Assembly (NCBI RefSeq): GCF_028368995.1 | Contig: NZ_JAQNDL010000001.1 | Coordinates: 32,001 to 96,000, forward strand | Reading direction: 5' to 3' | DNA length: 64,000 nucleotides | Origin: Nannocystis bainbridge | Lineage (GTDB): Bacteria > Myxococcota_A > Polyangia > Nannocystales > Nannocystaceae | In this document: piece by piece, positions 1 through 64,000 of the stretch | How the letters are laid out: every line of letters begins with the position of its first letter | Position numbering within the stretch: the stretch's first letter is position 1 | The notes under the pieces: model-generated | What the model was told of the DNA's origin: nothing | What the model saw: the letters and a program-made list of their open reading frames with translations, nothing else | Database searches by the model: none | Position numbers and translations under genes: made by a program

Positions 1-1069
1 TCACCGTGGCTGTCCCGAAGTACAGGTTCATCAGCCACCCGCCGACCAGCCCCATGTCGTGGTAGAGCGGCAGCCAGCTGATCATCACGTCGCCGGCCCG
101 CAGCCCGCAGCCCTCGGCCGCCGCGCGGATGTTGGCGAGCACGTTGGCGTGCGTCAGCTCGACGCCCTTGGGGTCGCCGGTGCTGCCCGACGTGTACTGC
201 AGCAGCGCCGTGTCCTCGCCGCGCAAGTCGGCCGCCACCGCCGTGTCGAGGCTGGCGTCGGCCAGCGCCTCGTCGACGTCGACCACCTGCCCGAGCGCCG
301 GCACCTGATCGCGCACCAGCTCGGCGACCCGGGCCGCGCGCGCGAACGTGATCAGCACCTCGGCCTCGGCGTTGGCCAGGATCTGCGCCTCGCGCTGGAT
401 GTACTCGGCGATCCGGTCGAGGCGGAACGGCGGGTACAGCGGCACCGGCACCCCGCCGGCCAGCTGCGCGCCCATGAACGCCGCGAAGTACCCGCGCGAC
501 GTCGGCAGCATGATCGCCACCTTGGCGCCCGGCTTCAGCCCGCGCCGCCGCAGCGCCGCCGCCACCCGCCCGGCGTCGCGCCGCAGCGCCCCGTACGTGA
601 TCGCCTCCTCGCGCCCGTCCTCGCGCAGCAGCATGACGTGGACCCGCCCCGGCGTGCGCCCGGCGTGGTACTCGAGCGCCTCGATCAGCGTCTGCGCGGC
701 GGTCGGCGCCGGCGACGGCGGCTCTGTCGGCAAGGACATGTCCTCGGAGACATGTGCTTTCGGACCTGCGCTCACGGACATGTCCGCAGCGCCATCCCCG
801 CGCGCCTGCCGGGCCAGCGCCACCAGCTGACGCGGGGTGTCGGCGACGCTGAGCGCCTCCTCCGGGAACACGACCCCGAGGCGGGCCTCGAGCCGGCCGA
901 GCAGCTCGACGCGCTCGAGGCTGCCGAGGCCGAGCTCGCGCTCGAGCGAGGCGTCGAGGTTGAGGTGGCCGAGGCCGCGTCCGTCGCCGACGGCGGAGAT
1001 GAGCTCGCCGACGACGGCGAGGACCGTGGCCTCCTCGATCGGGCCCGGAGCGGAGGGCGTGCCTGACAT
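1..1069 (-). CDS. ACP-fatty acyl-AMP ligase (FAAL) fusion; N-terminal part only, runs off the left edge
   Basis: Own translation from ATG at 1069: N-terminal carrier-like segment (LDASLERELGLGSLERVELLGRLE), then adenylation motifs LLQYTSGSTGDPKGV and the FAAL-typical SWLPLYHDMGL. Not in the ORF track because it is truncated. Confidence 0.88.
   Translation of the reverse strand, partial: MSGTPSAPGPIEEATVLAVVGELISAVGDGRGLGHLNLDASLERELGLGSLERVELLGRLEARLGVVFPEEALSVADTPRQLVALARQARGDGAADMSVSAGPKAHVSEDMSLPTEPPSPAPTAAQTLIEALEYHAGRTPGRVHVMLLREDGREEAITYGALRRDAGRVAAALRRRGLKPGAKVAIMLPTSRGYFAAFMGAQLAGGVPVPLYPPFRLDRIAEYIQREAQILANAEAEVLITFARAARVAELVRDQVPALGQVVDVDEALADASLDTAVAADLRGEDTALLQYTSGSTGDPKGVELTHANVLANIRAAAEGCGLRAGDVMISWLPLYHDMGLVGGWLMNLYFGTATV
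725..794. repeat. 14-bp palindromic-unit array (5 units), in frame in the ACP-FAAL linker
   Basis: TGTCGgcaaGGACA TGTCCtcggAGACA TGTGCtttcGGACC TGCGCtcacGGACA TGTCCgcagCGCCA, exact 14-bp phase. Confidence 0.85.
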
Positions 1070-1148
1070 GCGCGGGACGATACCCGATCCGCGGCGCCCC
1101 GCCGTCACGCCCGCGGCGGGCCCAAGCGCACGCGCGGGCGGCCGCGGC

Positions 1149-2612
1149 TCACTTCAGCTTGAACTCGATGCGCCGGTTCTTGGCCTTGCCGGTCTTGGAG
1201 TTGTTGTCGGCGATCGGCTCGTCGGGGCCAGCGCCGCGGGTCGTGATCCGCGCGGAGTCGATCCCCTTGTCGGTCAGGTACTTCTTGACCGCGTCGGCGC
1301 GCCGCTTCGAAAGGTCGACGTTGTGGTCGCGGTCGCCGGAGCTGTCGGTGTGGCCGCTGATCTCGACCTTCACCGAGGGGAAGTCCTTCAGCACCTTGAC
1401 CGCGTTGTCGAGCGTCGCCTTCGAGGTCTTCTTGATCGAGTCCTTGTCGATGTCGAAGAAGATGCCCTTGATGACGCCGGTGAACTTGGTGACCGCGCGC
1501 GGGATTTCGTCGGCGCAGCCGTCCTCGTCCTGATAGTTGTTGCGGGTCTCGGGCACGGTCGGGCACTTGTCGACGCGGTCGGGGATCCCGTCCTTGTCCT
1601 TGTCGGGCAGCGGGCAGCCGTCGGGCGCGATGCCCTTGTCGTCGGGGCACTTGTCCTTGCTGTCGACGAAGCCGTCGCCGTCGCGGTCCTTCTCCGGGCA
1701 GCCGTCGGGGGCGATGCCCCGCTCCTGCGGGCAGGCGTCGACCGAGTCGAGGAACCCGTCGCCGTCGGCGTCGCCCTCGCCCGGCTCCGGGCAGCCGTCG
1801 GGCGCCACGCCCGGGACCGTCACGCACCTGTCGACCGAGTCCTTGAAGCCGTCGCCGTCGCTGTCCGGATCGTCCCTGGTGACCGGCTGCTTCTTGCGCA
1901 GCACGAACGACAGCCCGAGCAGCACCTCGATGTGGTGCGTGCGGCCGCCGTCGATCCCGTACTGCGCGGACGCGTTGTCGCGGACATCGAGGCGCAGCGC
2001 CAGGTAGTTGTTGATGTAGAACTTCACGCCGCCGCCGAAGTGGATCGCCGGGTCGACGTCGCCCCCGAGCGCCGACGTGCCGAGCAGCCCGGGCCCGATC
2101 AGCACGAACGGCGAGATCCGGTACGGCAGCTGGGCCAGCACGTACCCACGGAACCCGCCGAGCACCGCGCCCTTGCCGTCGTTCTCGGTCTTCGTCGGCA
2201 TGATCGCGCCCTCGAGCTCGAGCCCGAGGAACGACAGCGGATAGAAGCCCGCCCGCAGGCCGATGTCCGGCGCGACCTTCTTGTACGGCTGCCAGTTGAT
2301 CGGGTCGCCCGGCTGCGGCGGCAGGTACAGCTCGTGATCGCGGGCCGGGAACATCAGGCCGGCGAAGATCCCGAACTCGCCCGACATCGCCGTCGGTCGG
2401 TAGCGCTTGATCCACGGCACCCCGCTGCGATCCTTCGCCTTCTTCGCCCGCTTCGGCTTCCCGCCCGCCGCGTCGCCCGAGGCCTCGGCGCCGGCTGGCG
2501 ACAGCGACACCGAGCCGCCCGCCTGCGGCCCCTCGGGTTCCTGCGCCGCCGCCGACAGCGACAGCGACGATACGACCACAGCAGCGGCGACGGGGAGCAA
2601 GAACTTGGACAT
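1149..2612 (-). CDS. OmpA-family outer-membrane protein with beta-barrel, thrombospondin-type-3 (DxDxDG) repeats and C-terminal OmpA peptidoglycan-binding domain
   Basis: Signal peptide; DSDGDG/DADGDG/DRDGDG/DKDKDG..D.CP repeats; ISGHTDS...NVDLSKRRA...NRRIEF. Confidence 0.93.
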   Translation of the reverse strand: MSKFLLPVAAAVVVSSLSLSAAAQEPEGPQAGGSVSLSPAGAEASGDAAGGKPKRAKKAKDRSGVPWIKRYRPTAMSGEFGIFAGLMFPARDHELYLPPQPGDPINWQPYKKVAPDIGLRAGFYPLSFLGLELEGAIMPTKTENDGKGAVLGGFRGYVLAQLPYRISPFVLIGPGLLGTSALGGDVDPAIHFGGGVKFYINNYLALRLDVRDNASAQYGIDGGRTHHIEVLLGLSFVLRKKQPVTRDDPDSDGDGFKDSVDRCVTVPGVAPDGCPEPGEGDADGDGFLDSVDACPQERGIAPDGCPEKDRDGDGFVDSKDKCPDDKGIAPDGCPLPDKDKDGIPDRVDKCPTVPETRNNYQDEDGCADEIPRAVTKFTGVIKGIFFDIDKDSIKKTSKATLDNAVKVLKDFPSVKVEISGHTDSSGDRDHNVDLSKRRADAVKKYLTDKGIDSARITTRGAGPDEPIADNNSKTGKAKNRRIEFKLK

Positions 2613-2817
2613 GGCGACCTCGTGGGGGGAGGCGCCGCGCCGGCGGTGCGCGGCAAAATCCCTTGTACATGCGTCCGTCCACGTTGCCTAGGTCGCGCCA
2701 GCCCCCCGTGCGACCGCGAAGCGCCAGGCGACGCCCGACCCGCCTGGTCATGAGGACAGGTGAGGACGGCCGCTCCGGGGCGCGCGCCCGCGCTCCTGTG
2801 GTACGGTCCCGCGCGCC

Positions 2818-3174
2818 ATGACGGCCGTCCTCTTCGCCCATCCTCGCTGCGACACCTGCCGCAACGCGCGGCGCTGGCTCGACGCCCACCACGTCGCCTA
2901 CGACGTCGTCGACCTCACCGTCCGCGCGCCGACCCTCGCCGAGCTGCGCGCGATCCAGCAGAACTCCGGTCAGCCCGCGCGCAAGCTGTTCAACACCTCC
3001 GGTCAGTCCTACCGGAACGGCGGCTTCGCCGACAAGCTCAAGGCCATGGACGACGACGCCATGCTCGCCGCCCTCGCGGCCGACGGTCTGCTCGTCAAGC
3101 GCCCGATCTTCACGCGCGGCGACCTGGCTCTGGTCGGCTTCGCTGCGGACGCCTACGCGCGCGCGCTCGCCTGA
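2818..3174 (+). CDS. ArsC/Spx/YffB-family thioredoxin-fold protein
   Basis: CDTCRNARRWL, LFNTSGQSYR and LVKRP motifs. Confidence 0.9.
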   Translation: MTAVLFAHPRCDTCRNARRWLDAHHVAYDVVDLTVRAPTLAELRAIQQNSGQPARKLFNTSGQSYRNGGFADKLKAMDDDAMLAALAADGLLVKRPIFTRGDLALVGFAADAYARALA

Positions 3175-3271
3175 CCCGCCTGTAAGCCGCCGCGAGAGGC
3201 GGTCGTTGGGGGACCACCGGCACGCACCGCGACCCTTTCGGTCGCGACGCCGCGGCCCACAGGTTTTTGCC

Positions 3272-3865
3272 ATGACCGCCCTCGCCTATCCTCGCCCCGT
3301 CCGCCTGCCGGCCTCCGTCAAGCTGGCCCTCCTCGCCCTCCTCGCCGCCCTCGCCGTGATCACGCCCCGGCCCGCGCGCGCCAGTGAGGGCGAGGTCGCT
3401 ACCGACTTCAAGCGCGGTGTGTTCGCCGAGTTCGCTTGGCGCCCGGCTCTCGTGCCGCTGCGCAACGACGCCATGCCGGCCGCGCGCACCCACATGACCT
3501 TCGGCGCCCGCCTGTCGCCCGCGGTCGCGCTCGGCACCATGGCCCACGTGACGATCTACTTCGACAAGGATCAGAAGGTCGGCGCCGGCCTCGACGCGAT
3601 GCTGCAGGTCAACGTCACCCGCGGCTTCTACCTCCGCACCGGCGTCGGCGCGATCAGCCACATCCCGGTCGCCCGCGAGCTCACCGCGCGCACCCCCGGC
3701 TACGGCGGTCAGGTCGGCCTCGGTTACGCCTTCCGCCTCTCAAAGGACAAGGGCAAGGGCCCCGGCGTCGCGCTGGCGCTCGGCGCCGACTACGACCTCC
3801 GGATCCTCGCCGACAGGAGCCGCCGCGGCATCTTCGTCCTCGGCCTCTCGTTCATGTTCGGCTGA
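3272..3865 (+). CDS. Secreted protein, probable small outer-membrane beta-barrel
   Basis: Signal peptide (LALLALLAALAVITPRPARA), alternating hydrophobic strands, aromatic C-terminus; start taken at ATG 3272. Confidence 0.7.
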   Translation: MTALAYPRPVRLPASVKLALLALLAALAVITPRPARASEGEVATDFKRGVFAEFAWRPALVPLRNDAMPAARTHMTFGARLSPAVALGTMAHVTIYFDKDQKVGAGLDAMLQVNVTRGFYLRTGVGAISHIPVARELTARTPGYGGQVGLGYAFRLSKDKGKGPGVALALGADYDLRILADRSRRGIFVLGLSFMFG

Positions 3866-3875
3866 AGTTCGCAGG

Positions 3876-3903
3876 TGTCCGTTCGGACATGTCCGAACGA
3901 ACA
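3876..3903. repeat. Two 14-bp units forming a near-perfect hairpin between convergent genes
   Basis: TGTCCgttcGGACA TGTCCgaacGAACA. Confidence 0.8.
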
Positions 3904-3910
3904 CCTCGGC

Positions 3911-4525
3911 TCAGATCTGGTTCTCGAGCACGCACTCGCCCGCGACGCAGCGGGCCACCTTGGCCGTGCACTGGTCGATCGCCACGCACGGCACCTCGTC
4001 GGGTGGCACCGGGCACTGGGCCAGGCGGTCGATGCAGTCGCGGGCGATCGCCAGCTCGCGCCCGCCGAGGCTGCACGGGCAGCAGCCGCCGACCACCTTC
4101 GTGCAGTCGACGTCGTCGACGCACGCGCAGCGCGGCTCCTGCTGGCACTGACACACCTCGCAGCCGCGCTCGTCGGTCTCGAACCCGAACGGACACAGCA
4201 GCTTGCAAAGGACCGGCTGGCAGCGCGACGCCGCGTCGACGCAGACCCCGCCGCCGCAGTCGAGGCTGCAGGTCGTCGCCCCTGTCTGCGGATCGCAGCT
4301 GCACAGCGACGGCACGCACTGCGGGCCCTTCTGACACACCTGTCCCTCCGGACACCCCGCCTGCACGCAGCCCGGCTGCGTGAAGCCCTCGCACGGATCG
4401 CCGGGAGCGTCCGTCTCCGCGACCGCGGGCACCACCTCCGCCGCCTGCATCGTCACGCCCAGGGGCACGATGTCGCACGCCAGCGCCGCCGCCGACAGGA
4501 CCACCGACAATGGCAAAGCTCGCAT
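3911..4525 (-). CDS. Cys-rich lipoprotein with antistasin-like/pacifastin-like modules
   Basis: Lipobox ALAC; CKLLCPFGFETDERGCEVCQC resembles the antistasin repeat; paralog of 4827-5699. Confidence 0.75.
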   Translation of the reverse strand: MRALPLSVVLSAAALACDIVPLGVTMQAAEVVPAVAETDAPGDPCEGFTQPGCVQAGCPEGQVCQKGPQCVPSLCSCDPQTGATTCSLDCGGGVCVDAASRCQPVLCKLLCPFGFETDERGCEVCQCQQEPRCACVDDVDCTKVVGGCCPCSLGGRELAIARDCIDRLAQCPVPPDEVPCVAIDQCTAKVARCVAGECVLENQI

Positions 4526-4690
4526 GATCGGACTCCTCGCCCCGCAGCGTGGTCCGGCCCCTCGCCCCCGCAAGCCCGCGAGCCGCCCGCCGCCCGCCGC
4601 CGCGGTGCCGCCCACGCGCCTCCGCTCGGGCTGCTGCTCGCTCGCGGCGCCGCGGCTCCGGCGGCCCGCCCGCTCCGGCGGCCGCGTCTG

Positions 4691-4760
4691 CTGCCTCAGG
4701 GACATGTCGTCGAGAACATGACCCCCAGGACATGCCCATCTCGACATGTCCTCGGATCAG
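4691..4760. repeat. 14-bp palindromic-unit array (about 5 units), intergenic
   Basis: ..GGACA TGTCGtcgaGAACA TGACCcccaGGACA TGCCCatctCGACA TGTCC.. Confidence 0.82.
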
Positions 4761-4826
4761 GCCCTCGAAGCCATCACGGGAGGCGCGACGCGCGGCGGGG
4801 AGCCGCCGCGGCCCCGCCCGCGCCGC

Positions 4827-5699
4827 TCACTGCAGCACGCACTGCCCCTGCACGCACGCCGCCTTCGCGTCGGTGCACAGGTAGACCGCCGGGCACGCCA
4901 CCTGGTCGGGCGGCAGCGGGCACGGCTCGAGCTGATCGGCGCAGGCCGCGGCGACCGCCACCTCGCCTCCGCCCATGTTGCACGAGCAGCAGCCCGGGCT
5001 CGCCTTGACGCAGTCGGCGTCGACCTGGCAGCCGCACGCCGGCGGCTCGTTGCACGCGCAGACCTCACAGCCCTGCTCGTCCTGCTTGAACCCGAACTCG
5101 CAGAACAGGTTGCACACGACGGGGTTGCACACTGCCCCCTCGACGCACGTACCGCCGCCGCAATCGGGGGTGCACACGATCTGCTGCGACGCCTCGTCGC
5201 ACAGGCAGGCCGACGGCACGCACTCGATCTCGAAGTTGCACATCTGGCCGTCGGGACAGCCCTTGTCGAGGCAGCCCGGCGGCTCGAAGCCGTCGCAGAC
5301 GTTGCCGCCGGTGCTGGTCTCGCCGGTGGTCGTCGTCTCCCCGGTCGTCGTCGTCGTCTCCCCGGTCGTCGTCGTCGTCTCGCCGGTCGTGCCCGTCGTC
5401 GTCGTCTCGCCCGTGGTCGTGGTCGTCGTGCTCGTGGTCTCGCCGCCGGTCTGCGGACCGCTGGTCGAGGTGCTCTCGGTCTCGCCGCCGGTGGCCCCGC
5501 CCTCGGTCGGTCCGCCGGTCCCGGTGGTCGCCGCGCTACCCGAACCGGTGTCGGCGGTCGCCTCGCTGCTCGCGGTGCTCTCGCCGGTCTCGCCGGCCTC
5601 GGTGCTCCCGCCGGACTGGCCACACCCCATCACCAGCGCCAGCGCGGCCCCACTCGCTGCGCGCGCCCATGCTTGCTGCATCGTCATCATCATCGTCAT
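4827..5699 (-). CDS. Cys-rich lipoprotein with Thr/Gly/Glu-rich linker and antistasin-like module
   Basis: Lipobox LVMGC; (TTGETTT)n linker; CNLFCEFGFKQDEQGCEVCAC; start could be any ATG from 5681 to 5699. Confidence 0.78.
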   Translation of the reverse strand: MTMMMTMQQAWARAASGAALALVMGCGQSGGSTEAGETGESTASSEATADTGSGSAATTGTGGPTEGGATGGETESTSTSGPQTGGETTSTTTTTTGETTTTGTTGETTTTTGETTTTTGETTTTGETSTGGNVCDGFEPPGCLDKGCPDGQMCNFEIECVPSACLCDEASQQIVCTPDCGGGTCVEGAVCNPVVCNLFCEFGFKQDEQGCEVCACNEPPACGCQVDADCVKASPGCCSCNMGGGEVAVAAACADQLEPCPLPPDQVACPAVYLCTDAKAACVQGQCVLQ

Positions 5700-5823
5700 C
5701 GCTAACTAAGCTCCTTCGTCGCGGGCATAGCCGACCCTCGCGGGCCCGACAAGCGACGCAGGACGCCGCTCGCCGCCTCGCGCTGGCCTTTGCAGCCACG
5801 CGCCGCGCTTCCCCCTTTTTAAA

Positions 5824-6846
5824 TTAAACCCGCACCACGGCGCAGGGCGGCGGCGCGCCCGGCAGTTGCAGGCAATAGGCAACGAAAGCCGCGAATACCG
5901 GACGCGGCGGCCCCTCGGTCGGCAGCGCGTGAAGGTGCAGCGCCGGCACCACGTTGACCTCGAGCAGCAGCGCTGCGCCCGCGCTCGCGGCCGTCGGCTG
6001 CGTGAACGCGGCCATCGGCCCGCGCAGGTCGACCCCGCCGACATCGACCCCCAGCAGATCGCACGCCGACGCCGCGACCGCCAGCCACTCCGGATGCACG
6101 ACCTCGGTCCGATCGATCACCTCGAGCTCCTCGCCCGTGATCTCGACCTCGCGCTCGCCCGGGATCGCCGCCTCGAGATCGAGCCCATAGACCTCGAGGT
6201 GCCCCTCGAGATCTTCCTCCGCCTCGATCTGGTCCATCGAGCGCAGGCTCGGCGCCGTCCACGTCCCGCGCCGCGGGTCGCGGTTCAGCGCCGCCACCTG
6301 CGCCTCGGCGCTGCGGCCGGTCGCGAGCTTCGGCCGCACCACCTCGACCGCCGCGCTCGCTCGCCCGCCGATCACCGCCACCCGCAGGTTGGTGCCGGCG
6401 ATGAACGGCTCGACCAGCACCTCCTCGTCGAGGTCGATCGCGCGGGCCCGGTCGCGCGCGCGGATCAGCGTCGCCAGGTCGCGCACGTCGGTCGCCACCC
6501 CGACCCCGCGGTTGCCCCAATTCGGCTTGACCACCAGCCGCCCGTGACGCGCCAGCAGCTCCCGGACCGCCGGCCCGTGGATGTCGCCGGCCTCGTCGAC
6601 CAGCACCCCCGCGGCGCACGGCAGCCCGCGCGCCCGCAGCAGCTCGCGGCTCAGGTGCTTGTTGTTGGCCAGCCCCTGGGCCACCTGTGTCAGGAACGGC
6701 GAGCGGGTCTTGCTGACGACCGCCGTCCGCTCGCCGTGCGTCAGGCGCATGAAGTAGTCGGTGTGCTCGCGCCCGAGCGGCTCGGCGCGGGCCCCGAGCT
6801 CCGCCGCGGCCGCCGCGATCAGCTGGTTCGTCCGGCTCCAGACCAT
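5824..6846 (-). CDS. Stand-alone ATP-grasp ligase (similar to the cyanophycin synthetase/GshAB ATP-grasp domain)
   Basis: NKHLSRELL, LVVKPNWGNRGVGV, VLVEPFIAG, GGVDL, LLEVNVVP. Confidence 0.85.
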   Translation of the reverse strand: MVWSRTNQLIAAAAAELGARAEPLGREHTDYFMRLTHGERTAVVSKTRSPFLTQVAQGLANNKHLSRELLRARGLPCAAGVLVDEAGDIHGPAVRELLARHGRLVVKPNWGNRGVGVATDVRDLATLIRARDRARAIDLDEEVLVEPFIAGTNLRVAVIGGRASAAVEVVRPKLATGRSAEAQVAALNRDPRRGTWTAPSLRSMDQIEAEEDLEGHLEVYGLDLEAAIPGEREVEITGEELEVIDRTEVVHPEWLAVAASACDLLGVDVGGVDLRGPMAAFTQPTAASAGAALLLEVNVVPALHLHALPTEGPPRPVFAAFVAYCLQLPGAPPPCAVVRV

Positions 6847-6909
6847 ACGGACATGTCCCTTCAGACCTGGCCTAATCGCCCTGTCCCTTGGAGCCTGTCG
6901 TATAGGACA
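6840..6909. repeat. 14-bp-unit array (5 units) spanning the speE stop, the intergenic gap and the ATP-grasp start
   Basis: AGACCatacGGACA TGTCCcttcAGACC TGGCCtaatCGCCC TGTCCcttgGAGCC TGTCGtataGGACA. Confidence 0.75.
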
Positions 6910-7792
6910 GCAGCGGCCCCTCGCCGGTGATCACCTCGCCCGGCTGCTCGATGCGGCGGCGCAGGATCGGCGGCAGCTCCATCGCCGCGCGGTGGCTGGT
7001 CGGCGTGTACCACTGCAGCTCGCCGAGCGCGGCGATCCGGGCCGCCAGGTCGGGCGGCTCGGCCTCGAGCGGCCGGCGCGACATCAGCGCGAAGCCCCAC
7101 AGGCAGTGGAACGACGGCACGAAGCCGTGGGCGAAGCGGACGTGGGGGAACACCGCCTGCAGCGTGCTGCGGACCGTGCGGGCCAGCTTGAGGTCGAGCG
7201 GGTCGAGCTCGCCGGCCTGCAGCACGCACACCCCGTCGTCGGCCAGCGCGCGCAGGACCAGGGCGAAGAACTGGGTCGAGAACAGCGCCGCCGACGGCCC
7301 CTCGTCGGTCGGATCGGTGACGTCGAGGACGATGACGTCGAAGCTGCCCGGCGCGGCCTGGCGCAGCGTGTCGAAGATGTCCTCGGTGCGCAGCTCGACC
7401 CGCGGATCGTCGAGGCTGCCGGCGTGCCAGCTCGGCAGGTGCTCCTTGCACAGCGCCACCACCTCCGCGTCGAGGTCGACCGACACGATCGACTCGACCG
7501 AGCGGTGGCGCAGGATCTCGCGCAGCGCCGCGCCCTCGCCGGTGCCGCCGACCAGCACCCGCCGCGGCCCGCCGTGCAGCACCAGCGCCGGGTGGATCAG
7601 CGCCTCGTGGTAGAGCGCCTCGTCGGCCTCGGCCGACTGGACCAGCCCGTCGAGGAACAGGATCCGCCCGTACGCGCTCGTGTCGGCGACGATGGCCTCC
7701 TGGTACTGCGTCTGCACGTGCGCCACCAGGCGCTCGACGCTGTAGAGGATCGACACGCCCTCGATCTCGGGCTCTTGCAGCACCAGGTGCAT
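6872..7792 (-). CDS. speE: Polyamine aminopropyltransferase (spermidine synthase family)
   Basis: TQYQEAIV, YGRILFLDGLVQS, YHEALIHP, VLVGGTGEGAALREIL, FDVIVLDVTDP; start at ATG 7792. Confidence 0.9.
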   Translation of the reverse strand: MHLVLQEPEIEGVSILYSVERLVAHVQTQYQEAIVADTSAYGRILFLDGLVQSAEADEALYHEALIHPALVLHGGPRRVLVGGTGEGAALREILRHRSVESIVSVDLDAEVVALCKEHLPSWHAGSLDDPRVELRTEDIFDTLRQAAPGSFDVIVLDVTDPTDEGPSAALFSTQFFALVLRALADDGVCVLQAGELDPLDLKLARTVRSTLQAVFPHVRFAHGFVPSFHCLWGFALMSRRPLEAEPPDLAARIAALGELQWYTPTSHRAAMELPPILRRRIEQPGEVITGEGPLLSYTTGSKGQGD

Positions 7793-7809
7793 CGCGTCTG
7801 TCCTTTCGC

Positions 7810-8292
7810 TCAGCCGCGCGGGCGGCGGCGGCTGACGATCATACCCAGACCGGTGGCGACCAGGCCGAGCATCCCGAGGCCCGCGGCCAGCGCGATCGCC
7901 TGCCCCGGCAGACCGATGATCTCGCCGGTGTGCAGCTTGAACAGCAGCCGCGTCAGCCCGCCCGCGGTGCGCCGGCGCTCGATCAGGGCCCCGTCGCCGG
8001 CGAAGTACAGCACCGTCTCCGCGTCGTCGTCGACCCAGAACACCCACGGGTCGTCGGGCTCGGTGGCCAGGGCGATGTCGGTGATCGCCTCGTCGCCGGC
8101 CTCGCGCTGGGCGCGCGCGAGCAGCTCCATCAATGGCAGCGGCTGCTCGACCACCGGCGCGCTCGGGGCCGGCGTCTTCATGCAGCCGCGGAACACCAGG
8201 ATCGCCCCCGTCAACGCGATCACCGCGAACACCGCCGACAGCGTCGCGCCGACCGCCTGGTGCCACTTGAAGAGGCTGCGTCGCATGCTCAT
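7810..8292 (-). CDS. PepSY-associated TM-helix protein (iron-uptake type)
   Basis: FKWHQAVG...ALTGAIL and LFKLHTG...VATGL histidine-TM pattern. Confidence 0.85.
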   Translation of the reverse strand: MSMRRSLFKWHQAVGATLSAVFAVIALTGAILVFRGCMKTPAPSAPVVEQPLPLMELLARAQREAGDEAITDIALATEPDDPWVFWVDDDAETVLYFAGDGALIERRRTAGGLTRLLFKLHTGEIIGLPGQAIALAAGLGMLGLVATGLGMIVSRRRPRG

Positions 8293-8340
8293 GAAGACAT
8301 GCTCCTTCGGACATGCTCTTTAAACCATGTCCTCACATCA
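8286..8340. repeat. 14-bp-unit array (3-4 units) at the TBDR-PepSY junction
   Basis: TGCTCatgaAGACA TGCTCcttcGGACA TGCTCtttaAACCA TGTCC. Confidence 0.78.
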
Positions 8341-10786
8341 TGGCCCCCCACGTGCGCCAGAACCACCGCTCGATCCGGCGCGCGCCCGCCGTCCAGACCC
8401 GGCGGTTGACCTTGCCGCGCTTCCAGCTGGTCCGGGCCTGCTCGCCGGCCTTGCCGCGGATCCACTCGTGGGCGAAGCCCAGGTTGAAGTAGAACGTGCG
8501 CGGCCGCATCGCCAGGATGCCGCCGTTGATGTCGTCGGAGCGGGTGAACCACACCTCGTTGAGCAGGTTCTTGACGCCGACGGTCGCCTCGAGCCGCCAG
8601 CCCTGCGGCAGGCTGGTGCGGTAGCCGAGCCACGCGCCCATCAGCGTGTAGGCCGGCATCGTCCCGACCTCGCCGGTCGCGCGCGGCGCGTCCCAGTTGG
8701 CGTAGTCGGTGTACTGCTTGTCGACGAACTCGACCTTGGTGCCGACGCGCAGGCCGAACGGCGCCTCGTAGCTGGCCGCGCCCCACACCTCGTGGGCCGG
8801 GTACCACGGCATGCGGTTGTTGGTGTAGAGGTCGCGCAGCACCCGGCTGCCGTTGTACGCGTAGCCGGCGTTGAGCTCGAGCCCTTCGACCTTCTCCCAC
8901 ACCTCGCCGGGCAGCCACTCGACGTCGACCTCGGCCCCGTAGGTGTGGGCCGCCGGGATGATGTCGATCGCGTTCTCGCCCTCGTCACGCAGGTTGTTGA
9001 AGTAGCGGTACCAGCCGTCGACGGTCGCGTACACCCCGCCGAGCTCCATCAGCTTCACGCCCGCCTCGACCGTGTCGGCCAGCTCGGGCTTGATGAAGCG
9101 CAGCGCCCGGCCCATCGCCTCGCCGGGGTTGATCGGCTGGATCGCGCCCGACAGGTAGCTCGGGGCCCCGAACGAGCGCCCGTAGCCGAGGTAGAGCCCG
9201 ACGTGATCGCCGCCGTACCACAGCGACGCCGCCGGCAGCGGCCCGCCGTACAGCGGCCGCGGGTAGCTCAGGCCCTCGAGCACGTTGTAGAAGCTCTGCT
9301 TGGTCAGCTCGAGGCGCACGCCGGCGGTCAGCACCAGCTTGGTGTCGAGCAGATAGATCTTGTCCTCGAGGTACAGCGAGTAGCCGCCGATCCGGCCGTC
9401 GAAGCAGCGCAGCGCGTCGGGCGAGCCCTCGGGCAGGAGCGTGCCGCGCGGGCACACGCGCGCGTCGCCGTCGGCCTCGAGCTTGTCGCCGGGGCGGTCG
9501 GGGAACTCGACGCGGAAGCCGCGGATCCGCGCCGTCTCGAACACCCCGCGGGTGCCGATCGAGAGGTCGTGGAAGCCGCCGCGGTGGCGCACGCGGAACG
9601 CGTAGCGCGGCTCGATGCCGACCACGTCGAACGCCCGCGGCTGCACCAGCAGGAACGTCGGCGCCGCGCCGAGGTTGCGGTCCTCGTTGGTCGCCTGGAC
9701 CACGCGCCGCAGCGTGTGGCTGTAAAACGCGATCACCTGCAGCTCGTGCTCGGCCTTGGGCCGCCAGTGCAGCTTGAGGCTGGTGCCCTCGCGGTGGCCG
9801 TTGAAGGTGTCGTACGGGCGCTTGCTGGCGAACCGGTCCTCGGCGTACAGCTCGGAGTCGACGCCGCCGGGCAGGTTGGTCTTCTCCCAGAACAGGTGCG
9901 TGCTCGACAGCAGGTCGAGCCGCTTCGTCAGCGGCACGGCGAGCTTGACGATCCCGCCGTGGCTCTGAAACTCGCTGTGCTCGCGGTACGTCTTGCCGAA
10001 CCGCGGCGCGTACTCGACGTACACGCCGACGCCCTTGTGCGTGCCGCCGTACGAGGCCGCCGCGCCGGCGTCGCCGAACTGGTCCGACTGGGCGAACACC
10101 GACACCGTCGGGTTCTTCGGGATCGGGTGCGAGACCATGTTGAACACGCCGCCCGACGTCCACGGCCCGAACCGCACCGACGAGCCGCCGCGCACGGTGT
10201 CGACCTTGGCGATCTGGAACAGCGACAGCGGGAATAGCACCATCGACGGCGCGCCGTACGGCGCCGGCGCCACCGGCACCTCGTCGAGCAGGATGGTCGC
10301 CTGCTCCGACAGCCGCGGGTCGGCGCCGCGGACCGCGAGGTTCAGCTTGGTCGACGAAGTCGAAAGCGCCGACGCGCCCTCGACCGCGCGCACCCCCGGG
10401 ACCTTGTCGAGCAGCTCCGCCACCCCGCTCGCGCCCTGGGCCTTCGCGTCGTCGACGTCGACCACCCGGCGCCCGCCCGCGTGGCGGTGGGCGTCGACTC
10501 GGGTCGAGCGGCCCAGCAGGTCGGTCGTGACCTCGATGTCGCGCGACTCGCCGGGCAGCAGCTTGGTGTCGCTCGCGGGCGGCGTGCTCACCGGCGCGGC
10601 CACGCTCGCGGCTGCAGCCCCGGTCGAACCTGGCTCTTCGGGCATGCTCTTCGGGACCTGTCCCGCGGAGAATGTCCAATCGGGCCTGTCCTCGGGGGCA
10701 GGTACCTCCGGCGCGGCGTCCGGCCCCGCGTATGCGCGAGGGTCGGCCGCCAGCAGCAGGGCGAGTGGGAGCGCGAGCGACGACAC
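8333..10786 (-). CDS. TonB-dependent receptor, FecA-like
   Basis: Plug motifs LLDKVPGV, LAVRGADPRLS, PVAPAPYG, VRGGSSVRFGP; barrel end GVKNLLNE...PRTFY. Confidence 0.93.
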   Translation of the reverse strand: MSSLALPLALLLAADPRAYAGPDAAPEVPAPEDRPDWTFSAGQVPKSMPEEPGSTGAAAASVAAPVSTPPASDTKLLPGESRDIEVTTDLLGRSTRVDAHRHAGGRRVVDVDDAKAQGASGVAELLDKVPGVRAVEGASALSTSSTKLNLAVRGADPRLSEQATILLDEVPVAPAPYGAPSMVLFPLSLFQIAKVDTVRGGSSVRFGPWTSGGVFNMVSHPIPKNPTVSVFAQSDQFGDAGAAASYGGTHKGVGVYVEYAPRFGKTYREHSEFQSHGGIVKLAVPLTKRLDLLSSTHLFWEKTNLPGGVDSELYAEDRFASKRPYDTFNGHREGTSLKLHWRPKAEHELQVIAFYSHTLRRVVQATNEDRNLGAAPTFLLVQPRAFDVVGIEPRYAFRVRHRGGFHDLSIGTRGVFETARIRGFRVEFPDRPGDKLEADGDARVCPRGTLLPEGSPDALRCFDGRIGGYSLYLEDKIYLLDTKLVLTAGVRLELTKQSFYNVLEGLSYPRPLYGGPLPAASLWYGGDHVGLYLGYGRSFGAPSYLSGAIQPINPGEAMGRALRFIKPELADTVEAGVKLMELGGVYATVDGWYRYFNNLRDEGENAIDIIPAAHTYGAEVDVEWLPGEVWEKVEGLELNAGYAYNGSRVLRDLYTNNRMPWYPAHEVWGAASYEAPFGLRVGTKVEFVDKQYTDYANWDAPRATGEVGTMPAYTLMGAWLGYRTSLPQGWRLEATVGVKNLLNEVWFTRSDDINGGILAMRPRTFYFNLGFAHEWIRGKAGEQARTSWKRGKVNRRVWTAGARRIERWFWRTWGAMM
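10631..10700. repeat. 14-bp-unit array (5 units), in frame in the TBDR N-terminal linker
   Basis: TGGCTcttcGGGCA TGCTCttcgGGACC TGTCCcgcgGAGAA TGTCCaatcGGGCC TGTCCtcggGGGCA. Confidence 0.78.
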
Positions 10787-10793
10787 GGCCGGC

Positions 10794-11966
10794 TCAGGGC
10801 ACGACGACGGCCGTGGCCCCGCGGATCCGCAGGCTGCGCTCGGGATCGGTGAACAGCGGCCCGAGCTCGTCGTGGACCGCGAACTTCCAGCTGCCCGGCG
10901 CGTCGGCGGTCGGCTCGGTGATCTCGTAGACCGTGCCGCCGATGCCGACGGCGTAGAGCGAGCCCTGGACCCGCGCGAGCCCCTCGATGTCGAAGCCGGC
11001 CGGGATGTCGTCGATGTACGGCCCGTAGGCGCGCGGCTCCGGCTTGTCGCCGGTCGCGGCGACGCGCAGCAGCTCGTGACGGCCGGTCGGCAGCGACTCG
11101 GACATCTCGCCGCGGACCAGCGCCAGCACGTCGCCGTCGGGCCCGGTGGCCATGTCGCCGGCGACGCCGACCTTCTCGTCGAACTCGGCGTGGATCGAGC
11201 AGATCGGCGCGCACGCGTAGTAGGACGGGTCCTTGCTGATGTCGCTCGGCAGCACGCAGTGCTTCGGCGCGGCCAGGAACTCGGGGTCGAGCGCGAACAG
11301 GGCGCCGCGGGCGTCGAGGCCGTTGCCGGGCTTGCCGGCCGAGGCGGCGAACAGCGCGTCGCCGACGAACTCGAGCCCGTTCATGCTCTGGCGCCAGTAG
11401 CAGGCGTCGGTCGCCGCGTCCTTCACGTCGCCGTACTTGAAGGCGTAGCGGACGCTCTCGATGCGGTTGTCGGCGCGGGTCCAGTCGGGCACGCCGAGGG
11501 TCATCAGGCCCCACTCGTCGTTGAGCGGGTCGTAGCTGAGGCCCCACAGGCCCCGGTCGGCGTGCCAGGCGATGTCGCGCACGGTGAACCGCATCAGCGA
11601 CGTGTCGGCCATCGAGATCGAGCCCATCTTCTCGTCGAGCCACAGGTTGCCGACCTTGGCCAGGCAGCCCTCGCCGTCGCACTTGCGCGACGGGTCGTAG
11701 AGGTACATCGCGCTGCCGACGAACCGGCCCTTGCTGTCGAGCGCGAAGTTGCTCTGGAAGTTGGCCCCGCCGTCGGTCGGCTTGGTGTTGACGATCAGCA
11801 TCAGCTCGCCCCGCAGCGGCTGATCTTCGGGACAGCCTTCACAGAGGTCGACCTCCGGCGGCAGTCCATCACCCTCGTACGTGTCCGGCTGCATCGGCTC
11901 GAAGCCGACGCAACCCGACGCGACCGTCGCCACGCCGGCGAGGGCAATATTGAAAATCGTTTTCAT
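10794..11966 (-). CDS. Cys-containing lipoprotein of unknown function (possible beta-propeller), first gene of the iron operon
   Basis: MKTIFNIALAGVATVASGC lipoprotein signal; strong GC3 bias; ends 7 bp upstream of the TBDR. Confidence 0.75.
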   Translation of the reverse strand: MKTIFNIALAGVATVASGCVGFEPMQPDTYEGDGLPPEVDLCEGCPEDQPLRGELMLIVNTKPTDGGANFQSNFALDSKGRFVGSAMYLYDPSRKCDGEGCLAKVGNLWLDEKMGSISMADTSLMRFTVRDIAWHADRGLWGLSYDPLNDEWGLMTLGVPDWTRADNRIESVRYAFKYGDVKDAATDACYWRQSMNGLEFVGDALFAASAGKPGNGLDARGALFALDPEFLAAPKHCVLPSDISKDPSYYACAPICSIHAEFDEKVGVAGDMATGPDGDVLALVRGEMSESLPTGRHELLRVAATGDKPEPRAYGPYIDDIPAGFDIEGLARVQGSLYAVGIGGTVYEITEPTADAPGSWKFAVHDELGPLFTDPERSLRIRGATAVVVP

Positions 11967-11967
11967 T
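11949..11967. promoter_or_regulatory. Fur-box-like operator 1
   Basis: ATTGAAAATCGTTTTCATT: AT-rich 19-bp inverted repeat resembling the Fur box, overlapping the start codon of the TBDR operon. Confidence 0.75.
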
Positions 11968-12048
11968 TTGCCGGTTCTGTAGCACCGGAGTTCCCCGGGG
12001 GTCAAGGGGGGAACGCTCCCCAAGAAACAGGAAATCAATGACCTTGCA

Positions 12049-12067
12049 AATGATTTTCCTTTTCATT
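12049..12067. promoter_or_regulatory. Fur-box-like operator 2
   Basis: AATGATTTTCCTTTTCATT upstream of the divergent lipoprotein gene. Confidence 0.62.
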
Positions 12068-12112
12068 ATGACCGGCGCCGTTCGCTCGAAAGCGTTCCCT
12101 CAGGAGACTTCC

Positions 12113-13381
12113 ATGCGCCTGCGCAGCCTTCCCCTACTCGCCCTCTCGTTCGGTCTCGTCGCCTGTCCCGGCAGCGGCTCGGACACCGACGGCAGCACCA
12201 CCGACTCCACCACCGCCGGCCCGACCACCGAGCCGTCGACCGAGGGCACCGCGGGCACCGAGACGGCCGGCCCGACGACCACCGAGGACGAGCCGACCGC
12301 CGGCACGACCGGTGAGCCCGGCGGCGACCTGAACCCGCACACCCTGGGCGACCACGCCAGCCAGGGCTGCATCGACGCCATGGCCGGCGCCGCGACCTTC
12401 CTCGCCGCCACCGCCGAGTTCGACGCCGACGCCGCCGCCGCCGCCTACACCGACGCGCTCAAGATCTACGTGCAGGCGCTCGACACCGCCAACGAGCGCG
12501 ACGACGACAGCGCCATCACGGCCGCCCTCGCCGACGCCGACGGCCCCGGCGCCGCCCTGGCCGAGGGTCACCTCTACACCAGCCTGATGTTCCAGCTGCG
12601 GGCCAACCTCTCGGCCGTCGAGACCGGCGCCGAGGACAAGTACGCCGCCTGGGACGAGGCCCACTGCGTGTGGGACGGCGGCCTGCGCAGCCTGGCCGAG
12701 CGGGCCCAGGCCGAGGGCTGGACCGGCGCCGGCGACCCCATCGTCGCCGACATCGACGCCGCCTTCGCCGCCGGCCACGACGGCCTCAGCGGCGAGCCGC
12801 CGAGCACCGCCGGGGACGACTGGCGGATCCCCCCGAACAAGCAGATCATCGAGAAGACGCTCTTCCGCGCCGCCCACCGCGACATCGTCGGCCAGTCGAT
12901 CGGCGCGACCATGGCCGTCGACGCCGCCCGGGCCGCCCGCGCGCTCGGCGTGTTCGGCATCGTCCGCGACCGCCTGCAGGACCGCAACACCCCCGGCATC
13001 GCCGTCATCGAGGCCATGCTGGCCGGCGACCCGGCCATGATCAGCGGCTCGCTGATCGCGGTCGAGATGGACAAGGCGTTCGCCAAGCGGACCCGCAACT
13101 ACGCCGACCAGGCGTTCAGCGAGGGCCTCGGGATCCCGCCGAGCTACAAGGGCGCGGTCGAGGGGCGCACCTATGCCAAGCTCATCGTCGCCGGGATGGG
13201 TTCGGCGATGATGAACACCGAGGCCTACCTGGCCGACTGGGAAGAGTACGCGGAGCTGGTGCGGACCGGCGACGACGAGGCGGCGGCCCAGGAGGTCAGT
13301 CAGCGGCTCATCGACGCCACGTGCGCCTACCAGACCGCGCTCGGAATCGCCGCCTGCACCGGCAGCGATGACGAGACGTAG
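12113..13381 (+). CDS. Helical lipoprotein, probably iron-regulated (Fea1/imelysin-like WDEA motif)
   Basis: RBS AGGAG, lipobox LVAC, Thr-rich linker, AAWDEAHCVWDG motif; divergent from the TBDR operon across the Fur-like boxes. Confidence 0.7.
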   Translation: MRLRSLPLLALSFGLVACPGSGSDTDGSTTDSTTAGPTTEPSTEGTAGTETAGPTTTEDEPTAGTTGEPGGDLNPHTLGDHASQGCIDAMAGAATFLAATAEFDADAAAAAYTDALKIYVQALDTANERDDDSAITAALADADGPGAALAEGHLYTSLMFQLRANLSAVETGAEDKYAAWDEAHCVWDGGLRSLAERAQAEGWTGAGDPIVADIDAAFAAGHDGLSGEPPSTAGDDWRIPPNKQIIEKTLFRAAHRDIVGQSIGATMAVDAARAARALGVFGIVRDRLQDRNTPGIAVIEAMLAGDPAMISGSLIAVEMDKAFAKRTRNYADQAFSEGLGIPPSYKGAVEGRTYAKLIVAGMGSAMMNTEAYLADWEEYAELVRTGDDEAAAQEVSQRLIDATCAYQTALGIAACTGSDDET

Positions 13382-13408
13382 GTCGACGGCGCAATATGAC
13401 CGCACTGC

Positions 13409-13825
13409 ATGGCCGCGATTTTTTCCGGGTACAGCGAGTTCGGCCGAGTCCTGGCCGACTACATCACGCGTGAAGCCTCGGTGCGCGGGGCGGTGCTCAG
13501 CGACAACGAGGGCGACGCTGTCGACCTCGCCTTCGATGAGGACCGCACCACCGCCCTCGAGGTCCAGATCCTCGGCGCCCAGCTCGACCGGGCCGCCGAG
13601 CGGCTGTCCACGTGGTTCCAGGATCGCGGTCGAGGCCCCTGTGAGATCTTGATTGAGGCAAGTCACGGGAGCCTCTGCTACGCGTTCGTCGCGGGCGCCT
13701 ACGTGCTCGCGGTCTTCTCCGAGCCCGCCCAGGGCGACGACGAGGCCCGCTCCGCCGAGGCCGAACGGGTGCTCGCGGGCTTCCGGGGCCTGCGCCGTGA
13801 CATCGAGGCCCTCCTGGAGGCCTGA
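13409..13825 (+). CDS. Roadblock/LC7 (MglB-like) protein
   Basis: SVRGAVLSDNEGDAVD pattern, 138 aa, roadblock-like composition. Confidence 0.7.
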   Translation: MAAIFSGYSEFGRVLADYITREASVRGAVLSDNEGDAVDLAFDEDRTTALEVQILGAQLDRAAERLSTWFQDRGRGPCEILIEASHGSLCYAFVAGAYVLAVFSEPAQGDDEARSAEAERVLAGFRGLRRDIEALLEA

Positions 13826-14278
<453 letters not shown>

Positions 14279-14318
14279 GCCGCCGTCGGCGCTCGCTTCA
14301 CCAACCGATACGATCTCA

Positions 14319-14349
14319 AGAGCGGCGCCACGGCGCCGCTCTCCGTTTT
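14319..14349 (+). terminator. Possible intrinsic terminator after the ferredoxin gene
   Basis: AGAGCGGCGCC-AC-GGCGCCGCTCT stem followed by CCGTTTT. Confidence 0.45.
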
Positions 14350-14650
14350 GGGTCGCGCCCGCGCCGGCCGACCCCCGTCGTTCGCGCTCGCGTCCGAAAG
14401 GATCTCGCCGCGAAGGTCACCCGGACCGAGGGCATCGCGCCCTGCCGGCCCCGCTTCACGCGGGCATCGCCTCGCCCGCGATCGCGGCGCCTCCCCCGGC
14501 CCGGGCGGGCCTCCCCTGAAGCGCGCGGGGGCCTTCACGACCGGTCGCGCGCCGCGTGAGCATCCTTCGCGCGTCCCGACCCCGCGATCGCCTGCAGGTC
14601 CGAGCGAGGGCCCTGACATTCGCCCGCGCCCCGGGGACACTCTCGCCAGC

Positions 14651-15688
14651 GTGACCCCCTCGCCCGCACCTGCGCCTGCCGCCGCGCCCGCGCGCGTGTG
14701 GCTGCGCGTCGGCCTCTCGCTGGCGATCACCGGCCTCGCGCTGTGGCTGGTCCAGCGCCAGCTCGATCCCGTGCCCGGCACGCTCGAGATCGCGTCCTGG
14801 GGCCTGCCCGCCTACCTGGCCACCCTCCTGGTCTACGCCTTCCTCCGCTCGGCGCGGTGGTGGTTCCTCGTCAGGCCTTTGGGACAGGTTCGCTTCGGCG
14901 ACGTCATGCTCGTCGGCCTCGCCGGCGCGCTGTGGATCGTCGCGCTCCCGTGGCGGCTCGGCGAGCTGGTGCGTCCGGCCCTGCTCGCGCGGCGCAGCGG
15001 CATCCCGGCCAGTCAGCTGCTCGGCACCGTCGCCATCGAGCGCGTCGTCGACGGCCTTTGCGTGTGCGCGGCCTTCTTCGTCGCCGCCGCCGGCGCCCCC
15101 GACGTCCCGGCGCTGTCCGGCCTCTACGCCGCCTGTTACGCCGCCTTCGCCCTGTTCGCCGCCGCCCTCGCCGTGCTCGTCGCGCTCGCCCGCTGGCCGG
15201 CCGCGCTCGAGCTGCTGCTGCGGCGCGGGCTCGGGCGGATCGCCGCGCGCCCGGCCGCCATCCTCGCCGACGTCGCCCGCGGCCTCGCCGAGGGTCTGCG
15301 CGCCCTGCCCTCGCTGCGCCCGCTGCTGCTGTTCCTCGTTGGCACCATCGCCTACTGGGGCACCAACGTGTTCGGCATGGCCCTGCTCGCGCGCGCCTGC
15401 GGCCTCGACCTCGGCCCGCTCGAGGCGCTCGCCGTGCTCGCCGTCCTCAACCTCACCCTCCTGGTCCCCGGCCCGCCCGCGCACGTCGGCACCTTCCAGC
15501 TCGGCGTCGCCGCCGGCCTCGGCCTGTTCCTCCCGCCCGACGTCGTGCGCGCCGGCGGCTCGACCTACGCCTTTTTCCTCTACACCTGCCAGCTCGCCAT
15601 GATCGCCGCGCTCGGCATCGCCGCCATGCTGCGCCTGCGCCTCGGCTGGCGCGCCGCCTTCGACCTCCGCCCGGGCCCCGGCCGATGA
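14651..15688 (+). CDS. Lysylphosphatidylglycerol-synthase TM-domain (flippase-like) membrane protein
   Basis: LRSARWWFL, LPWRLGELVRP, ERVVDG, PGPPAHVGTFQ; start at GTG 14651. Confidence 0.85.
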   Translation: MTPSPAPAPAAAPARVWLRVGLSLAITGLALWLVQRQLDPVPGTLEIASWGLPAYLATLLVYAFLRSARWWFLVRPLGQVRFGDVMLVGLAGALWIVALPWRLGELVRPALLARRSGIPASQLLGTVAIERVVDGLCVCAAFFVAAAGAPDVPALSGLYAACYAAFALFAAALAVLVALARWPAALELLLRRGLGRIAARPAAILADVARGLAEGLRALPSLRPLLLFLVGTIAYWGTNVFGMALLARACGLDLGPLEALAVLAVLNLTLLVPGPPAHVGTFQLGVAAGLGLFLPPDVVRAGGSTYAFFLYTCQLAMIAALGIAAMLRLRLGWRAAFDLRPGPGR

Positions 15689-15705
15689 ACGCCACGCCGC
15701 GCACC

Positions 15706-15789
15706 TGCCTGTTCGGCCATGTCCTTACCGACATGCCCCTCGGCGCATGTCCCTTGCGGCATGTCCCGACGAACATGTCCCCGAGGAGC
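15706..15789. repeat. 14-bp-unit array (6 units) between the two flippase-like genes
   Basis: TGCCTgttcGGCCA TGTCCttacCGACA TGCCCctcgGCGCA TGTCCcttgCGGCA TGTCCcgacGAACA TGTCCccgaGGAGC. Confidence 0.87.
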
Positions 15790-15797
15790 CCCCGCTC

Positions 15798-16775
15798 GTG
15801 AGCCCGCGCCTGCGCACCGCGATCAAGCTGCTGCTCGGCCTCGGCCTGCTGGCCGCGCTCGTGTGGTCGCTGGTGCCCGGCGGCGACGCCCTGCGGGCCG
15901 CGTTGGCGCGGGCTGAGCTGCGGCCCGGCTGGCTCGGCGTGTGCCTGCTGGCGACCTTCGCCGCCACCCTCGTCACCAGCGCGCGCTGGCGGCTGATGGC
16001 CGAGGCGATGGGCGGCAACCGCCTGCCGCTGATCGCCTACTTCCACAGCCTCGCGCTGACCAAGATCCTCGGCCAGGTCAGCTCGGCCTTCGTCATGGAC
16101 ATTGTCGGCCGCGGCGTCGCGCTGCGGGCCGCCGGTTCGCAGCGCGGCCTCGGCCACGCGATCACCCAGGCCGTGCTCGAGCGGGTGTTCGACCTCGTGC
16201 TCCCGGTCATGCTGCTCGCCTGGGCCCTGGTCGCCTGGCGCGGCCAGTTCAGCGCCGCCGAGGCGGCCGGCTCGTTCGCCGGCGTGTGCCTGCTGTTCGC
16301 CGCGCTCGCCGCGGTGTGCCTGGCCCCGCTGACGCGCCTGGCCCTGCGCACCTATGCGGCCGCGCGCGACCTGCGAGCCCGCCTGCGCCGGGTCGCCGCC
16401 CCCGACGAAGCGCTCGAGCCGCCCGTCGTGAACCGCCGCCTCGCCGTCCAGATCGGCGTCTACAGCCTGCTGCGCTACCTCTCGGCCATGCTGCTGTTCT
16501 GGTCGACCGCGGCCGGCATCGGCGTCGACTTCAGCTTCTTCCAGATCGCCGCCGCGACCCCGATCGGCCAGCTCGCCGGCATGCTGGGCTTCACGCCGGG
16601 GGCGCTGGGGATCCAGGAAGCCGGGTGGGTCGGCGGCTTCAAGTGGGTCGGGGCCGACGACGCCGCGATCGCCCTGTTCGTCCTCAGCTCGCGCCTCGTC
16701 ATGACCGCCTCGTTCGCCGTGCTGGTGCTGATCAGCTGGCCGCTGCTCCGCCGCAGCCGCGCCGCCCAGGCGTGA
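15798..16775 (+). CDS. Lysylphosphatidylglycerol-synthase TM-domain (flippase-like) membrane protein
   Basis: SARWRLM, ERVFDL, TPGALGIQEAG; start at GTG 15798. Confidence 0.85.
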   Translation: MSPRLRTAIKLLLGLGLLAALVWSLVPGGDALRAALARAELRPGWLGVCLLATFAATLVTSARWRLMAEAMGGNRLPLIAYFHSLALTKILGQVSSAFVMDIVGRGVALRAAGSQRGLGHAITQAVLERVFDLVLPVMLLAWALVAWRGQFSAAEAAGSFAGVCLLFAALAAVCLAPLTRLALRTYAAARDLRARLRRVAAPDEALEPPVVNRRLAVQIGVYSLLRYLSAMLLFWSTAAGIGVDFSFFQIAAATPIGQLAGMLGFTPGALGIQEAGWVGGFKWVGADDAAIALFVLSSRLVMTASFAVLVLISWPLLRRSRAAQA

Positions 16776-16794
16776 GCCGACGCTGCGCGACGCA

Positions 16795-16865
16795 TGTCTC
16801 ATCGGCCATGCCCTCGCGGACATGTCTGCTTCGACATGTCCGATTCGACATGCCCCCAAGGGACA
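16795..16865. repeat. 14-bp-unit array (5 units) between convergent genes
   Basis: TGTCTcatcGGCCA TGCCCtcgcGGACA TGTCTgcttCGACA TGTCCgattCGACA TGCCC..GGACA. Confidence 0.85.
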
Positions 16866-16867
16866 CA

Positions 16868-18874
16868 TCAAGGCGTGACGATGGCGAACGCCGGCGGGAA
16901 GCGGTCGAGCAGGCCGAGGAACTCCTCGACCGCCGCCCGCTTGCCGCGCAGCTTGAGCGCCCGGGCGGCCAGCGCCTGCTCGATCGTCGTCTCGCCCATC
17001 TGCAGCTCGATCAGCGTCATCTTCGCCAGCACTAGCCCGGCGTCCGCGTCCGCGTCTGCGTCCTCGGCGGTGCGGCGGGCGTAGTTGAGGACCCCGCGCT
17101 CGACCGTCAGCCTGTAGCGCTCGTCGAGGTCGGTGAACTCCACGTCGAGCTTCAGCGTCGTCGCGGCCGCGCGGGCGCCGTTGAGGCGGACCGCCAGATA
17201 GTCGAACAGCAGCGTCGGCGGCAGCGCGCGCAGCGTGTCGCGCCCGCTCGAGTCGATCGCCGCCGCCTCGGGCACCCCGTGGCGCAGCTCGTAGGCGCCC
17301 TGCAGGTACTCCGAGCGCCACGGCCCCGACTCGGCCTGATAACCCAGCTGCTCGTACGCGTCGGCCAGCAGCTCCTTGCCCGCCGCGCTGTCCGGGTTGG
17401 CGAACACCACGTGGCGCAGCACCTGCGCCGCCCAGCGGTACTCGCCGCGCGCGAAGTCGGCGCGCGCCCGCTCCAGCACCGCCGCCTCGCCGCCCATGTA
17501 CTCGACGTATTTGCGGGCCGCCGGCTCCTGCGGCAGCTCGTCGAGGTCCGACGGGTTGCCGCTGTAGAAGCCCATGTAGCGCTGGTACACCGCGCGCGCG
17601 TTGTGGCGGACCGTCCCGTAGTAGCCGCGATTCGGCCAGTAGTGGGCCAGCGCCGGCGGCAGCTCGAGGTACTCGGCGATCTCCGTGCCGATGTAGCCGA
17701 AGTTCAGCATGTGCACCGACTGATCGTGGATGTACTTGTAGAGGTCGCGCTGCTGCTCGAGGTAGGCGCGCACCTGCTTCTGGCCCCACATCGGCCAGTG
17801 ATGGGCCTGGAACTTGACCTCCAACCCGGCCCCGTACAGCTCGATCGTCTCCTGCAGGTGCTTGGCCCACGCCAGCGCGTCGCGGACCTTGGCCCCGCGC
17901 AGCGTCAGGATGTTGTGAAGCGTGTGCGTCGCGTTCTCGGCCATCCACATCGCCTTGAACTGCGGGAAGTAGGTGTTCATCTCCGACGGCGCCTCGGTGT
18001 CGGGCGTCAGCTGGAACACCATCTTCACCCCGTCGATCGTCAGCTCCTGCCCGGTGCGGGTGATCGTCTGCGTCGGAGCGATCAGCGACACCGTCCCCGA
18101 CGCCATCGCGACCCCGAGCCCGCTGCCCACGTTGCCCTGGGCGTCGCGCGGCAGGAACGTCCCGTACATGTACGCCGCGCGCCGGGTCATCGCCGCGCCC
18201 GCGAGCACCATCTCGCTGACCGCGTGGGCCAGGAAGCCCTCCGGCGCGATGATCCGGACCCGGCCGGAGCGCACGTCGGCCTCGTCGACCAGCCCGCGCA
18301 CCCCGCCGTAGTGATCGGGGTGCGAGTGGCTGTAGATCACCGCCACGATCGGCCGGTCGCCGAGGTGCTGCTTGACCAGCGCGTGCGCGGCCCTGGCCGT
18401 CTCGATCGTCAGCAGCGGGTCCATCACGATCCACCCGCGGTCGCCCTTGATGAACGTGATGTTCGCCAGGTCGAACCCGCGGACCTGATAGATCCGCTCC
18501 GACACTTTGAACAGCCCGTAGATCAGGTTGAGCTGCGACTGGCGCCACAGGCTCGGGTTCACCGTGTCGGGCGGCGGCGCGTCGCGGCGGATGAATTTCT
18601 TGAACGGCTCGAGGTCCCACACCACGTTGCCGTCGCCGTCCTTGATCGTCAGCGTGTGCGGGCGCGCGATCAGGCCCCGCTCGGCGTCCTCGAAGTCGGC
18701 GCGGTCGGCGAACGGCAGCCGCTGCTGCAGCGCCGCGTTGGCCTGTCGCGTCGCCTCGCTCGCTGGCTTCGGCCCCGCCGGCCCCGCCGCCAGCACCGCG
18801 TAACGTACCCCGGCCAGCAGCGACCCGAGGGCGGCCAGCGCGATCAGCCATGCACGAGGTCGGCGGAGCTGCAT
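16868..18874 (-). CDS. Alkyl/aryl sulfatase (SdsA1/BDS1 type; MBL fold, dimerisation and SCP2 domains)
   Basis: NPSLWRQSQLN, YQVRGFDLAN, YSHSHPDHYGG, HNILTLRGAKVRD, HHWP. Confidence 0.95.
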   Translation of the reverse strand: MQLRRPRAWLIALAALGSLLAGVRYAVLAAGPAGPKPASEATRQANAALQQRLPFADRADFEDAERGLIARPHTLTIKDGDGNVVWDLEPFKKFIRRDAPPPDTVNPSLWRQSQLNLIYGLFKVSERIYQVRGFDLANITFIKGDRGWIVMDPLLTIETARAAHALVKQHLGDRPIVAVIYSHSHPDHYGGVRGLVDEADVRSGRVRIIAPEGFLAHAVSEMVLAGAAMTRRAAYMYGTFLPRDAQGNVGSGLGVAMASGTVSLIAPTQTITRTGQELTIDGVKMVFQLTPDTEAPSEMNTYFPQFKAMWMAENATHTLHNILTLRGAKVRDALAWAKHLQETIELYGAGLEVKFQAHHWPMWGQKQVRAYLEQQRDLYKYIHDQSVHMLNFGYIGTEIAEYLELPPALAHYWPNRGYYGTVRHNARAVYQRYMGFYSGNPSDLDELPQEPAARKYVEYMGGEAAVLERARADFARGEYRWAAQVLRHVVFANPDSAAGKELLADAYEQLGYQAESGPWRSEYLQGAYELRHGVPEAAAIDSSGRDTLRALPPTLLFDYLAVRLNGARAAATTLKLDVEFTDLDERYRLTVERGVLNYARRTAEDADADADAGLVLAKMTLIELQMGETTIEQALAARALKLRGKRAAVEEFLGLLDRFPPAFAIVTP

Positions 18875-19125
18875 GCTCCGACCTATGGCCGAGCCGCGCG
18901 CCCGCGCCAGTGACGGCGCGCCGCTCGTCGCGTCCGCCGCGACCGCGCCGCGGCTCGCGGCGCGGCCACGTTCGCGCCTGTCCCGAAGGCCAGATTCATC
19001 AAACCCCGCCGCCCCCGGCGCCGCCCACCGATGTGGTCTGCGACGCAGGCGTACGTCCGCGAGCGAGCGACGGAGCGCCTTCGCAACCGGCGGCGCCGCC
19101 GCCTACCTGTCCCGAAGGCCAGCCT

Positions 19126-21171
19126 TCACGGCGCCACGAGCACGCGCGCCGAGCGGGCCGGCACCATCACCGACGGACCCTCGACCATCTCTCCCGTCAG
19201 CTCGTCCTTGAGCGCCATCCCTGGCAGCCCGCCGACCGACTTGCCCGCGTCGCTGCGGTTGACCGCGACCCACACCGTCTCGCCCTCGCCGGACATCGAG
19301 TAGGTCAGCGAGTCGGCGTCGGCGCCGAGGCGGGCGTACGAGCCGCGGCGCAGCGCCGGGTGGGCCGCGCGGATCGCCCCGAGGTCCTGAATATGGCCCA
19401 AAAGCCAGCTCTGCCCGCTCGAGTAATTCGACCACTGCATGAAGCGGCGGTTGTCGGGGTCGCCCGCGCCGGGCATGCCGACCTCGTCGCCGTAGTAGAC
19501 CAGCGGCGCCCCGGGCGTCGTGTAGAGCAGCGTGAACGACAGCCCCAGCCGCTCGAACGCCGCGGCCCCGACCGGCAGCCCCGGCTTGTCGTTCCACGCC
19601 TTGTCCTTGCCGTCGGCCCACTGGTTGTTCCACACCGGCGAGTCCTCGGCCAGGTGGATCGCGCGCGGGATGTCGTGGTTGCCGATGAACGTGCTCATCA
19701 CCGCCGCGCCGCCGTTGTAGTAGTCGGTGTTGGCGTCGAAGAAATCGGCCAGCTCGTTCATCGAGCCCTGGCGCATCAGCACGTTGTAGGCCATCTGCAT
19801 GCGCAGCGGGAAGTCGAACTGCCCGTCGAGCTTGTCGCAGCCGACGTACTTGTTGATGGTCGGCTTGTCGCCCGTGAACGTCTCGCCGACCATGTAGAAG
19901 TGCTGCCCCGACATCGGCTCGATGTCGGCCTTGACGCGCGCGCGCAGGTCGAGCAGCCACTCGATCTTGATGTGCTTGACCGCGTCGAGGCGGAACCCGT
20001 CGGCGCCGGTGTCCTTGATCCACTGGATCGCGTTGTCGATCGAGTAGTCGCGGGCCGCCTGGTTGCTGAAGTCGAAGTCGGGCAGGTAATCGGTGAACCA
20101 GCAGCGCTCGCCGTCGGCCCCGTCCCACGAGCAGCCGGCCCCGCACACGCAGTCGCCGCCGTTGCCGTTGTCGTTCGGGTTGAACCAGCTCGGGTTGTCG
20201 ACATACACGGGCGCGGTGATGTGGACGTGGTTCATCGCGTAGTCGAGGATGACCTTGAGGTCGGCCGCGTGAGCCGCCGCCACCAGCGCCTGCAGCTCGG
20301 CCAGCGAGCCGAAGTGCTCCTCCGTCTGTGACAGGTCCGTCGGCCAGTAGCCGTGGTACGCGCTGTACATGTGCCCGTCGGTGCCCAGCCCGTCGTCCGA
20401 GGTGTTGTTCATCGGCACCGTCAACCACAGCGTGTTGACGCCGAGCTCGTTGAAGTAGCCGTCCTCGATCTTCGCCGTCACCCCGGCCCAGTCGCCGCCC
20501 TGCCAGTCCGCCGCCGTCTCGACCCCCGTCAGCGCGTCGTTGCCGGGGTCGCCGTTGTTGAAGCGGTCGACGAACACGAAGTAAATGATCGAGTCGCGCC
20601 AGTCGAAGCCGCCGTCCTGCGTCACCGCGCACGAGGCCGCCTCGCAGGTGAACTCCTCGCAGGTCATCGGCTGCAGCACCGAGTTGTAGCCGCCGAAGCC
20701 GTCGTCGATCTGGTCGGGGTTGTTCGGGTCGGGGATCCACGCCATCGACCCGTCGATGCGCAGCTTGTACTGCACCGACGTGTCCCACGGGACAGGTACC
20801 GTCACCCGCCAGTTGGTGCCGTCGCTCGTCATCGCCGCGCCCTTCGACCAGCCGTCGGGCGCGAAGCTGCCCATCACGTCGACCGACGTCTCGCCCATGT
20901 CGGGGTAGGTGAACTCGTAGGCGCAGCGCTTCAGCGCTTCGTCACACATCGGCGGCGGCGGCTCGCCGGTGGTCGGGTCGCCGGTCGTGGTCGGATCGAC
21001 CTGCCCGCCGGTCGCGTAGCCGGTCACGCCGCCGCCCTGCGACGGGTCGTACGGCATCGTGCTCGGCGGCATCGTCGCCGAGTCGGTCGTCTCCGACTCG
21101 AGCGGCGGATCGGTGCAACCGATCACCGACAGGAGCGACAGGACAGGCAAGATCCGGAGAAGGCGAGCCAC
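19126..21171 (-). CDS. GH13 alpha-amylase-family lipoprotein with an N-terminal CBM48-like module
   Basis: Lipobox VIGC; FVDRFNNGD, YHGYWP, GFRLDAVKH, VGET, IGNHD, YYGDEVG; start at GTG 21171 or TTG 21210. Confidence 0.92.
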   Translation of the reverse strand: MARLLRILPVLSLLSVIGCTDPPLESETTDSATMPPSTMPYDPSQGGGVTGYATGGQVDPTTTGDPTTGEPPPPMCDEALKRCAYEFTYPDMGETSVDVMGSFAPDGWSKGAAMTSDGTNWRVTVPVPWDTSVQYKLRIDGSMAWIPDPNNPDQIDDGFGGYNSVLQPMTCEEFTCEAASCAVTQDGGFDWRDSIIYFVFVDRFNNGDPGNDALTGVETAADWQGGDWAGVTAKIEDGYFNELGVNTLWLTVPMNNTSDDGLGTDGHMYSAYHGYWPTDLSQTEEHFGSLAELQALVAAAHAADLKVILDYAMNHVHITAPVYVDNPSWFNPNDNGNGGDCVCGAGCSWDGADGERCWFTDYLPDFDFSNQAARDYSIDNAIQWIKDTGADGFRLDAVKHIKIEWLLDLRARVKADIEPMSGQHFYMVGETFTGDKPTINKYVGCDKLDGQFDFPLRMQMAYNVLMRQGSMNELADFFDANTDYYNGGAAVMSTFIGNHDIPRAIHLAEDSPVWNNQWADGKDKAWNDKPGLPVGAAAFERLGLSFTLLYTTPGAPLVYYGDEVGMPGAGDPDNRRFMQWSNYSSGQSWLLGHIQDLGAIRAAHPALRRGSYARLGADADSLTYSMSGEGETVWVAVNRSDAGKSVGGLPGMALKDELTGEMVEGPSVMVPARSARVLVAP

Positions 21172-21242
21172 GCAGCTCCGAGGATGGCGCCGCGACCCGC
21201 CCGGGGTCAAGCGCGCCCGCTCCCCGCGCCGAGCTCATGCTT

Positions 21243-22160
21243 TCACCTCGGCCCGAAGTCCTCGCGATAGCTACCGTGCTCGATGTCCGCGAGCAGCCCG
21301 ACCTGCCGCGGCTGCCAGCCGAGCGCCCGCGCGTGCGTCGCTCGCACGCGGCTGTTCGACGCCAGGCCCAGGCTCGCCGCCTCGACCCCGAGCGCCGCGA
21401 TCGCGTCCTGCAGCGGCCACTCGACCGTGCGCTCGCCGAACCCGAGCATGCGACCGATCGATCGCGCCACCTCGCCGAGCGCCGCCTCGCCGTTCTCGGC
21501 GAAGAAGAAGCTGCCCGGCTCCGCCTTCGCCAGCACCAGCGCATACAGGTCGACAAGATCGTCGATGTGGACATTCGACCAGATGTTGCGACCCGGCCCG
21601 ATGTGGACCCCCGCGCCGCGCTCCTTGGCCGCACGGATCAGCAGCGGCACCTGGATCGAGTCGCGCTTGGTGCCGGTGCCGCGGCCGTAGATCATCGTCG
21701 GGCAGACCACCGCGGTGCGCAGGCCCTCGGACGCCGCCTCGCGCACCCGGCTGTCGATCGCCACGCGCGCCACCTTGGCCGCGATCGGCGTGTTCGGCGT
21801 GTCGTCGGTGAACACCCGCTCCGACGATTCGCCGATGCCCTCGTCGGCCACGATCGACGAGCCGCTGGTGTGGATCAGCGTCTTGCCCGACCCGCGCAGC
21901 CCGGCGATCAGCGCCTCGATCGCCGGCCGGTGATCCGAGTCCGCCGTGTTCACCACCACGTCGGCCTCGCTCGCCAGCCGCTGTAACAGCGCCGCGTCGT
22001 CGAGCCCGCCGATCGCCGCGCGGACTCCGGTCGCCTCGATGCGGGCCGCCGCCGCCGGGTCGCGGACCAGGCCCACCACCGCGAATCCGTCCTGCACCAA
22101 CCGACGCGCCACCGAGCCGCCGATGTAACCGGAAACACCTGTCACGAATGCACGCTTCAT
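21243..22160 (-). CDS. NAD-dependent epimerase/dehydratase (extended SDR)
   Basis: AFVTGVSGYIGG Rossmann motif, IHTSGSS, WSNVHIDDL; start at ATG 22160. Confidence 0.9.
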   Translation of the reverse strand: MKRAFVTGVSGYIGGSVARRLVQDGFAVVGLVRDPAAAARIEATGVRAAIGGLDDAALLQRLASEADVVVNTADSDHRPAIEALIAGLRGSGKTLIHTSGSSIVADEGIGESSERVFTDDTPNTPIAAKVARVAIDSRVREAASEGLRTAVVCPTMIYGRGTGTKRDSIQVPLLIRAAKERGAGVHIGPGRNIWSNVHIDDLVDLYALVLAKAEPGSFFFAENGEAALGEVARSIGRMLGFGERTVEWPLQDAIAALGVEAASLGLASNSRVRATHARALGWQPRQVGLLADIEHGSYREDFGPR

Positions 22161-22253
22161 CTCGCTGTTCCTCGTGCCTCGAGTTTGGCCTGTTCCTCCC
22201 CAGCATGGTAGCGTGATTGCCGGCAAACGCCCTGTGCCGCCGAGGCAAAGCCC

Positions 22254-23138
22254 GTGGACCTGACCCCGCAACTCCAGGCGTTCGTCCGCAGCGTCCGGGC
22301 CGGCAGCTTCAGCGCCGCCGCGCGCGAAGCGGGTACCACCCCCTCGGCCTTCAGCAAGCAAGTCGCGCGGCTCGAACAGAAGCTCGGCGTGCCGCTGGTC
22401 GTGCGCACCGGACAGGGCCTGCAGCCGACGCCCGAGGGCGAGGCGTTGTTCGAGCGGGTCCAGCGGGCGCTCGACGACATCACCGACGCCTGCGAGGAGG
22501 CCGCCCGCGCCACCGGCCCGCGCGGCCTCGTCCGGATCAGCGCCCCGGTCGAGCTCGGCCACGCCTGGCTGGTCCCGCGGCTGCCCGCGCTGCACCGCGC
22601 CCACCCGCAGATCGCCGTCGAGCTCGGCCTCGCCGATCGCTTCGTCGACCTGCAGGCCGAGCAGTTCGACCTCGCCGTGCGCGTCGGCGGCGACGGCGAC
22701 GGCCGCCTGGTCCAGCGGCGGATCGGTCGCCTGCGCCGGTTCGCCTGCGCCACCCCGGGCTACCTCAAGTCGCACGGCGTGCCGCGCACGCCCGAGGCGC
22801 TGCCGCGTCACACCCTGCTCGCCATCACGCGCGCCGGTCGGCGCATCCCGTGGGAGCTGGCGGGCGGCGCTCGCCTGGTCCCGCAGGGCCCGTTCGCCGC
22901 CGACAGCAACGAGGCCCTGCGTCAGCTCGCGCTCGCCGGCGTCGGCATCGCCTGGCTGCCCGAAGTCACGGTGGCCGCCGACGTCAAGCGCGGCGCCCTG
23001 CGCTTGCTGTTCGCCGACGACCCCGAGCCCGGCCTGCCGATCCACCTCGTGTTCCCGCAGGGCCGCCTGCTGGCCCCGCGGGTCCGCGCCGTGGTCGACT
23101 TCCTCGCCGACGCCGCCCGCACCAGCATGCCCGCTTGA
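22254..23138 (+). CDS. LysR-family transcriptional regulator (CrgA-like), divergent from the SDR gene
   Basis: GSFSAAARE..TPSAFSKQVARLEQKLG HTH; DLAVR; LAGVGIAWLP. Confidence 0.93.
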   Translation: MDLTPQLQAFVRSVRAGSFSAAAREAGTTPSAFSKQVARLEQKLGVPLVVRTGQGLQPTPEGEALFERVQRALDDITDACEEAARATGPRGLVRISAPVELGHAWLVPRLPALHRAHPQIAVELGLADRFVDLQAEQFDLAVRVGGDGDGRLVQRRIGRLRRFACATPGYLKSHGVPRTPEALPRHTLLAITRAGRRIPWELAGGARLVPQGPFAADSNEALRQLALAGVGIAWLPEVTVAADVKRGALRLLFADDPEPGLPIHLVFPQGRLLAPRVRAVVDFLADAARTSMPA

Positions 23139-23327
23139 GCATGTCCTGAAGGGCATGTCCCCGGAGACACGCGGTCTCGGGCTCGACATGCCCATGAAGA
23201 CATGTCTCGTCAAAACTTCCTGTCCCCGAAGACAGGCCGCTCGACATGTCCCTGCAGACAGCCCAGTGCACCCGGGTCTCGACCCCTCGGCACGCGGCGG
23301 ACCTGACATGACCCTTCGGACATGTCG
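23128..23327. repeat. Large cluster of 14-bp units (about 9) downstream of lysR
   Basis: TGCCCgcttGAGCA TGTCCtgaaGGGCA TGTCCccggAGACA .. TGCCCatgaAGACA .. TGTCCccgaAGACA .. TGTCCctgcAGACA .. TGACCcttcGGACA. Confidence 0.85.
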
Positions 23328-23498
23328 ATGCGCTCCCCTCGCTCCCAGGCACTCCGCTCTCACACTGCCGCTTTGGTAATTTCCATCACCATAATTTCAC
23401 CGTTCGTAAACCCCTCGCCGAAGCCATCCCCCGTTTTCAGCCCGCGCCGCCCCGGTCGCGCGCCGCCCCGGTCCCTCGTGGTATGACGGCCTCGTGGC

Positions 23499-24098
23499 AT
23501 GACCCTCGAGCAGGCACGATTCGGGCGCACCGCCGCCGCTCTGGCTCGCGGCCCGCTCGGCCTGCTCGCGCTGTGCCTCGTGTTCTCCTACGGCGTCGCC
23601 GGGGCGTTCGGCGGCGTCGCCGTCGACCACCTGACCGACGGCCAGCGCAGCGTCCTCGTCGGCTTCATCGTCCTGTTCCCGCTCGCCGTGCTGGCCGCTC
23701 TGTACCGGCTCGTCACGCGCCACCACCTCAAGCTCTATGCCCCCGGCGATTTCCGCGAGGAGCGGCATTTCGTCGAGGTCGGCCGCCCCGCCGCCGACCG
23801 GCTGACCGCCGTCAGCCCCCCGGGCCTCGTCGAGCCGGTCGTGCACGGCGACGATTTCCTGCTCATCGACGTCGCACCGCCGGCCAACAGCGCCCCGCGC
23901 TCGCGCCCCGGGTTCTGGACCCGCGCCGGCGAGACCTACTACGTCACCCGCCAGGGCCTCGTCTACCTGCTGCGCTCGCCCGCCCAGCGGGCCCAGATCA
24001 CCCGCGTGGACGCCCTGCCGGCCGACTGCAGCCCGATCGCCAGCCAGCACTGCGACCCGGCCCTGTGCGCCCTCGCCGAGGCCGCCGACTCGCGCTGA
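23499..24098 (+). CDS. Hypothetical membrane protein (2 TM helices followed by an HHLKLYAPGDF motif)
   Basis: Two hydrophobic helices, GC3 bias; stop codon is part of a repeat unit. Confidence 0.7.
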   Translation: MTLEQARFGRTAAALARGPLGLLALCLVFSYGVAGAFGGVAVDHLTDGQRSVLVGFIVLFPLAVLAALYRLVTRHHLKLYAPGDFREERHFVEVGRPAADRLTAVSPPGLVEPVVHGDDFLLIDVAPPANSAPRSRPGFWTRAGETYYVTRQGLVYLLRSPAQRAQITRVDALPADCSPIASQHCDPALCALAEAADSR

Positions 24099-24179
24099 CC
24101 TCGCGGACATGCCCCCGACGACATGTCCCGAGCGACATGTCGCAGTCGACATGTCCCGGTCGACATGCTCCCGCGGACA
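24096..24179. repeat. 14-bp-unit array (6 units) between convergent genes
   Basis: TGACCtcgcGGACA TGCCCccgaCGACA TGTCCcgagCGACA TGTCGcagtCGACA TGTCCcggtCGACA TGCTCccgcGGACA. Confidence 0.9.
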
Positions 24180-24227
24180 CCCCACGAAGCCCGGCCGCGC
24201 CGCCCGCTCATTCGCCCGCGCGCGCGC

Positions 24228-24833
24228 TCACGCCTGCGCGTCGTCGCCGTAGAGCAGCCGGGCCGCGCGCGCGACCTGCTCGACCACCATCTCGGGGCTG
24301 AGCAGCCCGCCGGTCCAGCCGACCAGGCGCGAGAACCACACGTCCTCGAGCACCGCCAGGCGGTCGAGCTCGGTCGCGCTGACCGGCTCGTCCTCGCGGC
24401 CGCGGATGGCGCCGACGATCAGCTCCATCAGCGCGGTGTGGAACCGCTGCAGCCGCTCGGCCAGCGCGTTCTCGCCGGTCGCGGCCGAGCGGATCACGGC
24501 CCGCCCGAGGTGCGGCCGGCCGCACAGCGTGTCGGTCAGGGCGGCGAAGCACTGCACCAGCCGCTCGAGCCGCGTCGTGCCCTGCAGCGGCTCGGCGGCG
24601 AAGCGCTCGCGCAGGGCCACCAGCTCGAGCGAGAGGACGCCGACGAGCAGGTCCTCCTTGCTGCGGAACCGCTTGTAGACGGTGCCGAGGGCCACGCCCG
24701 AGGCCTGGGCCACGTCGCGCAGGCGCACCGCCGAGAAGCCGCCGGTCTCGGCCAGCCGCACCGCGGCGTCGAGGATCCGGCGGGCGCGATCGTCGATGAG
24801 GTTGAGCTCGCCGGGCAGCGGGACTGCAGTCAT
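24228..24833 (-). CDS. TetR-family regulator, KstR-like
   Basis: RILDAAVRLAETGGFSAVRLRDVAQASGVALGTVYKRFRSKEDLL HTH; C-terminal DVWFSRLVGW resembles KstR-type ligand domains; start at ATG 24833. Confidence 0.9.
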   Translation of the reverse strand: MTAVPLPGELNLIDDRARRILDAAVRLAETGGFSAVRLRDVAQASGVALGTVYKRFRSKEDLLVGVLSLELVALRERFAAEPLQGTTRLERLVQCFAALTDTLCGRPHLGRAVIRSAATGENALAERLQRFHTALMELIVGAIRGREDEPVSATELDRLAVLEDVWFSRLVGWTGGLLSPEMVVEQVARAARLLYGDDAQA

Positions 24834-24865
24834 CCCCCTCGGTGTATGCGGCCCCGCAGGCGTCG

Positions 24866-26245
24866 TCAACGCTTGGCCTCGACGCGAACGAGGACCCCGT
24901 GCTTGGGCCGCATCGTGATCTGGAATTCCTGGGCGATCCGGGCCCGCGGGCTGAGCGTAAGGCGAAAACGCTGGGCGATCATCGCCAGCACCAGCGTGCC
25001 CTCGAGCAGGGTGAAGTGGTTGCCGATGCACATGCGCGGTCCGGCGCTGAACGGGATGTACGCCAGCTTGTGCCGGCCCTGCGCCTGCCCCGGTAAGAAC
25101 CGCGCCGGCTCGAACTTCTCCGGGTCGTCCCAGAAGCGCGGGTCGCGGTGCATCAAGAACGGCACGTAGAGCACACGATCGCCCGGGTACACGCGATGCC
25201 CGGCCAGCTCGGTCTCGGCGACGATGTCGCGCCCGCCGCTCCAGGTCGGCGGATACAGCCGCAGCGACTCCTGCAGCACCGCCTTGGTGTAGTGCAGCGT
25301 GGTCTGGACGTCTTCAGCCGTCGGCACGCGCCCGTCGAGCTTGTCGACCTCTTCGATGAGCTTGTCCCACACCTCGGGATTTGTGCCGAGCAGGTAGAAC
25401 GTCCACGCCAGCGCGATCGCGGTGGTCTCGTGGCCCGCCAGGAAGAACGTGGCGATCTCGTCGCGCACCAGCCGCGGGTCGAGCGGCTGGCCGTTCTCGT
25501 CGCGCGCGTTGAGGTACGCCGCCAGCAGGTCGTCCCCCATCGCGCCCTCGGCCCGCCGTCGCGCGATGATGTCGAACGTCACCTCGTCGAGCGTCCGCAG
25601 CGCCTTACGCAGGCGCAGGTTGCCCGGCGTCGGCCAGCGCAGCGGCAGCTGCAACATCTGGTTGCCGCGCCCCGACACCTGCTCGAGCGCCACCGTGAAC
25701 GCCTCCGCCGACTCGCCGACGCGCGCGCTGAGGTCGAGGCTGAAGAGCGTCTCGCCGATGATCTCCATCGCCAGCCCGAGCAGCTCCGAGTACACGTTGA
25801 ACTCGTCGCCGACCTTGAACCGCCGGGTCCAGTCGCCCAGCGTGCGCTCGGTCAGCCGCGTCATCTTGCCGGCCAGCGCCGCCACGCTGCCCTTGTTGAA
25901 GGCCGGCTGGGCGATCCGCCGCTCGCGCCGCCACAGCTCGCCCTCGCTGGTCAGGATCCCGTCGCCCACCAGCATGCGGATCGAGTCGTACGTGTCGCGC
26001 TTGCCGTACGAGTCCTTGTCGGTCAGCAGGATCTGCTCGACCGCGTCCGGATGCAGCGCGACGAACAGCGAGTGCTTGCCCACGCACAGGCGAAAGAAGT
26101 CGCCGTGCTTCTGCCGCGCCGCCTCGACCACGGGCATGATCCCGTGACGCGTCAGCATCGGTAAGTGGCCGAACACCGGCCAGCGCGTCGGTGTCGGGAT
26201 CGAGTCGATGGGCGGCGAGACACGGTCGAGCAAGGCTTGCAGCAC
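24866..26245 (-). CDS. Cytochrome P450
   Basis: I-helix FFLAGHETT, ExxR (ESLRLYPP), PARF, heme loop FSAGPRMCIG. Confidence 0.97.
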   Translation of the reverse strand: MLQALLDRVSPPIDSIPTPTRWPVFGHLPMLTRHGIMPVVEAARQKHGDFFRLCVGKHSLFVALHPDAVEQILLTDKDSYGKRDTYDSIRMLVGDGILTSEGELWRRERRIAQPAFNKGSVAALAGKMTRLTERTLGDWTRRFKVGDEFNVYSELLGLAMEIIGETLFSLDLSARVGESAEAFTVALEQVSGRGNQMLQLPLRWPTPGNLRLRKALRTLDEVTFDIIARRRAEGAMGDDLLAAYLNARDENGQPLDPRLVRDEIATFFLAGHETTAIALAWTFYLLGTNPEVWDKLIEEVDKLDGRVPTAEDVQTTLHYTKAVLQESLRLYPPTWSGGRDIVAETELAGHRVYPGDRVLYVPFLMHRDPRFWDDPEKFEPARFLPGQAQGRHKLAYIPFSAGPRMCIGNHFTLLEGTLVLAMIAQRFRLTLSPRARIAQEFQITMRPKHGVLVRVEAKR

Positions 26246-26259
26246 GGTGGTTCCCTCTT

Positions 26260-26293
26260 TGAAACGCGTTCTACACCCCTAGAACACGTTCCA
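26260..26293. promoter_or_regulatory. Two KstR-type operators (TnnAACnnGTTnnA) upstream of the P450-TetR operon
   Basis: TGAAACGCGTTCTA (26260-26273) and TAGAACACGTTCCA (26280-26293) both fit TnnAACnnGTTnnA exactly. Confidence 0.75.
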
Positions 26294-26477
26294 CCCCCGT
26301 GCAAGAGCCTGCACGGCGCGCTCCCGCGCATTCGCCGTCCCAGGCCCTCCAGGGCCCCCAGAAACCCAATCGGCGGTCCCGCATTTCATCCTCGATCGGC
26401 GCGCGAGCACGCGCCGAGCGGCGTCGACCCGGCGCGGCTTTGAGCCTGCCAGGCGTGAACCGCCGCGCGATCGGGCC

Positions 26478-26575
26478 TGCGCTTTCGGACATGCCCGATC
26501 GGGCATGTCCATGTCGCCATGCCCTCGAAGACATGTCCTTTTCACCATGCCCTCGAAGCCATGTCCCATCGCGCA
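26478..26575. repeat. 14-bp-unit array (7 units), intergenic
   Basis: TGCGCtttcGGACA TGCCCgatcGGGCA TGTCCatgtCGCCA TGCCCtcgaAGACA TGTCCttttCACCA TGCCCtcgaAGCCA TGTCCcatcGCGCA. Confidence 0.9.
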
Positions 26576-26577
26576 GC

Positions 26578-28701
26578 TCACAGGCACGGATCGCCGGCCG
26601 GCAGCAGCACCCGCAGCGAGCGCGGCGCCATCGCCACCGACACCCCCGGCGCCAGCGCGAGCGTCTCGCCCGTCTGCGCGTCCACGTACTCGCCGGCGGC
26701 GAGCGACAGCCTGTCCAGCGCGATCGTCTGCGCCTCGCCCGCCCGCGACGTCAGCACCAGCGCCCGCTCGCCGCCCGGCGTCACCCGCTCGAACGCGTAG
26801 GCGTCCTTCGTCACCGTCACCGCCCGCCGCGACCCGCGGAGCAGCGCCGGCGAGCAGCGGCGCAGCGTCCCCAGCCGGCGCGCCGTCGCCAGCAGCGCCG
26901 CCTGCGGCTCCGGCAACGCGTCCCAGGCCGGCATCACCCGCCGGTTGTCGGGGTCCTGCCCGCCCGCCAGCCCGACCTCGTCGCCGTAGTACAGCACCGG
27001 CAGCCCCGGCAGCGTCAGCACCAGCCCGAGCGCCAGCGCCTGCCGCTCGTACGCCAACGCCTCGGCCGGCTGCGGCTCCGGGCTGGCCCAAGGGTCAGGT
27101 GCCGTCCCGCCCGCCGCCTCCGACACGAACCGCGTGACGTCATGGTTGCCGATCATGCGCGCCAGCGTCCCGCCGCTGCCGGCGGTCTTGGCCTCGACCT
27201 CGACCAGCGTCGCCTCGACCGCCGCGAACCCGGCCGACTCGTGGGCGATCACGTCGCGCAGCGCCCACATCAGCGGGAAATCGAACACGCTGTCGAGCCC
27301 ATCCGGCCCGAGGTAGTAGCGGATCACCTCGATGCCCCACGCGCCCGGGCCGGTGAACACCTCGCCGACGAAGAAGCTGGCCTCGCGCGGCGCCAGCCGC
27401 TCGCGCACCTCGGCCGCGATCCGCCGCGTCGCCGCCCGCGGCATCATCGGCACCGCGTCGATCCGCAGCCCGTCGATGTCGAACGTCTCCATCCACCACA
27501 CCGCGTCCTCGTAGGCCCAGCGCAGCGCCTCGGGCCGCTCGAGCCGCAGGTCGGGCAGGTACGGGGTGAACCAGCAGGTCTGGATGTAGCGACCCCAGTC
27601 GCAGCCGCCGAGGCCGCACACGCATGGCGGATCGGACATGTTCCAAAGGTCCTGCGCCTGCGACATGCGATAGCGCGGGTTGTCCTCGTAGACATGGTTG
27701 GGCACCAGGTCGAGCAGGACCCGCAGCCCGCGCGCGTGGGCGGCCGCGATCAGCGAGCGCAGCGCCGCCTCGCCGCCGATCCGCGCCTCGACCCCGCGCG
27801 AGTCGAGCGGCCAGTAGCCGTGATAGCCCTCGTAGAATTTCCCGTCGCCGCGGCCCTCGCGGGGCTCGATCGGGTTGACGTACACCGGCGACAGCCACAG
27901 CCCCGTCGCCCCGAGCGCCTCGATCGCCGCCAGCTCCGCCTCGATCCCGTCGAGCGTCCCGCCCGCGCGCCCGCCCGGGCTCGCCGGCGGCTCCAGCGTC
28001 GCCCCGCCCGGCCCGCGAAAGCGGTCGATCATGATCTGATACAGCAGCCCCTCGGCCGGCCGCTCCGCCGCCGGCTCGACCCACCCGACCGCTCCTGCCC
28101 GCGCCTCGCGGCCGGCCTCGTCGACCGCCACCAGCGCCAGCGAATGCTTGCCGCGCGGCAGCCCGGCGCGCGCCAGCGTGATCGCCCCGCTGGCCGCGTC
28201 GATCGTCGCCGGCACCACCGTCCCGTCGCTCGCGCGGCCCTCCGCGCGCACCAGCGGCGACCCGTCGGCGCCCGCCAGCAGCCGCGCCGAGGCCGTCCAC
28301 GCGCCCTCCGGCGTCGCCGTCACCCCGTCGACCACCAGCTGCGGCTGCGCACAATCGGCGATGCGCAGCAGCGACACCTCGAGGTCGTCCTGCTCGCGCC
28401 AGAACGTCGAAAGCGGGTTGTGGTCATCGACGCGATCGACCCCGTCCTCGACGATCAGGTAGCCGTACTCGCCGGGCGGCAGCTCGAAGCGCGCCACCTG
28501 CCACGCCGGGTCCTCGGCGCTCGTGCGCAGCGGGATCCCGGGCGAAAACCACGAGTTCCACGAGCCCACGATCTCGAGCGTCGCCCCCGCGCGCTGCGGC
28601 TGGGCCCACACCGTCGCCGCGCAGTCGCGCCGCGGAGGGGCCGCGTCCTCGCACGCAGCGAGCCCTGCCGCGATCGCCGCGGCCGCGATCCGAGCGGACA
28701 T
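26578..28701 (-). CDS. GH13 alpha-amylase-family lipoprotein with an N-terminal CBM48-like module
   Basis: Lipobox LAAC; IVGSWNSW..LPPGEYGY; IMIDRF, YHGYWP, DLVPNH, GLRIDAVP, VGEV, IGNHD. Confidence 0.9.
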   Translation of the reverse strand: MSARIAAAAIAAGLAACEDAAPPRRDCAATVWAQPQRAGATLEIVGSWNSWFSPGIPLRTSAEDPAWQVARFELPPGEYGYLIVEDGVDRVDDHNPLSTFWREQDDLEVSLLRIADCAQPQLVVDGVTATPEGAWTASARLLAGADGSPLVRAEGRASDGTVVPATIDAASGAITLARAGLPRGKHSLALVAVDEAGREARAGAVGWVEPAAERPAEGLLYQIMIDRFRGPGGATLEPPASPGGRAGGTLDGIEAELAAIEALGATGLWLSPVYVNPIEPREGRGDGKFYEGYHGYWPLDSRGVEARIGGEAALRSLIAAAHARGLRVLLDLVPNHVYEDNPRYRMSQAQDLWNMSDPPCVCGLGGCDWGRYIQTCWFTPYLPDLRLERPEALRWAYEDAVWWMETFDIDGLRIDAVPMMPRAATRRIAAEVRERLAPREASFFVGEVFTGPGAWGIEVIRYYLGPDGLDSVFDFPLMWALRDVIAHESAGFAAVEATLVEVEAKTAGSGGTLARMIGNHDVTRFVSEAAGGTAPDPWASPEPQPAEALAYERQALALGLVLTLPGLPVLYYGDEVGLAGGQDPDNRRVMPAWDALPEPQAALLATARRLGTLRRCSPALLRGSRRAVTVTKDAYAFERVTPGGERALVLTSRAGEAQTIALDRLSLAAGEYVDAQTGETLALAPGVSVAMAPRSLRVLLPAGDPCL

Positions 28702-28812
28702 GCCTCGGCCCCGCATCGGCCCCAGCGTATCACGACGGGCCCGTCCGGCGGCCGCTCCGTGCAGCCCCGTGCGCGTCTGCCTGGAGGTGCTACGGGTCTC
28801 GCGGAGCCACTC

Positions 28813-29121
28813 ATGCAGTCACAACAGATGATCCAGGCCCTCGCGCAGATCACCTCGGACTTTCGCCGCGGCGACGTCGACGCCGCTTACGAGGGTTATC
28901 GCGACCTGTTCAGCAACCCGGCCTTCGCTCAGGGCAGCGCCGAGGATCGGCGACACGCGCTGCGCCAACTCGTCCACACCCAGGGCGCCCCGGCCCAGTT
29001 CACGCGGACCATGCGGGTCGCCCACGACGCCGCCGTCGGGCCGATCCAGGCCCTCGTCGCCGAGACCGACGACGCCGGCGATCGCGAGCTGCTCAAGACC
29101 CTGAAGCAGCGCCTCGGCTGA
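28813..29121 (+). CDS. Small helical hypothetical protein
   Basis: RBS GGAG plus ATG 28813; C-terminal 102 aa of ORF 26299..29121 show normal codon bias. Confidence 0.65.
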   Translation: MQSQQMIQALAQITSDFRRGDVDAAYEGYRDLFSNPAFAQGSAEDRRHALRQLVHTQGAPAQFTRTMRVAHDAAVGPIQALVAETDDAGDRELLKTLKQRLG

Positions 29122-29179
29122 TCCCGCGATCCACGCTCGACAACCGTCGTCGCTTCGGAGTACGAATGCGACGACGCCC

Positions 29180-30808
29180 GTGCGCTGCGATTTTCCTCTC
29201 CTGTCCCTCGCCGTCGCGTTGCTCGGCGTCGTCGCCCCTGCGGCGGCCGCCCAGAGCCCGGCGTCGCCGCCCACCACCTCGCAGCCCACGGCCTCCACGC
29301 CGCCGGTGACCCCGGCCGAGCCCGAACCTGCCCCTGAGGACAGCTCGGCCGTGCCCGCGCCGGACGCCGTGCCGACCGCGAGCGCCGCCCCGACGCCAGC
29401 CGAGGCCCCGCCGCCGACGCCCGTGCCCGAGCCCGCGGTCAAGCCCGACAAGCCCGGCTCGCGCGGCCCGCACCCCCACGATCCGAACAGCCCGCCCGGC
29501 CTCGCCGACGGCTTCCATTTCGGCTCGTACGGCCGCGTCATCGCCGGCGGCGACTCTACCGGTCGCGCCGGCCGCAACGGCGACATCGTCGCTCGCGGCT
29601 CGCGGCTCGACGAGGCCAACTACGCCGAGCTCGAGCTGCGGCGCGAGGACTACTGGAAATCGACCGGCGCCTACACGCGGATCGTCGCCACCACCGCCTT
29701 CGCCACCCCGATCTTCCACTATAACGGCCAGTTCTCGGCCGCCCTGGCGATCCGCAACCTCTACCTCGAGGTCCGCAACGCCGGCGTCAAGGGCCTGTCC
29801 TTTTGGGCAGGTTCTCGCATGTACCGCGGCGACGACATCTACCTGCTCGACTTCTGGCCGCTCGACAACCTCAACACCATCGGCGGCGGCGTCGGTTACA
29901 CCTTCAAGACCGGCACCGAGCTCAAGTTCCACGCCGGCCTCAATCAGCCGACCGATCCTTACTATCGCCAGACCATCCTGCGCCCGCCGGCCTACAATCA
30001 ATTCGGGTCCGCCGAGGTCGCCATCCTCGATCGCCAGAAGCTGGTCAGCAGCCTCAAGCTCAGCCACGTCTGGCCGATCGGCGACAGCGGCGGCGTCAAG
30101 GGCATCCTCTACGGCGAGCTCCACTACGTGCCCGAGGGCCAGCGCGAGATCGAGAGCAAGGTCTACGAGGCTGTCCCCAAGGACAAGGGCTTCGTCGGCG
30201 GCGCCCAGGTCGGCGCCTTCACCGGCAAGCGCAGCACCTACGTCAACCTCACCGCGCGGTTCGCCTCCGGCATCGCGGCCTACGGCGAGCTCAACGCCCC
30301 CCGGCAGCTGCGGCCCGATCGCACCGCCACCGGCGCCCACGAATTGCTCGTCACCCTCAGCGGCAACTGGGAGCGCGGCCCCTTCGGCCTGCTCATGGGC
30401 TCCTATTATCGCCAGTTCCGCAACGCCAGCCGCTCGCTCGATTGGGACGACCTCAACGAGGGCATCGTCATCGTCCGCCCGCAGGTGTGGTTCGCCAAGA
30501 TCGCCGGCGTCGCGCTCGAGGCCTCGTATCAGGCCCAGCAACGCGGCGTCGCCACCGAGTCCGAGCCCAACCTCTTCAAGCCCGTGTTCGCGCAGATGGG
30601 CCGCTTCGGCGTCATCCCGTTCATCACCCCGGGCGGCCCCGGCGCGTTCCAGCGCCCGCAGATCCGCCTGATCTACCTGCTCACCGTGCGCGACGGCGCC
30701 ACGCGCTCGTTCTACCCCGCCGACGACGTGTTCGCGCGCCGCGGCGTCGACCACTTCATCGGCGTCGGCGCCGAGTGGTGGTTCGGCAGCACCAGCTACT
30801 TCCGCTGA
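29180..30808 (+). CDS. LamB/maltoporin-like carbohydrate porin
   Basis: Signal peptide and Pro-rich linker; FHFGSYGR, SRLDEANYAEL, FWAGSRMYRGDDIYLLDFW, C-terminal GVGAEWWF. Confidence 0.85.
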   Translation: MRCDFPLLSLAVALLGVVAPAAAAQSPASPPTTSQPTASTPPVTPAEPEPAPEDSSAVPAPDAVPTASAAPTPAEAPPPTPVPEPAVKPDKPGSRGPHPHDPNSPPGLADGFHFGSYGRVIAGGDSTGRAGRNGDIVARGSRLDEANYAELELRREDYWKSTGAYTRIVATTAFATPIFHYNGQFSAALAIRNLYLEVRNAGVKGLSFWAGSRMYRGDDIYLLDFWPLDNLNTIGGGVGYTFKTGTELKFHAGLNQPTDPYYRQTILRPPAYNQFGSAEVAILDRQKLVSSLKLSHVWPIGDSGGVKGILYGELHYVPEGQREIESKVYEAVPKDKGFVGGAQVGAFTGKRSTYVNLTARFASGIAAYGELNAPRQLRPDRTATGAHELLVTLSGNWERGPFGLLMGSYYRQFRNASRSLDWDDLNEGIVIVRPQVWFAKIAGVALEASYQAQQRGVATESEPNLFKPVFAQMGRFGVIPFITPGGPGAFQRPQIRLIYLLTVRDGATRSFYPADDVFARRGVDHFIGVGAEWWFGSTSYFR

Positions 30809-30829
30809 AGCGACCTCGGAGACCTCGCC

Positions 30830-32791
30830 ATGCACGATCGCCGACTCCTCGCATTCGCCCCCGCGCTGCTCCTCGCCGCCGGCTGCCTGCACTTCGACAC
30901 CCTCGACGAACCGGTCAAGATGGCGACCCACGCCAAGGACTGGCGCGAGGCCGTCATCTATCAGGTGCTCATCGATCGCTTCGACGACGGCGACGACGGC
31001 AACAACAACCTGCTCGACCGCGAGAACATGGCCCGCTATCACGGCGGCGACTGGATCGGGCTCGAGAACCGGCTCGACTACATCCAGGAGCTGGGCGTCA
31101 ACACCCTGTGGATCTCGCCGGTCATCAAGAACATCGAGACCGACGCCAACGTCGACGGTTATCACGGCTACTGGGCCGTCGACCTGACCCAGCCGAACGC
31201 CCACTTCGGCAACCTCGACGACCTGCGCTCGCTCGTGCGCGCCGCCCACGAGCGCGACATGTTGGTGGTGATCGACATCGTCGCCAACCACATGGGCCAG
31301 CTGTTCTTCTACGACATGAACCTGAACGGCGTGCCCGACATCCTGCTGCAGGGCACCGGCACGCGGCCGCAGGGCACCCCCGTGCCGCCGGGCTTCGACC
31401 AGTCGGGCTTCACCCACATCACCGAGTACGACCCCGACTTCAACCCGCTCGGGGTCCAGGCCTTCACCTCGCTGGGCCCGGCCGGGCCGGCGCCGGTCGT
31501 GTTCCCGTTCGACCCGAAGAGCGGCCACGTCACGCCGATGCCGGCCATCTTCCAGAACCCCGAGGTCTACAACCGCAAGGGTCGCACCTTCAATTACGAC
31601 GACCCGCAGCAGCTGCTCACCGGTGACTTCCCCGGCGGCCTCAAGGACGTGAACACCACCCGCTGCGACGTCAAGCAGGCGTTCGTCGACTCCTACGCGC
31701 GGTGGATCGAGCTGACCGACGCCGACGGCTTCCGCATCGACACCGTCAAGCACGTCGAATACGAGTTCTGGCGCTACTTCACCCAGCGCGTGCGCCAGCG
31801 GCTGGCGGCCCAGGGCAAGAACAAGTTCTTCATGTTCGGCGAGGCCTTCGACGGCCGCGACGAGCTGGTCGGCTCGTTCACCAAGAACGACCTCCCGAGC
31901 GACGAGGAGCTCGCGCGCGAGAACTCGTGCGACGACGGCCCCAAGCTCACCGGCGATCAGCTCGACAGCGCCTTCTACTTCCCGCAGCACTACCAGGTGT
32001 TCCGCGACGTGTTCCAGGACGCCGCCTCGACCGACCGGATCGCGGGCCTGTGGGCCAACAAGACCACCAACTACGGCACCGTCGCGCCCAAGGACAGCGC
32101 CGGCGTCGCCCCGCACAAGCTGCTCGTCAACTTCATCGACAACCACGACGTCGCGCGCTTCCTCTACTTCGCCCGCGAGCGCGTCGAAAAGGATCCCGCG
32201 TTCGCCGGCAAGTCGCTGCGCGACAAGGAGCTGCGGCTGCGGTCCATGCTGCAGAACGCCCTGCTCATGCTCATGACCGCCGAGGGCATCCCCTGCCTCT
32301 ACTACGGCACCGAGCTCGAGTACCGCGGCGGCAACGACCCGAGCAACCGCGAGGACATGTGGCGTCCTTATCCGTACCTGGGCGAGACCACCCCACCGCC
32401 GGCGTTCGACACCACCGGCGCGACCTTCGCCTTCACCAAGAAGCTGATCGCGTACCGCAAGAAGCTGGCCGCCCTGCGCCGCGGTGACACCAAGGTCGTG
32501 TGGTCGACCACGCGCACCGGCGACGAGTCCGACGCCGGCATCTTCGCCTTCGAGCGCGCCGGCGGCGAGGCCGGCAGCAACTACGTCCTGGTCGTGTTCA
32601 ACACCCACCAGAGCCACGACAGCCGGACCCAGTTCGAGGGCGCCGCCATGACCGTCTCGGCCCCCGCTGGCGCCGTGCTGGTCGACGTCCTCGGCGGCAA
32701 CAAGAAGTACACCGTCGGCGCCGGCGGCACCCTCGACCTCACCCTCCCGCCGGTGTCCGGCATGCTCCTCGTCCCGCAGCAGGACGTCTGA
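30830..32791 (+). CDS. GH13 alpha-amylase/CGTase-like lipoprotein
   Basis: Lipobox AAGC; IYQVLIDRF, YHGYW, DIVANH, GFRIDTVKH, FGEA, IDNHD. Confidence 0.93.
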   Translation: MHDRRLLAFAPALLLAAGCLHFDTLDEPVKMATHAKDWREAVIYQVLIDRFDDGDDGNNNLLDRENMARYHGGDWIGLENRLDYIQELGVNTLWISPVIKNIETDANVDGYHGYWAVDLTQPNAHFGNLDDLRSLVRAAHERDMLVVIDIVANHMGQLFFYDMNLNGVPDILLQGTGTRPQGTPVPPGFDQSGFTHITEYDPDFNPLGVQAFTSLGPAGPAPVVFPFDPKSGHVTPMPAIFQNPEVYNRKGRTFNYDDPQQLLTGDFPGGLKDVNTTRCDVKQAFVDSYARWIELTDADGFRIDTVKHVEYEFWRYFTQRVRQRLAAQGKNKFFMFGEAFDGRDELVGSFTKNDLPSDEELARENSCDDGPKLTGDQLDSAFYFPQHYQVFRDVFQDAASTDRIAGLWANKTTNYGTVAPKDSAGVAPHKLLVNFIDNHDVARFLYFARERVEKDPAFAGKSLRDKELRLRSMLQNALLMLMTAEGIPCLYYGTELEYRGGNDPSNREDMWRPYPYLGETTPPPAFDTTGATFAFTKKLIAYRKKLAALRRGDTKVVWSTTRTGDESDAGIFAFERAGGEAGSNYVLVVFNTHQSHDSRTQFEGAAMTVSAPAGAVLVDVLGGNKKYTVGAGGTLDLTLPPVSGMLLVPQQDV

Positions 32792-32797
32792 CGCTCC

Positions 32798-33860
<1,063 letters not shown>

Positions 33861-33871
<11 letters not shown>

Positions 33872-34002
33872 GCATGTCCGTGCAGACATGTCCGCTCGCG
33901 CATGTCCCCTGCGACATGTCCCTGAGGTCCGGTTGCTGAGGCACGCCGCCCTCGCTCGCATGTCCTCCCGGACATGCTCGCCCGGTCATGTCCTCGGCGC
34001 CC
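33861..34002. repeat. 14-bp-unit arrays (5+3 units) at the malK-malEF junction
   Basis: TGTCCgtgcAGACA TGTCCgctcGCGCA TGTCCcctgCGACA TGTCCctgaGGTCC ... TGTCCtcccGGACA TGCTCgcccGGTCA TGTCC. Confidence 0.87.
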
Positions 34003-36155
34003 TGCTCGCCGTGCTCGCCCTGCTCGCCCCCGCCCTCGCCCGCGCCGACGAGCTGCGGCTGTGGCACGCCTACCGCGACGCCGAGGCCACCGCCCTGGTC
34101 GAGATCGTCGAAGAATTCGCCGCCCGCACCGGCCACCGCGTCGAGCTGCTGGCGGTCGCCCACGAGAGCTTCGGCAGCAAGCTCGCCGCCACCATCCCGC
34201 GCGGCCAGGGCCCGCACGTCTTCATCGACTCGCACGAGCGGATCGGCGACTACCGGCTGCGCGCGCTGCTCGGCGACGCCGGGCCCGCGCTCGGGCCCGA
34301 CGCCGACTACAGCGCGCAGTCGCTGGCCGCCGTCACCCAGGACGGCGCGCGCTGGGGCGTCCCGCTGAACGCCAAGTCGGTCGCGCTGTTCGTCAACACC
34401 CGCCTCGCCGGCGCCGTCCCGGACACCCTCGAGGGTATCGCCGCCCTGCCCATGCCCGCGGGCGTCTACCCGCTGGCCTACGAGGCCCAGAGCGCCTACG
34501 GCCACATGCCGCTGCTGGCGGCCTTTGACGGCCGCATGCTCGCCGACGACGCCAGCTTCGGCTTCGTCGGCCCGGCCGCGGCCCGCTCGCTCGCGTTCGC
34601 CAGGGAGCTCGTCGAGCGCGGCGCCGTCCCGCGCGACGCCGACGGCGCCCTCGTGTCCGACCTGTTCCGCTCCGGCCGGGCCGCCTTCGCCATCAGCGGC
34701 CCGTGGCTGGTCGGTCAGCTCGCCGGCGTCGAGTTCGCCTGGCGCGTCGTGCCCCTGCCGATCGTCGGCGAGACCGGCCTGCCGATGCGCCCGCCGCTGA
34801 CCGTCGAGGCCGCCATGCTGTCGCCGCAGGGCTCCGCCTCGCCAGCCGCCCTCGACCTGGTCCGCGCGCTCGCCAGCGCCGAGGCGGCCGCGGTGCGCCA
34901 GCGGCTCGCCGGCACCCTGTCCGTCAGGACAGACGTACCTGTCCCCGAGGACAGCCCCGTGCTCGCCGGCTTCCGCGCCCAGGCCGAGCTCGCGGCGCCG
35001 ATGTCCGCCGACCCGGCCATGCGCTCGACCTGGGAGCCGGCCTTTCGCGCCATCCGCAAGGTCCTGCGCGGCCAGGCCAGCCCCGAAGACGCGCTCGCCG
35101 AGGCCGCCCGCCGCTTCGCCGACGTCCGCCGCCCACCGCCGCCCGCCGCCTCGCCGACGCCGGCCCTGCTGCTGCTCGGCCTCGGCCTGCTGCTCGTCGC
35201 CTTTCACCTGGTCCGCCGCGCCCGCGACCCCGCCGCCCGCCAGGCCCTGCGCGCCTCGCTGCCGGCCTACCGCTACGTCGCCCACAGCGTCGTCGTCGTC
35301 GGCCTGCTGGTGTTCCTCCCGCTGATCGTCGGCGCCGCCACCTCGCTGTTCGCCGGTCGCCCGGGCGAGGGCTACTACGTCGGCCTCGCCAACTTCTTCG
35401 AGATCCTCACCGCCCGCGGCGGCCCCTTGCTGGCCACCGGCTCGTTCTGGTTCGTCCTCCTCGTCACCTTCCTGTGGACGGCCGTCAACGTGGTCCTCCA
35501 CCTCGGCATCGGCCTCGCGCTCGGCCTCGTGCTGTCGCGCCCGACCCTGCGCCTGCGCGCGCTCTACCGCGTGCTCCTCATCCTCCCGTGGGCCGTGCCC
35601 AGCTACGTCACCGCCCTGGCGTGGAAGGGCATGTTCCACCAGCAGTACGGCGCCGTCACCGGCCTCGTGCTCGCCATCAACGAGTGGTTCGGCACCAGCC
35701 TCGAGCCGATCGCCTGGTTCTCGCGCTTCGCCACCGCCTTCGCCGCCAACGTCGCCACCAACGTGTGGCTCGGCTTCCCCTTCATGATGGTCGTCACGCT
35801 CGGCGCCCTCACGGCCGTGCCCGCCGACGTGCTCGAGGCCGCCGAGGTCGACGGCGCCAGCCGCTGGCAGCGCCTCACCCGCGTCACCCTGCCGATGATC
35901 CGCCCGGCCCTCGCCCCGGCCGTCACCCTCGGCGCGATCTGGACCTTCAACATGTTCAACGTCGTCTTCCTCGTCTCGGGCGGCGACCCCGACGGCTCGA
36001 CCGACATCCTCGTCAGCGAGGCGTACCGCTGGGCCTTCACCCGCGAGGCCCAGTACGGCTACGCCGCCGCCTACGCCGTCCTGATCTTCCTGCTCCTGCT
36101 CGTCACCACCCGCCTGCCGGCCTGGCTGGCGCGGCGACCGCGAGGCGCGCGATGA
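33960..36155 (+). CDS. Fused maltose/maltodextrin-binding protein and permease (MalE-MalF)
   Basis: Signal peptide, SBP domain (LRLWHAY, GPHVFI, AFAISGPW), then TM domain with EAAEVDGASRWQ loop; start uncertain (33888 or 33960, both inside repeat units). Confidence 0.88.
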   Translation: MSSRTCSPGHVLGALLAVLALLAPALARADELRLWHAYRDAEATALVEIVEEFAARTGHRVELLAVAHESFGSKLAATIPRGQGPHVFIDSHERIGDYRLRALLGDAGPALGPDADYSAQSLAAVTQDGARWGVPLNAKSVALFVNTRLAGAVPDTLEGIAALPMPAGVYPLAYEAQSAYGHMPLLAAFDGRMLADDASFGFVGPAAARSLAFARELVERGAVPRDADGALVSDLFRSGRAAFAISGPWLVGQLAGVEFAWRVVPLPIVGETGLPMRPPLTVEAAMLSPQGSASPAALDLVRALASAEAAAVRQRLAGTLSVRTDVPVPEDSPVLAGFRAQAELAAPMSADPAMRSTWEPAFRAIRKVLRGQASPEDALAEAARRFADVRRPPPPAASPTPALLLLGLGLLLVAFHLVRRARDPAARQALRASLPAYRYVAHSVVVVGLLVFLPLIVGAATSLFAGRPGEGYYVGLANFFEILTARGGPLLATGSFWFVLLVTFLWTAVNVVLHLGIGLALGLVLSRPTLRLRALYRVLLILPWAVPSYVTALAWKGMFHQQYGAVTGLVLAINEWFGTSLEPIAWFSRFATAFAANVATNVWLGFPFMMVVTLGALTAVPADVLEAAEVDGASRWQRLTRVTLPMIRPALAPAVTLGAIWTFNMFNVVFLVSGGDPDGSTDILVSEAYRWAFTREAQYGYAAAYAVLIFLLLLVTTRLPAWLARRPRGAR

Positions 36156-36320
36156 GCCCGATCGGACATGTCCCTTCGGCCATGCCCTATCGGCCCTGTC
36201 CCCGCGGACATGCCCCATCGGCCATACGCTCGACACCCGCGCGCGCCGGCGCCAGCGGCTGGCATGTCCCATCCACCATGTCTTCCCGGCCATGCCCCCA
36301 CGGACATGCCCTGAACGACA
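36155..36320. repeat. 14-bp-unit arrays (5+4 units) at the malEF-malG junction
   Basis: ..GGACA TGTCCcttcGGCCA TGCCCtatcGGCCC TGTCCccgcGGACA TGCCCcatcGGCCA ... TGTCCcatcCACCA TGTCTtcccGGCCA TGCCCccacGGACA TGCCCtgaaCGACA. Confidence 0.88.
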
Positions 36321-36351
36321 CGCCTCACGCTCCCCCCCGCGAGGTGCGCCG

Positions 36352-37230
36352 ATGAGCCCCGCCGATCAGGGCCGCAAGGTCAGCCTCGCCGAGTCGATCG
36401 GCGCCCACCTGCTGCTCGTCGTCGCCGTCGCCTTCGCCCTCTACCCGCTGCTGTGGGTCGTCTCGCTGGCCTTCTCCGGCGCCGTCGAGCCGACCCCGCG
36501 GGTCTTGCCGGTCCCGATCGAGCCGACCCTCGAGCACCTGCGCGGCGTCGCCTTCTCGACCCTCCAGGTCCCCGGTGAGCCCGACCGGTGGTTGTTCGGC
36601 CTCCAGCTCGCCAACTCCATCGTCATCAGCCTCGCCACCGCCCTCGTCGGCGTCGTCATCGCCGTGCCGACCGCCTACGCCCTCGCCCGCTTCGAGTTCG
36701 TCGGCAAGAACGGCGGCATGCGGGCCCTGCTGGCCACGCAGATGTTCCCCGCCGTCGCCAGCGCCATCCCGCTCTATATCATCCTCGACGGCCTCGGCCT
36801 GCTCGGCACCCGCTCCGGCCTGGTCCTCTGCTACGCCACCACCGCCGTCCCGTTCGCCATCTTCCAGCTGCGCGGCGCCTTCGAGACCATCCCACGCGAC
36901 CTCGAGGAGGCCGCCATGGTCGACGGCGCCACCCGCTTCGAGGCCTTCCGCAAGGTCGTCCTGCCGGCCGCTCGCCCCGCGATCGCCGTCACCGCCCTGT
37001 TCGCCTTCATGAGCGCCTACAACGAGTTCGTGCTGGCCCACACCATGCTCGGCCGCGAGGAGATGTACACGGTCCCCGTGGTCCTGCAGCGCTACATCTC
37101 CGAGTTCAGCGCCGACTGGCCCAAGTTCGCCGCCGGCTCGCTGATCGTCTCGATCCCGGTGATGATCCTCTTCTACATCGCCCAGCGCCACCTCATCGCC
37201 GGCCTCACCGCCGGCGGCGTCAAGGGCTGA
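36352..37230 (+). CDS. malG: Maltose/maltodextrin ABC permease
   Basis: AYALARF, QMFP, EEAAMVDGA, C-terminal GLTAGGVKG; start at ATG 36352. Confidence 0.92.
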   Translation: MSPADQGRKVSLAESIGAHLLLVVAVAFALYPLLWVVSLAFSGAVEPTPRVLPVPIEPTLEHLRGVAFSTLQVPGEPDRWLFGLQLANSIVISLATALVGVVIAVPTAYALARFEFVGKNGGMRALLATQMFPAVASAIPLYIILDGLGLLGTRSGLVLCYATTAVPFAIFQLRGAFETIPRDLEEAAMVDGATRFEAFRKVVLPAARPAIAVTALFAFMSAYNEFVLAHTMLGREEMYTVPVVLQRYISEFSADWPKFAAGSLIVSIPVMILFYIAQRHLIAGLTAGGVKG

Positions 37231-37407
37231 GCCCGCGATGCGGCCCCGCTGCGGCCGACGAAACAGCGTGCCCGTCTCGGCCACGCCCCGCTCGGGCCGC
37301 GCGTGCGGTTGCGCCGGGCCCGGCGATCACATTTCATCCATGCCGTGAATCCAACCAGGGTTCCGCGGATTCCAAACCCTCGCCCCAAGCTCCCTGGAGG
37401 ACCCCGA

Positions 37408-39510
37408 ATGCGTCGATCTCTGCTCCTGTCCCTCGGCCTGGCCGTCGTTCCCGCCTGTTCCTCGCCGACGCCCGCCGACGCCGGCAAGGCCGCGCCGCCC
37501 GCCACCAAGGCCGCCACGCCGCCCGCCGCTGCGCCCGCCGCCGAGGCCCCCGAGCTCATCCCGCGCGAGCTCCTGTTCGGCAACCCCGAGCGCGTCAACG
37601 TCCAGATCAGCCCTGACGGCCAGCACCTCGCCTACGTCGCGCCGGTCGACGGCGTGCTCAACGTCCACGTCGCGCCGGCCGGCGATCCGACCGCGGCCAA
37701 GGCGGTCACTGCCGACAAGGCCCGCGGCATCACCCAGTACTTCTGGTCCTACCGCCCTGACACCCTGCTCTACATGCGCGACACCGGCGGCGACGAGGAT
37801 TTCCACCTCTACTCGCTCGACCTCAAGACCGGCGAGAGCCGCGACCTGACCCCGTTCCCCAAGACGCGCGCCGCCGTCAACGGCGTCAGCCACCTCCATC
37901 CGGACGTCGTGCTCGTCGGCATGAACGACCGCGACCAGCAGTGGCACGACCTCTACCGCGTCGACCTCGCGACCGGCGCACGGACCCTGGTCGAGCGCAA
38001 CGATCAGAAGCTGTCCGGCTACGTCACGGACCCCGACTTCAAGGTCCGCCTGGCCACCCGCACCCGCGACGACGGCGGCACCGAGGTCCTGAAGCCCGAC
38101 GGCCCCGGCAAGTGGAAGGTGTTCGAGCAGATCCCGTTCGACGACTCCCTCAGCACCGGCTTCGGCGGCTTCACCACCGACGGCAAGACCGCGTACCTGA
38201 GAGAGTCGCGCGACCGCAACACCGTCGCCCTGTACGCCGTCGACCTCGACACCGGCGCCAAGAAGCTGCTGCTCGAGGATCCGCGGGCCGACATCAGCAG
38301 CGCCATGGCCGACCCACGCACCGGCGTGGTGCGAGCGGTCGCCACCAACTACCTGCGCGAGGAGTGGAAGGCGCTCGACGACAGCATCAGCCGCGACCTC
38401 GAGAACCTCAAGGCCATCGGCCCCGGGGTCGTCAGCGTCACCTCGACCACGCTCGACGACAGCACCTGGATCGTCGCCTACGCGGCCGCCGAGGCCCCGG
38501 CCATCTACTACCGCTACACGCGGAGCGGCGGCTCGCTCACCAAGCTGTTCGCGGCCCGGCCCGCGCTCGAGGGCAAGCCGCTGACCAAGCAGTGGCCGCA
38601 GGAGATTCCCTCGCGCGACGGCCTCACGCTCGTCAGCTACCTGACCTTGCCGCACCAGTCCGACCCCGAGCAGGACGGCAAGCCGAACACGCCCGCGCCG
38701 CTGGTGCTGCACGTCCACGGCGGCCCGTGGGCGCGCGACAGCTACGGCTACGCCTCCACCCCGCAGTGGCTGGCCAACCGCGGCTACGCCGTGCTGCAGG
38801 TCAACTATCGCGGCTCGACCGGCTTCGGCAAGGACTTCGTCAACAAGTCCAACTTCGAGTGGTCCGGCAAGATGCACGAGGACCTGATCGACGCCGTCGA
38901 CTGGGCGATCAAGCAGGGCATCACCACCGCCGACCAGGTCGCGATCATGGGCGGCAGCTACGGCGGCTACGCCACCCTGGTCGGCCTGACCTTCACGCCC
39001 GACACCTTCAAGTGCGGCGTCGACGTCGTCGGCCCCTCCAACCTGGTGACCCTGTTCGAGACCTTCCCGGCCTACTGGGCCAGCTTCATGCAGCAGTGGT
39101 ACCACCGCGTCGGTGACTCGCGCACCGACGAGGGCAAGCAGAAGCTGCTCGCGCGCTCGCCGATCAGCCACGTCGACAAGATCAAGAAGCCGCTGCTCAT
39201 CGCCCAGGGCGCCAACGACCCGCGGGTCAAGCAGGCCGAGAGCGACCAGATCGTCGAGGCCATGAAGGCCAAGAACATCCCGGTCACCTACGTGCTGTTC
39301 CCCGACGAGGGCCATGGCTTCGCCCGCTCGGAGAACAACAAGGCCTTCACCGCCGCCGCCGAGGGCTTCCTCGGCACCTGCCTCGGCGGCCGCGTCGAGC
39401 CGGTCGGCAAGGACCTCGCCGGCTCGAGCATCACCGTCCCGGTCGGCGCCGACATCGTGCCCGGCCTCGCCGACGCCCTGCGCTCGCACACGCAGGCGAT
39501 CAAGAACTGA
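37408..39510 (+). CDS. S9-family (dipeptidyl aminopeptidase/acylaminoacyl) peptidase, lipoprotein
   Basis: Lipobox VPAC; VHGGPW, NYRGSTGFG, GGSYGG, QGANDPRV, DEGHGF. Confidence 0.95.
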   Translation: MRRSLLLSLGLAVVPACSSPTPADAGKAAPPATKAATPPAAAPAAEAPELIPRELLFGNPERVNVQISPDGQHLAYVAPVDGVLNVHVAPAGDPTAAKAVTADKARGITQYFWSYRPDTLLYMRDTGGDEDFHLYSLDLKTGESRDLTPFPKTRAAVNGVSHLHPDVVLVGMNDRDQQWHDLYRVDLATGARTLVERNDQKLSGYVTDPDFKVRLATRTRDDGGTEVLKPDGPGKWKVFEQIPFDDSLSTGFGGFTTDGKTAYLRESRDRNTVALYAVDLDTGAKKLLLEDPRADISSAMADPRTGVVRAVATNYLREEWKALDDSISRDLENLKAIGPGVVSVTSTTLDDSTWIVAYAAAEAPAIYYRYTRSGGSLTKLFAARPALEGKPLTKQWPQEIPSRDGLTLVSYLTLPHQSDPEQDGKPNTPAPLVLHVHGGPWARDSYGYASTPQWLANRGYAVLQVNYRGSTGFGKDFVNKSNFEWSGKMHEDLIDAVDWAIKQGITTADQVAIMGGSYGGYATLVGLTFTPDTFKCGVDVVGPSNLVTLFETFPAYWASFMQQWYHRVGDSRTDEGKQKLLARSPISHVDKIKKPLLIAQGANDPRVKQAESDQIVEAMKAKNIPVTYVLFPDEGHGFARSENNKAFTAAAEGFLGTCLGGRVEPVGKDLAGSSITVPVGADIVPGLADALRSHTQAIKN

Positions 39511-39530
39511 CGCACCCGCGTCGCAAGCAT

Positions 39531-39660
39531 CGCCGCGATGCCCGAGCAACGACGAGGTCGTGCTCGGGGTCGCGGCGCTTCCGTGTCCTCGCACGAGGTC
39601 GCCGCGACCCCCGAGCAACGACGCGATCGTGCTCGAGGCCCGCCTCTCGCATCCTCGTGC
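39531..39660. repeat. Two 69-bp-spaced imperfect hairpins (REP-like) after the peptidase
   Basis: CCCGAGCAACGACGAGGTCGTGCTCGGGG (39541) and CCCGAGCAACGACGCGATCGTGCTCGAGG (39610). Confidence 0.65.
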
Positions 39661-39947
39661 ATCGTCACGGTGACGGCGCCGCAATCAGGCCGGCCTCGCT
39701 CGTGGCTTCCTCCGACCTCGCCCCGATGCCGGCCTCATCCGCTCGCCCGCGATCTCCCGAGCAGACCTCGTCCTCGACCGCGAAGCGTTAAGCAGCTCCT
39801 TAGCCGCCCCTGGCGCGCGGCCCGACGACCCCAGGAGTCTCTCCATCGCCACCGCCTTCGCTCGCGCGGTCTCGACCTGTCCCCGGGGACATCCTCGATC
39901 CATCTGTCCCGAGGGACATATCGTAACAGTCCGCGCTGGCCGCGATT

Positions 39948-42197
39948 TTGTTATCTTCGATCCTCGTGCCCGAGACGGAGCCCCCAGCGCCCGCGCGTGG
40001 TTCGCCCCCCGACCCCGCCGCGGCCTCCGGCAGTTCGCCTGCTGCGCGGCTGACCGGCGCCCACCGGCTCGTCAGCGCCGAGACCACCGGCTTCTTCGAC
40101 GCCCTGCCGCACGGCACCCTGCTGATGCGCCTGTGGGCCCGCTTCGGCCTGCTCATGGGCCAGCAGCTCGCGCGGGTGGTCCAGGACGACCACGTGTTCC
40201 TCCTCGTGATGGCCGCGGTGGTCGGCACCACCAGCGGCGTCGCGGCCGGCGCGTTGCTGGCGTGGATCGAGTACGCCTTCCGCCTGTTCCCGCGGCCCGA
40301 GGAGAGCAGCGCGCTGGTCCGCTGGGCCGCGGTCATCGGCGTCCCGGTGCTCGGCGGACTCGCGGCCGGCGGCCTCCAATTCGTGCTCCGCCGCCTGCTC
40401 CGCCAGGCGCCGGTGCTCGGCATCCCGGGCGTCATCGAGGCCATCGCGCGCAAGCAGGGCACGATCCACGGGCGCCAGGCCGTCGTCGTCGGCGTCGGCA
40501 CCGGCATCACCATCGGCAGCGGCGGCTCGTGCGGGCACGAGGGTCCGAGCGTGGCGATCGGCGCGGCCGTGGGCAGCAGCCTGGCGCGCTTCTTCGGCCT
40601 GCGGATGCGCTGGCACCTGGCGATGGTCGGGGCCGGGTGCGCCGGCGGCCTCGCGGCGGCCTTCAACGCCCCGCTGGCCGGGGTCGTGTTCACCGTCGAG
40701 ATCGTGTTCGGCGGCGCCATCGGCGGCAACATCGGCACCATGTCGGTGTTCGTGCCGCTGATCGTCGCCGCGGTCGCCGGCACCTTCACCTCGCACGTGA
40801 TCCGCGGCGAGCACCTGACCTTTGCGACAGTCGAGCACGGCGACGCCGGCCTCGCGGAGATGGGCCTCTTCATCGCCCTCGCCGCGCTCGCCGGCGTCAT
40901 CGGCACGCTCATGGGCCGCGCCGTGCTGGGCACCACCCGCTGGTTCCAGCGCCTCAAGGCCCCCGAGCTGCTCAAGCCGGCGCTCGGCGCCCTCGGCGTC
41001 GGCCTGCTCGCCGCGATCGTCTCCAACGACATCCTCGGCGCCGGTCATGCCACCGTCAGCGAGGCGCTGCAGGGCTCGCTCGGCTGGCAGATGGCGCTCG
41101 CGCTGCTCGGCCTCAAGCTCGTCGCCACCGCGATGACCGTCGGCAGCGGCGGCTTCGGCGGCGTGTTCATGCCCTCGCTGTACATCGGCGCCTGCCTCGG
41201 CACCGTCGTCGGCGCGCTGGCCCAGTTCGCGCTCGGCCCCGCCGCCGAGTCGACCGGCTCCTACGCGCTCGTCGGCATGGGGGCGATCTTCGCCGCCACC
41301 ATGCACGCCCCGCTGACGCCGATCGTGATGATCTTCGAGCTCACCCAGGACTACGAGATCATCCTCCCGCTGATGCTCGGCTGCATCCTCGCGGTGTTCG
41401 TCGCCCGCCGCATGACCCCGCGCAGCCTGTTCCAGGAGGCCCTGCACCAGCAGGGCGTGGTGCTCGGCCACGAGGCCGAGGTCGAGGTGATGAAGCGCGG
41501 CCACGTCGCCGACCTCATGCGCCCGCCGCCGCGCGCCCTGTCCGAAGGGACAGCCGCCGCCGAGGTCCGGCGCGTCGCGCTCGACGAGGGTCGCTCGCCG
41601 TTCGTCATCGACGACACCGGCGCGGTGGTCGGGTGGATCGACGCCGACCTGCTGGCCAAGCGGGTCCTGCACGGCGACGTCGCCCCCGAGGCCGCCGCGC
41701 GCGACCTCATGTCCGACGTCCAGCTCGCCCTGCTCTACCCGACCGACACCCTCGCCGGCGCCATGCTGGCCTCCGCGCGCTGCAGCGCCGAGGTCTTGCC
41801 GGTCGTCGATCCCGAGCGGCGCCTCGTCGGCGTGCTGCGCCGCGGCGACCTGATGGCCCACTACAGCGACAAGGTGCTCGGCCAGCAAGAAGAGGCCGTG
41901 CACATGCACACCACCGGCGGCGGCGCCCACGGCCACGAGGTCGGCCTCGGCAAGGGCATGATCCTCGATCACATCATCGTCGGTCGCCGCTGGGCCGGCC
42001 GCACCCTCGCCGACCTCGCGCTGCGCTCGCACACCGGCGCCACCGTCGTCGAGCTGTTGCGCGGCGAGGCCCCGCTCCCGCTCGACCCCAACGCCCCGTT
42101 GCAGCAGGGCGACGTGCTCGCGGTCGTCGGCACCCGCGAGCAGATCCTCGCCGCCCGTCGCATGAGCCCCACGCGCCCCGGCGCGCCGGTCGGCTGA
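39948..42197 (+). CDS. ClC-family chloride channel/Cl-/H+ antiporter with CBS pair and C-terminal TrkA_C (RCK_C) domain
   Basis: GIPG, GSGGSCGHEGP, AFNAPLAG, GGVFMP, HAPLT; CBS-like and GRTLADLALR..GDVLAVVG tail; start uncertain (39948 or 39966). Confidence 0.9.
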   Translation: MLSSILVPETEPPAPARGSPPDPAAASGSSPAARLTGAHRLVSAETTGFFDALPHGTLLMRLWARFGLLMGQQLARVVQDDHVFLLVMAAVVGTTSGVAAGALLAWIEYAFRLFPRPEESSALVRWAAVIGVPVLGGLAAGGLQFVLRRLLRQAPVLGIPGVIEAIARKQGTIHGRQAVVVGVGTGITIGSGGSCGHEGPSVAIGAAVGSSLARFFGLRMRWHLAMVGAGCAGGLAAAFNAPLAGVVFTVEIVFGGAIGGNIGTMSVFVPLIVAAVAGTFTSHVIRGEHLTFATVEHGDAGLAEMGLFIALAALAGVIGTLMGRAVLGTTRWFQRLKAPELLKPALGALGVGLLAAIVSNDILGAGHATVSEALQGSLGWQMALALLGLKLVATAMTVGSGGFGGVFMPSLYIGACLGTVVGALAQFALGPAAESTGSYALVGMGAIFAATMHAPLTPIVMIFELTQDYEIILPLMLGCILAVFVARRMTPRSLFQEALHQQGVVLGHEAEVEVMKRGHVADLMRPPPRALSEGTAAAEVRRVALDEGRSPFVIDDTGAVVGWIDADLLAKRVLHGDVAPEAAARDLMSDVQLALLYPTDTLAGAMLASARCSAEVLPVVDPERRLVGVLRRGDLMAHYSDKVLGQQEEAVHMHTTGGGAHGHEVGLGKGMILDHIIVGRRWAGRTLADLALRSHTGATVVELLRGEAPLPLDPNAPLQQGDVLAVVGTREQILAARRMSPTRPGAPVG

Positions 42198-42336
42198 CGT
42201 GTCCCCGGGGACAGCTCCCCCGCCGCCGAGATGCACCGAAGGACAGGCCGCGTGCGACGAGTCGCACGGGCGCTGTTCGACCGACCACCCGCGCTTCTTC
42301 GCCCCGCCCGTCCCGCAGGCGCGCTACCCTCGGCCC

Positions 42337-42816
42337 GTGCCGCACGACCCCCAGGCCTGGATCGACGCGCTCCGACTCGTCCCGCACCCCGAGGGCGGGC
42401 ACTACCGCGAGACCTACCGCGCCGCGCTCGGCGTCGTGCGCGACGGTCAGCCGCGCACCGCCTCGACCGCGATCTATTACTTGCTCCGCCACGGCGAGCG
42501 CTCGCGCCTGCACCGGATCCGCAGCGACGAGCTCTGGCACTTCCACGCCGGCGACGGCCTGCAGGTCCACGTCTTCGCCGACGACGGTCACAGCGTCCTG
42601 CGCCTCGGCCTGGACCTCGCCGCCGCCGAGGCCCCGCAGCAGTGGGTCGCCGCCGGCGCGTGGTTCGGCGCCGAGGTCGAGCGGCCCGGCGGCTGGGCCC
42701 TCGTCAGCTGCACCGTCGCGCCCGGCTTCGAGTTCGCCGACCTCGAGTTCGCCGACCGCGCCGCGCTGGTCCGCGCCTTCCCCGAGAGCGCCGACATCAT
42801 TACCCGCCTCACCTGA
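42337..42816 (+). CDS. Cupin, DUF985/Cupin_5 family
   Basis: PHPEGGHYRET, STAIYYLL, HRIRSDELWHFHAG, CTVAPGFEF. Confidence 0.92.
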   Translation: MPHDPQAWIDALRLVPHPEGGHYRETYRAALGVVRDGQPRTASTAIYYLLRHGERSRLHRIRSDELWHFHAGDGLQVHVFADDGHSVLRLGLDLAAAEAPQQWVAAGAWFGAEVERPGGWALVSCTVAPGFEFADLEFADRAALVRAFPESADIITRLT

Positions 42817-43298
42817 GCCGCGCGCGCCTCGCCCGGGCTTCCCACGGCGCGGACGATCGCAGTCACCGCTCACAGGCCTCAGGCTAGCGAACGCGCGAAC
42901 GCAACTCTCGGCGAGCGAGCTCCGCTCTTCGACGCGCGAGCCGTCACTCCCGGCCACGCCTCTCGCGCTCGACGAGCGAGCGCTGCCATCGACCGCGCCC
43001 TCGTCGTCACCTCGCGGTCCCACTCCCCTGGCGCGAACGCGGTCACGCTCACGCTCGACGAGCGAGCTCCGCTCATCGACCTGCGAGCGCAGACCCTCGC
43101 GCCCACGCATCACTCCAGTCGCGCGCCACCGACCTCGCCGATCGCTCGGCTGAAGATCGCGGTCACGCGCCACCCCCGTTGAATATTCCCCGGGAACCTC
43201 GCCCCCGGCCCGCTGTCTGCCCCTCCGAAGCGACGCGTGCGGCCGATGTGCGGCCGCGATGTCCGTCGCTACATGTCCTTTGAGACAGTTGCATCGCC

Positions 43299-43826
43299 GT
43301 GGAGGATCCCGCCGTGCCCACCCGCAAGCCGACCGAGGAAGAGACCGTCAACGCCGACCTCCTGCCCGTCATGAACGTCATGTTCTTGCTGATCCCCGCC
43401 CTGCTGTTGGCGATGGAGTTCGCGAGCATGGCCCAGATCTCGATCGCGGTGCCTCGCACCGTCAGCAGCCCGACCGCCCAGCCGCGAGACCCTAGCCAGC
43501 CCGAGCTCGGCTTCAAGGTCACCATCGGCAGCGACGGCTTCCGCACCCGCTCCGGCGGCGCCGACGCCGGGCCAGGCGCGATCCCCATGAGCGGCGGCGA
43601 CTACGACTACGCCGCCCTCGCCACCGCCGCCCGCGACCTCAAGCACCTGTTCCCCGCCGAGTCGACCGTCACGATCACCGCCGAGGGCGACGTGCCGATG
43701 GACGTCCTGGTCCGCACCATCGACGTCCTCCGCGGTGACCGCTGCAAGCTCGGCGGCGTCACCCGCGGCGAGCAGCCGGGCGACGAGTGTCTGTTCTGGT
43801 CGCCGGTGATCGAGAGCGTCGGCTGA
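43299..43826 (+). CDS. ExbD/TolR-family biopolymer transporter
   Basis: DLLPVMNVMFLLIPALL TM helix; ITAEGDVPMDVLVRTID. Confidence 0.8.
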   Translation: MEDPAVPTRKPTEEETVNADLLPVMNVMFLLIPALLLAMEFASMAQISIAVPRTVSSPTAQPRDPSQPELGFKVTIGSDGFRTRSGGADAGPGAIPMSGGDYDYAALATAARDLKHLFPAESTVTITAEGDVPMDVLVRTIDVLRGDRCKLGGVTRGEQPGDECLFWSPVIESVG

Positions 43827-43988
43827 GCCGCCGCGGACCCTGGACCTCGCGCGCAGGACGACGCGCGAGGTCCTTCGGGCGCCGAAGTTGGACATGACCC
43901 AAGGGACAGCCCATCCGCGGGTCGTCTCGTGACCTCGATTTGTCGCGTCACTCGCTTGTCCCGAAGGACATCCGGCGAGCGCCGCGCC

Positions 43989-44324
43989 TCAGTAGTCCTC
44001 GACCCACTCCGCGATCGGTGTTTCCTCGCCGACGTGGCGCTCGAGAATGACCATCGCCTTCTCCTCGGTCACCCCGGGATAAAAGCCGGGCCCGCTCACG
44101 TCGCGCGGCTCTTCCTCGCCCTTCTCGTTGGGGGCCAGCGGCCGCACGAACACGTTGGGCCCGTCGCTGCAGCGGCCGAAGCAGTTGTAGGCCACCACAT
44201 GGCAGCGGGCCTTCAGCCCGGGATCGGCCGCGACCCCCGCCTTGAGCAGCGTCACCAGGCGATCGCTTTCGTGGGTGATGCCGCAGCTCGGGCCGTCGCA
44301 GACGAGGATCTGGAACCTACGCAT
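43989..44324 (-). CDS. Thioredoxin-like [2Fe-2S] ferredoxin
   Basis: CDGPSC...CFGRCSDGPNV...FYPGVT...ILERH; start at ATG 44324. Confidence 0.85.
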   Translation of the reverse strand: MRRFQILVCDGPSCGITHESDRLVTLLKAGVAADPGLKARCHVVAYNCFGRCSDGPNVFVRPLAPNEKGEEEPRDVSGPGFYPGVTEEKAMVILERHVGEETPIAEWVEDY

Positions 44325-44420
44325 GACGCCCGGGCCTTGTAGCGAACAACGCCCAGGCCCCGCAAGTCGCCCGTCTGCCGGTTTTTTGGCGGTCCGGCGC
44401 GCGGCGAGTAGCGTCGCTCC

Positions 44421-47072
44421 ATGATCGGACCCACGGAGCCTGGCGTGCGCAGCGGCTCGCGCCGAACCTCGCCAGCCGCGCCGCGGGCCGGCTGCTCGTG
44501 CGAGCTGCTGCTCTCGCTGTGCGCCGCCGACTCCGTCCAGGGCGTCCTCTCCGCGCACGGGCTCGACGTCGCCCGCCTGCGCGCCGTCGTCGACGAGCTC
44601 CACGCCGAGGTCGAGACCGAGCCGGCCGACTGGCGCCTGCGGATCACCCAGCGCGGCGGCCGCGCGGCCGATCCCGACCTCGATCTCCTGCTCGCCCTCG
44701 TCCGCTCCGCCGACTCCCACGCCTACCAGCTGCTCGAGCGCGCCGGCGCCGCCTGCGGCGCCCTGCGCAAGCTCCTGATCGACCGCCTGCGCGCGCTCGA
44801 GGCCGCCGCGCTCAATGGGACAGGTCCTTCGCGCCATGTCGGATCGGCCATGTCCTCCGAGACATCCGCCCCGCGGCGCCCCGTCGTCCAGCGCATGTCG
44901 ACCGCCCGGGCCGGCGAGCGCCCGGTCCGGCGCTCGCTCGCCGACGCCCGCCCTGCTGACCTGTCCCCGAGGACATCTCAGGCCGGCGACGCCCCGCGCC
45001 CGACCCGCGGCGGCGCCCGCACCTGGTCCGAAGACCAGGAGCGCGCCCGCCCCGTCCCCGCGCGCCCGACCGACGTCCGCACCTGGCCCGTCGACCACCC
45101 CGCGCGCGTCCGCCTCGACGCCAGCGACGGTTCGCCGGCGCGCGCTCGCCTCGAGCCTCGCACCTGGCCCGAAGACCAGCCCACGCGCGCCCGCCTCGAC
45201 GCCGCCGGCGACGGCCCGCGCGCCCGCACCTGGCCCGAAGACCAGCCCGAGGCCCGCCCCGCTCGCCGCACCGCACGCGAGCAGCCGCGCCTGCTGGCCC
45301 GCACCGATCCTCGCCCCGGACCCGCTACCGCCCTGTCCCCGCGGCCAGGTCCCAACGCCCAGGTCGCGACCGCCGTCGAGCCCGAGCCGCGCCTCGCTCC
45401 GGTGTCGCAGCCCGAGCCGCGCAACCACCGTCTGGCCCCGCTCGACCCGTCGGCCCTGCCGCCGCTGCACGGTCGCGAGGGCGAGCTGGCGCGCCTGGCC
45501 GACGCCGTCCTGCGCCGCTCGCCGCGCCCGCCGCTGCTCGTCGGCCCGCCCGGCAGCGGCCGCACCCTGGTCGCCAAGCACCTCGCCGGCCTGCTGCACC
45601 AGCCGGTCTTCTACCTGTCCGCGACCCGCTACGAAGACGAGGACGGCCTGCGCGCCGACCTCGCCGCCGTCGCCAAGCAGGGCGGCGTCGCCATCCTCGA
45701 CGACCTCGATCGGCTCGGCGGCGACGGCCCGCCGGCGCTGCTCGGCGCCCTCGCCAAGGCCTGGTCTTCGGGACAGCCGCCGATCGTCGCCGTCGCCTCG
45801 CCCGAGGGCCAGGCTCGCCTCGGCGCCTGGGCGCCCGGCCTGACCGCCGCGCTCGACCTCGTCACCCTCCAGCCGCTCGAGGGCGACGACCTGCGCGCCG
45901 CCGTGGCCGCCGCCGCGCCCGCGGTGCTGGCCCAGCATGGCCTGTCTCTCGGGTCAGGTGGCCGCCTGGCCGAGCTCGTGCGCCTGGCCGACCGCTTCCT
46001 CGCCGGCCTGGCTCAGCCCGGCCGCAGCCTCGACCTGCTCGACCTCGCCTGCGCCCGCACCGCCCGCGAGGGCCGCGGCAGCGTCCAGCGCGACACCTGG
46101 ATCGACATCGTCTGCGAGCGCAGCGGCGTCCCGCGCGAGCGCCTCGAGGGCCAGGGCCACCAGGACATGCTCGAGCTCGAGGCCGAGCTCGCGCGCAAGG
46201 TCGTCGGCCACGAGCACGCGCTGTCGGCCGTCGCCCAGCTGATCCGCAGGAACCGCGCCGGCTTCGGCTCGCAGCGCCCGATCGCCACCGTGCTGCTGCT
46301 CGGCCCCAGCGGCGTCGGCAAGACCGAGATCGCCAAGGCCCTGTGCGGGGCCCTGTTCGACCGCCCCGACGCGTTCGTCCGCCTCGACATGAGCGAGTAC
46401 GCCGAGGCCCACGCGGTCGCGCGCATCGTCGGCGCCCCGCCCGGCTACGTCGGCCACGAGCAGGGCGGCGCGCTGACCGACCCGCTGCTCAAGCAGCCGC
46501 ACTGCGTGGTCCTGCTCGACGAGATCGAGAAGGCCCACCGCGACGTCCACCAGCTGCTGCTGCAGGTGTTCGACGAGGGCCGCCTCACCGACGGCCGCGG
46601 CCGCACCATCGATTTCCGCCACGCCGCGATCCTCATGACCTCGAACCTCGGCGCCGGCTGCCTCGACGCCACCGGCGACGCCCGGCTCGACGAGGCCCGC
46701 GTGCTCGAGGCCGCCCGCGCCGCCTTCCCGGTCGAGCTGTGGAACCGCATCGAGGCCCCGCTGGTGCTCCACCCGCTCGGCGAGGCCCACCTCTCCCGGA
46801 TCTGCGCCCGCCTGGTCCGCGCCTCCTCCGACCGCCTGCTGCGCGAGCGCGGCATCCGCTACCGCCTCACCGACGCCGCCACCCGCCACGTCGTCGGCCT
46901 GTGCGGAACGGACATGTCCCTTGGGGCACGTCCCTTGCGACATGTCCTTACGCGCAGCGTCGAGGCCCTGCTCGCCGACGCGATCCTGCGCGGCCAGATC
47001 CGCGCCGGCATGCAGGTCGAGGTCGACCTCGATCACGCCGGCGCGCTGATGCTCCTGGCCTCGCGCGCCTAG
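44421..47072 (+). CDS. ClpA/ClpB-like AAA+ ATPase with a long repetitive linker and degenerate NBD1
   Basis: NBD2 intact (GPSGVGKT, RLDMSEY, GAPPGYVG, LLDEIEKAH, GARPL); NBD1 reads GPPGSGRT/ILDDLD. Confidence 0.88.
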   Translation: MIGPTEPGVRSGSRRTSPAAPRAGCSCELLLSLCAADSVQGVLSAHGLDVARLRAVVDELHAEVETEPADWRLRITQRGGRAADPDLDLLLALVRSADSHAYQLLERAGAACGALRKLLIDRLRALEAAALNGTGPSRHVGSAMSSETSAPRRPVVQRMSTARAGERPVRRSLADARPADLSPRTSQAGDAPRPTRGGARTWSEDQERARPVPARPTDVRTWPVDHPARVRLDASDGSPARARLEPRTWPEDQPTRARLDAAGDGPRARTWPEDQPEARPARRTAREQPRLLARTDPRPGPATALSPRPGPNAQVATAVEPEPRLAPVSQPEPRNHRLAPLDPSALPPLHGREGELARLADAVLRRSPRPPLLVGPPGSGRTLVAKHLAGLLHQPVFYLSATRYEDEDGLRADLAAVAKQGGVAILDDLDRLGGDGPPALLGALAKAWSSGQPPIVAVASPEGQARLGAWAPGLTAALDLVTLQPLEGDDLRAAVAAAAPAVLAQHGLSLGSGGRLAELVRLADRFLAGLAQPGRSLDLLDLACARTAREGRGSVQRDTWIDIVCERSGVPRERLEGQGHQDMLELEAELARKVVGHEHALSAVAQLIRRNRAGFGSQRPIATVLLLGPSGVGKTEIAKALCGALFDRPDAFVRLDMSEYAEAHAVARIVGAPPGYVGHEQGGALTDPLLKQPHCVVLLDEIEKAHRDVHQLLLQVFDEGRLTDGRGRTIDFRHAAILMTSNLGAGCLDATGDARLDEARVLEAARAAFPVELWNRIEAPLVLHPLGEAHLSRICARLVRASSDRLLRERGIRYRLTDAATRHVVGLCGTDMSLGARPLRHVLTRSVEALLADAILRGQIRAGMQVEVDLDHAGALMLLASRA
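46901..46956. repeat. 14-bp-unit array (about 4 units) encoding the conserved GARPL motif
   Basis: ..GGACA TGTCCcttgGGGCA CGTCCcttgCGACA TGTCCttacGCGCA. Confidence 0.82.
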
Positions 47073-47510
47073 TCGAAGACCTGCGCTCGTCTGCGCCGCT
47101 CGCCGACCCGAGGGCCGGCGCGTGCACGCGGTTCGCCGGGCCCTGCGCCGCGAGCTGCCGCCCTCCGGCGTCTCGCGCTGCAATCGCCCGCGACGGCGAC
47201 ACCCGGGCGATCCCGGCCCTCGTCGACGCCGACGCCCGCGCGCCCGTGGCCTTCGCAGCTCGCAGCCAGCTTCCGCCAGCGTGCGCGCTTGCATGCGCGC
47301 GTCCTGTCTCGACCCCTTCCACGGTCCTCGCCGCGCTCGCGGCTCGCCTGCTCGCCTGCGCGTGAAGCCCCGCGAGCGCTCGCGGTGACCGCGCGAAGAC
47401 GCCGCCGAAGCCACCGCCACGGACCCCCGCGACCCCCCGTGAAACGTCGTTGTGCGGGCTGCCAGCGACCGGCCCGTGGCCCCTGGTAGAAGCGAGCAAG
47501 GCCGGATATT

Positions 47511-49280
47511 TTGGCCCACGTGCACTCAGCGCTCATCATCGACGCGGACGGCAAGACCCCGGCCACCCTCAAGAACATCCTGGCCCCCTACGGCTTCGAG
47601 TTCACGATCACGGAGAACGGGCCCGAAGCTGTCAACGTCGCGCGCCAGGCCGCGCCGGACATCATCTTTTTGCGCGCCGAGCTGCCGCTGACCTCCGGCT
47701 TCTCGGTGTGCAACCGCCTGCGGCGCCACGAGGACACCAAGCGCATCCCGCTCATCATGTACTCCTCGAACGTCAGCGAGGACGTGTTCGAGCAGCACCG
47801 CAACCTCAAGACCCACGCCGACGACTACCTGCGCCTGCCGCTCGACGAGGGCCGCCTGATCTCGGCCATCCGCCCGGTCCTCCCGATCGGCGAGGCCAAG
47901 GCCGAGGCCGCCCCCGCGCACCCCGGCCGCGACGGCGCGAACCCACCCCAGGCGGCCGCCAGGCCGGCCCGCTCGGGGCGCCCGAAAGAGCGCCTCGACA
48001 TCGAGCTGCGCGACGCCCCCGCGCGCGGCGAGGCCCGCCAGGCCTTCGAGCAGGAGTTCCAGGACGGCTTCAACGCCCTCCAGGACGAGCCCTCGTCGGC
48101 CATCCCGCGCGAGGGCTCCGGCGCCGTCCCGCCGCCCGACGGCGAGATGTCCGACGCCACCGCCGTGGGCGGCTTCAAGGCCCAGCGCGAGGTGCTCCAG
48201 CTCAAGAGCCAGCTCAACGCGCGCAGCCGCGAGATCCTCACGCTGCGCGACGAGGTCGACTCGCGCGAGCGCAACCTCGGCGACGCCAAAAAGCTCCAGC
48301 GCGAGCTGCAGGCCCAGATCGGCGAGCTCGAGAACCAGGTCCTCGCCGCCCAGGAGCAGATCCTGTCGTCGCGCGAGAACATCGAGGCCGCGGTGCGCGA
48401 CAAGCAGACCGCGCTCAAGCGCGAGGAGGGCGTCAAGACCCGGCTCGAGGTCACGCAGAAGAAGCTCAAGGAGACCGAGACCGAGTTCGCGGCCTTCCGC
48501 GCCCAGACCGCCCAGGACCGCGACAAGGCCGCCATCGCCCTCGCCGAGGCCCAGCAGCGGCTCGAGATGCAGACCGGCATGCTCACCGAGCTCGAGGCCG
48601 AGCGCGAGCGCCTGACCTCTCAGCTCCTCGAGTCCAACGGTCAGGTCTCGACCCTCGTCGACGGCTTCGAGAGCGCGCGCAAGAGCGTCGCCGGGCTCGA
48701 GACGCAGATGGAGCACCACCGCCAGGAGATGGAGCGCGCGCTCGCCGACGCCGAGACCGAGCGGGTCGCCTCGCTCGAGTCGCTGGCGCGCCAGCACCAG
48801 GGCGAGATCGACGAGCGCGACCAAGAACACCGCGGCGCCCTCGAGCAGCTCCACGCCCAGATCAACAGCCTGCGCGAGCAGGGCCAGCAGGAGCGCGAGC
48901 GCATGTCGCAGGCGCTGATGGAGACCGAGGAGAACGCCCGCCTGCAGGTCAGCCAGCTGACGCAGACGCTGTCGGCCACCGAGGAGGCGGCGCGGCGAGA
49001 GATCCAGAGCCTGCAGTACACCCTCGCGCAGGCCGAGGAGACCACCCGCGGCGAGCTCGCGTCGCTGCAGGCCGCGCTGTCCGACAGCCGCGTCCAGGCC
49101 GAGGACGCCGCCGCCGACCACGCCCGACGCGTCGCCGGCCTCGAGCACCAGGTCGACGAGCTCGGCGCCCAGCTCGACCGCGCCGAGACCCTGCTCGCCC
49201 GCCGCCGCGACGCCGCCCAGCGCGCCCAGCAGGCCCTCGCCGTCGGCCTCAAGTTGCTCGAAGACGACGATCAGACATGA
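47511..49280 (+). CDS. frzS: FrzS-like pseudo-receiver/coiled-coil motility regulator
   Basis: Receiver without the phospho-Asp (IIFLRAEL), FEQHRNLKTHADDY matching the FrzS receiver signature, long coiled coil. Confidence 0.75.
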   Translation: MAHVHSALIIDADGKTPATLKNILAPYGFEFTITENGPEAVNVARQAAPDIIFLRAELPLTSGFSVCNRLRRHEDTKRIPLIMYSSNVSEDVFEQHRNLKTHADDYLRLPLDEGRLISAIRPVLPIGEAKAEAAPAHPGRDGANPPQAAARPARSGRPKERLDIELRDAPARGEARQAFEQEFQDGFNALQDEPSSAIPREGSGAVPPPDGEMSDATAVGGFKAQREVLQLKSQLNARSREILTLRDEVDSRERNLGDAKKLQRELQAQIGELENQVLAAQEQILSSRENIEAAVRDKQTALKREEGVKTRLEVTQKKLKETETEFAAFRAQTAQDRDKAAIALAEAQQRLEMQTGMLTELEAERERLTSQLLESNGQVSTLVDGFESARKSVAGLETQMEHHRQEMERALADAETERVASLESLARQHQGEIDERDQEHRGALEQLHAQINSLREQGQQERERMSQALMETEENARLQVSQLTQTLSATEEAARREIQSLQYTLAQAEETTRGELASLQAALSDSRVQAEDAAADHARRVAGLEHQVDELGAQLDRAETLLARRRDAAQRAQQALAVGLKLLEDDDQT

Positions 49281-49314
49281 CCTGTCCTGAAGGCCATTTT
49301 CGAGGACCGACCCC

Positions 49315-51063
<1,749 letters not shown>

Positions 51064-51143
51064 TGCTCGCCGCGCACCGCGACCCCCTCGCCCCTCGCCC
51101 CCGCGACATGACCGCCCCGGCCGCAGCGACCGTCGCCTGAGTC

Positions 51144-52172
51144 ATGCCCGCGACCGAGCTCACCTACGGCCTCGCCGCCCTGCTCGGCGCCCTCCAGGGC
51201 GTCGCCGAGTTCCTGCCGATCTCGTCGTCCGGCCACCTCTCGCTGGCCCAGCGGGTCGCCGGCCTCGACGCGTCCGCCGGCGGCCACTCGTTCAACATCG
51301 TCGTCCACGCCGGCACCCTGCTGGCCGTCCTCCTCCACTACCGCGCCGACCTGCTGGCGATCGCCCGCGGCGTCCTGCGTCCTGGACATGTCCCCGAGGA
51401 CATGCCCAAAACGCCAGGTGCTTCCGGACATGCCCCGAAGGACAGGCTTCCCGGGACCGCTCCTCCGGACGGTCACGACCCACGCGTCGCGGCCCCCCAT
51501 GGCCCTCCGGAGAGCCCCACCGCGCACGGAGCTAGCGACCGCGGCGGCGCCTCTGCACCTGTCCCGGAGGACAGCCTGGGCCGCGCCAGCTCGGGCAGCG
51601 CGCCGACCGACGCCCGCGCCCTGCTGCTGGCGCTCGTGCTCGGCACCTTGCCGCTCGCGGCCGCCCTCGCCCCGCCGGTCGAGGGCCTCGTCATCGCCGC
51701 CGAGCTCCAGCCGAAGATCATCGGCGCCTGCTTCCTCGTCACCGCGGCCATGCTCGCGTTCGCCGAGTGGCGGACCCGCCGGCAGCCGTGGCCGCAGCAG
51801 GTCCCGCGCCCGCTGCAGGCGCTGCTCATCGGCCTCGCCCAGCTCGTCGCCATCCTGCCGGGCATCTCGCGCAGCGGCTCGACGATCGCCGCCGCCATGG
51901 CGCTCGGGCTCGGCCGCCTGCCCGCGGCCCGGTTCTCGTTCCTGCTGGCGATCCCCGCCATCCTCGGCGCCTCGCTCAAGGAGGCCCTCGACCTCATGCG
52001 CGACGGCCTGCCGAGCGCCGACCCGGTCGCGTTCGCCATCGGCTTCGTCGTCAGCTTCGTGGTCGGCGTCGCCACCCTGCGCGTGCTGCTGGTCCTGCTG
52101 GTCCGCGTCGGCGTGATGCCGTTCGTGCCCTACCTGGTCATCCTCGGCCTCGGCGTCCTCATCCTCGGCTGA
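51144..52172 (+). CDS. uppP: Undecaprenyl-diphosphate phosphatase with a roughly 70-aa loop insertion
   Basis: QGVAEFLPISSSGHL, VHAGTLLAV, PGISRSGSTI, ARFSFLLAIP. Confidence 0.94.
   Translation: MPATELTYGLAALLGALQGVAEFLPISSSGHLSLAQRVAGLDASAGGHSFNIVVHAGTLLAVLLHYRADLLAIARGVLRPGHVPEDMPKTPGASGHAPKDRLPGTAPPDGHDPRVAAPHGPPESPTAHGASDRGGASAPVPEDSLGRASSGSAPTDARALLLALVLGTLPLAAALAPPVEGLVIAAELQPKIIGACFLVTAAMLAFAEWRTRRQPWPQQVPRPLQALLIGLAQLVAILPGISRSGSTIAAAMALGLGRLPAARFSFLLAIPAILGASLKEALDLMRDGLPSADPVAFAIGFVVSFVVGVATLRVLLVLLVRVGVMPFVPYLVILGLGVLILG
51375..51573. repeat. 14-bp-unit array (5 units plus 1 solo) within the uppP insertion
   Basis: ..GGACA TGTCCccgaGGACA TGCCCaaaaCGCCA GGTGCttccGGACA TGCCCcgaaGGACA ... 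TGTCCcggaGGACA. Confidence 0.85.
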
Positions 52173-52305
52173 GCGCGCGCGACCGTCGACTCTCCGCGTG
52201 ACTTCCAATCGCGCGGCGACGCGAATTCTCGGGCTCGCCCGCCCGCAGCATGCGACGTCCGATCGCCGCACGGCTCCGTCTCGCCCGGTTCGTTATCCTC
52301 GATCG

Positions 52306-53010
52306 ATGCTGCGCCGACTCGTCCTCTGCTCGCCCTTCCTGTTCGCCTGCGCCCCGAAGCTGCCGTCGGAGACCGACGGCGAGCCCACCTCGACCTCGGA
52401 CGGCGACGGCGCCACGAGCACTTCGGGTCCCGCACCGACCTCCGAATCCACCACGAGCACCTCGGGTCCCGCGCCGACGACGGGCATCACCACGGAGCCA
52501 GCGAGCACCACCGACGCCAGCTCCGGGACCACCGGAGCGCCGGAGGCGGAGCTGCGGATCTTCCCGGTCGAGCTGCGGCCCAGCCAGGCGAGCGGGCTCG
52601 ATGGCCTCGAGTGGTGGAAACCCGACCCGTCCGCTGAATGGTGCGACCCCGAACCGTGCCGCGGCGTCCCCACTCTGGGCGAGCCGCGGTGGCTCGTCGA
52701 CGGCGCCTTCGCCGAACCCGAAGCCATCGTGATCGGCAGCCGCGTCGCCGTCCTCGTCCCCTACCAGCACCCCGGCTGCGCGCTCGCGTGCGGGATGCAG
52801 ACGACCGAGGTGACCGACGAGATCGAGGGCGGCGGAGGCATCGGCAACCTGCCCGCCGACCTGCCCTGCGGCACCGCGGCGAGCGGCGTGTGGCTGGCGC
52901 TCGACTTCGGCCTCATCGTTCGCGGCGGCATGCACCGCGCCGCGCTCCGGATCGAGGACCGCTGCGCCGTCGGCACCGAGTTCTGGTCGGCGACCTTCGA
53001 GCCCGGATGA
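52306..53010 (+). CDS. Hypothetical lipoprotein with Thr/Ser-rich linker
   Basis: Lipobox LFAC, low-complexity linker, Cys-containing C-terminal domain. Confidence 0.68.
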   Translation: MLRRLVLCSPFLFACAPKLPSETDGEPTSTSDGDGATSTSGPAPTSESTTSTSGPAPTTGITTEPASTTDASSGTTGAPEAELRIFPVELRPSQASGLDGLEWWKPDPSAEWCDPEPCRGVPTLGEPRWLVDGAFAEPEAIVIGSRVAVLVPYQHPGCALACGMQTTEVTDEIEGGGGIGNLPADLPCGTAASGVWLALDFGLIVRGGMHRAALRIEDRCAVGTEFWSATFEPG

Positions 53011-53013
53011 ACA

Positions 53014-53096
53014 TGCCCGAATGACATGCCCGCATGGACATGTCCTATCACACATGCGCTTCAGAGCATGCCCAGAGGGACATGCCCGATCGGGCA
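53014..53096. repeat. 14-bp-unit array (6 units) between convergent genes
   Basis: TGCCCgcatGGACA TGTCCtatcACACA TGCGCttcaGAGCA TGCCCagagGGACA TGCCCgatcGGGCA. Confidence 0.86.
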
Positions 53097-53119
53097 TCTG
53101 CCGCTCGACGGCGCAGCGA

Positions 53120-54157
53120 CTACGCGCCCGCGCGCGTCAGCAGCATGCAGTCGCCGTACGAGTAGAAGCGGTAGCCGGCGGCGACCGCCTCGGCGTAGGC
53201 CGCCAGCACCCGCTCGCGGCCGCCGAGGCAGCACACCAGCATCAACAGCGAGCTGCGCGGCAGGTGGAAGTTGGTGACGATCGCGTCGACCACCTTGAAC
53301 TCGAAGCCCGGCGCGATCACCAGATCGGTCGCCCCGGAGAACGGCGCCACCGTCCCGCCGCCGGCGCGGGCCACCGCCTCGAGCGCGCGCGTGGCCGTGG
53401 TCCCGACGGCGACGACCGGGCGGCCCTCGGCCTTGGCCGCGGCGATCCGGCTCGCCGCCGCCGCGTCGACCTCGACCCGCTCGGCGCCGACCCGGTGCTC
53501 GCGCACGTCCTCGGCCTCGAGCGGCAAGAACGTGCCCGGCCCGACGTGCAGCGTCACGCGCACGACGTCGAGCTGCTCCAGCACCTCGGGCTCCCAGTGC
53601 AGGCCGGCCGTCGGCGCCGCGACCGAGCCCGGCTGCGCGGCGTAGATCGTCTGATAGCGGCTGGCATCGTCGCTCGTCGGCCCCTCGGGCCGGCGGATGT
53701 ACGGCGGCAGCGGCACCTCGCCGCGGCTCTGCAGCGCGCCCATCCACTCGCCGGTCTCGACCGCGAACACCCGCGCCCGCGGGTCGACGACGTCGGGCTC
53801 GACGTAGCGGGCGACCCACTCGCCGCACTGCACGACGTCGCCGGGCCGTAGCCGCCGGGCCCCGCGGACCCACGCGCAGAACGTCTGGCCCGGCCCGAGC
53901 CCCGGCCGCGGGTCGCACACCAGCAGCTCCAGCTCGCGGCTGCCATGCATCACCCGCAGCCGCGCGGGCACCACCCGCGAGTCGTTGACGACCACGAGCG
54001 CCCGCGGATCGAGGAAGCGCGGCAGCTCACGCGCGTGGGCGTGGACCGGCGGCCCCGCGTCGCGCTGCACCAGCAAGCGGGCGTCGCCGCGCCGGGCCGG
54101 GGGCGTCTGGGCGATCTGCTCCGGCGGCAGCACGTAGTCGTAGGCTTCAGGACCCAT
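53120..54157 (-). CDS. queA: S-adenosylmethionine:tRNA ribosyltransferase-isomerase
   Basis: YDYVLPPEQIAQ, VNDSRVVPAR, PLPPYI, YQTIYA..GSVAAPTAGLH, TNFHLPRS, YRFYSYGD. Confidence 0.97.
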   Translation of the reverse strand: MGPEAYDYVLPPEQIAQTPPARRGDARLLVQRDAGPPVHAHARELPRFLDPRALVVVNDSRVVPARLRVMHGSRELELLVCDPRPGLGPGQTFCAWVRGARRLRPGDVVQCGEWVARYVEPDVVDPRARVFAVETGEWMGALQSRGEVPLPPYIRRPEGPTSDDASRYQTIYAAQPGSVAAPTAGLHWEPEVLEQLDVVRVTLHVGPGTFLPLEAEDVREHRVGAERVEVDAAAASRIAAAKAEGRPVVAVGTTATRALEAVARAGGGTVAPFSGATDLVIAPGFEFKVVDAIVTNFHLPRSSLLMLVCCLGGRERVLAAYAEAVAAGYRFYSYGDCMLLTRAGA

Positions 54158-54224
54158 GAAGACGCGCGGGTTTTGGCACACCCGCGCCGCCGCGCACAAG
54201 TGGCCCGGGCCGCGGCGACGGTCC

Positions 54225-55601
54225 ATGCTCGCGGCAGTGCCCCGCCACACGCTCGTCGCCGCCGCCTCCCTGGCCCTGCTCGCCCTGGCGCCCGCGCCCG
54301 CCCGCGGCGGCGAGTCGAGCGCCGAGATCCTGCACCGCCGCGGGGTGCACTGCATGGAGGAGATCGAGCGCCGCGACTGCGCGATCGAGCACTTCGAGGC
54401 GCTGCTCGAGGAGCGCACCGATCGCCGCGAGCTCGTCACCGACGGCCTGCTGCGCCTGGTCAAGCTGTACGAGAAGGAGGACCGCCCCGAGGACCTCAAG
54501 GCCGCGCTGCGCCGCTTCTGGGACGCCGGCAAGACCGACAGCCGCCGCGGCCACCTGCCCTACACCGCCCGCTTCCTGCCCAAGGACTTCGACGTCCTGT
54601 TCCACGCCCACATCGGGCGCCTCGTGGCCTCGCCGCTGGCCAAGCAGCTCGACGAGATCGCCGAGTTCGTCATGACCTGCGACCCGCACGTGCGCGGCCA
54701 GCTCGACGACCTGCGGATCCTCCGCAAGGCCCAGCGCAAGTCCAGAGAGACAGGTGTGCCTGTCCAAAAGGCCATGTCGGACGTCGTCGCCGAGGAGAAG
54801 AAGCGCAGCGAGGCTTACAAGAAGCGGCGCGCCCAGGCCGAGGCGGAGGGCCGACCGCGCCGCCACGAGCCGGTGTTCGCCGACGCCACTTGCCAGGTCG
54901 CGCGGGCCCTCGGCGACGACACCGTGGCGGCCTGGACCCGCGGCGCGTTCGCCCTCGCGCACGGCGATTTCCGCCGCTCCGCCGCGATCCTCGAGATCCC
55001 CGACCTCGCCGCCAAGCTGGCCGCCGCGACCGCCGCCGGGCGACTGGTCGTCCGTGGCGACGGCATCTGGGCGCTCACCCCGCTGCGCTACCAGGGCGGC
55101 GAGGTGCTGCTGCGCGTGCTCGACACCGGCGAGCTGGTGGTCGCGCCGCCGGCGGTGATGACGGAGATCGCCGCCAACTTCGCCCGCGGCAAGCGCACGC
55201 TGCCCCGCGAGGTCGACCGCCTCGTCGTCGGCACGCCGGTCGACGCCGGCTTCTTCGCCGTCGCCACCGAGGCCGCGGTCCAGGAGCTCGGCTTCGGCAA
55301 CATGTCGAAGGGCCGCCGCGGCCTGCTCCAGCTGCTCCTCCCGCGCCCCGAGGGCCTGCAGATGGCCGGCGTCGCCCACGAGTACTTCGGCTTCTTCCTC
55401 CGCATGCCGACCGACACGCCGCTCAAGGCCGGCGCGCTGGTCGACGTGGTCCAGCGGATGATCGCCAACCAGGCCGAGGCCGACTCCGACAGCGCCGAAT
55501 TCCTGCGCCTGCTCGACGTGACTCAAGCCACGGACAAGCGCGCGCTGCTCCTGTCCTACGTCCTCTCGCGCCGGCAGATCGAGACGATCGTGCTGCGCTG
55601 A
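54225..55601 (+). CDS. Secreted hypothetical protein (TPR-like N-terminus)
   Basis: Signal peptide, helical N-terminal segment, strong GC3 bias. Confidence 0.72.
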   Translation: MLAAVPRHTLVAAASLALLALAPAPARGGESSAEILHRRGVHCMEEIERRDCAIEHFEALLEERTDRRELVTDGLLRLVKLYEKEDRPEDLKAALRRFWDAGKTDSRRGHLPYTARFLPKDFDVLFHAHIGRLVASPLAKQLDEIAEFVMTCDPHVRGQLDDLRILRKAQRKSRETGVPVQKAMSDVVAEEKKRSEAYKKRRAQAEAEGRPRRHEPVFADATCQVARALGDDTVAAWTRGAFALAHGDFRRSAAILEIPDLAAKLAAATAAGRLVVRGDGIWALTPLRYQGGEVLLRVLDTGELVVAPPAVMTEIAANFARGKRTLPREVDRLVVGTPVDAGFFAVATEAAVQELGFGNMSKGRRGLLQLLLPRPEGLQMAGVAHEYFGFFLRMPTDTPLKAGALVDVVQRMIANQAEADSDSAEFLRLLDVTQATDKRALLLSYVLSRRQIETIVLR

Positions 55602-55611
55602 GCGCCGAGGC

Positions 55612-57321
55612 GTGGCAGTCTTGTCCCCCGTGGCGACCCCCCTGTCCGCCGTCCCGCTCCTCGCCTGGCTCGCGCTCGCCGGCGTGGCACCTGGCGGTTC
55701 GAGCATGTCCTCCAGCGCAGGTCCGATCGGCCAGGTGCGTTCGGACATGTCCGAACGGCCAGCCCTGATCGCCCTCGCGCCGGCCCGCGGCGGCAAACCG
55801 AAGACCCCGGCGCCCGCACCGGCGCCCGAGCCGACCCTGGCCCCGCCGACCTACGGCCCCGAGCAGGCCGCCGCCGACATCGAGGTGGTGCTGACCGGCC
55901 GCGGCAAGGACTACCTGCAGGCGCGCGCGCGCCTCGAGCAGCACGCCGATGTCGCCGCGCCGCGGGTCACCGCGCGCCTGGCCGCCACGCCGGCGCCGAC
56001 GATGCCGGAGCAGCGCCGCCTGCTCGCGCTGCTCGGCGGCATCGCCCGGCCCGAGGACATCCCGCTGTTCGCCGACGCGATGCGCCGCGAGGTCGCGGCC
56101 GCGGTCAAGCAGTCGCAGGAGCAAGGCGTCGAGCTGCCGGCGGCCGAGCCGTGGCGCGAGATCTTGCGCGCGCAGGGCCCCGCGGCCGCGCCGGCGCTGA
56201 CGGGGCTGGTGGCCGAGAAGACCTTCAGCGAGGAGCTGCGCGGCCTCTTGCTCGCCGACCTCGTCGCCGTCACCCCGGCCGACAAGCTGCCCGAGTTGGT
56301 CGCGCTGGTCGGCCTCGGCGCGCCGAGCCTGCGCGCCGCGCTGCGCCAGGCGATCGTCCGCCGCGCCCACTCCTCGCCGGCCGAGCGCGCGCAGCTGATC
56401 CAGGTCGTCGACGCCGCGCTCGCCGCTCGCGAGCCCGCGCGCCTGCCCGGCCTCGTGCTGCTGCGCGCCGCGCTCGGCGGCGCCGGCGACACCGCCTTCA
56501 CCACCCGCGCCGCCGCCCTCGCCGAGGACACAGCCGGCGAGTTTGCCACCCGCGTCGCCGCCATCCGCGTGCTCGTCGCTCGCCGCAGCGACCCCGCCAC
56601 CCAGACCGTGCTCGCGCGCCTCGCCGAGCAGCACCTGCCGGCCGACCAGCGGACCGCCCTGCGCAGCGAGATCCTCGGCAGCCTCGCCCTCGCCGGCCTC
56701 GATGCCACCCGCGCCGCCGCCGTCGTCGACCGCCTGCAGCTCATGAGCGCCGCGGCCCCGCGCCTCGCCACCACCGCCTTCGCCGTCGCCGCGCTGCCGC
56801 CCAGCGGCGCCTGGCTCGAAGTCGGCCAGCGCCACGCCTGGCCCGAGGTCCGCGCCGCCGCGCTCGCCCGCGTCGAGGCGCCGTGCTCGACGGCGATCCT
56901 CCGCCGCCTGCGCGACGGCACCGTCACCCGCGGCGACACCTTCGAGCCCGACGCCGCGGTCGCGCGCGAGGTCCTGGTCGCGCTCGGTCGCTGCGGCGGG
57001 CCCGACGCCTTCGCCGCGCTGCAGGCCGTGGTCGTCGACGCCGAACAGAACGTCGACCGCCGGGCCGAGGCCGCGCGTCAGCTCGTCGACCGCCACGGCT
57101 CCGCCGGCGCCGACGTCGTCGCCGCGGTGCTGCGCAGCTCCGACGACCTCGGGGTCGCGCTCCGCCTCGTGCGCGCGCTGCAGCGGCTGGAGGGCCCCGC
57201 CAGCGACGACGTGCGCCAGGCCCTGTGCGCCGCCGGCAAGCGCCAGGAGCTGGCCACCAGCGCCCAGCGGGCCGTTCGCGGCCTGTTCCCCGACCTCGAC
57301 GATCCCTGCGCGGGCGGCTGA
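55612..57321 (+). CDS. Ala/Leu-rich HEAT/ARM-repeat-like exported protein
   Basis: Hydrophobic N-terminus; repeats such as EVRAAALAR and VDRRAEAARQL; start may be GTG 55630. Confidence 0.7.
   Translation: MAVLSPVATPLSAVPLLAWLALAGVAPGGSSMSSSAGPIGQVRSDMSERPALIALAPARGGKPKTPAPAPAPEPTLAPPTYGPEQAAADIEVVLTGRGKDYLQARARLEQHADVAAPRVTARLAATPAPTMPEQRRLLALLGGIARPEDIPLFADAMRREVAAAVKQSQEQGVELPAAEPWREILRAQGPAAAPALTGLVAEKTFSEELRGLLLADLVAVTPADKLPELVALVGLGAPSLRAALRQAIVRRAHSSPAERAQLIQVVDAALAAREPARLPGLVLLRAALGGAGDTAFTTRAAALAEDTAGEFATRVAAIRVLVARRSDPATQTVLARLAEQHLPADQRTALRSEILGSLALAGLDATRAAAVVDRLQLMSAAAPRLATTAFAVAALPPSGAWLEVGQRHAWPEVRAAALARVEAPCSTAILRRLRDGTVTRGDTFEPDAAVAREVLVALGRCGGPDAFAALQAVVVDAEQNVDRRAEAARQLVDRHGSAGADVVAAVLRSSDDLGVALRLVRALQRLEGPASDDVRQALCAAGKRQELATSAQRAVRGLFPDLDDPCAGG
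55692..55761. repeat. 14-bp-unit array (5 units), in frame after the signal peptide
   Basis: TGGCGgttcGAGCA TGTCCtccaGCGCA GGTCCgatcGGCCA GGTGCgttcGGACA TGTCCgaacGGCCA. Confidence 0.82.
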
Positions 57322-57323
57322 CG

Positions 57324-58613
57324 ATGTCCACCGGCCGCGACAAGCCCAAGCTCCGCAAGGTCGAGCGCCTCAACCTCCAGCGCGGCGACGAGGCGCTGCT
57401 CGTCCTGCGCGATCCGACCGGCCTCAGCGATCAGGTCGCGTTCCCGCAAGAAGCGTCGGTCGTGCTCGACGCGCTCGACGGTCAGCGCACCGTGCCGCAG
57501 ATCCGCCAGTCGCTGGCGATGCGCGGGATCCTCGAGATCGAGCTCGCCGAGCTCGAGGCGCTGGTGCGCGACCTCGAGGTCGCCGGCTACCTCGACGACG
57601 CCGCCTTCCGCGCCCGCTGGGAGGCCATCCATCGCGAGTTCCTGACCAACCCGACGAGGCGCCCGCGCTGGGCCGGTCTGCTCTACCCCGACGATCCGGC
57701 CGCGCTCGCCGAGCTGCTGGCCGCGACCCTACCTGACCCTTCAGCCAGGTTCACCGACACCGACGCCGCGCTCGGGGTGCTCCTGCCGCACCAGCCGCTG
57801 CCCAGCCCCGACGCACCCGCCGACGCGGCCGTGCGCGCCGCCGCCAGCCTCGCCGACGAGGTCCTGCGCGGGCTCCCGCGCGCCCGCGACATCGACCTCG
57901 TCGTCATCCTCGGCACCGACTACCACCCCGGTCTGCAGCCGTTCGTCGTCACCGACAAGCGCTACGCCACGCCGCGCGGCGAGCTGCCGTCGGACCCGGC
58001 GCTGGTGCGGGCGCTCGACCGCCGCCTGCCGTGGATCCGCCGCGAGGAGATCCGTCACCGCGAGGCGATGAGCCTCGAGCTCGCGGCGGCTGTCCTTCAG
58101 CACCTGTACGATGGGACATGTCCTCCGGTGCTGCCGGTGCTGTGCGGCCCGGGCGCGGTCGAGCTCGACGAGGGCGGGCCGGTCGAGGCGTTCCTGGCCA
58201 CCATGGAACATGTCCTCGAGGACAGGCGCGTGCTGTGGTGGGTGACCGCCGAGCTGGGGCATGAGGGCCCGGCGTTCGGCCGCCCGGCGCTGACGAAGGA
58301 TCGCGTCGCGGCGCTGATGGCCCGCGACCGGGCCGTGCTCGCCGCGCTCGCCGACGGCCGGCCCGAGCAGCTCGGCCGCTGCTGCAAGGACGTGCCCGGC
58401 CTCGATCCGCCGAGCGGCACCGCGGCGCTGCTCACCGCGGCCCGGCTGTTCCCGGTCGGCTACGGCGCCGACCTCGTCGCCTACGCGGCGGGTCGCCCGG
58501 TCGGCGCCGACGAGGGCTGGATCGGCCTCGGCGGCGCCCGCTTCACGCGACCCGTCGACGACGGCGACGACGACGACGACGACTTCAGGCCTTCGCGCCC
58601 GCGAGTCGCATGA
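57324..58613 (+). CDS. AmmeMemoRadiSam system protein B (Memo-like) with a PqqD-like N-terminus
   Basis: LRDPTGLS..LDGQRT N-terminal domain; AGLLYPDDP, VVILGT, YATPRG, HEGPAFG; start at ATG 57324. Confidence 0.8.
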   Translation: MSTGRDKPKLRKVERLNLQRGDEALLVLRDPTGLSDQVAFPQEASVVLDALDGQRTVPQIRQSLAMRGILEIELAELEALVRDLEVAGYLDDAAFRARWEAIHREFLTNPTRRPRWAGLLYPDDPAALAELLAATLPDPSARFTDTDAALGVLLPHQPLPSPDAPADAAVRAAASLADEVLRGLPRARDIDLVVILGTDYHPGLQPFVVTDKRYATPRGELPSDPALVRALDRRLPWIRREEIRHREAMSLELAAAVLQHLYDGTCPPVLPVLCGPGAVELDEGGPVEAFLATMEHVLEDRRVLWWVTAELGHEGPAFGRPALTKDRVAALMARDRAVLAALADGRPEQLGRCCKDVPGLDPPSGTAALLTAARLFPVGYGADLVAYAAGRPVGADEGWIGLGGARFTRPVDDGDDDDDDFRPSRPRVA

Positions 58614-59178
58614 CCTGCTCGACGGCCTGCTCGACCGTCAGCGGGATCCGTCCCTGCGGGTCGACCGAGGCCTGGGCCGCGAGCCCGTAGATCACGGCGA
58701 TGATGCCGCGGGCGACCACCTGCGGATCGCCGCTCAGCACGCCCTGCTCGCCGCCGCGGCGGACGATCTCGGCGTAGCAGCTCCGCATCTCGGCGAAGGT
58801 CCGCTCGAGCTTCTCGCGGTACTCCTGGATCTGGCCCGACATCGTCACCAGCAGGTTGCACAGCTTGGCCTCGTCGCCGTGGTCCACGAACAGGCGCAGA
58901 TGGTTCGCGGCCACCTGCGCGAGCGCCCGGTCCGCCGGCAGATCCGGCGGCACGTCCGCCGCCCAGCGCTCTTGCAAGGCCAGCAGCTGCGCGTCGAGGA
59001 TGTCGTGGAACAGCGACTCCTTGGCCTTGTAATGAAAGTACACGCCGCCTTTGCTGAGGCCGGCGTCGCGGGCGATGTCCAGGAGCCGCGTCGAGGAGTA
59101 GCCGCGGCGCACGAAGCACCGCGTCGCCGCAGCCCGGATCTGCTGCTTGCGCTGGTCGTCGATCTTCTGGCGTGTCAT
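58585..59178 (-). CDS. TetR/AcrR-family regulator
   Basis: AATRCFVRRGY..DIARDAGLSKGGVYFHYKAKESLF; 3' end overlaps the Memo-like gene. Confidence 0.93.
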   Translation of the reverse strand: MTRQKIDDQRKQQIRAAATRCFVRRGYSSTRLLDIARDAGLSKGGVYFHYKAKESLFHDILDAQLLALQERWAADVPPDLPADRALAQVAANHLRLFVDHGDEAKLCNLLVTMSGQIQEYREKLERTFAEMRSCYAEIVRRGGEQGVLSGDPQVVARGIIAVIYGLAAQASVDPQGRIPLTVEQAVEQVMRLAGAKA

Positions 59179-59503
59179 CGCTGCTTCCCACCCTCCCGGC
59201 GCCGCGGCGGCGCCCCCTGCACTCCACGCTAACGGAGACCCCCCTCGGTCTGTAAAGCCGCCTCGCAGCCTCAACAACGACGGGTGATATCGGCCCTCCT
59301 GCCGTGGAAGGCCGCGTAGACCGGGCCAGGCCGGCGGATCGGGCCGTCTCGGTTTTTCGGGCGGTATCGGCCCCGAAACGCGTCGATCTCCGTCCTCGTG
59401 AGCTCGCTGCTGGAGGGCGATGCCGCCCGGCGCGACGCTACCCCTTGGCCGGACCCCCTCCTGAATAAGACACTAAGTCGCGCGTCCTGGACGCCGAGGT
59501 TTT

Positions 59504-60040
59504 ATGCGCAAGCTGCTTCCGGTCCTCATGACCCTCGCCTTCACCCTGCCCGCCTGCTCCTTCTCGTATTCGTCGTCGCGCGGCAAGCAGGGCACCCAGA
59601 ACGAGAACCCGAAGGGCAAGGGCAAGGGCAAGCCGGCGCGCCAGGCCGCGGTCGATTCGTCGAGCACACCTGCTCCGAGCCCCGCCGCCGAGCCTGCCCC
59701 CGCGGCCGACCCCACGCCCGCCGCCGAAGAGACCCCCGTCGCTGAAGAGACCCCGTCGCGCGCCGGCACGCCGACCGTCGCCACCTCGGCCCGCCTCGCC
59801 GCTCCCGGCACCACGCCGACCGAGCCGCGCTCCGCCTCGCTCGTGACCCCGCGCGACGGCGCGGCGCCCAAGCCCGGCGTCGGCACCATCAGCGCCGGCG
59901 ACAGCAAGCCCCGGACCGGCCCCGGCACCATCGCCGGCGCCAGCAAGCCCGCGCCGAAGGCCGCCCCCGTCAGCCTGACCGCCGCGCCGAAGACCACCGA
60001 GCCGCCGAAGAGCGACACCCGGCTGGCCGCGCCGCAGTGA
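59504..60040 (+). CDS. Pro/Ala/Thr-rich disordered lipoprotein
   Basis: MRKLLPVLMTLAFTLPAC lipoprotein signal; RBS GAGG. Confidence 0.72.
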   Translation: MRKLLPVLMTLAFTLPACSFSYSSSRGKQGTQNENPKGKGKGKPARQAAVDSSSTPAPSPAAEPAPAADPTPAAEETPVAEETPSRAGTPTVATSARLAAPGTTPTEPRSASLVTPRDGAAPKPGVGTISAGDSKPRTGPGTIAGASKPAPKAAPVSLTAAPKTTEPPKSDTRLAAPQ

Positions 60041-60051
60041 GCTCCCGGCCG

Positions 60052-60163
60052 TGACAAGAGGGCCATGACCGTGAGGTCATGGCCCTTCGTTCATGTCCGT
60101 TCAGACAGGCTCAAAGGGCCATGACCGCGAGGCCATGGCCCTTTCTACATGTCCATTCGGACA
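60052..60163. repeat. 14-bp-unit array (8 units, 2 x 56-bp higher-order repeat) between convergent genes
   Basis: TGACAagagGGCCA TGACCgtgaGGTCA TGGCCcttcGTTCA TGTCCgttcAGACA | GGCTCaaagGGCCA TGACCgcgaGGCCA TGGCCctttCTACA TGTCCattcGGACA. Confidence 0.9.
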
Positions 60164-60171
60164 GGGCCGAC

Positions 60172-60822
60172 TCAGGAGCGCGAGCCGGTGCGCACGTGGG
60201 CGCGGCGCCCGGGCACGTCGGCGCGCTGCATCGGCGCGGGCGGCAGCTCGAGCCGCGGGTCGACCGGCCCCTGGCGGCGCAGCACCGAGAGCGAGACCTC
60301 GTCGAACTCGTCGTCCGCGTCCTCCACCTCGAGGTCCTCGCGCGCGGTGAAGCGGCGGCGGAGGATCGGCGCCTCGTCGGTCTCCTCGACCTCGTCGGCC
60401 AGCTCGTCCTCGTCGACCTCGTCGAGCTCGGTCGGATCGACGCTCGGCGGCTGCAGCTCGAGCTGCGCCGGGCTGGCGCGCCGCTTGCGAGCCGCGGGCG
60501 CCGACTTGCCGGTCGGCGTGTTGAGGCTGGCGCGCAGCTCGACGCCGGGGCGGAAGTCGATCGTGAACGCCGCGTCGATCGTCATCGGCTCGAGCGTCCG
60601 CGGGTTGACGCCCTTGCGAGCCGAGCGCTTCTTCTTGGTGAAGGTGCCGAAGCCCGGGAACGTGAAGCGCGGGCTCTGAGCCCGCGTGACCCTCGCCTTG
60701 ACGAAGTAGGCGGACAGCTCCCCGAACGCGATCTCGAGGATCTGTTGCACGCACTTCTTCGTGATATCGGGCGGCAGCTCCCGATTGCGTGCGATTTTTT
60801 CGATGAGTTCAGCCTTCGTCAT
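60172..60822 (-). CDS. HU/IHF-family DNA-binding protein with an acidic C-terminal tail
   Basis: MTKAELIEKIA, FPGFGTF..KRSARKGVNPRT..FRPG.ELR. Confidence 0.93.
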   Translation of the reverse strand: MTKAELIEKIARNRELPPDITKKCVQQILEIAFGELSAYFVKARVTRAQSPRFTFPGFGTFTKKKRSARKGVNPRTLEPMTIDAAFTIDFRPGVELRASLNTPTGKSAPAARKRRASPAQLELQPPSVDPTELDEVDEDELADEVEETDEAPILRRRFTAREDLEVEDADDEFDEVSLSVLRRQGPVDPRLELPPAPMQRADVPGRRAHVRTGSRS

Positions 60823-61024
60823 CGCGTCGCCACAGAACGGTGACTGTAGAAGTGGCGACGCGACACGTCAACTGTACTGCCGAACAGCATCAGCTGCTGA
60901 CAGGGAGGCGCGCGCCGAAAATTGGACGCTGGAAATTTCCGCCGCGCCGCGCGACGCACTTCTTCACAGCGCTTCGCACGTAAAATTCCGTCGATCATCC
61001 GGGCATTGCATGTGCATGAGGCGA

Positions 61025-62518
61025 TCAACTTCGCAGCACGCGCAGCGCTCGCTCGAGGTCCGACATCACCGTGTCGTCGGCCGGGTTTCGTTGACCCGGC
61101 GGGAGTTCACCCTCGCGGCGGATCACGTACGATGGATGATACGTGACGTGAAGTGGGATCTGCAGGCCCGCACCGGCGTCGTCGTAGGTAAAACGACGGT
61201 TGCGCATCTGTGCCAACTTCAGATCCTGATCGGCGCCGAGCAGCAACATCCCCGCATACCTGCCGAGCGCCACGATGACGTCGGGGCGGATCGCCCGCAC
61301 CTGGGCGCGCAGGAACGGCGAACACCGCTCGATCTCCTCAGCGGCCGGCTCGCGGTTGCCAGGCGGCCGGCACTTGAGCACGTTGGCGATGTAGACCTGC
61401 TCGCGCTTCATGCCGAGGCGCTCGATCCACTGGGTGAGCCGCCGGCCCGCCGCGCCGACGAACGGCTCGCCGCGCCGATCCTCGTCCGCGCCGGGCGCCT
61501 CGCCGACGAACATCACGCGGGCGTTGGGGTCGCCGACCCCGAATACGATGTTCGTGCGGGTCTTGGCGAGCTTGCAGCGGGTGCAGTCACCGACGTTGCG
61601 GGTCCGCAGATACTCGAGCTTCTGCGCCGGCGTCCACGCCTGAGCCTGCGCGCGCAGCCCCGCGTCGGCCGCTCGCGGCGGACCCTCGCTCTCGGCCGCG
61701 CGCGGCGGCCCTGAGGGATCCGCCAGCGGCAGACTCGCGCTGCGCGGTCGCGCCGGCGGCTCCGAAGGCGCACGCGAAGACGGCGCGCTCGCGGGCCGCT
61801 GCGGCTCGCCTGATCGATCCGCGAACGGTGGGCTCGCGGGCCGCTGCGGTTCGCGCGAACGATCCGCGAACGGCGGGCTCGCGGGCCGCTGCGGCTCGCG
61901 CGATCGATCCGCGGGCGGAGGGCTCGCGGGCCGCTGTGGCTCGCGCGATCGATCCGCGGGCGGAGGGCTCGCGGGCCGCTGCGCCGGCGGCGGTGCCGAT
62001 CGAGGCGGTGTCACCTCGTCCTCCCAGTCGTTCGGCGGCGGCTCGTCGTCCGACGAGTGCGACTCGCGGCCTGCGACGAGGAACGTCTCGTCTCGCATCG
62101 GCGCGCGACCGGGCGATCCGGTCTCTCGCGCCGGCGATGGCGACGCGCGACCGGGCGCGGCCGCAAGCGGCGGGCTCTCTCGCGTCGGTGCGCGGCCGGG
62201 GTTTGCGAAGCCCTCTCGGCTCGGTGCGCTGGCGGCTCCTGCATCGCGCTGCGGCGGACTCGACGGCTCGTGAGATCCGCGCGGTGCGGATCCGGCCTGG
62301 CCTTCGGGCCATGTCGGTGCGCCCGCGCTCGCGGATCGATCCTCGGTCACCTGTCCGGACGGCCAGGTAGGATCCGCGCGCGGACCCGGCTCGGGCGTGC
62401 GGCGTGGAGACGCCGCGGCCGACACGTACGCCAAGCCCCGGAACTCCCGGAGGTGGCGCAGGTGCGCGGCGAACTGGACCGCCAGTCTTCGCCTCGCGTC
62501 GTGTCGATCGCCCTCCAC
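61025..62518 (-). CDS. Uracil-DNA glycosylase family 4 with a long Pro-rich N-terminal extension
   Basis: [44 protein letters not shown]. Confidence 0.92.
61787..61982. repeat. 45-bp coding tandem repeat (QRPASPP[P/F]ADRS[R/G]EP x about 4.3) in UDG
   Basis: GCTCGCGGGCCGCTG recurs at 61787, 61832, 61877, 61922 and 61967. Confidence 0.9.
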
Positions 62519-62531
62519 GAGATCCTCCGCT

Positions 62532-63821
62532 TCACGCCGCCGCGAGCGCGTCCAGCAACCACGTAGCCAGCGCCGCCTTGGCGATCGGCGGGCCCGAGGC
62601 GTTCACGGCGATCGCGTCGACGTCGCGAGTCAGCAGCAGCCCCGCATTGGTCGCCGAAGCGAAGCCGACCCCTGGCGCACCGACACGGTTGACGAAGATC
62701 GCGTCGGCGCCCTTGGCCCGCAGCTTGGCCTCGCCGAGGCGGATCAGCTCCTGCTGCAACCTGTCCTCGGGGCCATCTTCGACAGTCTGCGCGGCGAACC
62801 CGAGGAAGCGCGAGCGCGGGGTCCCGGCTGGCGCGCCGCGGCCGAAGCGAGCCGTGAGCGCGGCGAGGATGTCGCGCGCGGCTCGCCAGCCGAACGTCGG
62901 CAACCTCGCCAGCAGCTCGGCCTTCTCGAGCTTGCGCGCGGCCCCGCCGTCGATCTCGAGGTCCTGCACCGCCGCCACCATCGCCACCCAGTCATAGGGC
63001 CCCTGGGACAGCTCGCCTTCCAGCGCCGCGAACATCTGCTCCGCGGTCTCGACATCGACGCGGCGCACGCCCGGCGGCGTCGCCAGCTCGACCGGCCCTG
63101 CCACCAGCGTCACCTCGGCGCCGGCGCTGCGGGCCGCCTCGGCCAGCGCGAACCCCATCGCCCCGGTCGAAGCGTTGGTGACGAAGCGGACCGGATCGAT
63201 GTACGTGCGCGTCGGGCCGGCCGAGACCAGCACGCGCTTCCCCGTCCACGGCCCGCGCGCGGGCGGGCGCAACCTGGCCAGCGCGGCGGCGACGATCAGC
63301 GGCGGATCGATCATGCGGCCCTCGCCGATCCACCCGCACGCCAGCTGCCCGCGATCGGGCCCGACGAACTCGGCCCCGCGGGTGCGCAGCGTCGCCAGAT
63401 TTGCCTGCGTCGCCGGGTGCCGCCACATGTTGGTGTTCATCGCCGGCGCCCACAGCACCGGCGCGCGCGTGGCCAGCAGCACCGTCGCAGCGAGATCGTC
63501 GGCCATGCCCGCGGTCGCGCGCGCCAGCAGGTCGGCGGTCGCCGGCGCGACGACCACGAGGTCGGGCCAGTCGGCGAGCTCGATGTGACCGACGTGGCCC
63601 TCTTCTTCCGGGTCGAGCAGCCGCTTGCGCACCGGCCGGGTCGACACCGTCGCCAGCGACAGCTCGCTGACGAACGCCGCGGCCGCCGGCGTCATCACCA
63701 CCTGGACCTCGCAGCCGGCCGCCACGAACGCCCGCACCAGCTCCGGCGTCTTGTAGGCCGCGATCCCGCCGCTGACGATCAGCAGCACGCGACGGCCGCG
63801 CGGACGTGTCCCTGAGGACAT
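62532..63821 (-). CDS. coaBC: Bifunctional phosphopantothenoylcysteine decarboxylase/synthetase
   Basis: SGGIAAYK, HIELADW, APATAD, PAMNTNMW, LACG..GEGRM, AGPT..IDPVRFVTNASTG.MG; start at ATG 63821 (or TTG 63845). Confidence 0.96.
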   Translation of the reverse strand: MSSGTRPRGRRVLLIVSGGIAAYKTPELVRAFVAAGCEVQVVMTPAAAAFVSELSLATVSTRPVRKRLLDPEEEGHVGHIELADWPDLVVVAPATADLLARATAGMADDLAATVLLATRAPVLWAPAMNTNMWRHPATQANLATLRTRGAEFVGPDRGQLACGWIGEGRMIDPPLIVAAALARLRPPARGPWTGKRVLVSAGPTRTYIDPVRFVTNASTGAMGFALAEAARSAGAEVTLVAGPVELATPPGVRRVDVETAEQMFAALEGELSQGPYDWVAMVAAVQDLEIDGGAARKLEKAELLARLPTFGWRAARDILAALTARFGRGAPAGTPRSRFLGFAAQTVEDGPEDRLQQELIRLGEAKLRAKGADAIFVNRVGAPGVGFASATNAGLLLTRDVDAIAVNASGPPIAKAALATWLLDALAAA

Positions 63822-63837
63822 GTCCGTCGAGCCAGCC

Positions 63838-64000
63838 TCAGCCAACCGGATCCTCCTGCAGCGGCTCGGCCCCGACGGTGTGGATGCCGAAGCCGGTCAG
63901 GCCGACGATCTTGCGCGGGTTGTTGGTGATCACCTTGATGCGGTGGATGCCGAGGCTGCGCAGCACCTGCGCGCCGAGGCCGAACTCGCGGAAGCCCGCC
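63838..64000 (-). CDS. 3' end of a RibB/RibBA (DHBP synthase/GTP cyclohydrolase II) protein, partial
   Basis: Own translation: REFGLGAQVLRSLGIHRIKVITNNPRKIVGLTGFGI..*. Confidence 0.85.
   Translation of the reverse strand, partial: AGFREFGLGAQVLRSLGIHRIKVITNNPRKIVGLTGFGIHTVGAEPLQEDPVG

Follow-up and report, generated by a model that had tools for sequence, protein, structure and literature searches.

The 11-Mb genome of Nannocystis bainbridge carries 1987 copies of the palindromic word TGTCC-N4-GGACA, and our favoured, still tentative reading is that this word is a lineage-specific, highly iterated palindrome and the duplex-DNA recognition sequence of a putative dimeric protein. In its behaviour it resembles a protein's recognition sequence under selection or drive and not a jumping element. 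The window, the whole 64,000-nucleotide stretch analysed here, contains 51 exact matches to the degenerate form TGNCC-N4-GGNCA (mean 1.01, largest 4 in 100 dinucleotide-preserving shuffles), so the window-wide site system described in an earlier note on this DNA is confirmed and vastly exceeds chance. The whole genome holds 4525 degenerate matches, and units with 0, 1 and 2 mismatches to the core word number 1987, 4258 and 7530; the control word, reversed but not complemented, gives 3, 161 and 3152. Given the 5-mer frequencies, the word is over-represented 156-fold; among 422 other palindromic arm pairs the 99th percentile is 3.1. The dyad spacing is as strict as had been claimed (N4, 1987; N3, 16; N5, 5; N6, 3). 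More than 30 loci had been counted by eye; 51 loci in the window have at least one unit with at most one mismatch, a count that includes 4691–4760 and 6840–6909 in narrower form and omits the arrays 8286–8341 and 26478–26575, which lack such a unit. The estimate of one locus per 2 kb agrees with 5351 loci genome-wide (about 1 per 2.06 kb), and the suggested mapping of density relative to oriC/ter revealed no ori/ter pattern.

The word is a marker of the genus Nannocystis, with an abundance graded with relatedness: 1550–2090 sites in the large Nannocystis genomes, 114–959 in the small ones, with two sister genera at 87–169 and most other genomes at background level. Phased arrays number 409–869 in six large Nannocystis genomes and 1–13 in five smaller ones, and 49 of the 50 genomes from other genera have none; their near absence from the smaller Nannocystis genomes counts against the favoured reading and indicates that the word can be in use without needing arrays everywhere.

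Behind genes, mainly convergent ones, abutting sites fuse two arms into GGACATGTCC, producing an exact 14-bp phase. Nearest-neighbour CATG spacing is 14 bp in 3548 cases (about 65 expected), compared with 66 at 13 bp and 248 at 15 bp, the autocorrelation that the note had anticipated, and unit-to-unit distances peak at 14, 28, 42, 56, 70 and 84 bp (485, 305, 232, 128, 64 and 32). All 18 arrays listed earlier hold units in exact register with the CATG junction, those placed at 46901, 51375, 53014 and 55692 being read here as starting one unit later (Table 1). Tandem Repeats Finder reported periods of 14, 28 or 56 at 16819, 24106, 26504, 33873, 33959, 36162, 46911, 53001, 55718 and 60059. Ten of the 12 listed solo sites match exactly and differ from TGTCC/GGACA at no more than one base, and two are doubtful: 27084, exact to the degenerate pattern and two mismatches from the core, may be a chance occurrence, and 57734 (TGACCCTTCAGCCA) is one base off the degenerate pattern. 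Neighbouring units share an identical N4 in only 3.5% of 2329 pairs (1.2% in shuffles), much as the note had seen, and with neighbouring cores almost unrelated its rejection of recent slippage holds.

According to our own crude gene caller, 59% of the perfect sites are intergenic, though called intergenic DNA makes up 15.5%, and 791 (40%) lie within called genes. Unit density falls from 8.0 per kb in convergent intergenic regions to 2.6 in tandem and 0.75 in divergent ones, with a strong preference for gene 3' ends. The view that placement ignores gene boundaries was only half right, being at odds with the intergenic excess and 3'-end bias. The same bias would be equally expected of any tolerated junk insertion.

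Sites arise in place by base substitution, genes included. The 791 perfect genic sites compare with 19–27 after synonymous-codon shuffling (a 34-fold excess) and 5–6 after codon-order shuffling, and their phase bias (449, 278, 64) tracks GC3 compatibility. Genic sites of the window have equal length in 16 of 24 comparisons with the distant genomes G009 or G002, the distant genome lacking the motif in 13 of the 16; the differences are mostly substitutions, not insertions. Once a site is perfect its arms are held, while spacer and flanks drift. For perfect genic sites picked in this genome, divergence taken between G005 and G007 gave 2 changes in the arms against 9.8 expected (0.2x background), 8 against 3.2 in N4 and 53 against 24.0 in the flanks (2.2x), and for another 26 sites of the window, compared over 10 genome pairs, the ratios were 0.97x, 2.06x and 1.52x, respectively. 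Sample sizes in the three-way divergence comparisons are low, and the relatives do not provide independent observations.

Between species, arrays retain their location and CATG phase, and their cores diverge 5–10 times faster than other intergenic DNA. Arm positions 3–5 and 10–12 differ by 9.5–24% between G005 and G007, compared with 6.4% for ordinary intergenic DNA, so purifying selection acting simply on each unit of an array does not explain them; within arrays the CATG junction alone looks constrained. Some of this turnover comes about when whole units between CATG junctions are replaced or duplicated, with whole interiors swapped between unchanged CATGs, and clustered multi-base changes also occur. 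Arrays also lie in frame within genes, forming variable, probably disordered loops.

Table 1. Loci of the palindromic word in the window.
Position	Feature	Relatives
11–24	solo, 1 mismatch, in called gene	
725–794	5-unit phased array within called gene (minus strand, N-terminal part)	same length in 4/5; G007 1 bp shorter
3876–3903	2-unit near-perfect 28-bp palindrome, convergent intergenic	5/5 have 1.7–2.0 kb segment instead
4341–4354	perfect solo in gene, peptide CPEGQV	kept in 5/5
4691–4760	about 5 units, CATG phase, gene boundary	
5245–5258	solo in gene, peptide CPDGQM	kept in 5/5
6840–6909	degenerate 5-unit array, gene boundary	
8286–8341	4 units of TGCTC type in CATG phase, flanked by two minus-strand genes	
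10645–10700	4-unit intergenic array	
15706–15789	6-unit array upstream of gene 15798	5 have orthologous arrays, cores differ
16795–16864	5-unit array, convergent intergenic	same phase in 6 genomes, different cores
18979–18992	solo, intergenic	
19108–19121	solo, intergenic, 14-mer identical to 18979	
20781–20794	perfect solo in alpha-amylase-family gene	G009: same length, 2 mismatches
23128–23169	3-unit array directly past stop of gene 22254–23138	
23221–23322	three more units (23221, 23247, 23309), same intergenic region as 23128	
24096–24179	6-unit array; first TGA is stop codon of gene 23499–24098	
26478–26575	7-unit array, TGCCC/TGTCC alternating, 28-bp super-period, 88% match	
27681–27694	1-mismatch site, glycosidase-like gene (HVYEDN); may be chance or coding constraint	also in G009
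29329–29342	1-mismatch site, low-complexity N-terminus of LamB-porin-family gene	
29796–29809	1-mismatch site, porin gene	distant relatives: same length, no motif
30172–30185	perfect site, porin gene	distant relatives: same length, 2–4 mismatches; 4 aligned relatives begin with C or G, not T
33861–33930	5-unit array, begins at stop codon of gene 32798–33871	same phase in 6 genomes, different cores
33959–33995	2–3 units ahead of start of gene 34011	
34918–34953	two perfect sites 22 bp apart, linker of fused solute-binding/permease gene	kept in 5/5; absent in G009 and G002
36155–36224	5-unit array immediately past stop codon	whole spacer (with 36267) absent in G010, G005
36267–36322	second array, spacer shared with 36155	as above
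39878–39918	two solo sites 50–90 bp upstream of CLC-channel gene (39966)	most of 6 genomes keep the arms (G003 degraded), N4 different in each; spacer otherwise poorly conserved
41539–41552	perfect site, linker between CLC and CBS domains	absent at same length in G009
42200–42213	perfect solo 2 bp past stop codon	0.9–1.4 kb insertions start here in 3
43260–43287	2 units, intergenic	
43895–43970	two solo sites (43895, 43957), intergenic	
44837–45347	units 44837, 44851, 44962, 45334, low-complexity N-terminal region of ClpA/B-like ATPase gene	
46915–46956	3 units close to 3' end of ClpA/B-like ATPase gene	
49283–49296	solo between tandem genes	
51380–51600 (+)	array-derived in-frame insertion, about 75 aa, BacA/UppP gene (units 51389, 51431, 51560)	length differs among species
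53027–53096	5-unit intergenic array	
54761–54774	1-mismatch site in gene	
55706–55761	4-unit array, 5' end of called gene 55630–57321 (start call uncertain)	
58091–58118	2 units, Memo-family gene	
58211–58224	perfect site, Memo-family gene	same length: G009 1 mismatch, G002 3
60059–60165	56-bp x 1.9 block, hairpins and ordinary units, convergent intergenic	
62352–62365	solo, intergenic	
62762–62775	1-mismatch site in gene	kept in 5/5
63807–63834	2 units, intergenic	

A selfish mini-repeat, in which CATG-bounded 14-bp cassettes enter existing CATG sites or arrays, duplicate and are swapped there (e.g., when the self-complementary junction is cut and rejoined, or through template switching between units) and accumulate where least harmful, without host function, is an unlikely alternative. 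It would account for the convergent > tandem > divergent bias, the species differences in array length, the gene-sized indels that begin at arrays, and the interiors replaced between fixed CATGs (of 101 units compared, 14 had 5–7 differences in 10 positions and 26 none). The 28- and 56-bp block duplications found by Tandem Repeats Finder, the excess of similar unit pairs within arrays (5.5–9.6% matching at 8 or more of 10 positions, 1.8% for random pairs), the variable BacA insertion and the ~20-bp gene-junction duplication flanking the spacer at 36155 also favour it. However, no Y1/RAYT transposase was found in this genome and arrays are not mutual copies, 692 of 696 three-unit 42-mers being confined to one locus; genic solo sites cannot be 14-bp insertions, since they are equal-length substitutions relative to distant relatives, and the earlier statement that this is not a MITE stands on these same observations. 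Enrichment that survives the synonymous-codon null, and perfect genic arms evolving 5-fold slower than gene background and 11-fold slower than flanks, also count against cassettes. Proposals of a mismatch-correction or short-patch conversion bias exist for VSP repair and, in one instance, for HIP1, and a comparable repair or gene-conversion bias favouring the word, which would then spread without use, is rather improbable here. Origin by substitution, codon-level enrichment, the GC3-compatible phase bias, the commonest one-off variants (transitions at C5, 407, and G10, 461) and arms kept without visible gene-level function all fit such a bias, but Vsr (PF03852) was not found in this genome and is present in only 1 of 10 others of the genus, C5 methylase (PF00145) was not found in this genome, and D12 adenine methylase, being family-wide (33 of 36 genomes), does not track the motif; this methylase content gives no support to the methylation role once suggested. 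Such a bias alone also leaves the exact 14-bp arrays and 3'-end placement unexplained.

That the arrays act in RNA, as 3' untranslated hairpins serving as terminators or 3' exonuclease blocks like the REP hairpins of E. coli, is very improbable. Loci between tandem genes do lie closer to the upstream stop (median 74 nt, a quarter within 20 nt) than to the next start (196 nt), 49% of convergent intergenic regions hold a locus, and the 60059 block forms 11–12-bp hairpins (GGGCCATGACC-N4-GGTCATGGCCC) with T-rich tails and a fold z-score of -8.6. Against this, seven other folded arrays gave diffuse ensembles (z-scores -1.1 to -3.2), the flanks of sites hold half-units of neighbours but lack a T-run, 40% of the perfect sites fall in genes, and no Rfam family matched in the window. 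Tandem intergenic loci showed no asymmetry relative to transcription, either in loops (TTCG 85, CGAA 81) or in changes (wobble-compatible 300, mirror 262). Arm covariation is weak (mutual information 0.007–0.020 bits; control pairs up to 0.010) but real (C3-G12, 385 against 287 expected; T4-A11, 193 against 128); together with the clustered changes it points to hairpin- or template-driven mutation, which needs no protein and speaks against the favoured reading.

Lack of transcription asymmetry and weak covariation are features of a duplex site, and the binding sites for a dimeric protein proposed in the note are borne out as far as the strict dyad, fixed 4-bp spacer, held arms and drifting spacer go, though the protein itself was not found. 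The note had dismissed a DUS-like or HIP1-like system on consensus mismatch alone; by behaviour, HIP1 and the uptake sequences (USS/DUS) are the closest known analogues of the Nannocystis word. As a duplex-DNA recognition sequence, the word would be read by a protein through half-sites of about 5–6 bp, (C/A)TGTCC, with the intervening spacer free of contact, and arrays could load several dimers at intervals of 14 bp (a helical rotation of ~120 degrees), which might polymerise along the DNA as the note suggested. The word could be kept by a drive linked to its recognition, as has been proposed for uptake sequences, or by selection for a chromosome-level function, whether in organising the nucleoid or in recognising self DNA during uptake or recombination.

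The 14-bp dyad TGNCC-N4-GGNCA, with the core form TGTCC-N4-GGACA (two 5-bp arms around a 4-bp spacer), is strongly enriched throughout the window, as the earlier note had claimed from the sequence: there are 51 exact matches to the degenerate form, against 1.01 on average and never more than 4 in 100 dinucleotide-preserving shuffles. Units within one mismatch of TGTCC/GGACA define 51 loci. The arrays listed in that note are indeed in 14-bp register, consisting of head-to-tail units joined by CATG, and ten of them were also assigned a period of 14, 28 or 56 by Tandem Repeats Finder (TRF). Ten of its twelve solo sites were upheld as good sites, and the other two, which are poorer, are included in the table below. 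Across the 11.05-Mb assembly (G000; five contigs, 71–72% G+C), the core word occurs 1987 times, compared with 16, 5 and 3 copies when the spacer has three, five or six bases. There are 1987 units with no mismatch, 4258 with one and 7530 with two (3, 161 and 3152 for a reversed-word control), and about 10,000 real units fall into 5351 loci, one per 2.06 kb, of which 3631 are solo; the longest arrays have 11 units. When X-N4-revcomp(X) was counted for each of the 1024 possible five-base arms X, the arm TGTCC stood at 156 times its 5-mer expectation; among the 422 arms expected five times or more, the 99th percentile was 3.1, and the sole comparable arm was the doubly changed TGTCT-N4-AGACA. The CATG autocorrelation predicted earlier was found genome-wide, the nearest-neighbour spacing being 14 bp in 3548 cases and 13 bp in 66, and unit-to-unit spacings peak at each multiple of 14 up to 84. 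The enrichment also held against codon-matched nulls, with 791 perfect sites in called genes versus 19–27 when synonymous codons were shuffled within each gene (a 34-fold excess) and 5–6 when codon order was shuffled. Other short words are unevenly used in this genome: CTAG is avoided (1509 copies, 0.05 of the mononucleotide and 0.2 of the Markov expectation), and GATC and TCGA occur at 3–4 times their mononucleotide expectation.

A position-weight matrix of units bounded by CATG gave the profile CA/TG-Y-C-C-N4-G-G-R-CA/TG, in which Y is T at 0.51 and C at 0.38, R is A at 0.56 and G at 0.31, and the four N4 bases are nearly free and rather A+T-rich. The least variable positions are G2 and C13, and the commonest departures are C5 to T and G10 to A. 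Perfect sites outside arrays tend toward C-TGTCC...GGACA-G, so that the dyad extends to 16 bp, and the spacer at perfect sites is biased toward YYRR and frequently has CG at its centre (CCGA 107, TTCG 105, CGAA 88, CCGG 81). At the junctions within arrays, the hexamers ACATGC (374) and GCATGT (297) are preferred over the palindromic ACATGT (268) and GCATGC (139), the palindromic forms standing at about 0.7–0.76 of the expectation under independence. The observation that the N4 core differs between almost all units was borne out, neighbouring units having identical cores in just 3.5% of 2329 pairs (1.2% in shuffles). Interiors with at least 8/10 matches make up 5.5–9.6% of within-array pairs at lags 1–4, against 1.8% of random pairs, and reverse-complement cores in neighbouring units are a minor effect (1.9% of pairs versus 1.2% in shuffles). 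Three-unit 42-mers are almost all unique (692/696 occur once), so the arrays are not copies of one another; some were enlarged by block duplication of two or four units, seen as 28- and 56-bp periods by TRF. A general 28-bp alternation of T and C unit types was ruled out by same-base ratios of 0.98–1.11 at lags 1–3.

Features of the window discussed in the text, by position, with their state in G000 and in the five relatives
Position	Feature	Observation in G000	Relatives and reading
3865-3927	28-bp two-unit palindrome between convergent genes	Stands in the place of a missing 1.7–2.0-kb long-open-frame segment	Segment common to all five relatives
5317-5439	GTC-rich 21-bp tandem repeat, 3–5.7 copies	In a called gene; no kinship to the 14-bp family	
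8286, 26478	Arrays (start)	No unit within 1 mismatch; outside the 51-locus count	
15706, 16795	Arrays (start)		Same place and CATG phase in all six genomes
24096	Array (start)	Starts in or at a stop codon	
27084	Solo site	Weak, 2 mismatches from the core	
30172	Genic solo site	First base T	C or G in the four relatives aligned
33861	Array (start)	Starts in or at a stop codon	Same place and CATG phase in all six genomes
36120-36367	Gene junction with arrays in its spacer	Junction duplication GAGG..GATGAGC	Genes 137–308 bp apart in G000, G007, G001 and G003; overlapping by ATGA, without spacer, in G010 and G005; resembles either one ancient insertion that was precisely lost twice or repeated insertion
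36155	Array (start)	Starts in or at a stop codon	Spacer in four genomes, bordered by a ~20-bp gene-junction duplication
39700-39870	Conserved block GTTAAGC..CTCCTT, then CGCGCGGTCTCGACC	Directly upstream of two conserved solo sites and the CLC-channel gene	Spacer otherwise unalignable; block may be a promoter or small RNA
51144-52172	BacA/UppP gene	Decayed units encode an in-frame insert (GHVPEDM...) of about 75 residues, lying between profile positions 77 and 78	Insert length differs by -153 to +93 bp, always in multiples of 3
57734	Solo site	One base off the pattern	
60059-60165	56-bp block ×1.9	11–12-bp perfect hairpins GGGCCATGACC-N4-GGTCATGGCCC, then T-rich runs, on both strands	Present in 5/6 genomes, truncated in G003; looks like a bidirectional terminator made of three fused units
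61787-61983	Unrelated 45-bp tandem repeat, 4.4 copies	92% matches (TRF score 317)	The region also varies among species, with gaps at 61732-62281

The placement of the sites is far from even with respect to genes. Gene and intergenic labels came from a home-made codon-statistics gene caller (8289 genes, 84% coding DNA), which errs at gene starts because the arrays have ATG on both strands. By these labels, 1179 of the 1987 perfect sites are intergenic, 17 lie across a boundary and 791 are genic, intergenic DNA being 15.5% of the total. Convergent spacers are the richest (733/1483 with a locus, 8.0 units/kb), followed by tandem spacers (966/4445, 2.6 units/kb) and divergent spacers (222/1505, 0.75 units/kb), and loci in tandem spacers lie at a median of 74 nt past the upstream stop and 196 nt ahead of the next start. 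Within arrays an ATG recurs at 14-bp intervals on each strand, and some units contain TGA, so that arrays create false starts and real stop codons. Genome-wide, genic sites are evenly distributed over gene length; those in the window are mostly in linkers or loops of Pfam-annotated proteins. On a larger scale, loci are found on all five contigs at 35–148 per 200 kb, and across these contigs their density had no ori/ter pattern and no relation to GC-skew switches. Density in core versus G000-specific DNA was 5.5 versus 3.8 units/kb for intergenic and 0.21 versus 0.37 units/kb for genic sites, the specific DNA amounting to only 15.6 kb.

Genic sites of the window were aligned to two distant members of the genus (G009 and G002). 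Lengths were equal in 16 of 24 comparisons, and in 13 of these 16 the distant genome did not have the motif, often differing at 2–5 arm positions. Together with the site at 30172, where G000 and its relatives differ at the first base, this indicates that most genic solo sites differ by substitution rather than insertion; the polarity of the change is inferred from the lower density of the word in the distant genomes. The 791 genic sites divide among the three reading phases as 449, 278 and 64, which tracks the fit of each phase to G+C-rich third positions. Constraint was measured at sites chosen in G000 from the divergence between two relatives, G005 and G007, with codon-position-corrected expectations and tens of sites: perfect genic sites had 2 arm changes where 9.8 were expected, compared with 8 versus 3.2 in N4 and 53 versus 24.0 in the flanks, and when up to one mismatch was allowed the ratios were 0.80, 1.63 and 1.93, respectively. 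With 26 window sites and ten pairs of relatives, which are few and mutually non-independent, the corresponding ratios were 0.97, 2.06 and 1.52. In the BacA/UppP gene, where decayed units are translated, the reading frame is intact in four relatives (G001, G003, G005 and G010), and in the G007 ortholog a TAA stop and a change of frame occur within the array-derived insertion; this could represent a pseudogene, a sequencing error in the repeat or a split gene.

Arrays hold their positions, and their interiors diverge rapidly. The whole window is colinear in the five relatives, at 13–16% third-position divergence from G000, and the cores of shared arrays differ almost completely across genomes in which the flanking genes share about 90% identity. 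G005 and G007, which form the closest pair, were compared over 480 kb at an overall divergence of 3.7%, the background being 6.4% in ordinary intergenic DNA and 5.9% at third codon positions. Among arrays whose length is the same in both genomes (23 arrays, 63 units), divergence was 30–41% at the four core positions, 9.5–24% at arm positions 3–5 and 10–12, 1.6% at the CATG positions and 13.8% in the 30-bp flanks. When array units were instead picked in a third genome (G000), arms had diverged by 7–9.5% and cores by 27–45%, against an intergenic background of 3.7%, in small samples. The changes are clustered, with 26 of 101 units having no interior difference and 14 having 5–7 of 10, and heavily changed units often have the whole interior replaced between intact CATGs. 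Indels of gene size between species often start at arrays.

When one genome per species was searched for two abutting junctions, 78 stretches were recovered, all but three from Nannocystis, Nannocystaceae or Myxococcales; the exceptions were a Gammaproteobacteria MAG, a Diplocloster and a Terriglobales MAG. Runs of four CATGs in 14-bp phase number 869 in G000, 409–527 in five other large Nannocystis genomes and 1–13 in five smaller ones; outside the genus, one genome had 2 and the other 49 had none (reversed control, 0–1). The solo word reaches 1550–2090 copies in the large Nannocystis genomes, 114–959 in the small ones and 87–169 in two sister genera, in both of which the sites stand alone and occupy genes as well as spacers. 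In one genome of a further genus the count is 20, and most others are near the control level of 0–10. The solo word is the older, and its abundance is graded. A single match was found in the collection of viral contigs searched, and the soil-metagenome contigs that matched 30000-38000 were short, none spanning an array.

The earlier note could not match the motif to the REP/BIME, parS, matS, HIP1 or DUS consensus sequences, and literature searches, including those on Nannocystis and myxobacterial repeats, turned up no published description (subscription journals and supplements lay outside their scope). The nearest described behaviour is that of HIP1 (GCGATCGC), which, in the available excerpts of one account, is a short cyanobacterial palindrome, 15–300-fold over-represented within and between ORFs and conserved between genomes, for which no peptide, RNA or gene-regulation role had been found and whose function is still debated (PMC5861425). 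Excerpts of two other papers tie it to the methylases DmtA/DmtC (PMC13756078, PMC4390886). The Nannocystis word resembles it in being more than 10-fold over-represented in and between ORFs (156-fold against 5-mer frequencies, 34-fold in genes against shuffled synonymous codons), and in having genic arms conserved between genomes beyond background (small samples). It differs in sequence, in being bipartite with a free 4-bp spacer, in its exactly phased tandem arrays with fast-evolving cores, in its strong bias to gene 3' ends, and perhaps in its link to methylases, no matching pattern having been found among the families searched (PF00145, D12). REP elements are 20–40-nt imperfect palindromes with a conserved head tetranucleotide, clustered after genes and between convergent genes. 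The Nannocystis units share the palindromy, clustering and location of REP/BIME, but are 14 bp long, have no GTAG-type head, abut at a fixed 14-bp period and are not strictly extragenic, 40% of perfect sites (791/1987) being genic, some in Pfam-annotated genes; nor was a Y1/RAYT gene present in the search of G000. The uptake sequences of Pasteurellaceae (USS) and Neisseriaceae (DUS) occur about once per 1–2 kb in lineage-specific 'dialects' with no known strand rule, arise in place in tolerant genic segments and are enriched after genes as inverted pairs. The density of one locus per 2.06 kb, the abundance graded by relatedness and the origin in place in coding DNA are all reminiscent of these; however, the Nannocystis word is palindromic and forms phased arrays, two properties that uptake sequences are not known to have. 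Rickettsia palindromic elements, which sit in frame within genes, are 100–150-bp copies of a master element, and the 75-aa insertion in BacA/UppP is similar in being a palindromic repeat translated as an extra peptide in a conserved protein, but the Nannocystis inserts are built from arrayed 14-bp units whose cores are unrelated. Cyanobacterial STRRs are tandem intergenic heptamers. Direct TAACTGA repeats occur in Beggiatoaceae, according to excerpts of their description (PMC4679880). Both resemble the arrays in that a very short unit is repeated a few times in tandem at many intergenic loci, but theirs are direct heptamers with identical units, whereas the Nannocystis units are dyads with variable cores, also found singly in genes.

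The strict spacer, the dyad, the lack of a transcription-strand signal and the origin by substitution point to a word that is quite possibly read on duplex DNA by a hypothetical dimeric protein and maintained through selection or a recognition-linked drive; arms held beside a free spacer, and abundance that tracks phylogeny, argue for the same. This reading leaves unexplained the faster-than-neutral evolution of array interiors, arm positions included, and an added process is needed, candidates being the replacement or duplication of units and template switching between the approximately 10,000 look-alikes. In principle, such replacement, duplication and template switching could be the whole story for the arrays as a selfish repeat, an account that we consider rather unlikely. 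No target-site duplication was seen at the solo sites, whose alignments show no length change. The Y1/RAYT transposase family PF01797 had no match in G000 (90.5% complete), the same search being positive in 6 of 14 control genomes. MITEs, which have terminal inverted repeats, a 50–500-bp body, a target-site duplication and near-identical copies, were rejected on the 14-bp unit length, the uniqueness of the 42-mers and the alignments of the solo sites.

Two further accounts are less well supported. A role in RNA is very improbable: in transcription-oriented tandem spacers the loop TTCG (85) and its complement CGAA (81) are equally common, and changes tolerated by G-U pairing are not clearly favoured (300 versus 262). 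Mirror positions do covary, weakly (C3-G12, 385 versus 287 expected; T4-A11, 193 versus 128), with a mutual information of 0.007–0.020 bits where non-mirror arm pairs reach 0.010. Single-strand folding of eight arrays gave z = -1.1 to -3.2 and diffuse ensembles for seven, the block at 60059 alone being strong (z = -8.6), and no Rfam family matched the window at its gathering score. Intrinsic terminators, with a GC-rich hairpin and a strand-specific U-tract, were rejected as a general description, the flanks being the neighbouring half-unit with no T-run, and the loci having no strand asymmetry; the sole block that fits is again that at 60059. Repair bias without any function is improbable, if less so than an RNA role. 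Vsr was not found in G000 and was positive in one of ten other genomes of the genus, no C5 methylase (PF00145) was found in G000, and the one D12-class adenine methylase of G000 belongs to a class present in 33 of 36 family genomes; none of the three is co-distributed with the motif, and they were rejected as drivers. The myxobacterial nucleoid protein CdbA is an unsupported candidate for the reader, its motif being, in the available excerpts of its description, a GC-rich direct repeat with 4-bp separation and not a dyad (PMC7156744).

The duplex-DNA reading can be extended to a joint picture that, taken whole, is distinctly unlikely. In it, the arrays would be loading tracks for a putative Nannocystis-specific dimeric protein that polymerises with a 14-bp (three-per-four-turns) screw, and the array-bound protein would mark both transcription-unit ends and convergent gene pairs as chromosome-domain or topological boundaries. 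The genic word, at about one per 2–4 kb, would serve as a 'self' signature in recombination or DNA uptake, and the cores would be diversified by an undescribed cassette exchange in which the CATG junctions stay fixed and the 10-bp interiors are swapped.

Ever since the description of HIP1, highly iterated palindromes have posed an open problem, as far as the excerpts cited here go, and the Nannocystis word provides a second, unrelated to HIP1, in a culturable soil myxobacterium. Its graded abundance, from background through about 100, about 1000 and about 2000 sites to arrays, permits phylogenetic profiling for the responsible gene, and the multi-copy phased arrays are ideal baits for capturing the putative reader protein. 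The fast-evolving array cores would serve as sensitive strain markers. For the genomes that carry them, arrays coincide with indel breakpoints and give conserved proteins such as BacA/UppP variable loops.

Follow-up and report, generated by a model that had tools for sequence, protein, structure and literature searches.

The GARPL segment of a Clp/Hsp100-family gene in the window (the whole stretch of 64,000 nucleotides analysed here) is overlaid by three palindromic units in a 14-bp phase. By its sequence, this Clp array is a three-unit member of a genus-wide array family. Alignment of orthologues indicates that substitutions created it at this site, in the ancestor that six species share, with no change of length. 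The observation of an earlier note on this DNA was confirmed, and its interpretation is supported for the Clp site.

The host gene lies on the plus strand at 44421..47072, as judged from the ORF list, the translation, Pfam, NCBIfam and solved chains. The ORF has 883 codons, and either 44421 or 44445 is a possible start. In the protein, a long N-terminal part is disordered, D1 is weak, and the D2 and D2-small domains are well conserved. Pfam reported AAA_2 (1.4e-51, residues 619-778) followed by ClpB_D2-small (2.7e-13, residues 786-868), and solved ClpB chains matched the protein at 2.6e-73. The NCBIfam matches to ClpB, ClpA and ClpV were partial and stayed below equivalog level: TIGR03346 (ClpB) scored 338.6 bits where the cut-off is 1232, ClpA 296 (cut-off 993) and ClpV1 266.6 (cut-off 885). 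Judged by these profiles, the gene is a divergent Clp paralogue with a degenerate D1. In solved chains of E. coli ClpB, GYDPVYGARPLKRAI is the ungapped counterpart of the segment GTDMSLGARPLRHVL of the host protein. The GARPL segment of the D2-small domain is therefore intact, each column matching GARPL in E. coli ClpB, and GARP is invariant in 29/29 orthologues. We take the GAR of GARPL to hold the sensor-2 arginine.

By consensus scoring, the whole Clp array occupies 46910-46947 and reads GGACATGTCC / GGGCACGTCC / CGACATGTCC, with CTTG as both spacers. The units were assigned from the sequence and the orthologues, the spacers from the sequence and codon usage. Unit 1 (46910..46919) matches the consensus at 10/10 positions and is read in frame as (G) GAC ATG TCC, or D-M-S. 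Unit 2 (46924..46933, 8/10) lies over GGG GCA CGT CCC, or G-A-R-P, and unit 3 (46938..46947, 9/10) over CGA CAT GTC C(TT), or R-H-V-L. Spacer 1 (46920..46923) uses the rare Leu codon CTT and spacer 2 (46934..46937) the rare Leu codon TTG. Both mismatches of unit 2 fall at first codon positions fixed by Ala and Arg, and its free third positions match the consensus 3/3; the bases fixed by the protein (G of Ala GCN, C of Arg CGN) are where the unit remains imperfect. About four phased units had been claimed, which proved one too many, as the phased positions on either side of the three units score far below zero. Tandem Repeats Finder reported period 14 and 2.6 copies at 46911-46947.

The array is written with rare codons. 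The 15 codons for G-T-D-M-S-L-G-A-R-P-L-R-H-V-L (46905..46949, plus strand, aligned to GYDPVYGARPLKRAI of E. coli ClpB) begin with GGA ACG, end with GTC CTT and are exactly those quoted in the earlier note, in the ORF frame. The run of A/T-ending or rare codons described there is real: 7 of the 15 end in A or T, compared with 46/868 (5.3%) elsewhere in the gene (Fisher p 8e-6). GC3 is 95.1% in the genome and 94% in the Clp gene, and CTT, GCA, GGA, CGA and CGT each make up 1-3% of the genome's codons for their own amino acid. Given the amino acids, equal improbability was reached in just 389 of 2,079,135 15-codon windows from confident genes.

To trace the array, we aligned 29 orthologues at codon level over a 32-codon slice. 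There were no indels, which bears out the claim of no apparent length change, and the synonymous changes converge on the motif, a point for which a check had been proposed. The six closest species carry the array, with 26-27/30 core matches and GC3 at 7-8 of the 15 codons. Four congeners spell the identical LGARPLRHVLTR with ordinary GC-ending codons (GC3 14-15/15) and have 16-17/30 core matches. Orthologues from other genera (n=18) have 10-19/30; they and the four congeners all write the LGARP(L/M/V)R core in mostly GC-ending codons. G004 is intermediate at 21/30, with unit 3 complete and units 1-2 absent as yet. It is because there is no indel and the core matches are graded across species (array, intermediate, ordinary codons) that we conclude on construction in place. 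Between array species and array-less congeners the 12 consecutive residues of LGARPLRHVLTR are identical, and the net core changes are all toward the palindrome, from 16-17 to 26-27 matches of 30. According to the alignment, the array arose through about ten synonymous substitutions that introduced rare codons, together with the exchange of two unconstrained alanines, one for Met and one for Ser, which produced D-M-S; in congeners without the array the unit 1 residues are D-A-A, D-A-T or D-T-S. By the same comparison the essential G-A-R-P-L-R residues were left unchanged.

Among the six species the array is not better conserved than its surroundings: 5/13 synonymous columns vary in the array and 87/490 in the remaining gene. 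The A/T-ending codons were retained in 34/35 cases, which is no proof of constraint because divergence among the six species is too low. The earlier note had attributed the sites to substitution, not insertion, under selection or directed conversion. Substitution holds at the Clp site, and selection and conversion or drive are inseparable with the present data. Four other intragenic arrays were checked in orthologues, and all lie in length-variable loops or lineage-specific insertions: the array in the Lhr helicase linker comes with at least 16 extra codons and that in the FGE-sulfatase with 8-11, and the AMP-binding and M16 arrays sit in loops of variable length. Substitution without insertion therefore does not generalise.

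Every array of the family repeats the 10-bp palindrome GGACATGTCC with a period of exactly 14 bp. With a weight matrix we detected 1,891 arrays in the genome, the longest of 12 units, and CATG is present at about 97% or more of units. Exact palindromes number 956, compared with 0-86 for ten control 10-mers. CATG pairs occur 3,736 times at spacing 14 and 66-294 times at spacings 11-13 and 15-17. The phase holds across degenerate units, since neighbour distances of 28 and 42 are enriched and 27, 29, 41 and 43 are not. Within the 64-kb window, GACATGTCC at up to one mismatch has 119 copies compared with 12.0 +/- 4.2 in shuffles, and an Rfam scan of the window gave no family at the gathering score.

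The two-unit pattern is present in 10/10 congeners, at 5-12 copies in two sister genera and at zero in 28 other relatives. Its copy number is graded over the clade (5-12, then 59-190, then 692-899, then 1,383). Exact two-unit matches among 185,579 species fell in Nannocystis, Nannocystaceae or Myxococcales records in 75 of 78 cases. Array density climbs with local GC, from 1.15 per 20-kb bin in the lowest-GC tenth to 4.3-4.5 in GC-rich bins, and the biggest array-free stretches (up to 200 kb) are low in GC.

Arrays are concentrated shortly past gene ends and between convergent genes. An array is held by 650/1,307 convergent gaps (50%), 577/3,693 tandem gaps and 103/1,450 divergent gaps (7%), and the median distance past the stop codon is 24.5 bp. 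Stop-codon proximity and convergent-gap bias are also predicted by an RNA 3'-end or terminator role, a point against the reading that we prefer below. In the window, a typical intergenic array of four units at 33870..33921, defined from the sequence and relatives, begins on the upstream gene's stop codon; G010, G005 and G001 have it at the same position also, with every spacer different. Tandem Repeats Finder and relatives delimit a typical five-unit array in a convergent gap at 24105..24170. Another convergent-gap array (53022..53087, from gene calls and relatives) closes the plus-strand gene run with the Clp gene. Intergenic arrays gain and lose single units or entire blocks. For instance, one orthologous gap has five full units in G000 versus two degenerate units common to three sister species, and the gap at 36156-36351 is array-bearing in the window where G010 and G005 have overlapping genes instead.

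About one array in six (310/1,891) is intragenic, and these are evenly distributed along gene length; intragenic counts (~280-310) rest on our own crude gene caller. Real CDS contain 278 arrays, compared with 7-8 in three synonymous resamplings, or roughly 35-fold, and 277 exact single units, compared with 23-29 after resampling. The CDS enrichment of single units points to reading on double-stranded DNA, since a single unit cannot fold. A genome-wide fall of GC3 inside motif hits, for which the earlier note had proposed a test, was found over 272 intragenic arrays (0.635 inside, 0.916 in flanks), a drop with some circularity in it, since the motif that defines an array itself contains A/T; the resampled arrays are the non-circular control. 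Tripeptides specified by the motif exceed composition expectation: DMS 380 versus 136 (2.8-fold), GHV 600 versus 413 and TCP 201 versus 118. The CDS excess, the tripeptide enrichment, the GC-linked density and the graded copy number speak for a directional pressure that constraint holds in balance. A second array in the Clp gene (44818..44855; GGACAGGTCC / CGCCATGTCG / GGCCATGTCC) lies in the disordered N-terminal linker and is read T-G-P..R-H-V..A-M-S. All six close species keep it, and in them most of the core columns are conserved, the spacers being far more variable.

Our preferred reading, held with somewhat better than even confidence, is that the Clp array formed in place from the genus-wide family under a genome-wide directional pressure, that it is read on double-stranded DNA, and that molecular drive is the more likely cause. 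No role for the Clp protein would be involved; the Clp copy would result from pressure favouring the palindrome and its 14-bp phase wherever they are tolerated. Most tolerated sites would lie in 3' intergenic space, loops and linkers of proteins would come second, and a conserved motif with fitting amino acids would seldom qualify. D-x-x-L-G-A-R-P-L-R-H-V-L would be such a motif, as its residues fit the array in each of the three reading frames. The reader, a protein that we infer entirely, would most likely be dimeric and sequence-specific and bind co-operatively every 14 bp, with three dimers per four helical turns. Under such drive, alleles that improve the motif would have an advantage in repair, conversion or DNA uptake, as has been proposed for uptake sequences and is debated for HIP1, an analogy that is incomplete because neither is known to need a fixed phase. 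Drive seems more likely than a local function of each array. A search for the reader through two-unit sites in the sister genera (17 loci, G011 and G013) gave no candidate. Pfam on 21 neighbouring ORFs in G011 gave none recurring (CAP-domain proteins twice; a NikR-type regulator, an integrase and an HNH protein once each).

A bolder version is tentative, and we lean against it: phased GGACATGTCC arrays may be a Nannocystis 'self' signal, by which a co-operative DNA-binding machine biases uptake, repair or recombination so that alleles spread by drive. If this is true, the genome is being progressively over-written, even within catalytic motifs. A myxobacterium would then possess a system of the uptake-sequence or HIP type with a new architecture (palindromic, phased, lattice-forming), and we would be seeing it midway through its expansion.

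Each array might instead be a selected binding lattice with a local chromosomal role, such as a roadblock or insulator at convergent ends or a site for a nucleoid or topoisomerase protein; the Clp copy would then be kept because binding there is useful. We consider this possible but rather unlikely. It fits the strict 14-bp phase with covariation nearly absent, the occupation of half of the convergent gaps, and the post-stop array at 33870, which keeps its place in four species while all spacers differ. Within units, a weak half-site tends to have a consensus half-site as its neighbour: complementary positions 3 and 8 are found in 0.346 of units, compared with ~0.42 computed by hand from the position frequencies. 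On the other hand, intragenic arrays are even along genes, and their distance to intergenic arrays does not exceed that of random coding positions. Spacing from array to array is over-dispersed (CV 1.57), and entire array-bearing gaps are present or absent among close species, as at 36156-36351. A roadblock within an essential-looking domain is also without evident use. The idea that intragenic arrays compensate for absent intergenic ones was likewise tried and dropped: the median intragenic-to-intergenic distance is 2,432 bp, compared with 2,745 bp for random coding positions (p 0.056).

Alternatively, arrays could act as RNA or single-stranded hairpins, that is, as REP/BIME-like elements, bidirectional terminators or 3'-end stabilisers with the intragenic copies as by-products. 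This we judge unlikely. Two neighbouring units can pair into a stem of 10 bp closed by a loop of 4 nt, and positions just past stop codons and in convergent gaps are where such elements would be expected. Canonical terminator-like sites are not enriched (6 versus 4.4 expected in 20 kb of the window), so that other means of ending transcripts would be needed. In G011, A/T runs flank the two-unit sites; by our own ORF calls several of the sites stand directly behind a stop codon, and TTTTT follows one site. The Clp array folds better than 200/200 shuffles (z of -4.1 for the plus strand and -3.8 for the minus strand), whereas three intergenic arrays fold just 1.1-2.1 sd better than shuffles. A small sense-strand asymmetry of arrays is compatible with G-U tolerance and is explained equally by a transcription-linked C-to-T bias.

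Covariation also bears on the hairpin. In 2,471 pairs of adjacent units, the Watson-Crick fraction is near the independent expectation (0.46 versus 0.43 and 0.43 versus 0.41), and mutual information between partner positions is at most 0.017 bit. Compensatory covariation is thus almost nil despite ~40% variation at positions 3 and 8. Loops of 3 or 5 nt are never over background, arrays reach 12 units, single units are enriched in CDS, and no T-rich tract follows the stem (for 294 arrays oriented with transcription, T makes up 14% of the 30 nt that follow). The Y1/RAYT transposase expected of REP-like elements was not found: PF01797 had 0 matches in G000 (90.5% complete), and the control was positive in 6/14 genomes. 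The scant compensatory covariation and the strict phase therefore favour a signal on double-stranded DNA. The folding of the Clp array and the slight complementarity excess at one position pair (0.462 versus 0.429) count against our preferred reading, as does one compensated arm pair, conserved in four species, in the window array at 60061-60154.

Two further explanations concern the Clp site. The cluster of seven rare codons within 15, in a gene of 94% GC3 and kept in six species, might have been selected for slow translation as a folding pause of D2-small, its likeness to the repeat being incidental; this is very improbable, as the chosen codons match the genome-wide motif at 27/30 in exact 14-bp phase, unit 1 needed two amino-acid replacements too, the identical motif fills untranslated intergenic gaps, and congeners and other genera write the same peptide in common codons. 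Insertion or copying of the array as a block, by a mobile element or ectopic gene conversion, has parallels in the Lhr and FGE-sulfatase insertions, the variable AMP-binding and M16 loops and the blockwise turnover of intergenic arrays, yet it is hardly credible here: length is equal in the 29 orthologues of the slice, LGARPLRHVLTR is unchanged from array-less congeners, G004 has formed unit 3 alone, and unit 2 has CACG and not CATG as its Arg codon demands, where a canonical copy would destroy the arginine. We looked for a donor array by eye. One other array, C5:184643, has 18 bp in common with the unit 2-3 junction, which is not evidence of conversion because by our arithmetic ~14 junctions share a given 4-nt spacer by chance.

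Several known systems resemble the arrays in part. HIP1 is the highly iterated palindrome GCGATCGC of cyanobacteria (Xu, Lawrence and Durand 2018, PMC5861425; see also Elhai 2015, PMC4390886). Like the Nannocystis unit, it is a short palindrome over-represented in one lineage, within and between ORFs, and accommodated through codon choice, and selection versus biased repair is debated for it. The excess of the exact Nannocystis palindrome over control 10-mers and over resampled CDS is HIP1-like. By the title of a 1997 paper of Robinson and colleagues, HIP1 is reportedly propagated by substitution. The Nannocystis element differs in being a 10-mer in strictly 14-bp-phased arrays of up to 12 units, concentrated after stop codons and in convergent gaps, in a myxobacterial host.

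Uptake sequences, namely the USS of Pasteurellaceae and the DUS of Neisseriaceae, are the subject of Findlay and Redfield 2009 (PMC2817400) and Treangen et al. 2008 (PMC2397512); the uptake-sequence pattern described in the former is akin to the directional pressure on the arrays. Both kinds of element have hundreds to thousands of lineage-specific copies and raise the frequency of tripeptides (about twofold for uptake sequences). They favour poorly conserved residues, are lacking in atypical DNA or in genes that have no homologues, and build up on site once the DNA is resident. The tripeptide enrichment, the motif-poor low-GC DNA and the substitutional origin of the Clp site are the corresponding footprints in Nannocystis. 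DUS often form inverted pairs in terminators, and a tandem pair of a palindrome is also an inverted pair. However, USS and DUS are asymmetric and unphased, and their frames correlate with preferred codons, whereas rare codons are forced in Nannocystis.

REP/BIME elements, which RAYT (Y1) transposases mobilise, are likewise palindromic units that cluster outside genes, near 3' ends and between convergent genes, and they number in the hundreds. The post-stop and convergent-gap placement of the Nannocystis arrays is similar, though one in six is intragenic. REP/BIME units are imperfect palindromes of 20-40 bp in alternating orientation, compared with a perfect 10-bp palindrome in fixed phase and almost no hairpin covariation in Nannocystis. 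Rickettsia palindromic elements are in-frame insertions of 100-150 bp in protein genes, which are translated, mostly as surface loops. The Lhr, FGE-sulfatase and AMP-binding arrays are comparable, and residues are added in the first two. The Clp array differs: it adds no residue in the 29-orthologue comparison and overlies a conserved catalytic-site motif. The met-boxes of MetJ are tandem 8-bp palindromes bound by co-operative dimers, a handful per genome and at promoters. They share with the arrays a palindromic unit placed head to tail in fixed phase and a dimer per unit with neighbour contacts, a binding mode that is putative for Nannocystis. The arrays differ in number (~1,900), in their 14-bp period and in shunning divergent (promoter) gaps.

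In the literature on Nannocystis we found no description of such arrays, reports on msDNA-like repeats in N. exedens being outside this comparison. Among the text matches listed for 'GGACATGTCC' none was on bacterial repeats, and most were about p53. The genus-wide element, with ~1,900 arrays and half of the convergent junctions, seems undescribed so far. The Clp site is a clean natural example of two codes in one DNA: the catalytic-site peptide is fixed, and about ten synonymous positions and two free residues spell a phased signal. The second code postulated in the earlier note is thus spelled there against a 95% GC3 bias, and its reader is putative. G004 shows the order of unit formation, and the graded copy number in living species makes the selection-or-drive question, familiar from HIP1 and uptake sequences, directly testable. 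In practice, arrays produce clusters of rare codons, additional peptides in loops (D-M-S, G-H-V, T-C/G-P) and intergenic DNA that is hypervariable, all of it relevant to annotators and to those expressing Nannocystis genes.

Msd-type repeats were also considered. Chromosomal msDNA-like repeats have been reported in N. exedens, according to titles cited in PMC6868368. A retron link was not supported: of five reverse-transcriptase matches in G000, two RT genes lack an upstream ACATGT at the msr/msd place and have ordinary 3' arrays downstream only. Three RT copies in G000 are identical; one was scanned, and because it matched group II intron RNA families all three were taken as introns. An origin of arrays by tandem duplication was rejected as well, the identity of adjacent spacers being merely ~5 points over chance. 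A few arrays, for example C3:1085840, are plainly recent duplications.

The host gene is a forward-strand ORF of 883 codons at 44421-47072. It matches Pfam AAA_2 (1.4e-51) and, over residues 786-868, ClpB_D2-small (2.7e-13), and the NCBIfam models ClpB, ClpA and ClpV give partial matches only, far under their equivalog cut-offs. Judged by these domains, the predicted product is a divergent Clp/Hsp100 ATPase. In a comparison with a solved structure, GTDMSLGARPLRHVL of this ORF aligned without gaps to GYDPVYGARPLKRAI of E. coli ClpB, and we take the arginine of GAR to be the sensor-2 arginine. The codons at 46905-46949 are in frame and read GGA ACG GAC ATG TCC CTT GGG GCA CGT CCC TTG CGA CAT GTC CTT, exactly as the earlier note had quoted them. 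Over the GARPL segment (46910-46947) lie three units of a 10-bp palindrome in 14-bp steps: GGACATGTCC at 46910-46919, GGGCACGTCC at 46924-46933 and CGACATGTCC at 46938-46947, with the spacer CTTG both times. Tandem Repeats Finder reported period 14 at 46911-46947. The earlier note had counted about four units; three were found, and the flanking in-phase positions score far below zero by the weight matrix of the family.

A run of rare codons in a high-GC3 gene had also been claimed, and it was borne out. Seven of the 15 codons at 46905-46949 end in A or T, compared with 5.3% in the remainder of the Clp gene (Fisher p 8e-6). The whole gene has a GC3 of 94.0% and 53 A/T-ending codons. Genome-wide GC3 in confident genes is 95.1%, and CTT, GCA, GGA, CGA and CGT account for 1-3% each of the codons for their own amino acid. 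Given the peptide, the joint probability of these 15 codons is 10^-15.9; only 389 of 2,079,135 15-codon windows in confident genes are equally extreme. The observation is far beyond chance.

A search for orthologues covered 40 relatives in addition to the window's own genome, 41 genomes in all. Of the 30 loci returned, tblastn with the 85-residue C-terminal segment recovered 29 (L024 stops short of the region). All 29 are gap-free in a 32-codon slice spanning the array, in agreement with the claim that no length change occurred. The array is present in six near species (the window's own genome, G000, and its congeners G010, G005, G001, G007 and G003; protein identity 91-92%), which match the palindrome at 26-27 of 30 core positions and use GC-ending codons at 7-8 of 15. 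Four others of the genus (G008, G002, G006 and G009) match at 16-17 of 30 with a GC3 of 14-15 of 15, and spell L-G-A-R-P-L-R-H-V-L-T-R with, for example, CTC GGC GCG CGG CCC CTG CGT CAC GTG CTG. The 18 orthologues from other genera match at 10-19 of 30. One congener, G004 (85% identity), is intermediate at 21 of 30: TTG CGA CAT GTC C is present, so that unit 3 stands at 9 of 10, and units 1 and 2 are absent. Synonymous sites converge on the motif. Within the array clade, all free third positions of the cores match the consensus, and the only core mismatches are three first codon bases that the protein fixes: those of the Ala (GCN) and Arg (CGN) codons in unit 2 and that of the Arg codon in unit 3. 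Formation of unit 1 involved two amino-acid changes, from D-A-A, D-A-T or D-T-S to D-M-S. Taken together, the lack of gaps, the free third positions and the protein-fixed mismatches show that the Clp array was built in situ, through a dozen or so substitutions, every one toward the motif. Substitution rather than insertion, as the earlier note proposed, holds at this site, where the intermediate species makes it unusually well documented.

Constraint on the array is not evident within the six species: synonymous columns vary no less in the array (5 of 13) than elsewhere in the gene (87 of 490). In 34 of 35 comparisons the A/T-ending codons of the array are kept, vs 24 of 65 for the other A/T-ending codons of G000; the latter set is biased to G000-specific changes, and divergence is low. 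Only one of the five synonymous changes within the array leads to a GC-ending codon.

The 'second code' of the Clp array is a member of a genus-wide family. In the 11.05-Mb genome (71.5% GC, five contigs), GGACATGTCC occurs 956 times, compared with 0-86 for ten control 10-mers. Among 4,116 matches with at most one mismatch, the next match lies at 14 bp in 602 cases, at 28 bp in 214, at 42 bp in 146 and at 56 bp in 43; distances of 13 and 27 bp occur once each and 29 bp six times. CATG pairs number 3,736 at spacing 14 vs 66-294 at spacings 11-13 and 15-17, and there are 801 runs of at least three CATG at 14-bp spacing. The weight matrix finds 1,891 arrays, each of 2-12 units, with the unit profile G G A C A T G T C C between a/t-rich spacers; CATG is near-invariant, and positions 3 and 8 vary most. 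A two-unit pattern with one mismatch allowed was present in all 10 congeners searched. G000 has 1,383 copies and the five species closest to it 692-899; four further congeners have 59-190, one that is 64% complete has 9, and two sister genera have 12 and 5. It was absent from the remaining 28 relatives searched, and a reversed control pattern gave zero in every genome searched. An exact two-unit scan of 185,579 species, one genome each, returned 78 stretches, 75 of them in records titled Nannocystis, Nannocystaceae or Myxococcales; the other three are singletons elsewhere. The family appears undescribed: the literature searched, which did not extend to the earlier N. exedens repeat papers, held no description of it.

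Location counts depend on our gene models, which come from a simple codon-bias caller (7,957 calls, 83% coding). With these, an array is present in 650 of the 1,307 convergent gaps, in 577 of the 3,693 tandem ones and in 103 of the 1,450 divergent ones, and some convergent gaps are wholly filled. The median distance from the upstream stop codon to the start of an array is 24.5 bp, and from the end of an array to the next start it is 206 bp. A further 310 of the 1,891 lie within predicted genes, evenly distributed from start to stop. The 8.1 Mb of confident CDS contain 278 arrays, 70 of which have at least three units, compared with 7-8 in three synonymous resamplings that keep the same proteins; other spacings give 0-22. 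Single exact units in CDS number 277 vs 23-29 expected. GC3 falls inside intragenic arrays genome-wide, as the earlier note would lead one to expect, from 0.916 in flanking codons to 0.635, a comparison that is partly circular since the motif that defines the arrays itself contains A/T. On translation, arrays yield a recurrent 14-residue pattern, D-M-S .. T-(C/G/W)-P .. (G/E)-H-V, and DMS, TCP and GHV exceed composition 2.8-, 1.7- and 1.45-fold. In the frame where CATG reads Cys (TGT), CAGG is frequent instead, reading Gly; Clp unit 2, with CACG for Arg, makes a compromise of this sort too.

The substitution-only history of the Clp array is not general. For each of four further intragenic arrays, in enzymes identified by Pfam as AMP-binding, FGE-sulfatase, M16 peptidase and Lhr helicase, the comparison took in two close congeners and at most three distant ones. 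All four arrays lie either in loops of variable length or in insertions that the distant clade lacks (at least 16 codons in Lhr, 8-11 in FGE-sulfatase). The Lhr array (C1:1406230-1406281 of G000) sits in a linker insertion between two RecA domains, which is absent in G009, varies in length among G000, G010 and G001, and is 8 codons longer in G010 than in G000.

The 18 arrays of the window were compared with the syntenic 64 kb of three close species, where the orthologous stretch was recovered for 11 and not for 7. Length is constant in all recovered relatives for only three of the 11: those at 8295 and 4700 (the latter with one relative only) and the Clp array. In the remainder, unit number and nearly all spacers differ, and the flanks align at 92-95%. 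The 196-bp gap at 36156-36351 holds two arrays in G000 and is 301 bp in G001; its counterpart is a stop/start overlap (ATGA) in G010 and G005 and an array-free gap of about 75 bp in G009 and G008. The entire block is gained or lost among close species. At 15715-15780, G000 has five full CATG units; three sister species have in common two good units with two degenerate ones in between. In the orthologous G001 gap, a block of about 110 bp is present three times in tandem, each copy with one good and two degenerate phased units. This turnover in length, units and spacers indicates that the arrays change fast while motif and phase persist.

The Clp gene has a second array of three units at 44818-44855, in a disordered N-terminal linker, reading T-G-P..R-H-V..A-M-S. 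All six close species retain it, with variable columns at 7 of 30 core vs 8 of 12 spacer positions in an alignment judged by eye; its 4-nt spacers differ at up to 4 of 4 bases, altering the residues that they encode. The few other A/T-ending Clp codons conserved in the six species, at 45760-45780 (TCT..GGA) and 45935-45960 (TCT..TCA GGT), coincide with the motif-like fragments TCTTCGGGACAG and CATGGCCTGTCTCTCGGGTCAGG, respectively, which may be decayed or nascent units.

On balance, we think it somewhat probable that the arrays are a DNA signal that a protein reads and that spreads under directional pressure, without a role for the Clp gene. That they are locally useful binding lattices is unlikely. 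Several results accord better with a directional pressure acting across the genome, and countered by purifying selection, than with a site-by-site need for arrays. Intragenic arrays do not fill the spaces between intergenic ones (median 2,432 vs 2,745 bp, p 0.056), inter-array spacing is over-dispersed (CV 1.57), and two-unit copy number is graded over the clade. Array density climbs with local GC (Spearman 0.44) although arrays are A/T-rich; among 20-kb bins, the tenth with the lowest GC holds 1.15 arrays per bin, and 51% of these bins hold none. The longest stretches free of arrays reach 200 kb and 20 convergent gaps; they have a GC content of 68-70% and poor host codon-model scores, and are taken to be acquired DNA. 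One of these, C1:1098834-1299353 of G000 (104 predicted genes; GC 68.9% vs 71.5% for the genome), is probably a large acquired island, and several gaps of 50-96 kb have the same appearance. Footprints resembling those of the Nannocystis arrays are described for uptake sequences by Findlay and Redfield (PMC2817400). The same choice between selection and biased repair was weighed for HIP1 by Xu et al., who favour selection (PMC5861425).

Array location suggests terminators or REP-like elements, and adjacent units can pair into a 10-bp stem with a 4-nt loop. The Clp array folds at -31.1 vs -19.5 kcal/mol in shuffles and beats 200 of 200 (z -4.1). Complementarity is slightly in excess at one position pair of adjacent units, and canonical terminators are not enriched in 20 kb of the window (6 found vs 4.4 expected). 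Both points speak for an RNA-level reading, as do the compensated, conserved arm pair at 60061-60154 and the terminator-like flanks of the sites in G011 (see below). An RNA-level 3'-end element is nevertheless improbable. Partner-position complementarity is close to independence (0.462 vs 0.429 and 0.428 vs 0.411), and mutual information between adjacent units does not exceed 0.017 bit in 2,471 pairs, although these positions vary by about 40%. Spacings of 13 and 15 never exceed background, phase persists through degenerate units, and arrays reach 12 units. Single units, which are incapable of folding, are enriched in genes. Three intergenic arrays fold just 1-2 sd better than shuffles, no T-rich tail was found downstream of arrays, no RAYT transposase was found in the genome, and Rfam gave no family match in the window. 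The near-absent covariation, strict phase, long arrays and single-unit enrichment favour recognition of a double-stranded palindrome over a selected hairpin. A putative dimeric protein would bind this palindrome co-operatively in 14-bp steps, each step corresponding to 120 degrees, with three dimers per four helical turns.

The array at 60061-60154 is atypical. Its first two units, GGCCATGACC and GGTCATGGCC, depart from the consensus in a compensated way, so that each is the exact reverse complement of the other, and the block, a tandem duplication, is conserved with some spacers in G010, G005 and G001. Unlike most arrays, it may be a genuinely structured element. In sister genus G011, the 12 two-unit sites lie in A/T-rich intergenic DNA, several directly past stop codons by ORF calls and one followed by TTTTT, and the A/T flanks of these few sites resemble terminators. 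Possibly the element started out in low copy number, as an inverted pair resembling a terminator, and later expanded in the window's genus.

A reverse-transcriptase ORF of 636-666 aa is also present in the genome in three identical copies (C1:3394425, C2:1697652 and C3:907422 of G000). Only the first was scanned; it matches RNA families of group II introns (RF02003 at 8.4e-17), which points to a multi-copy mobile intron in this genome.
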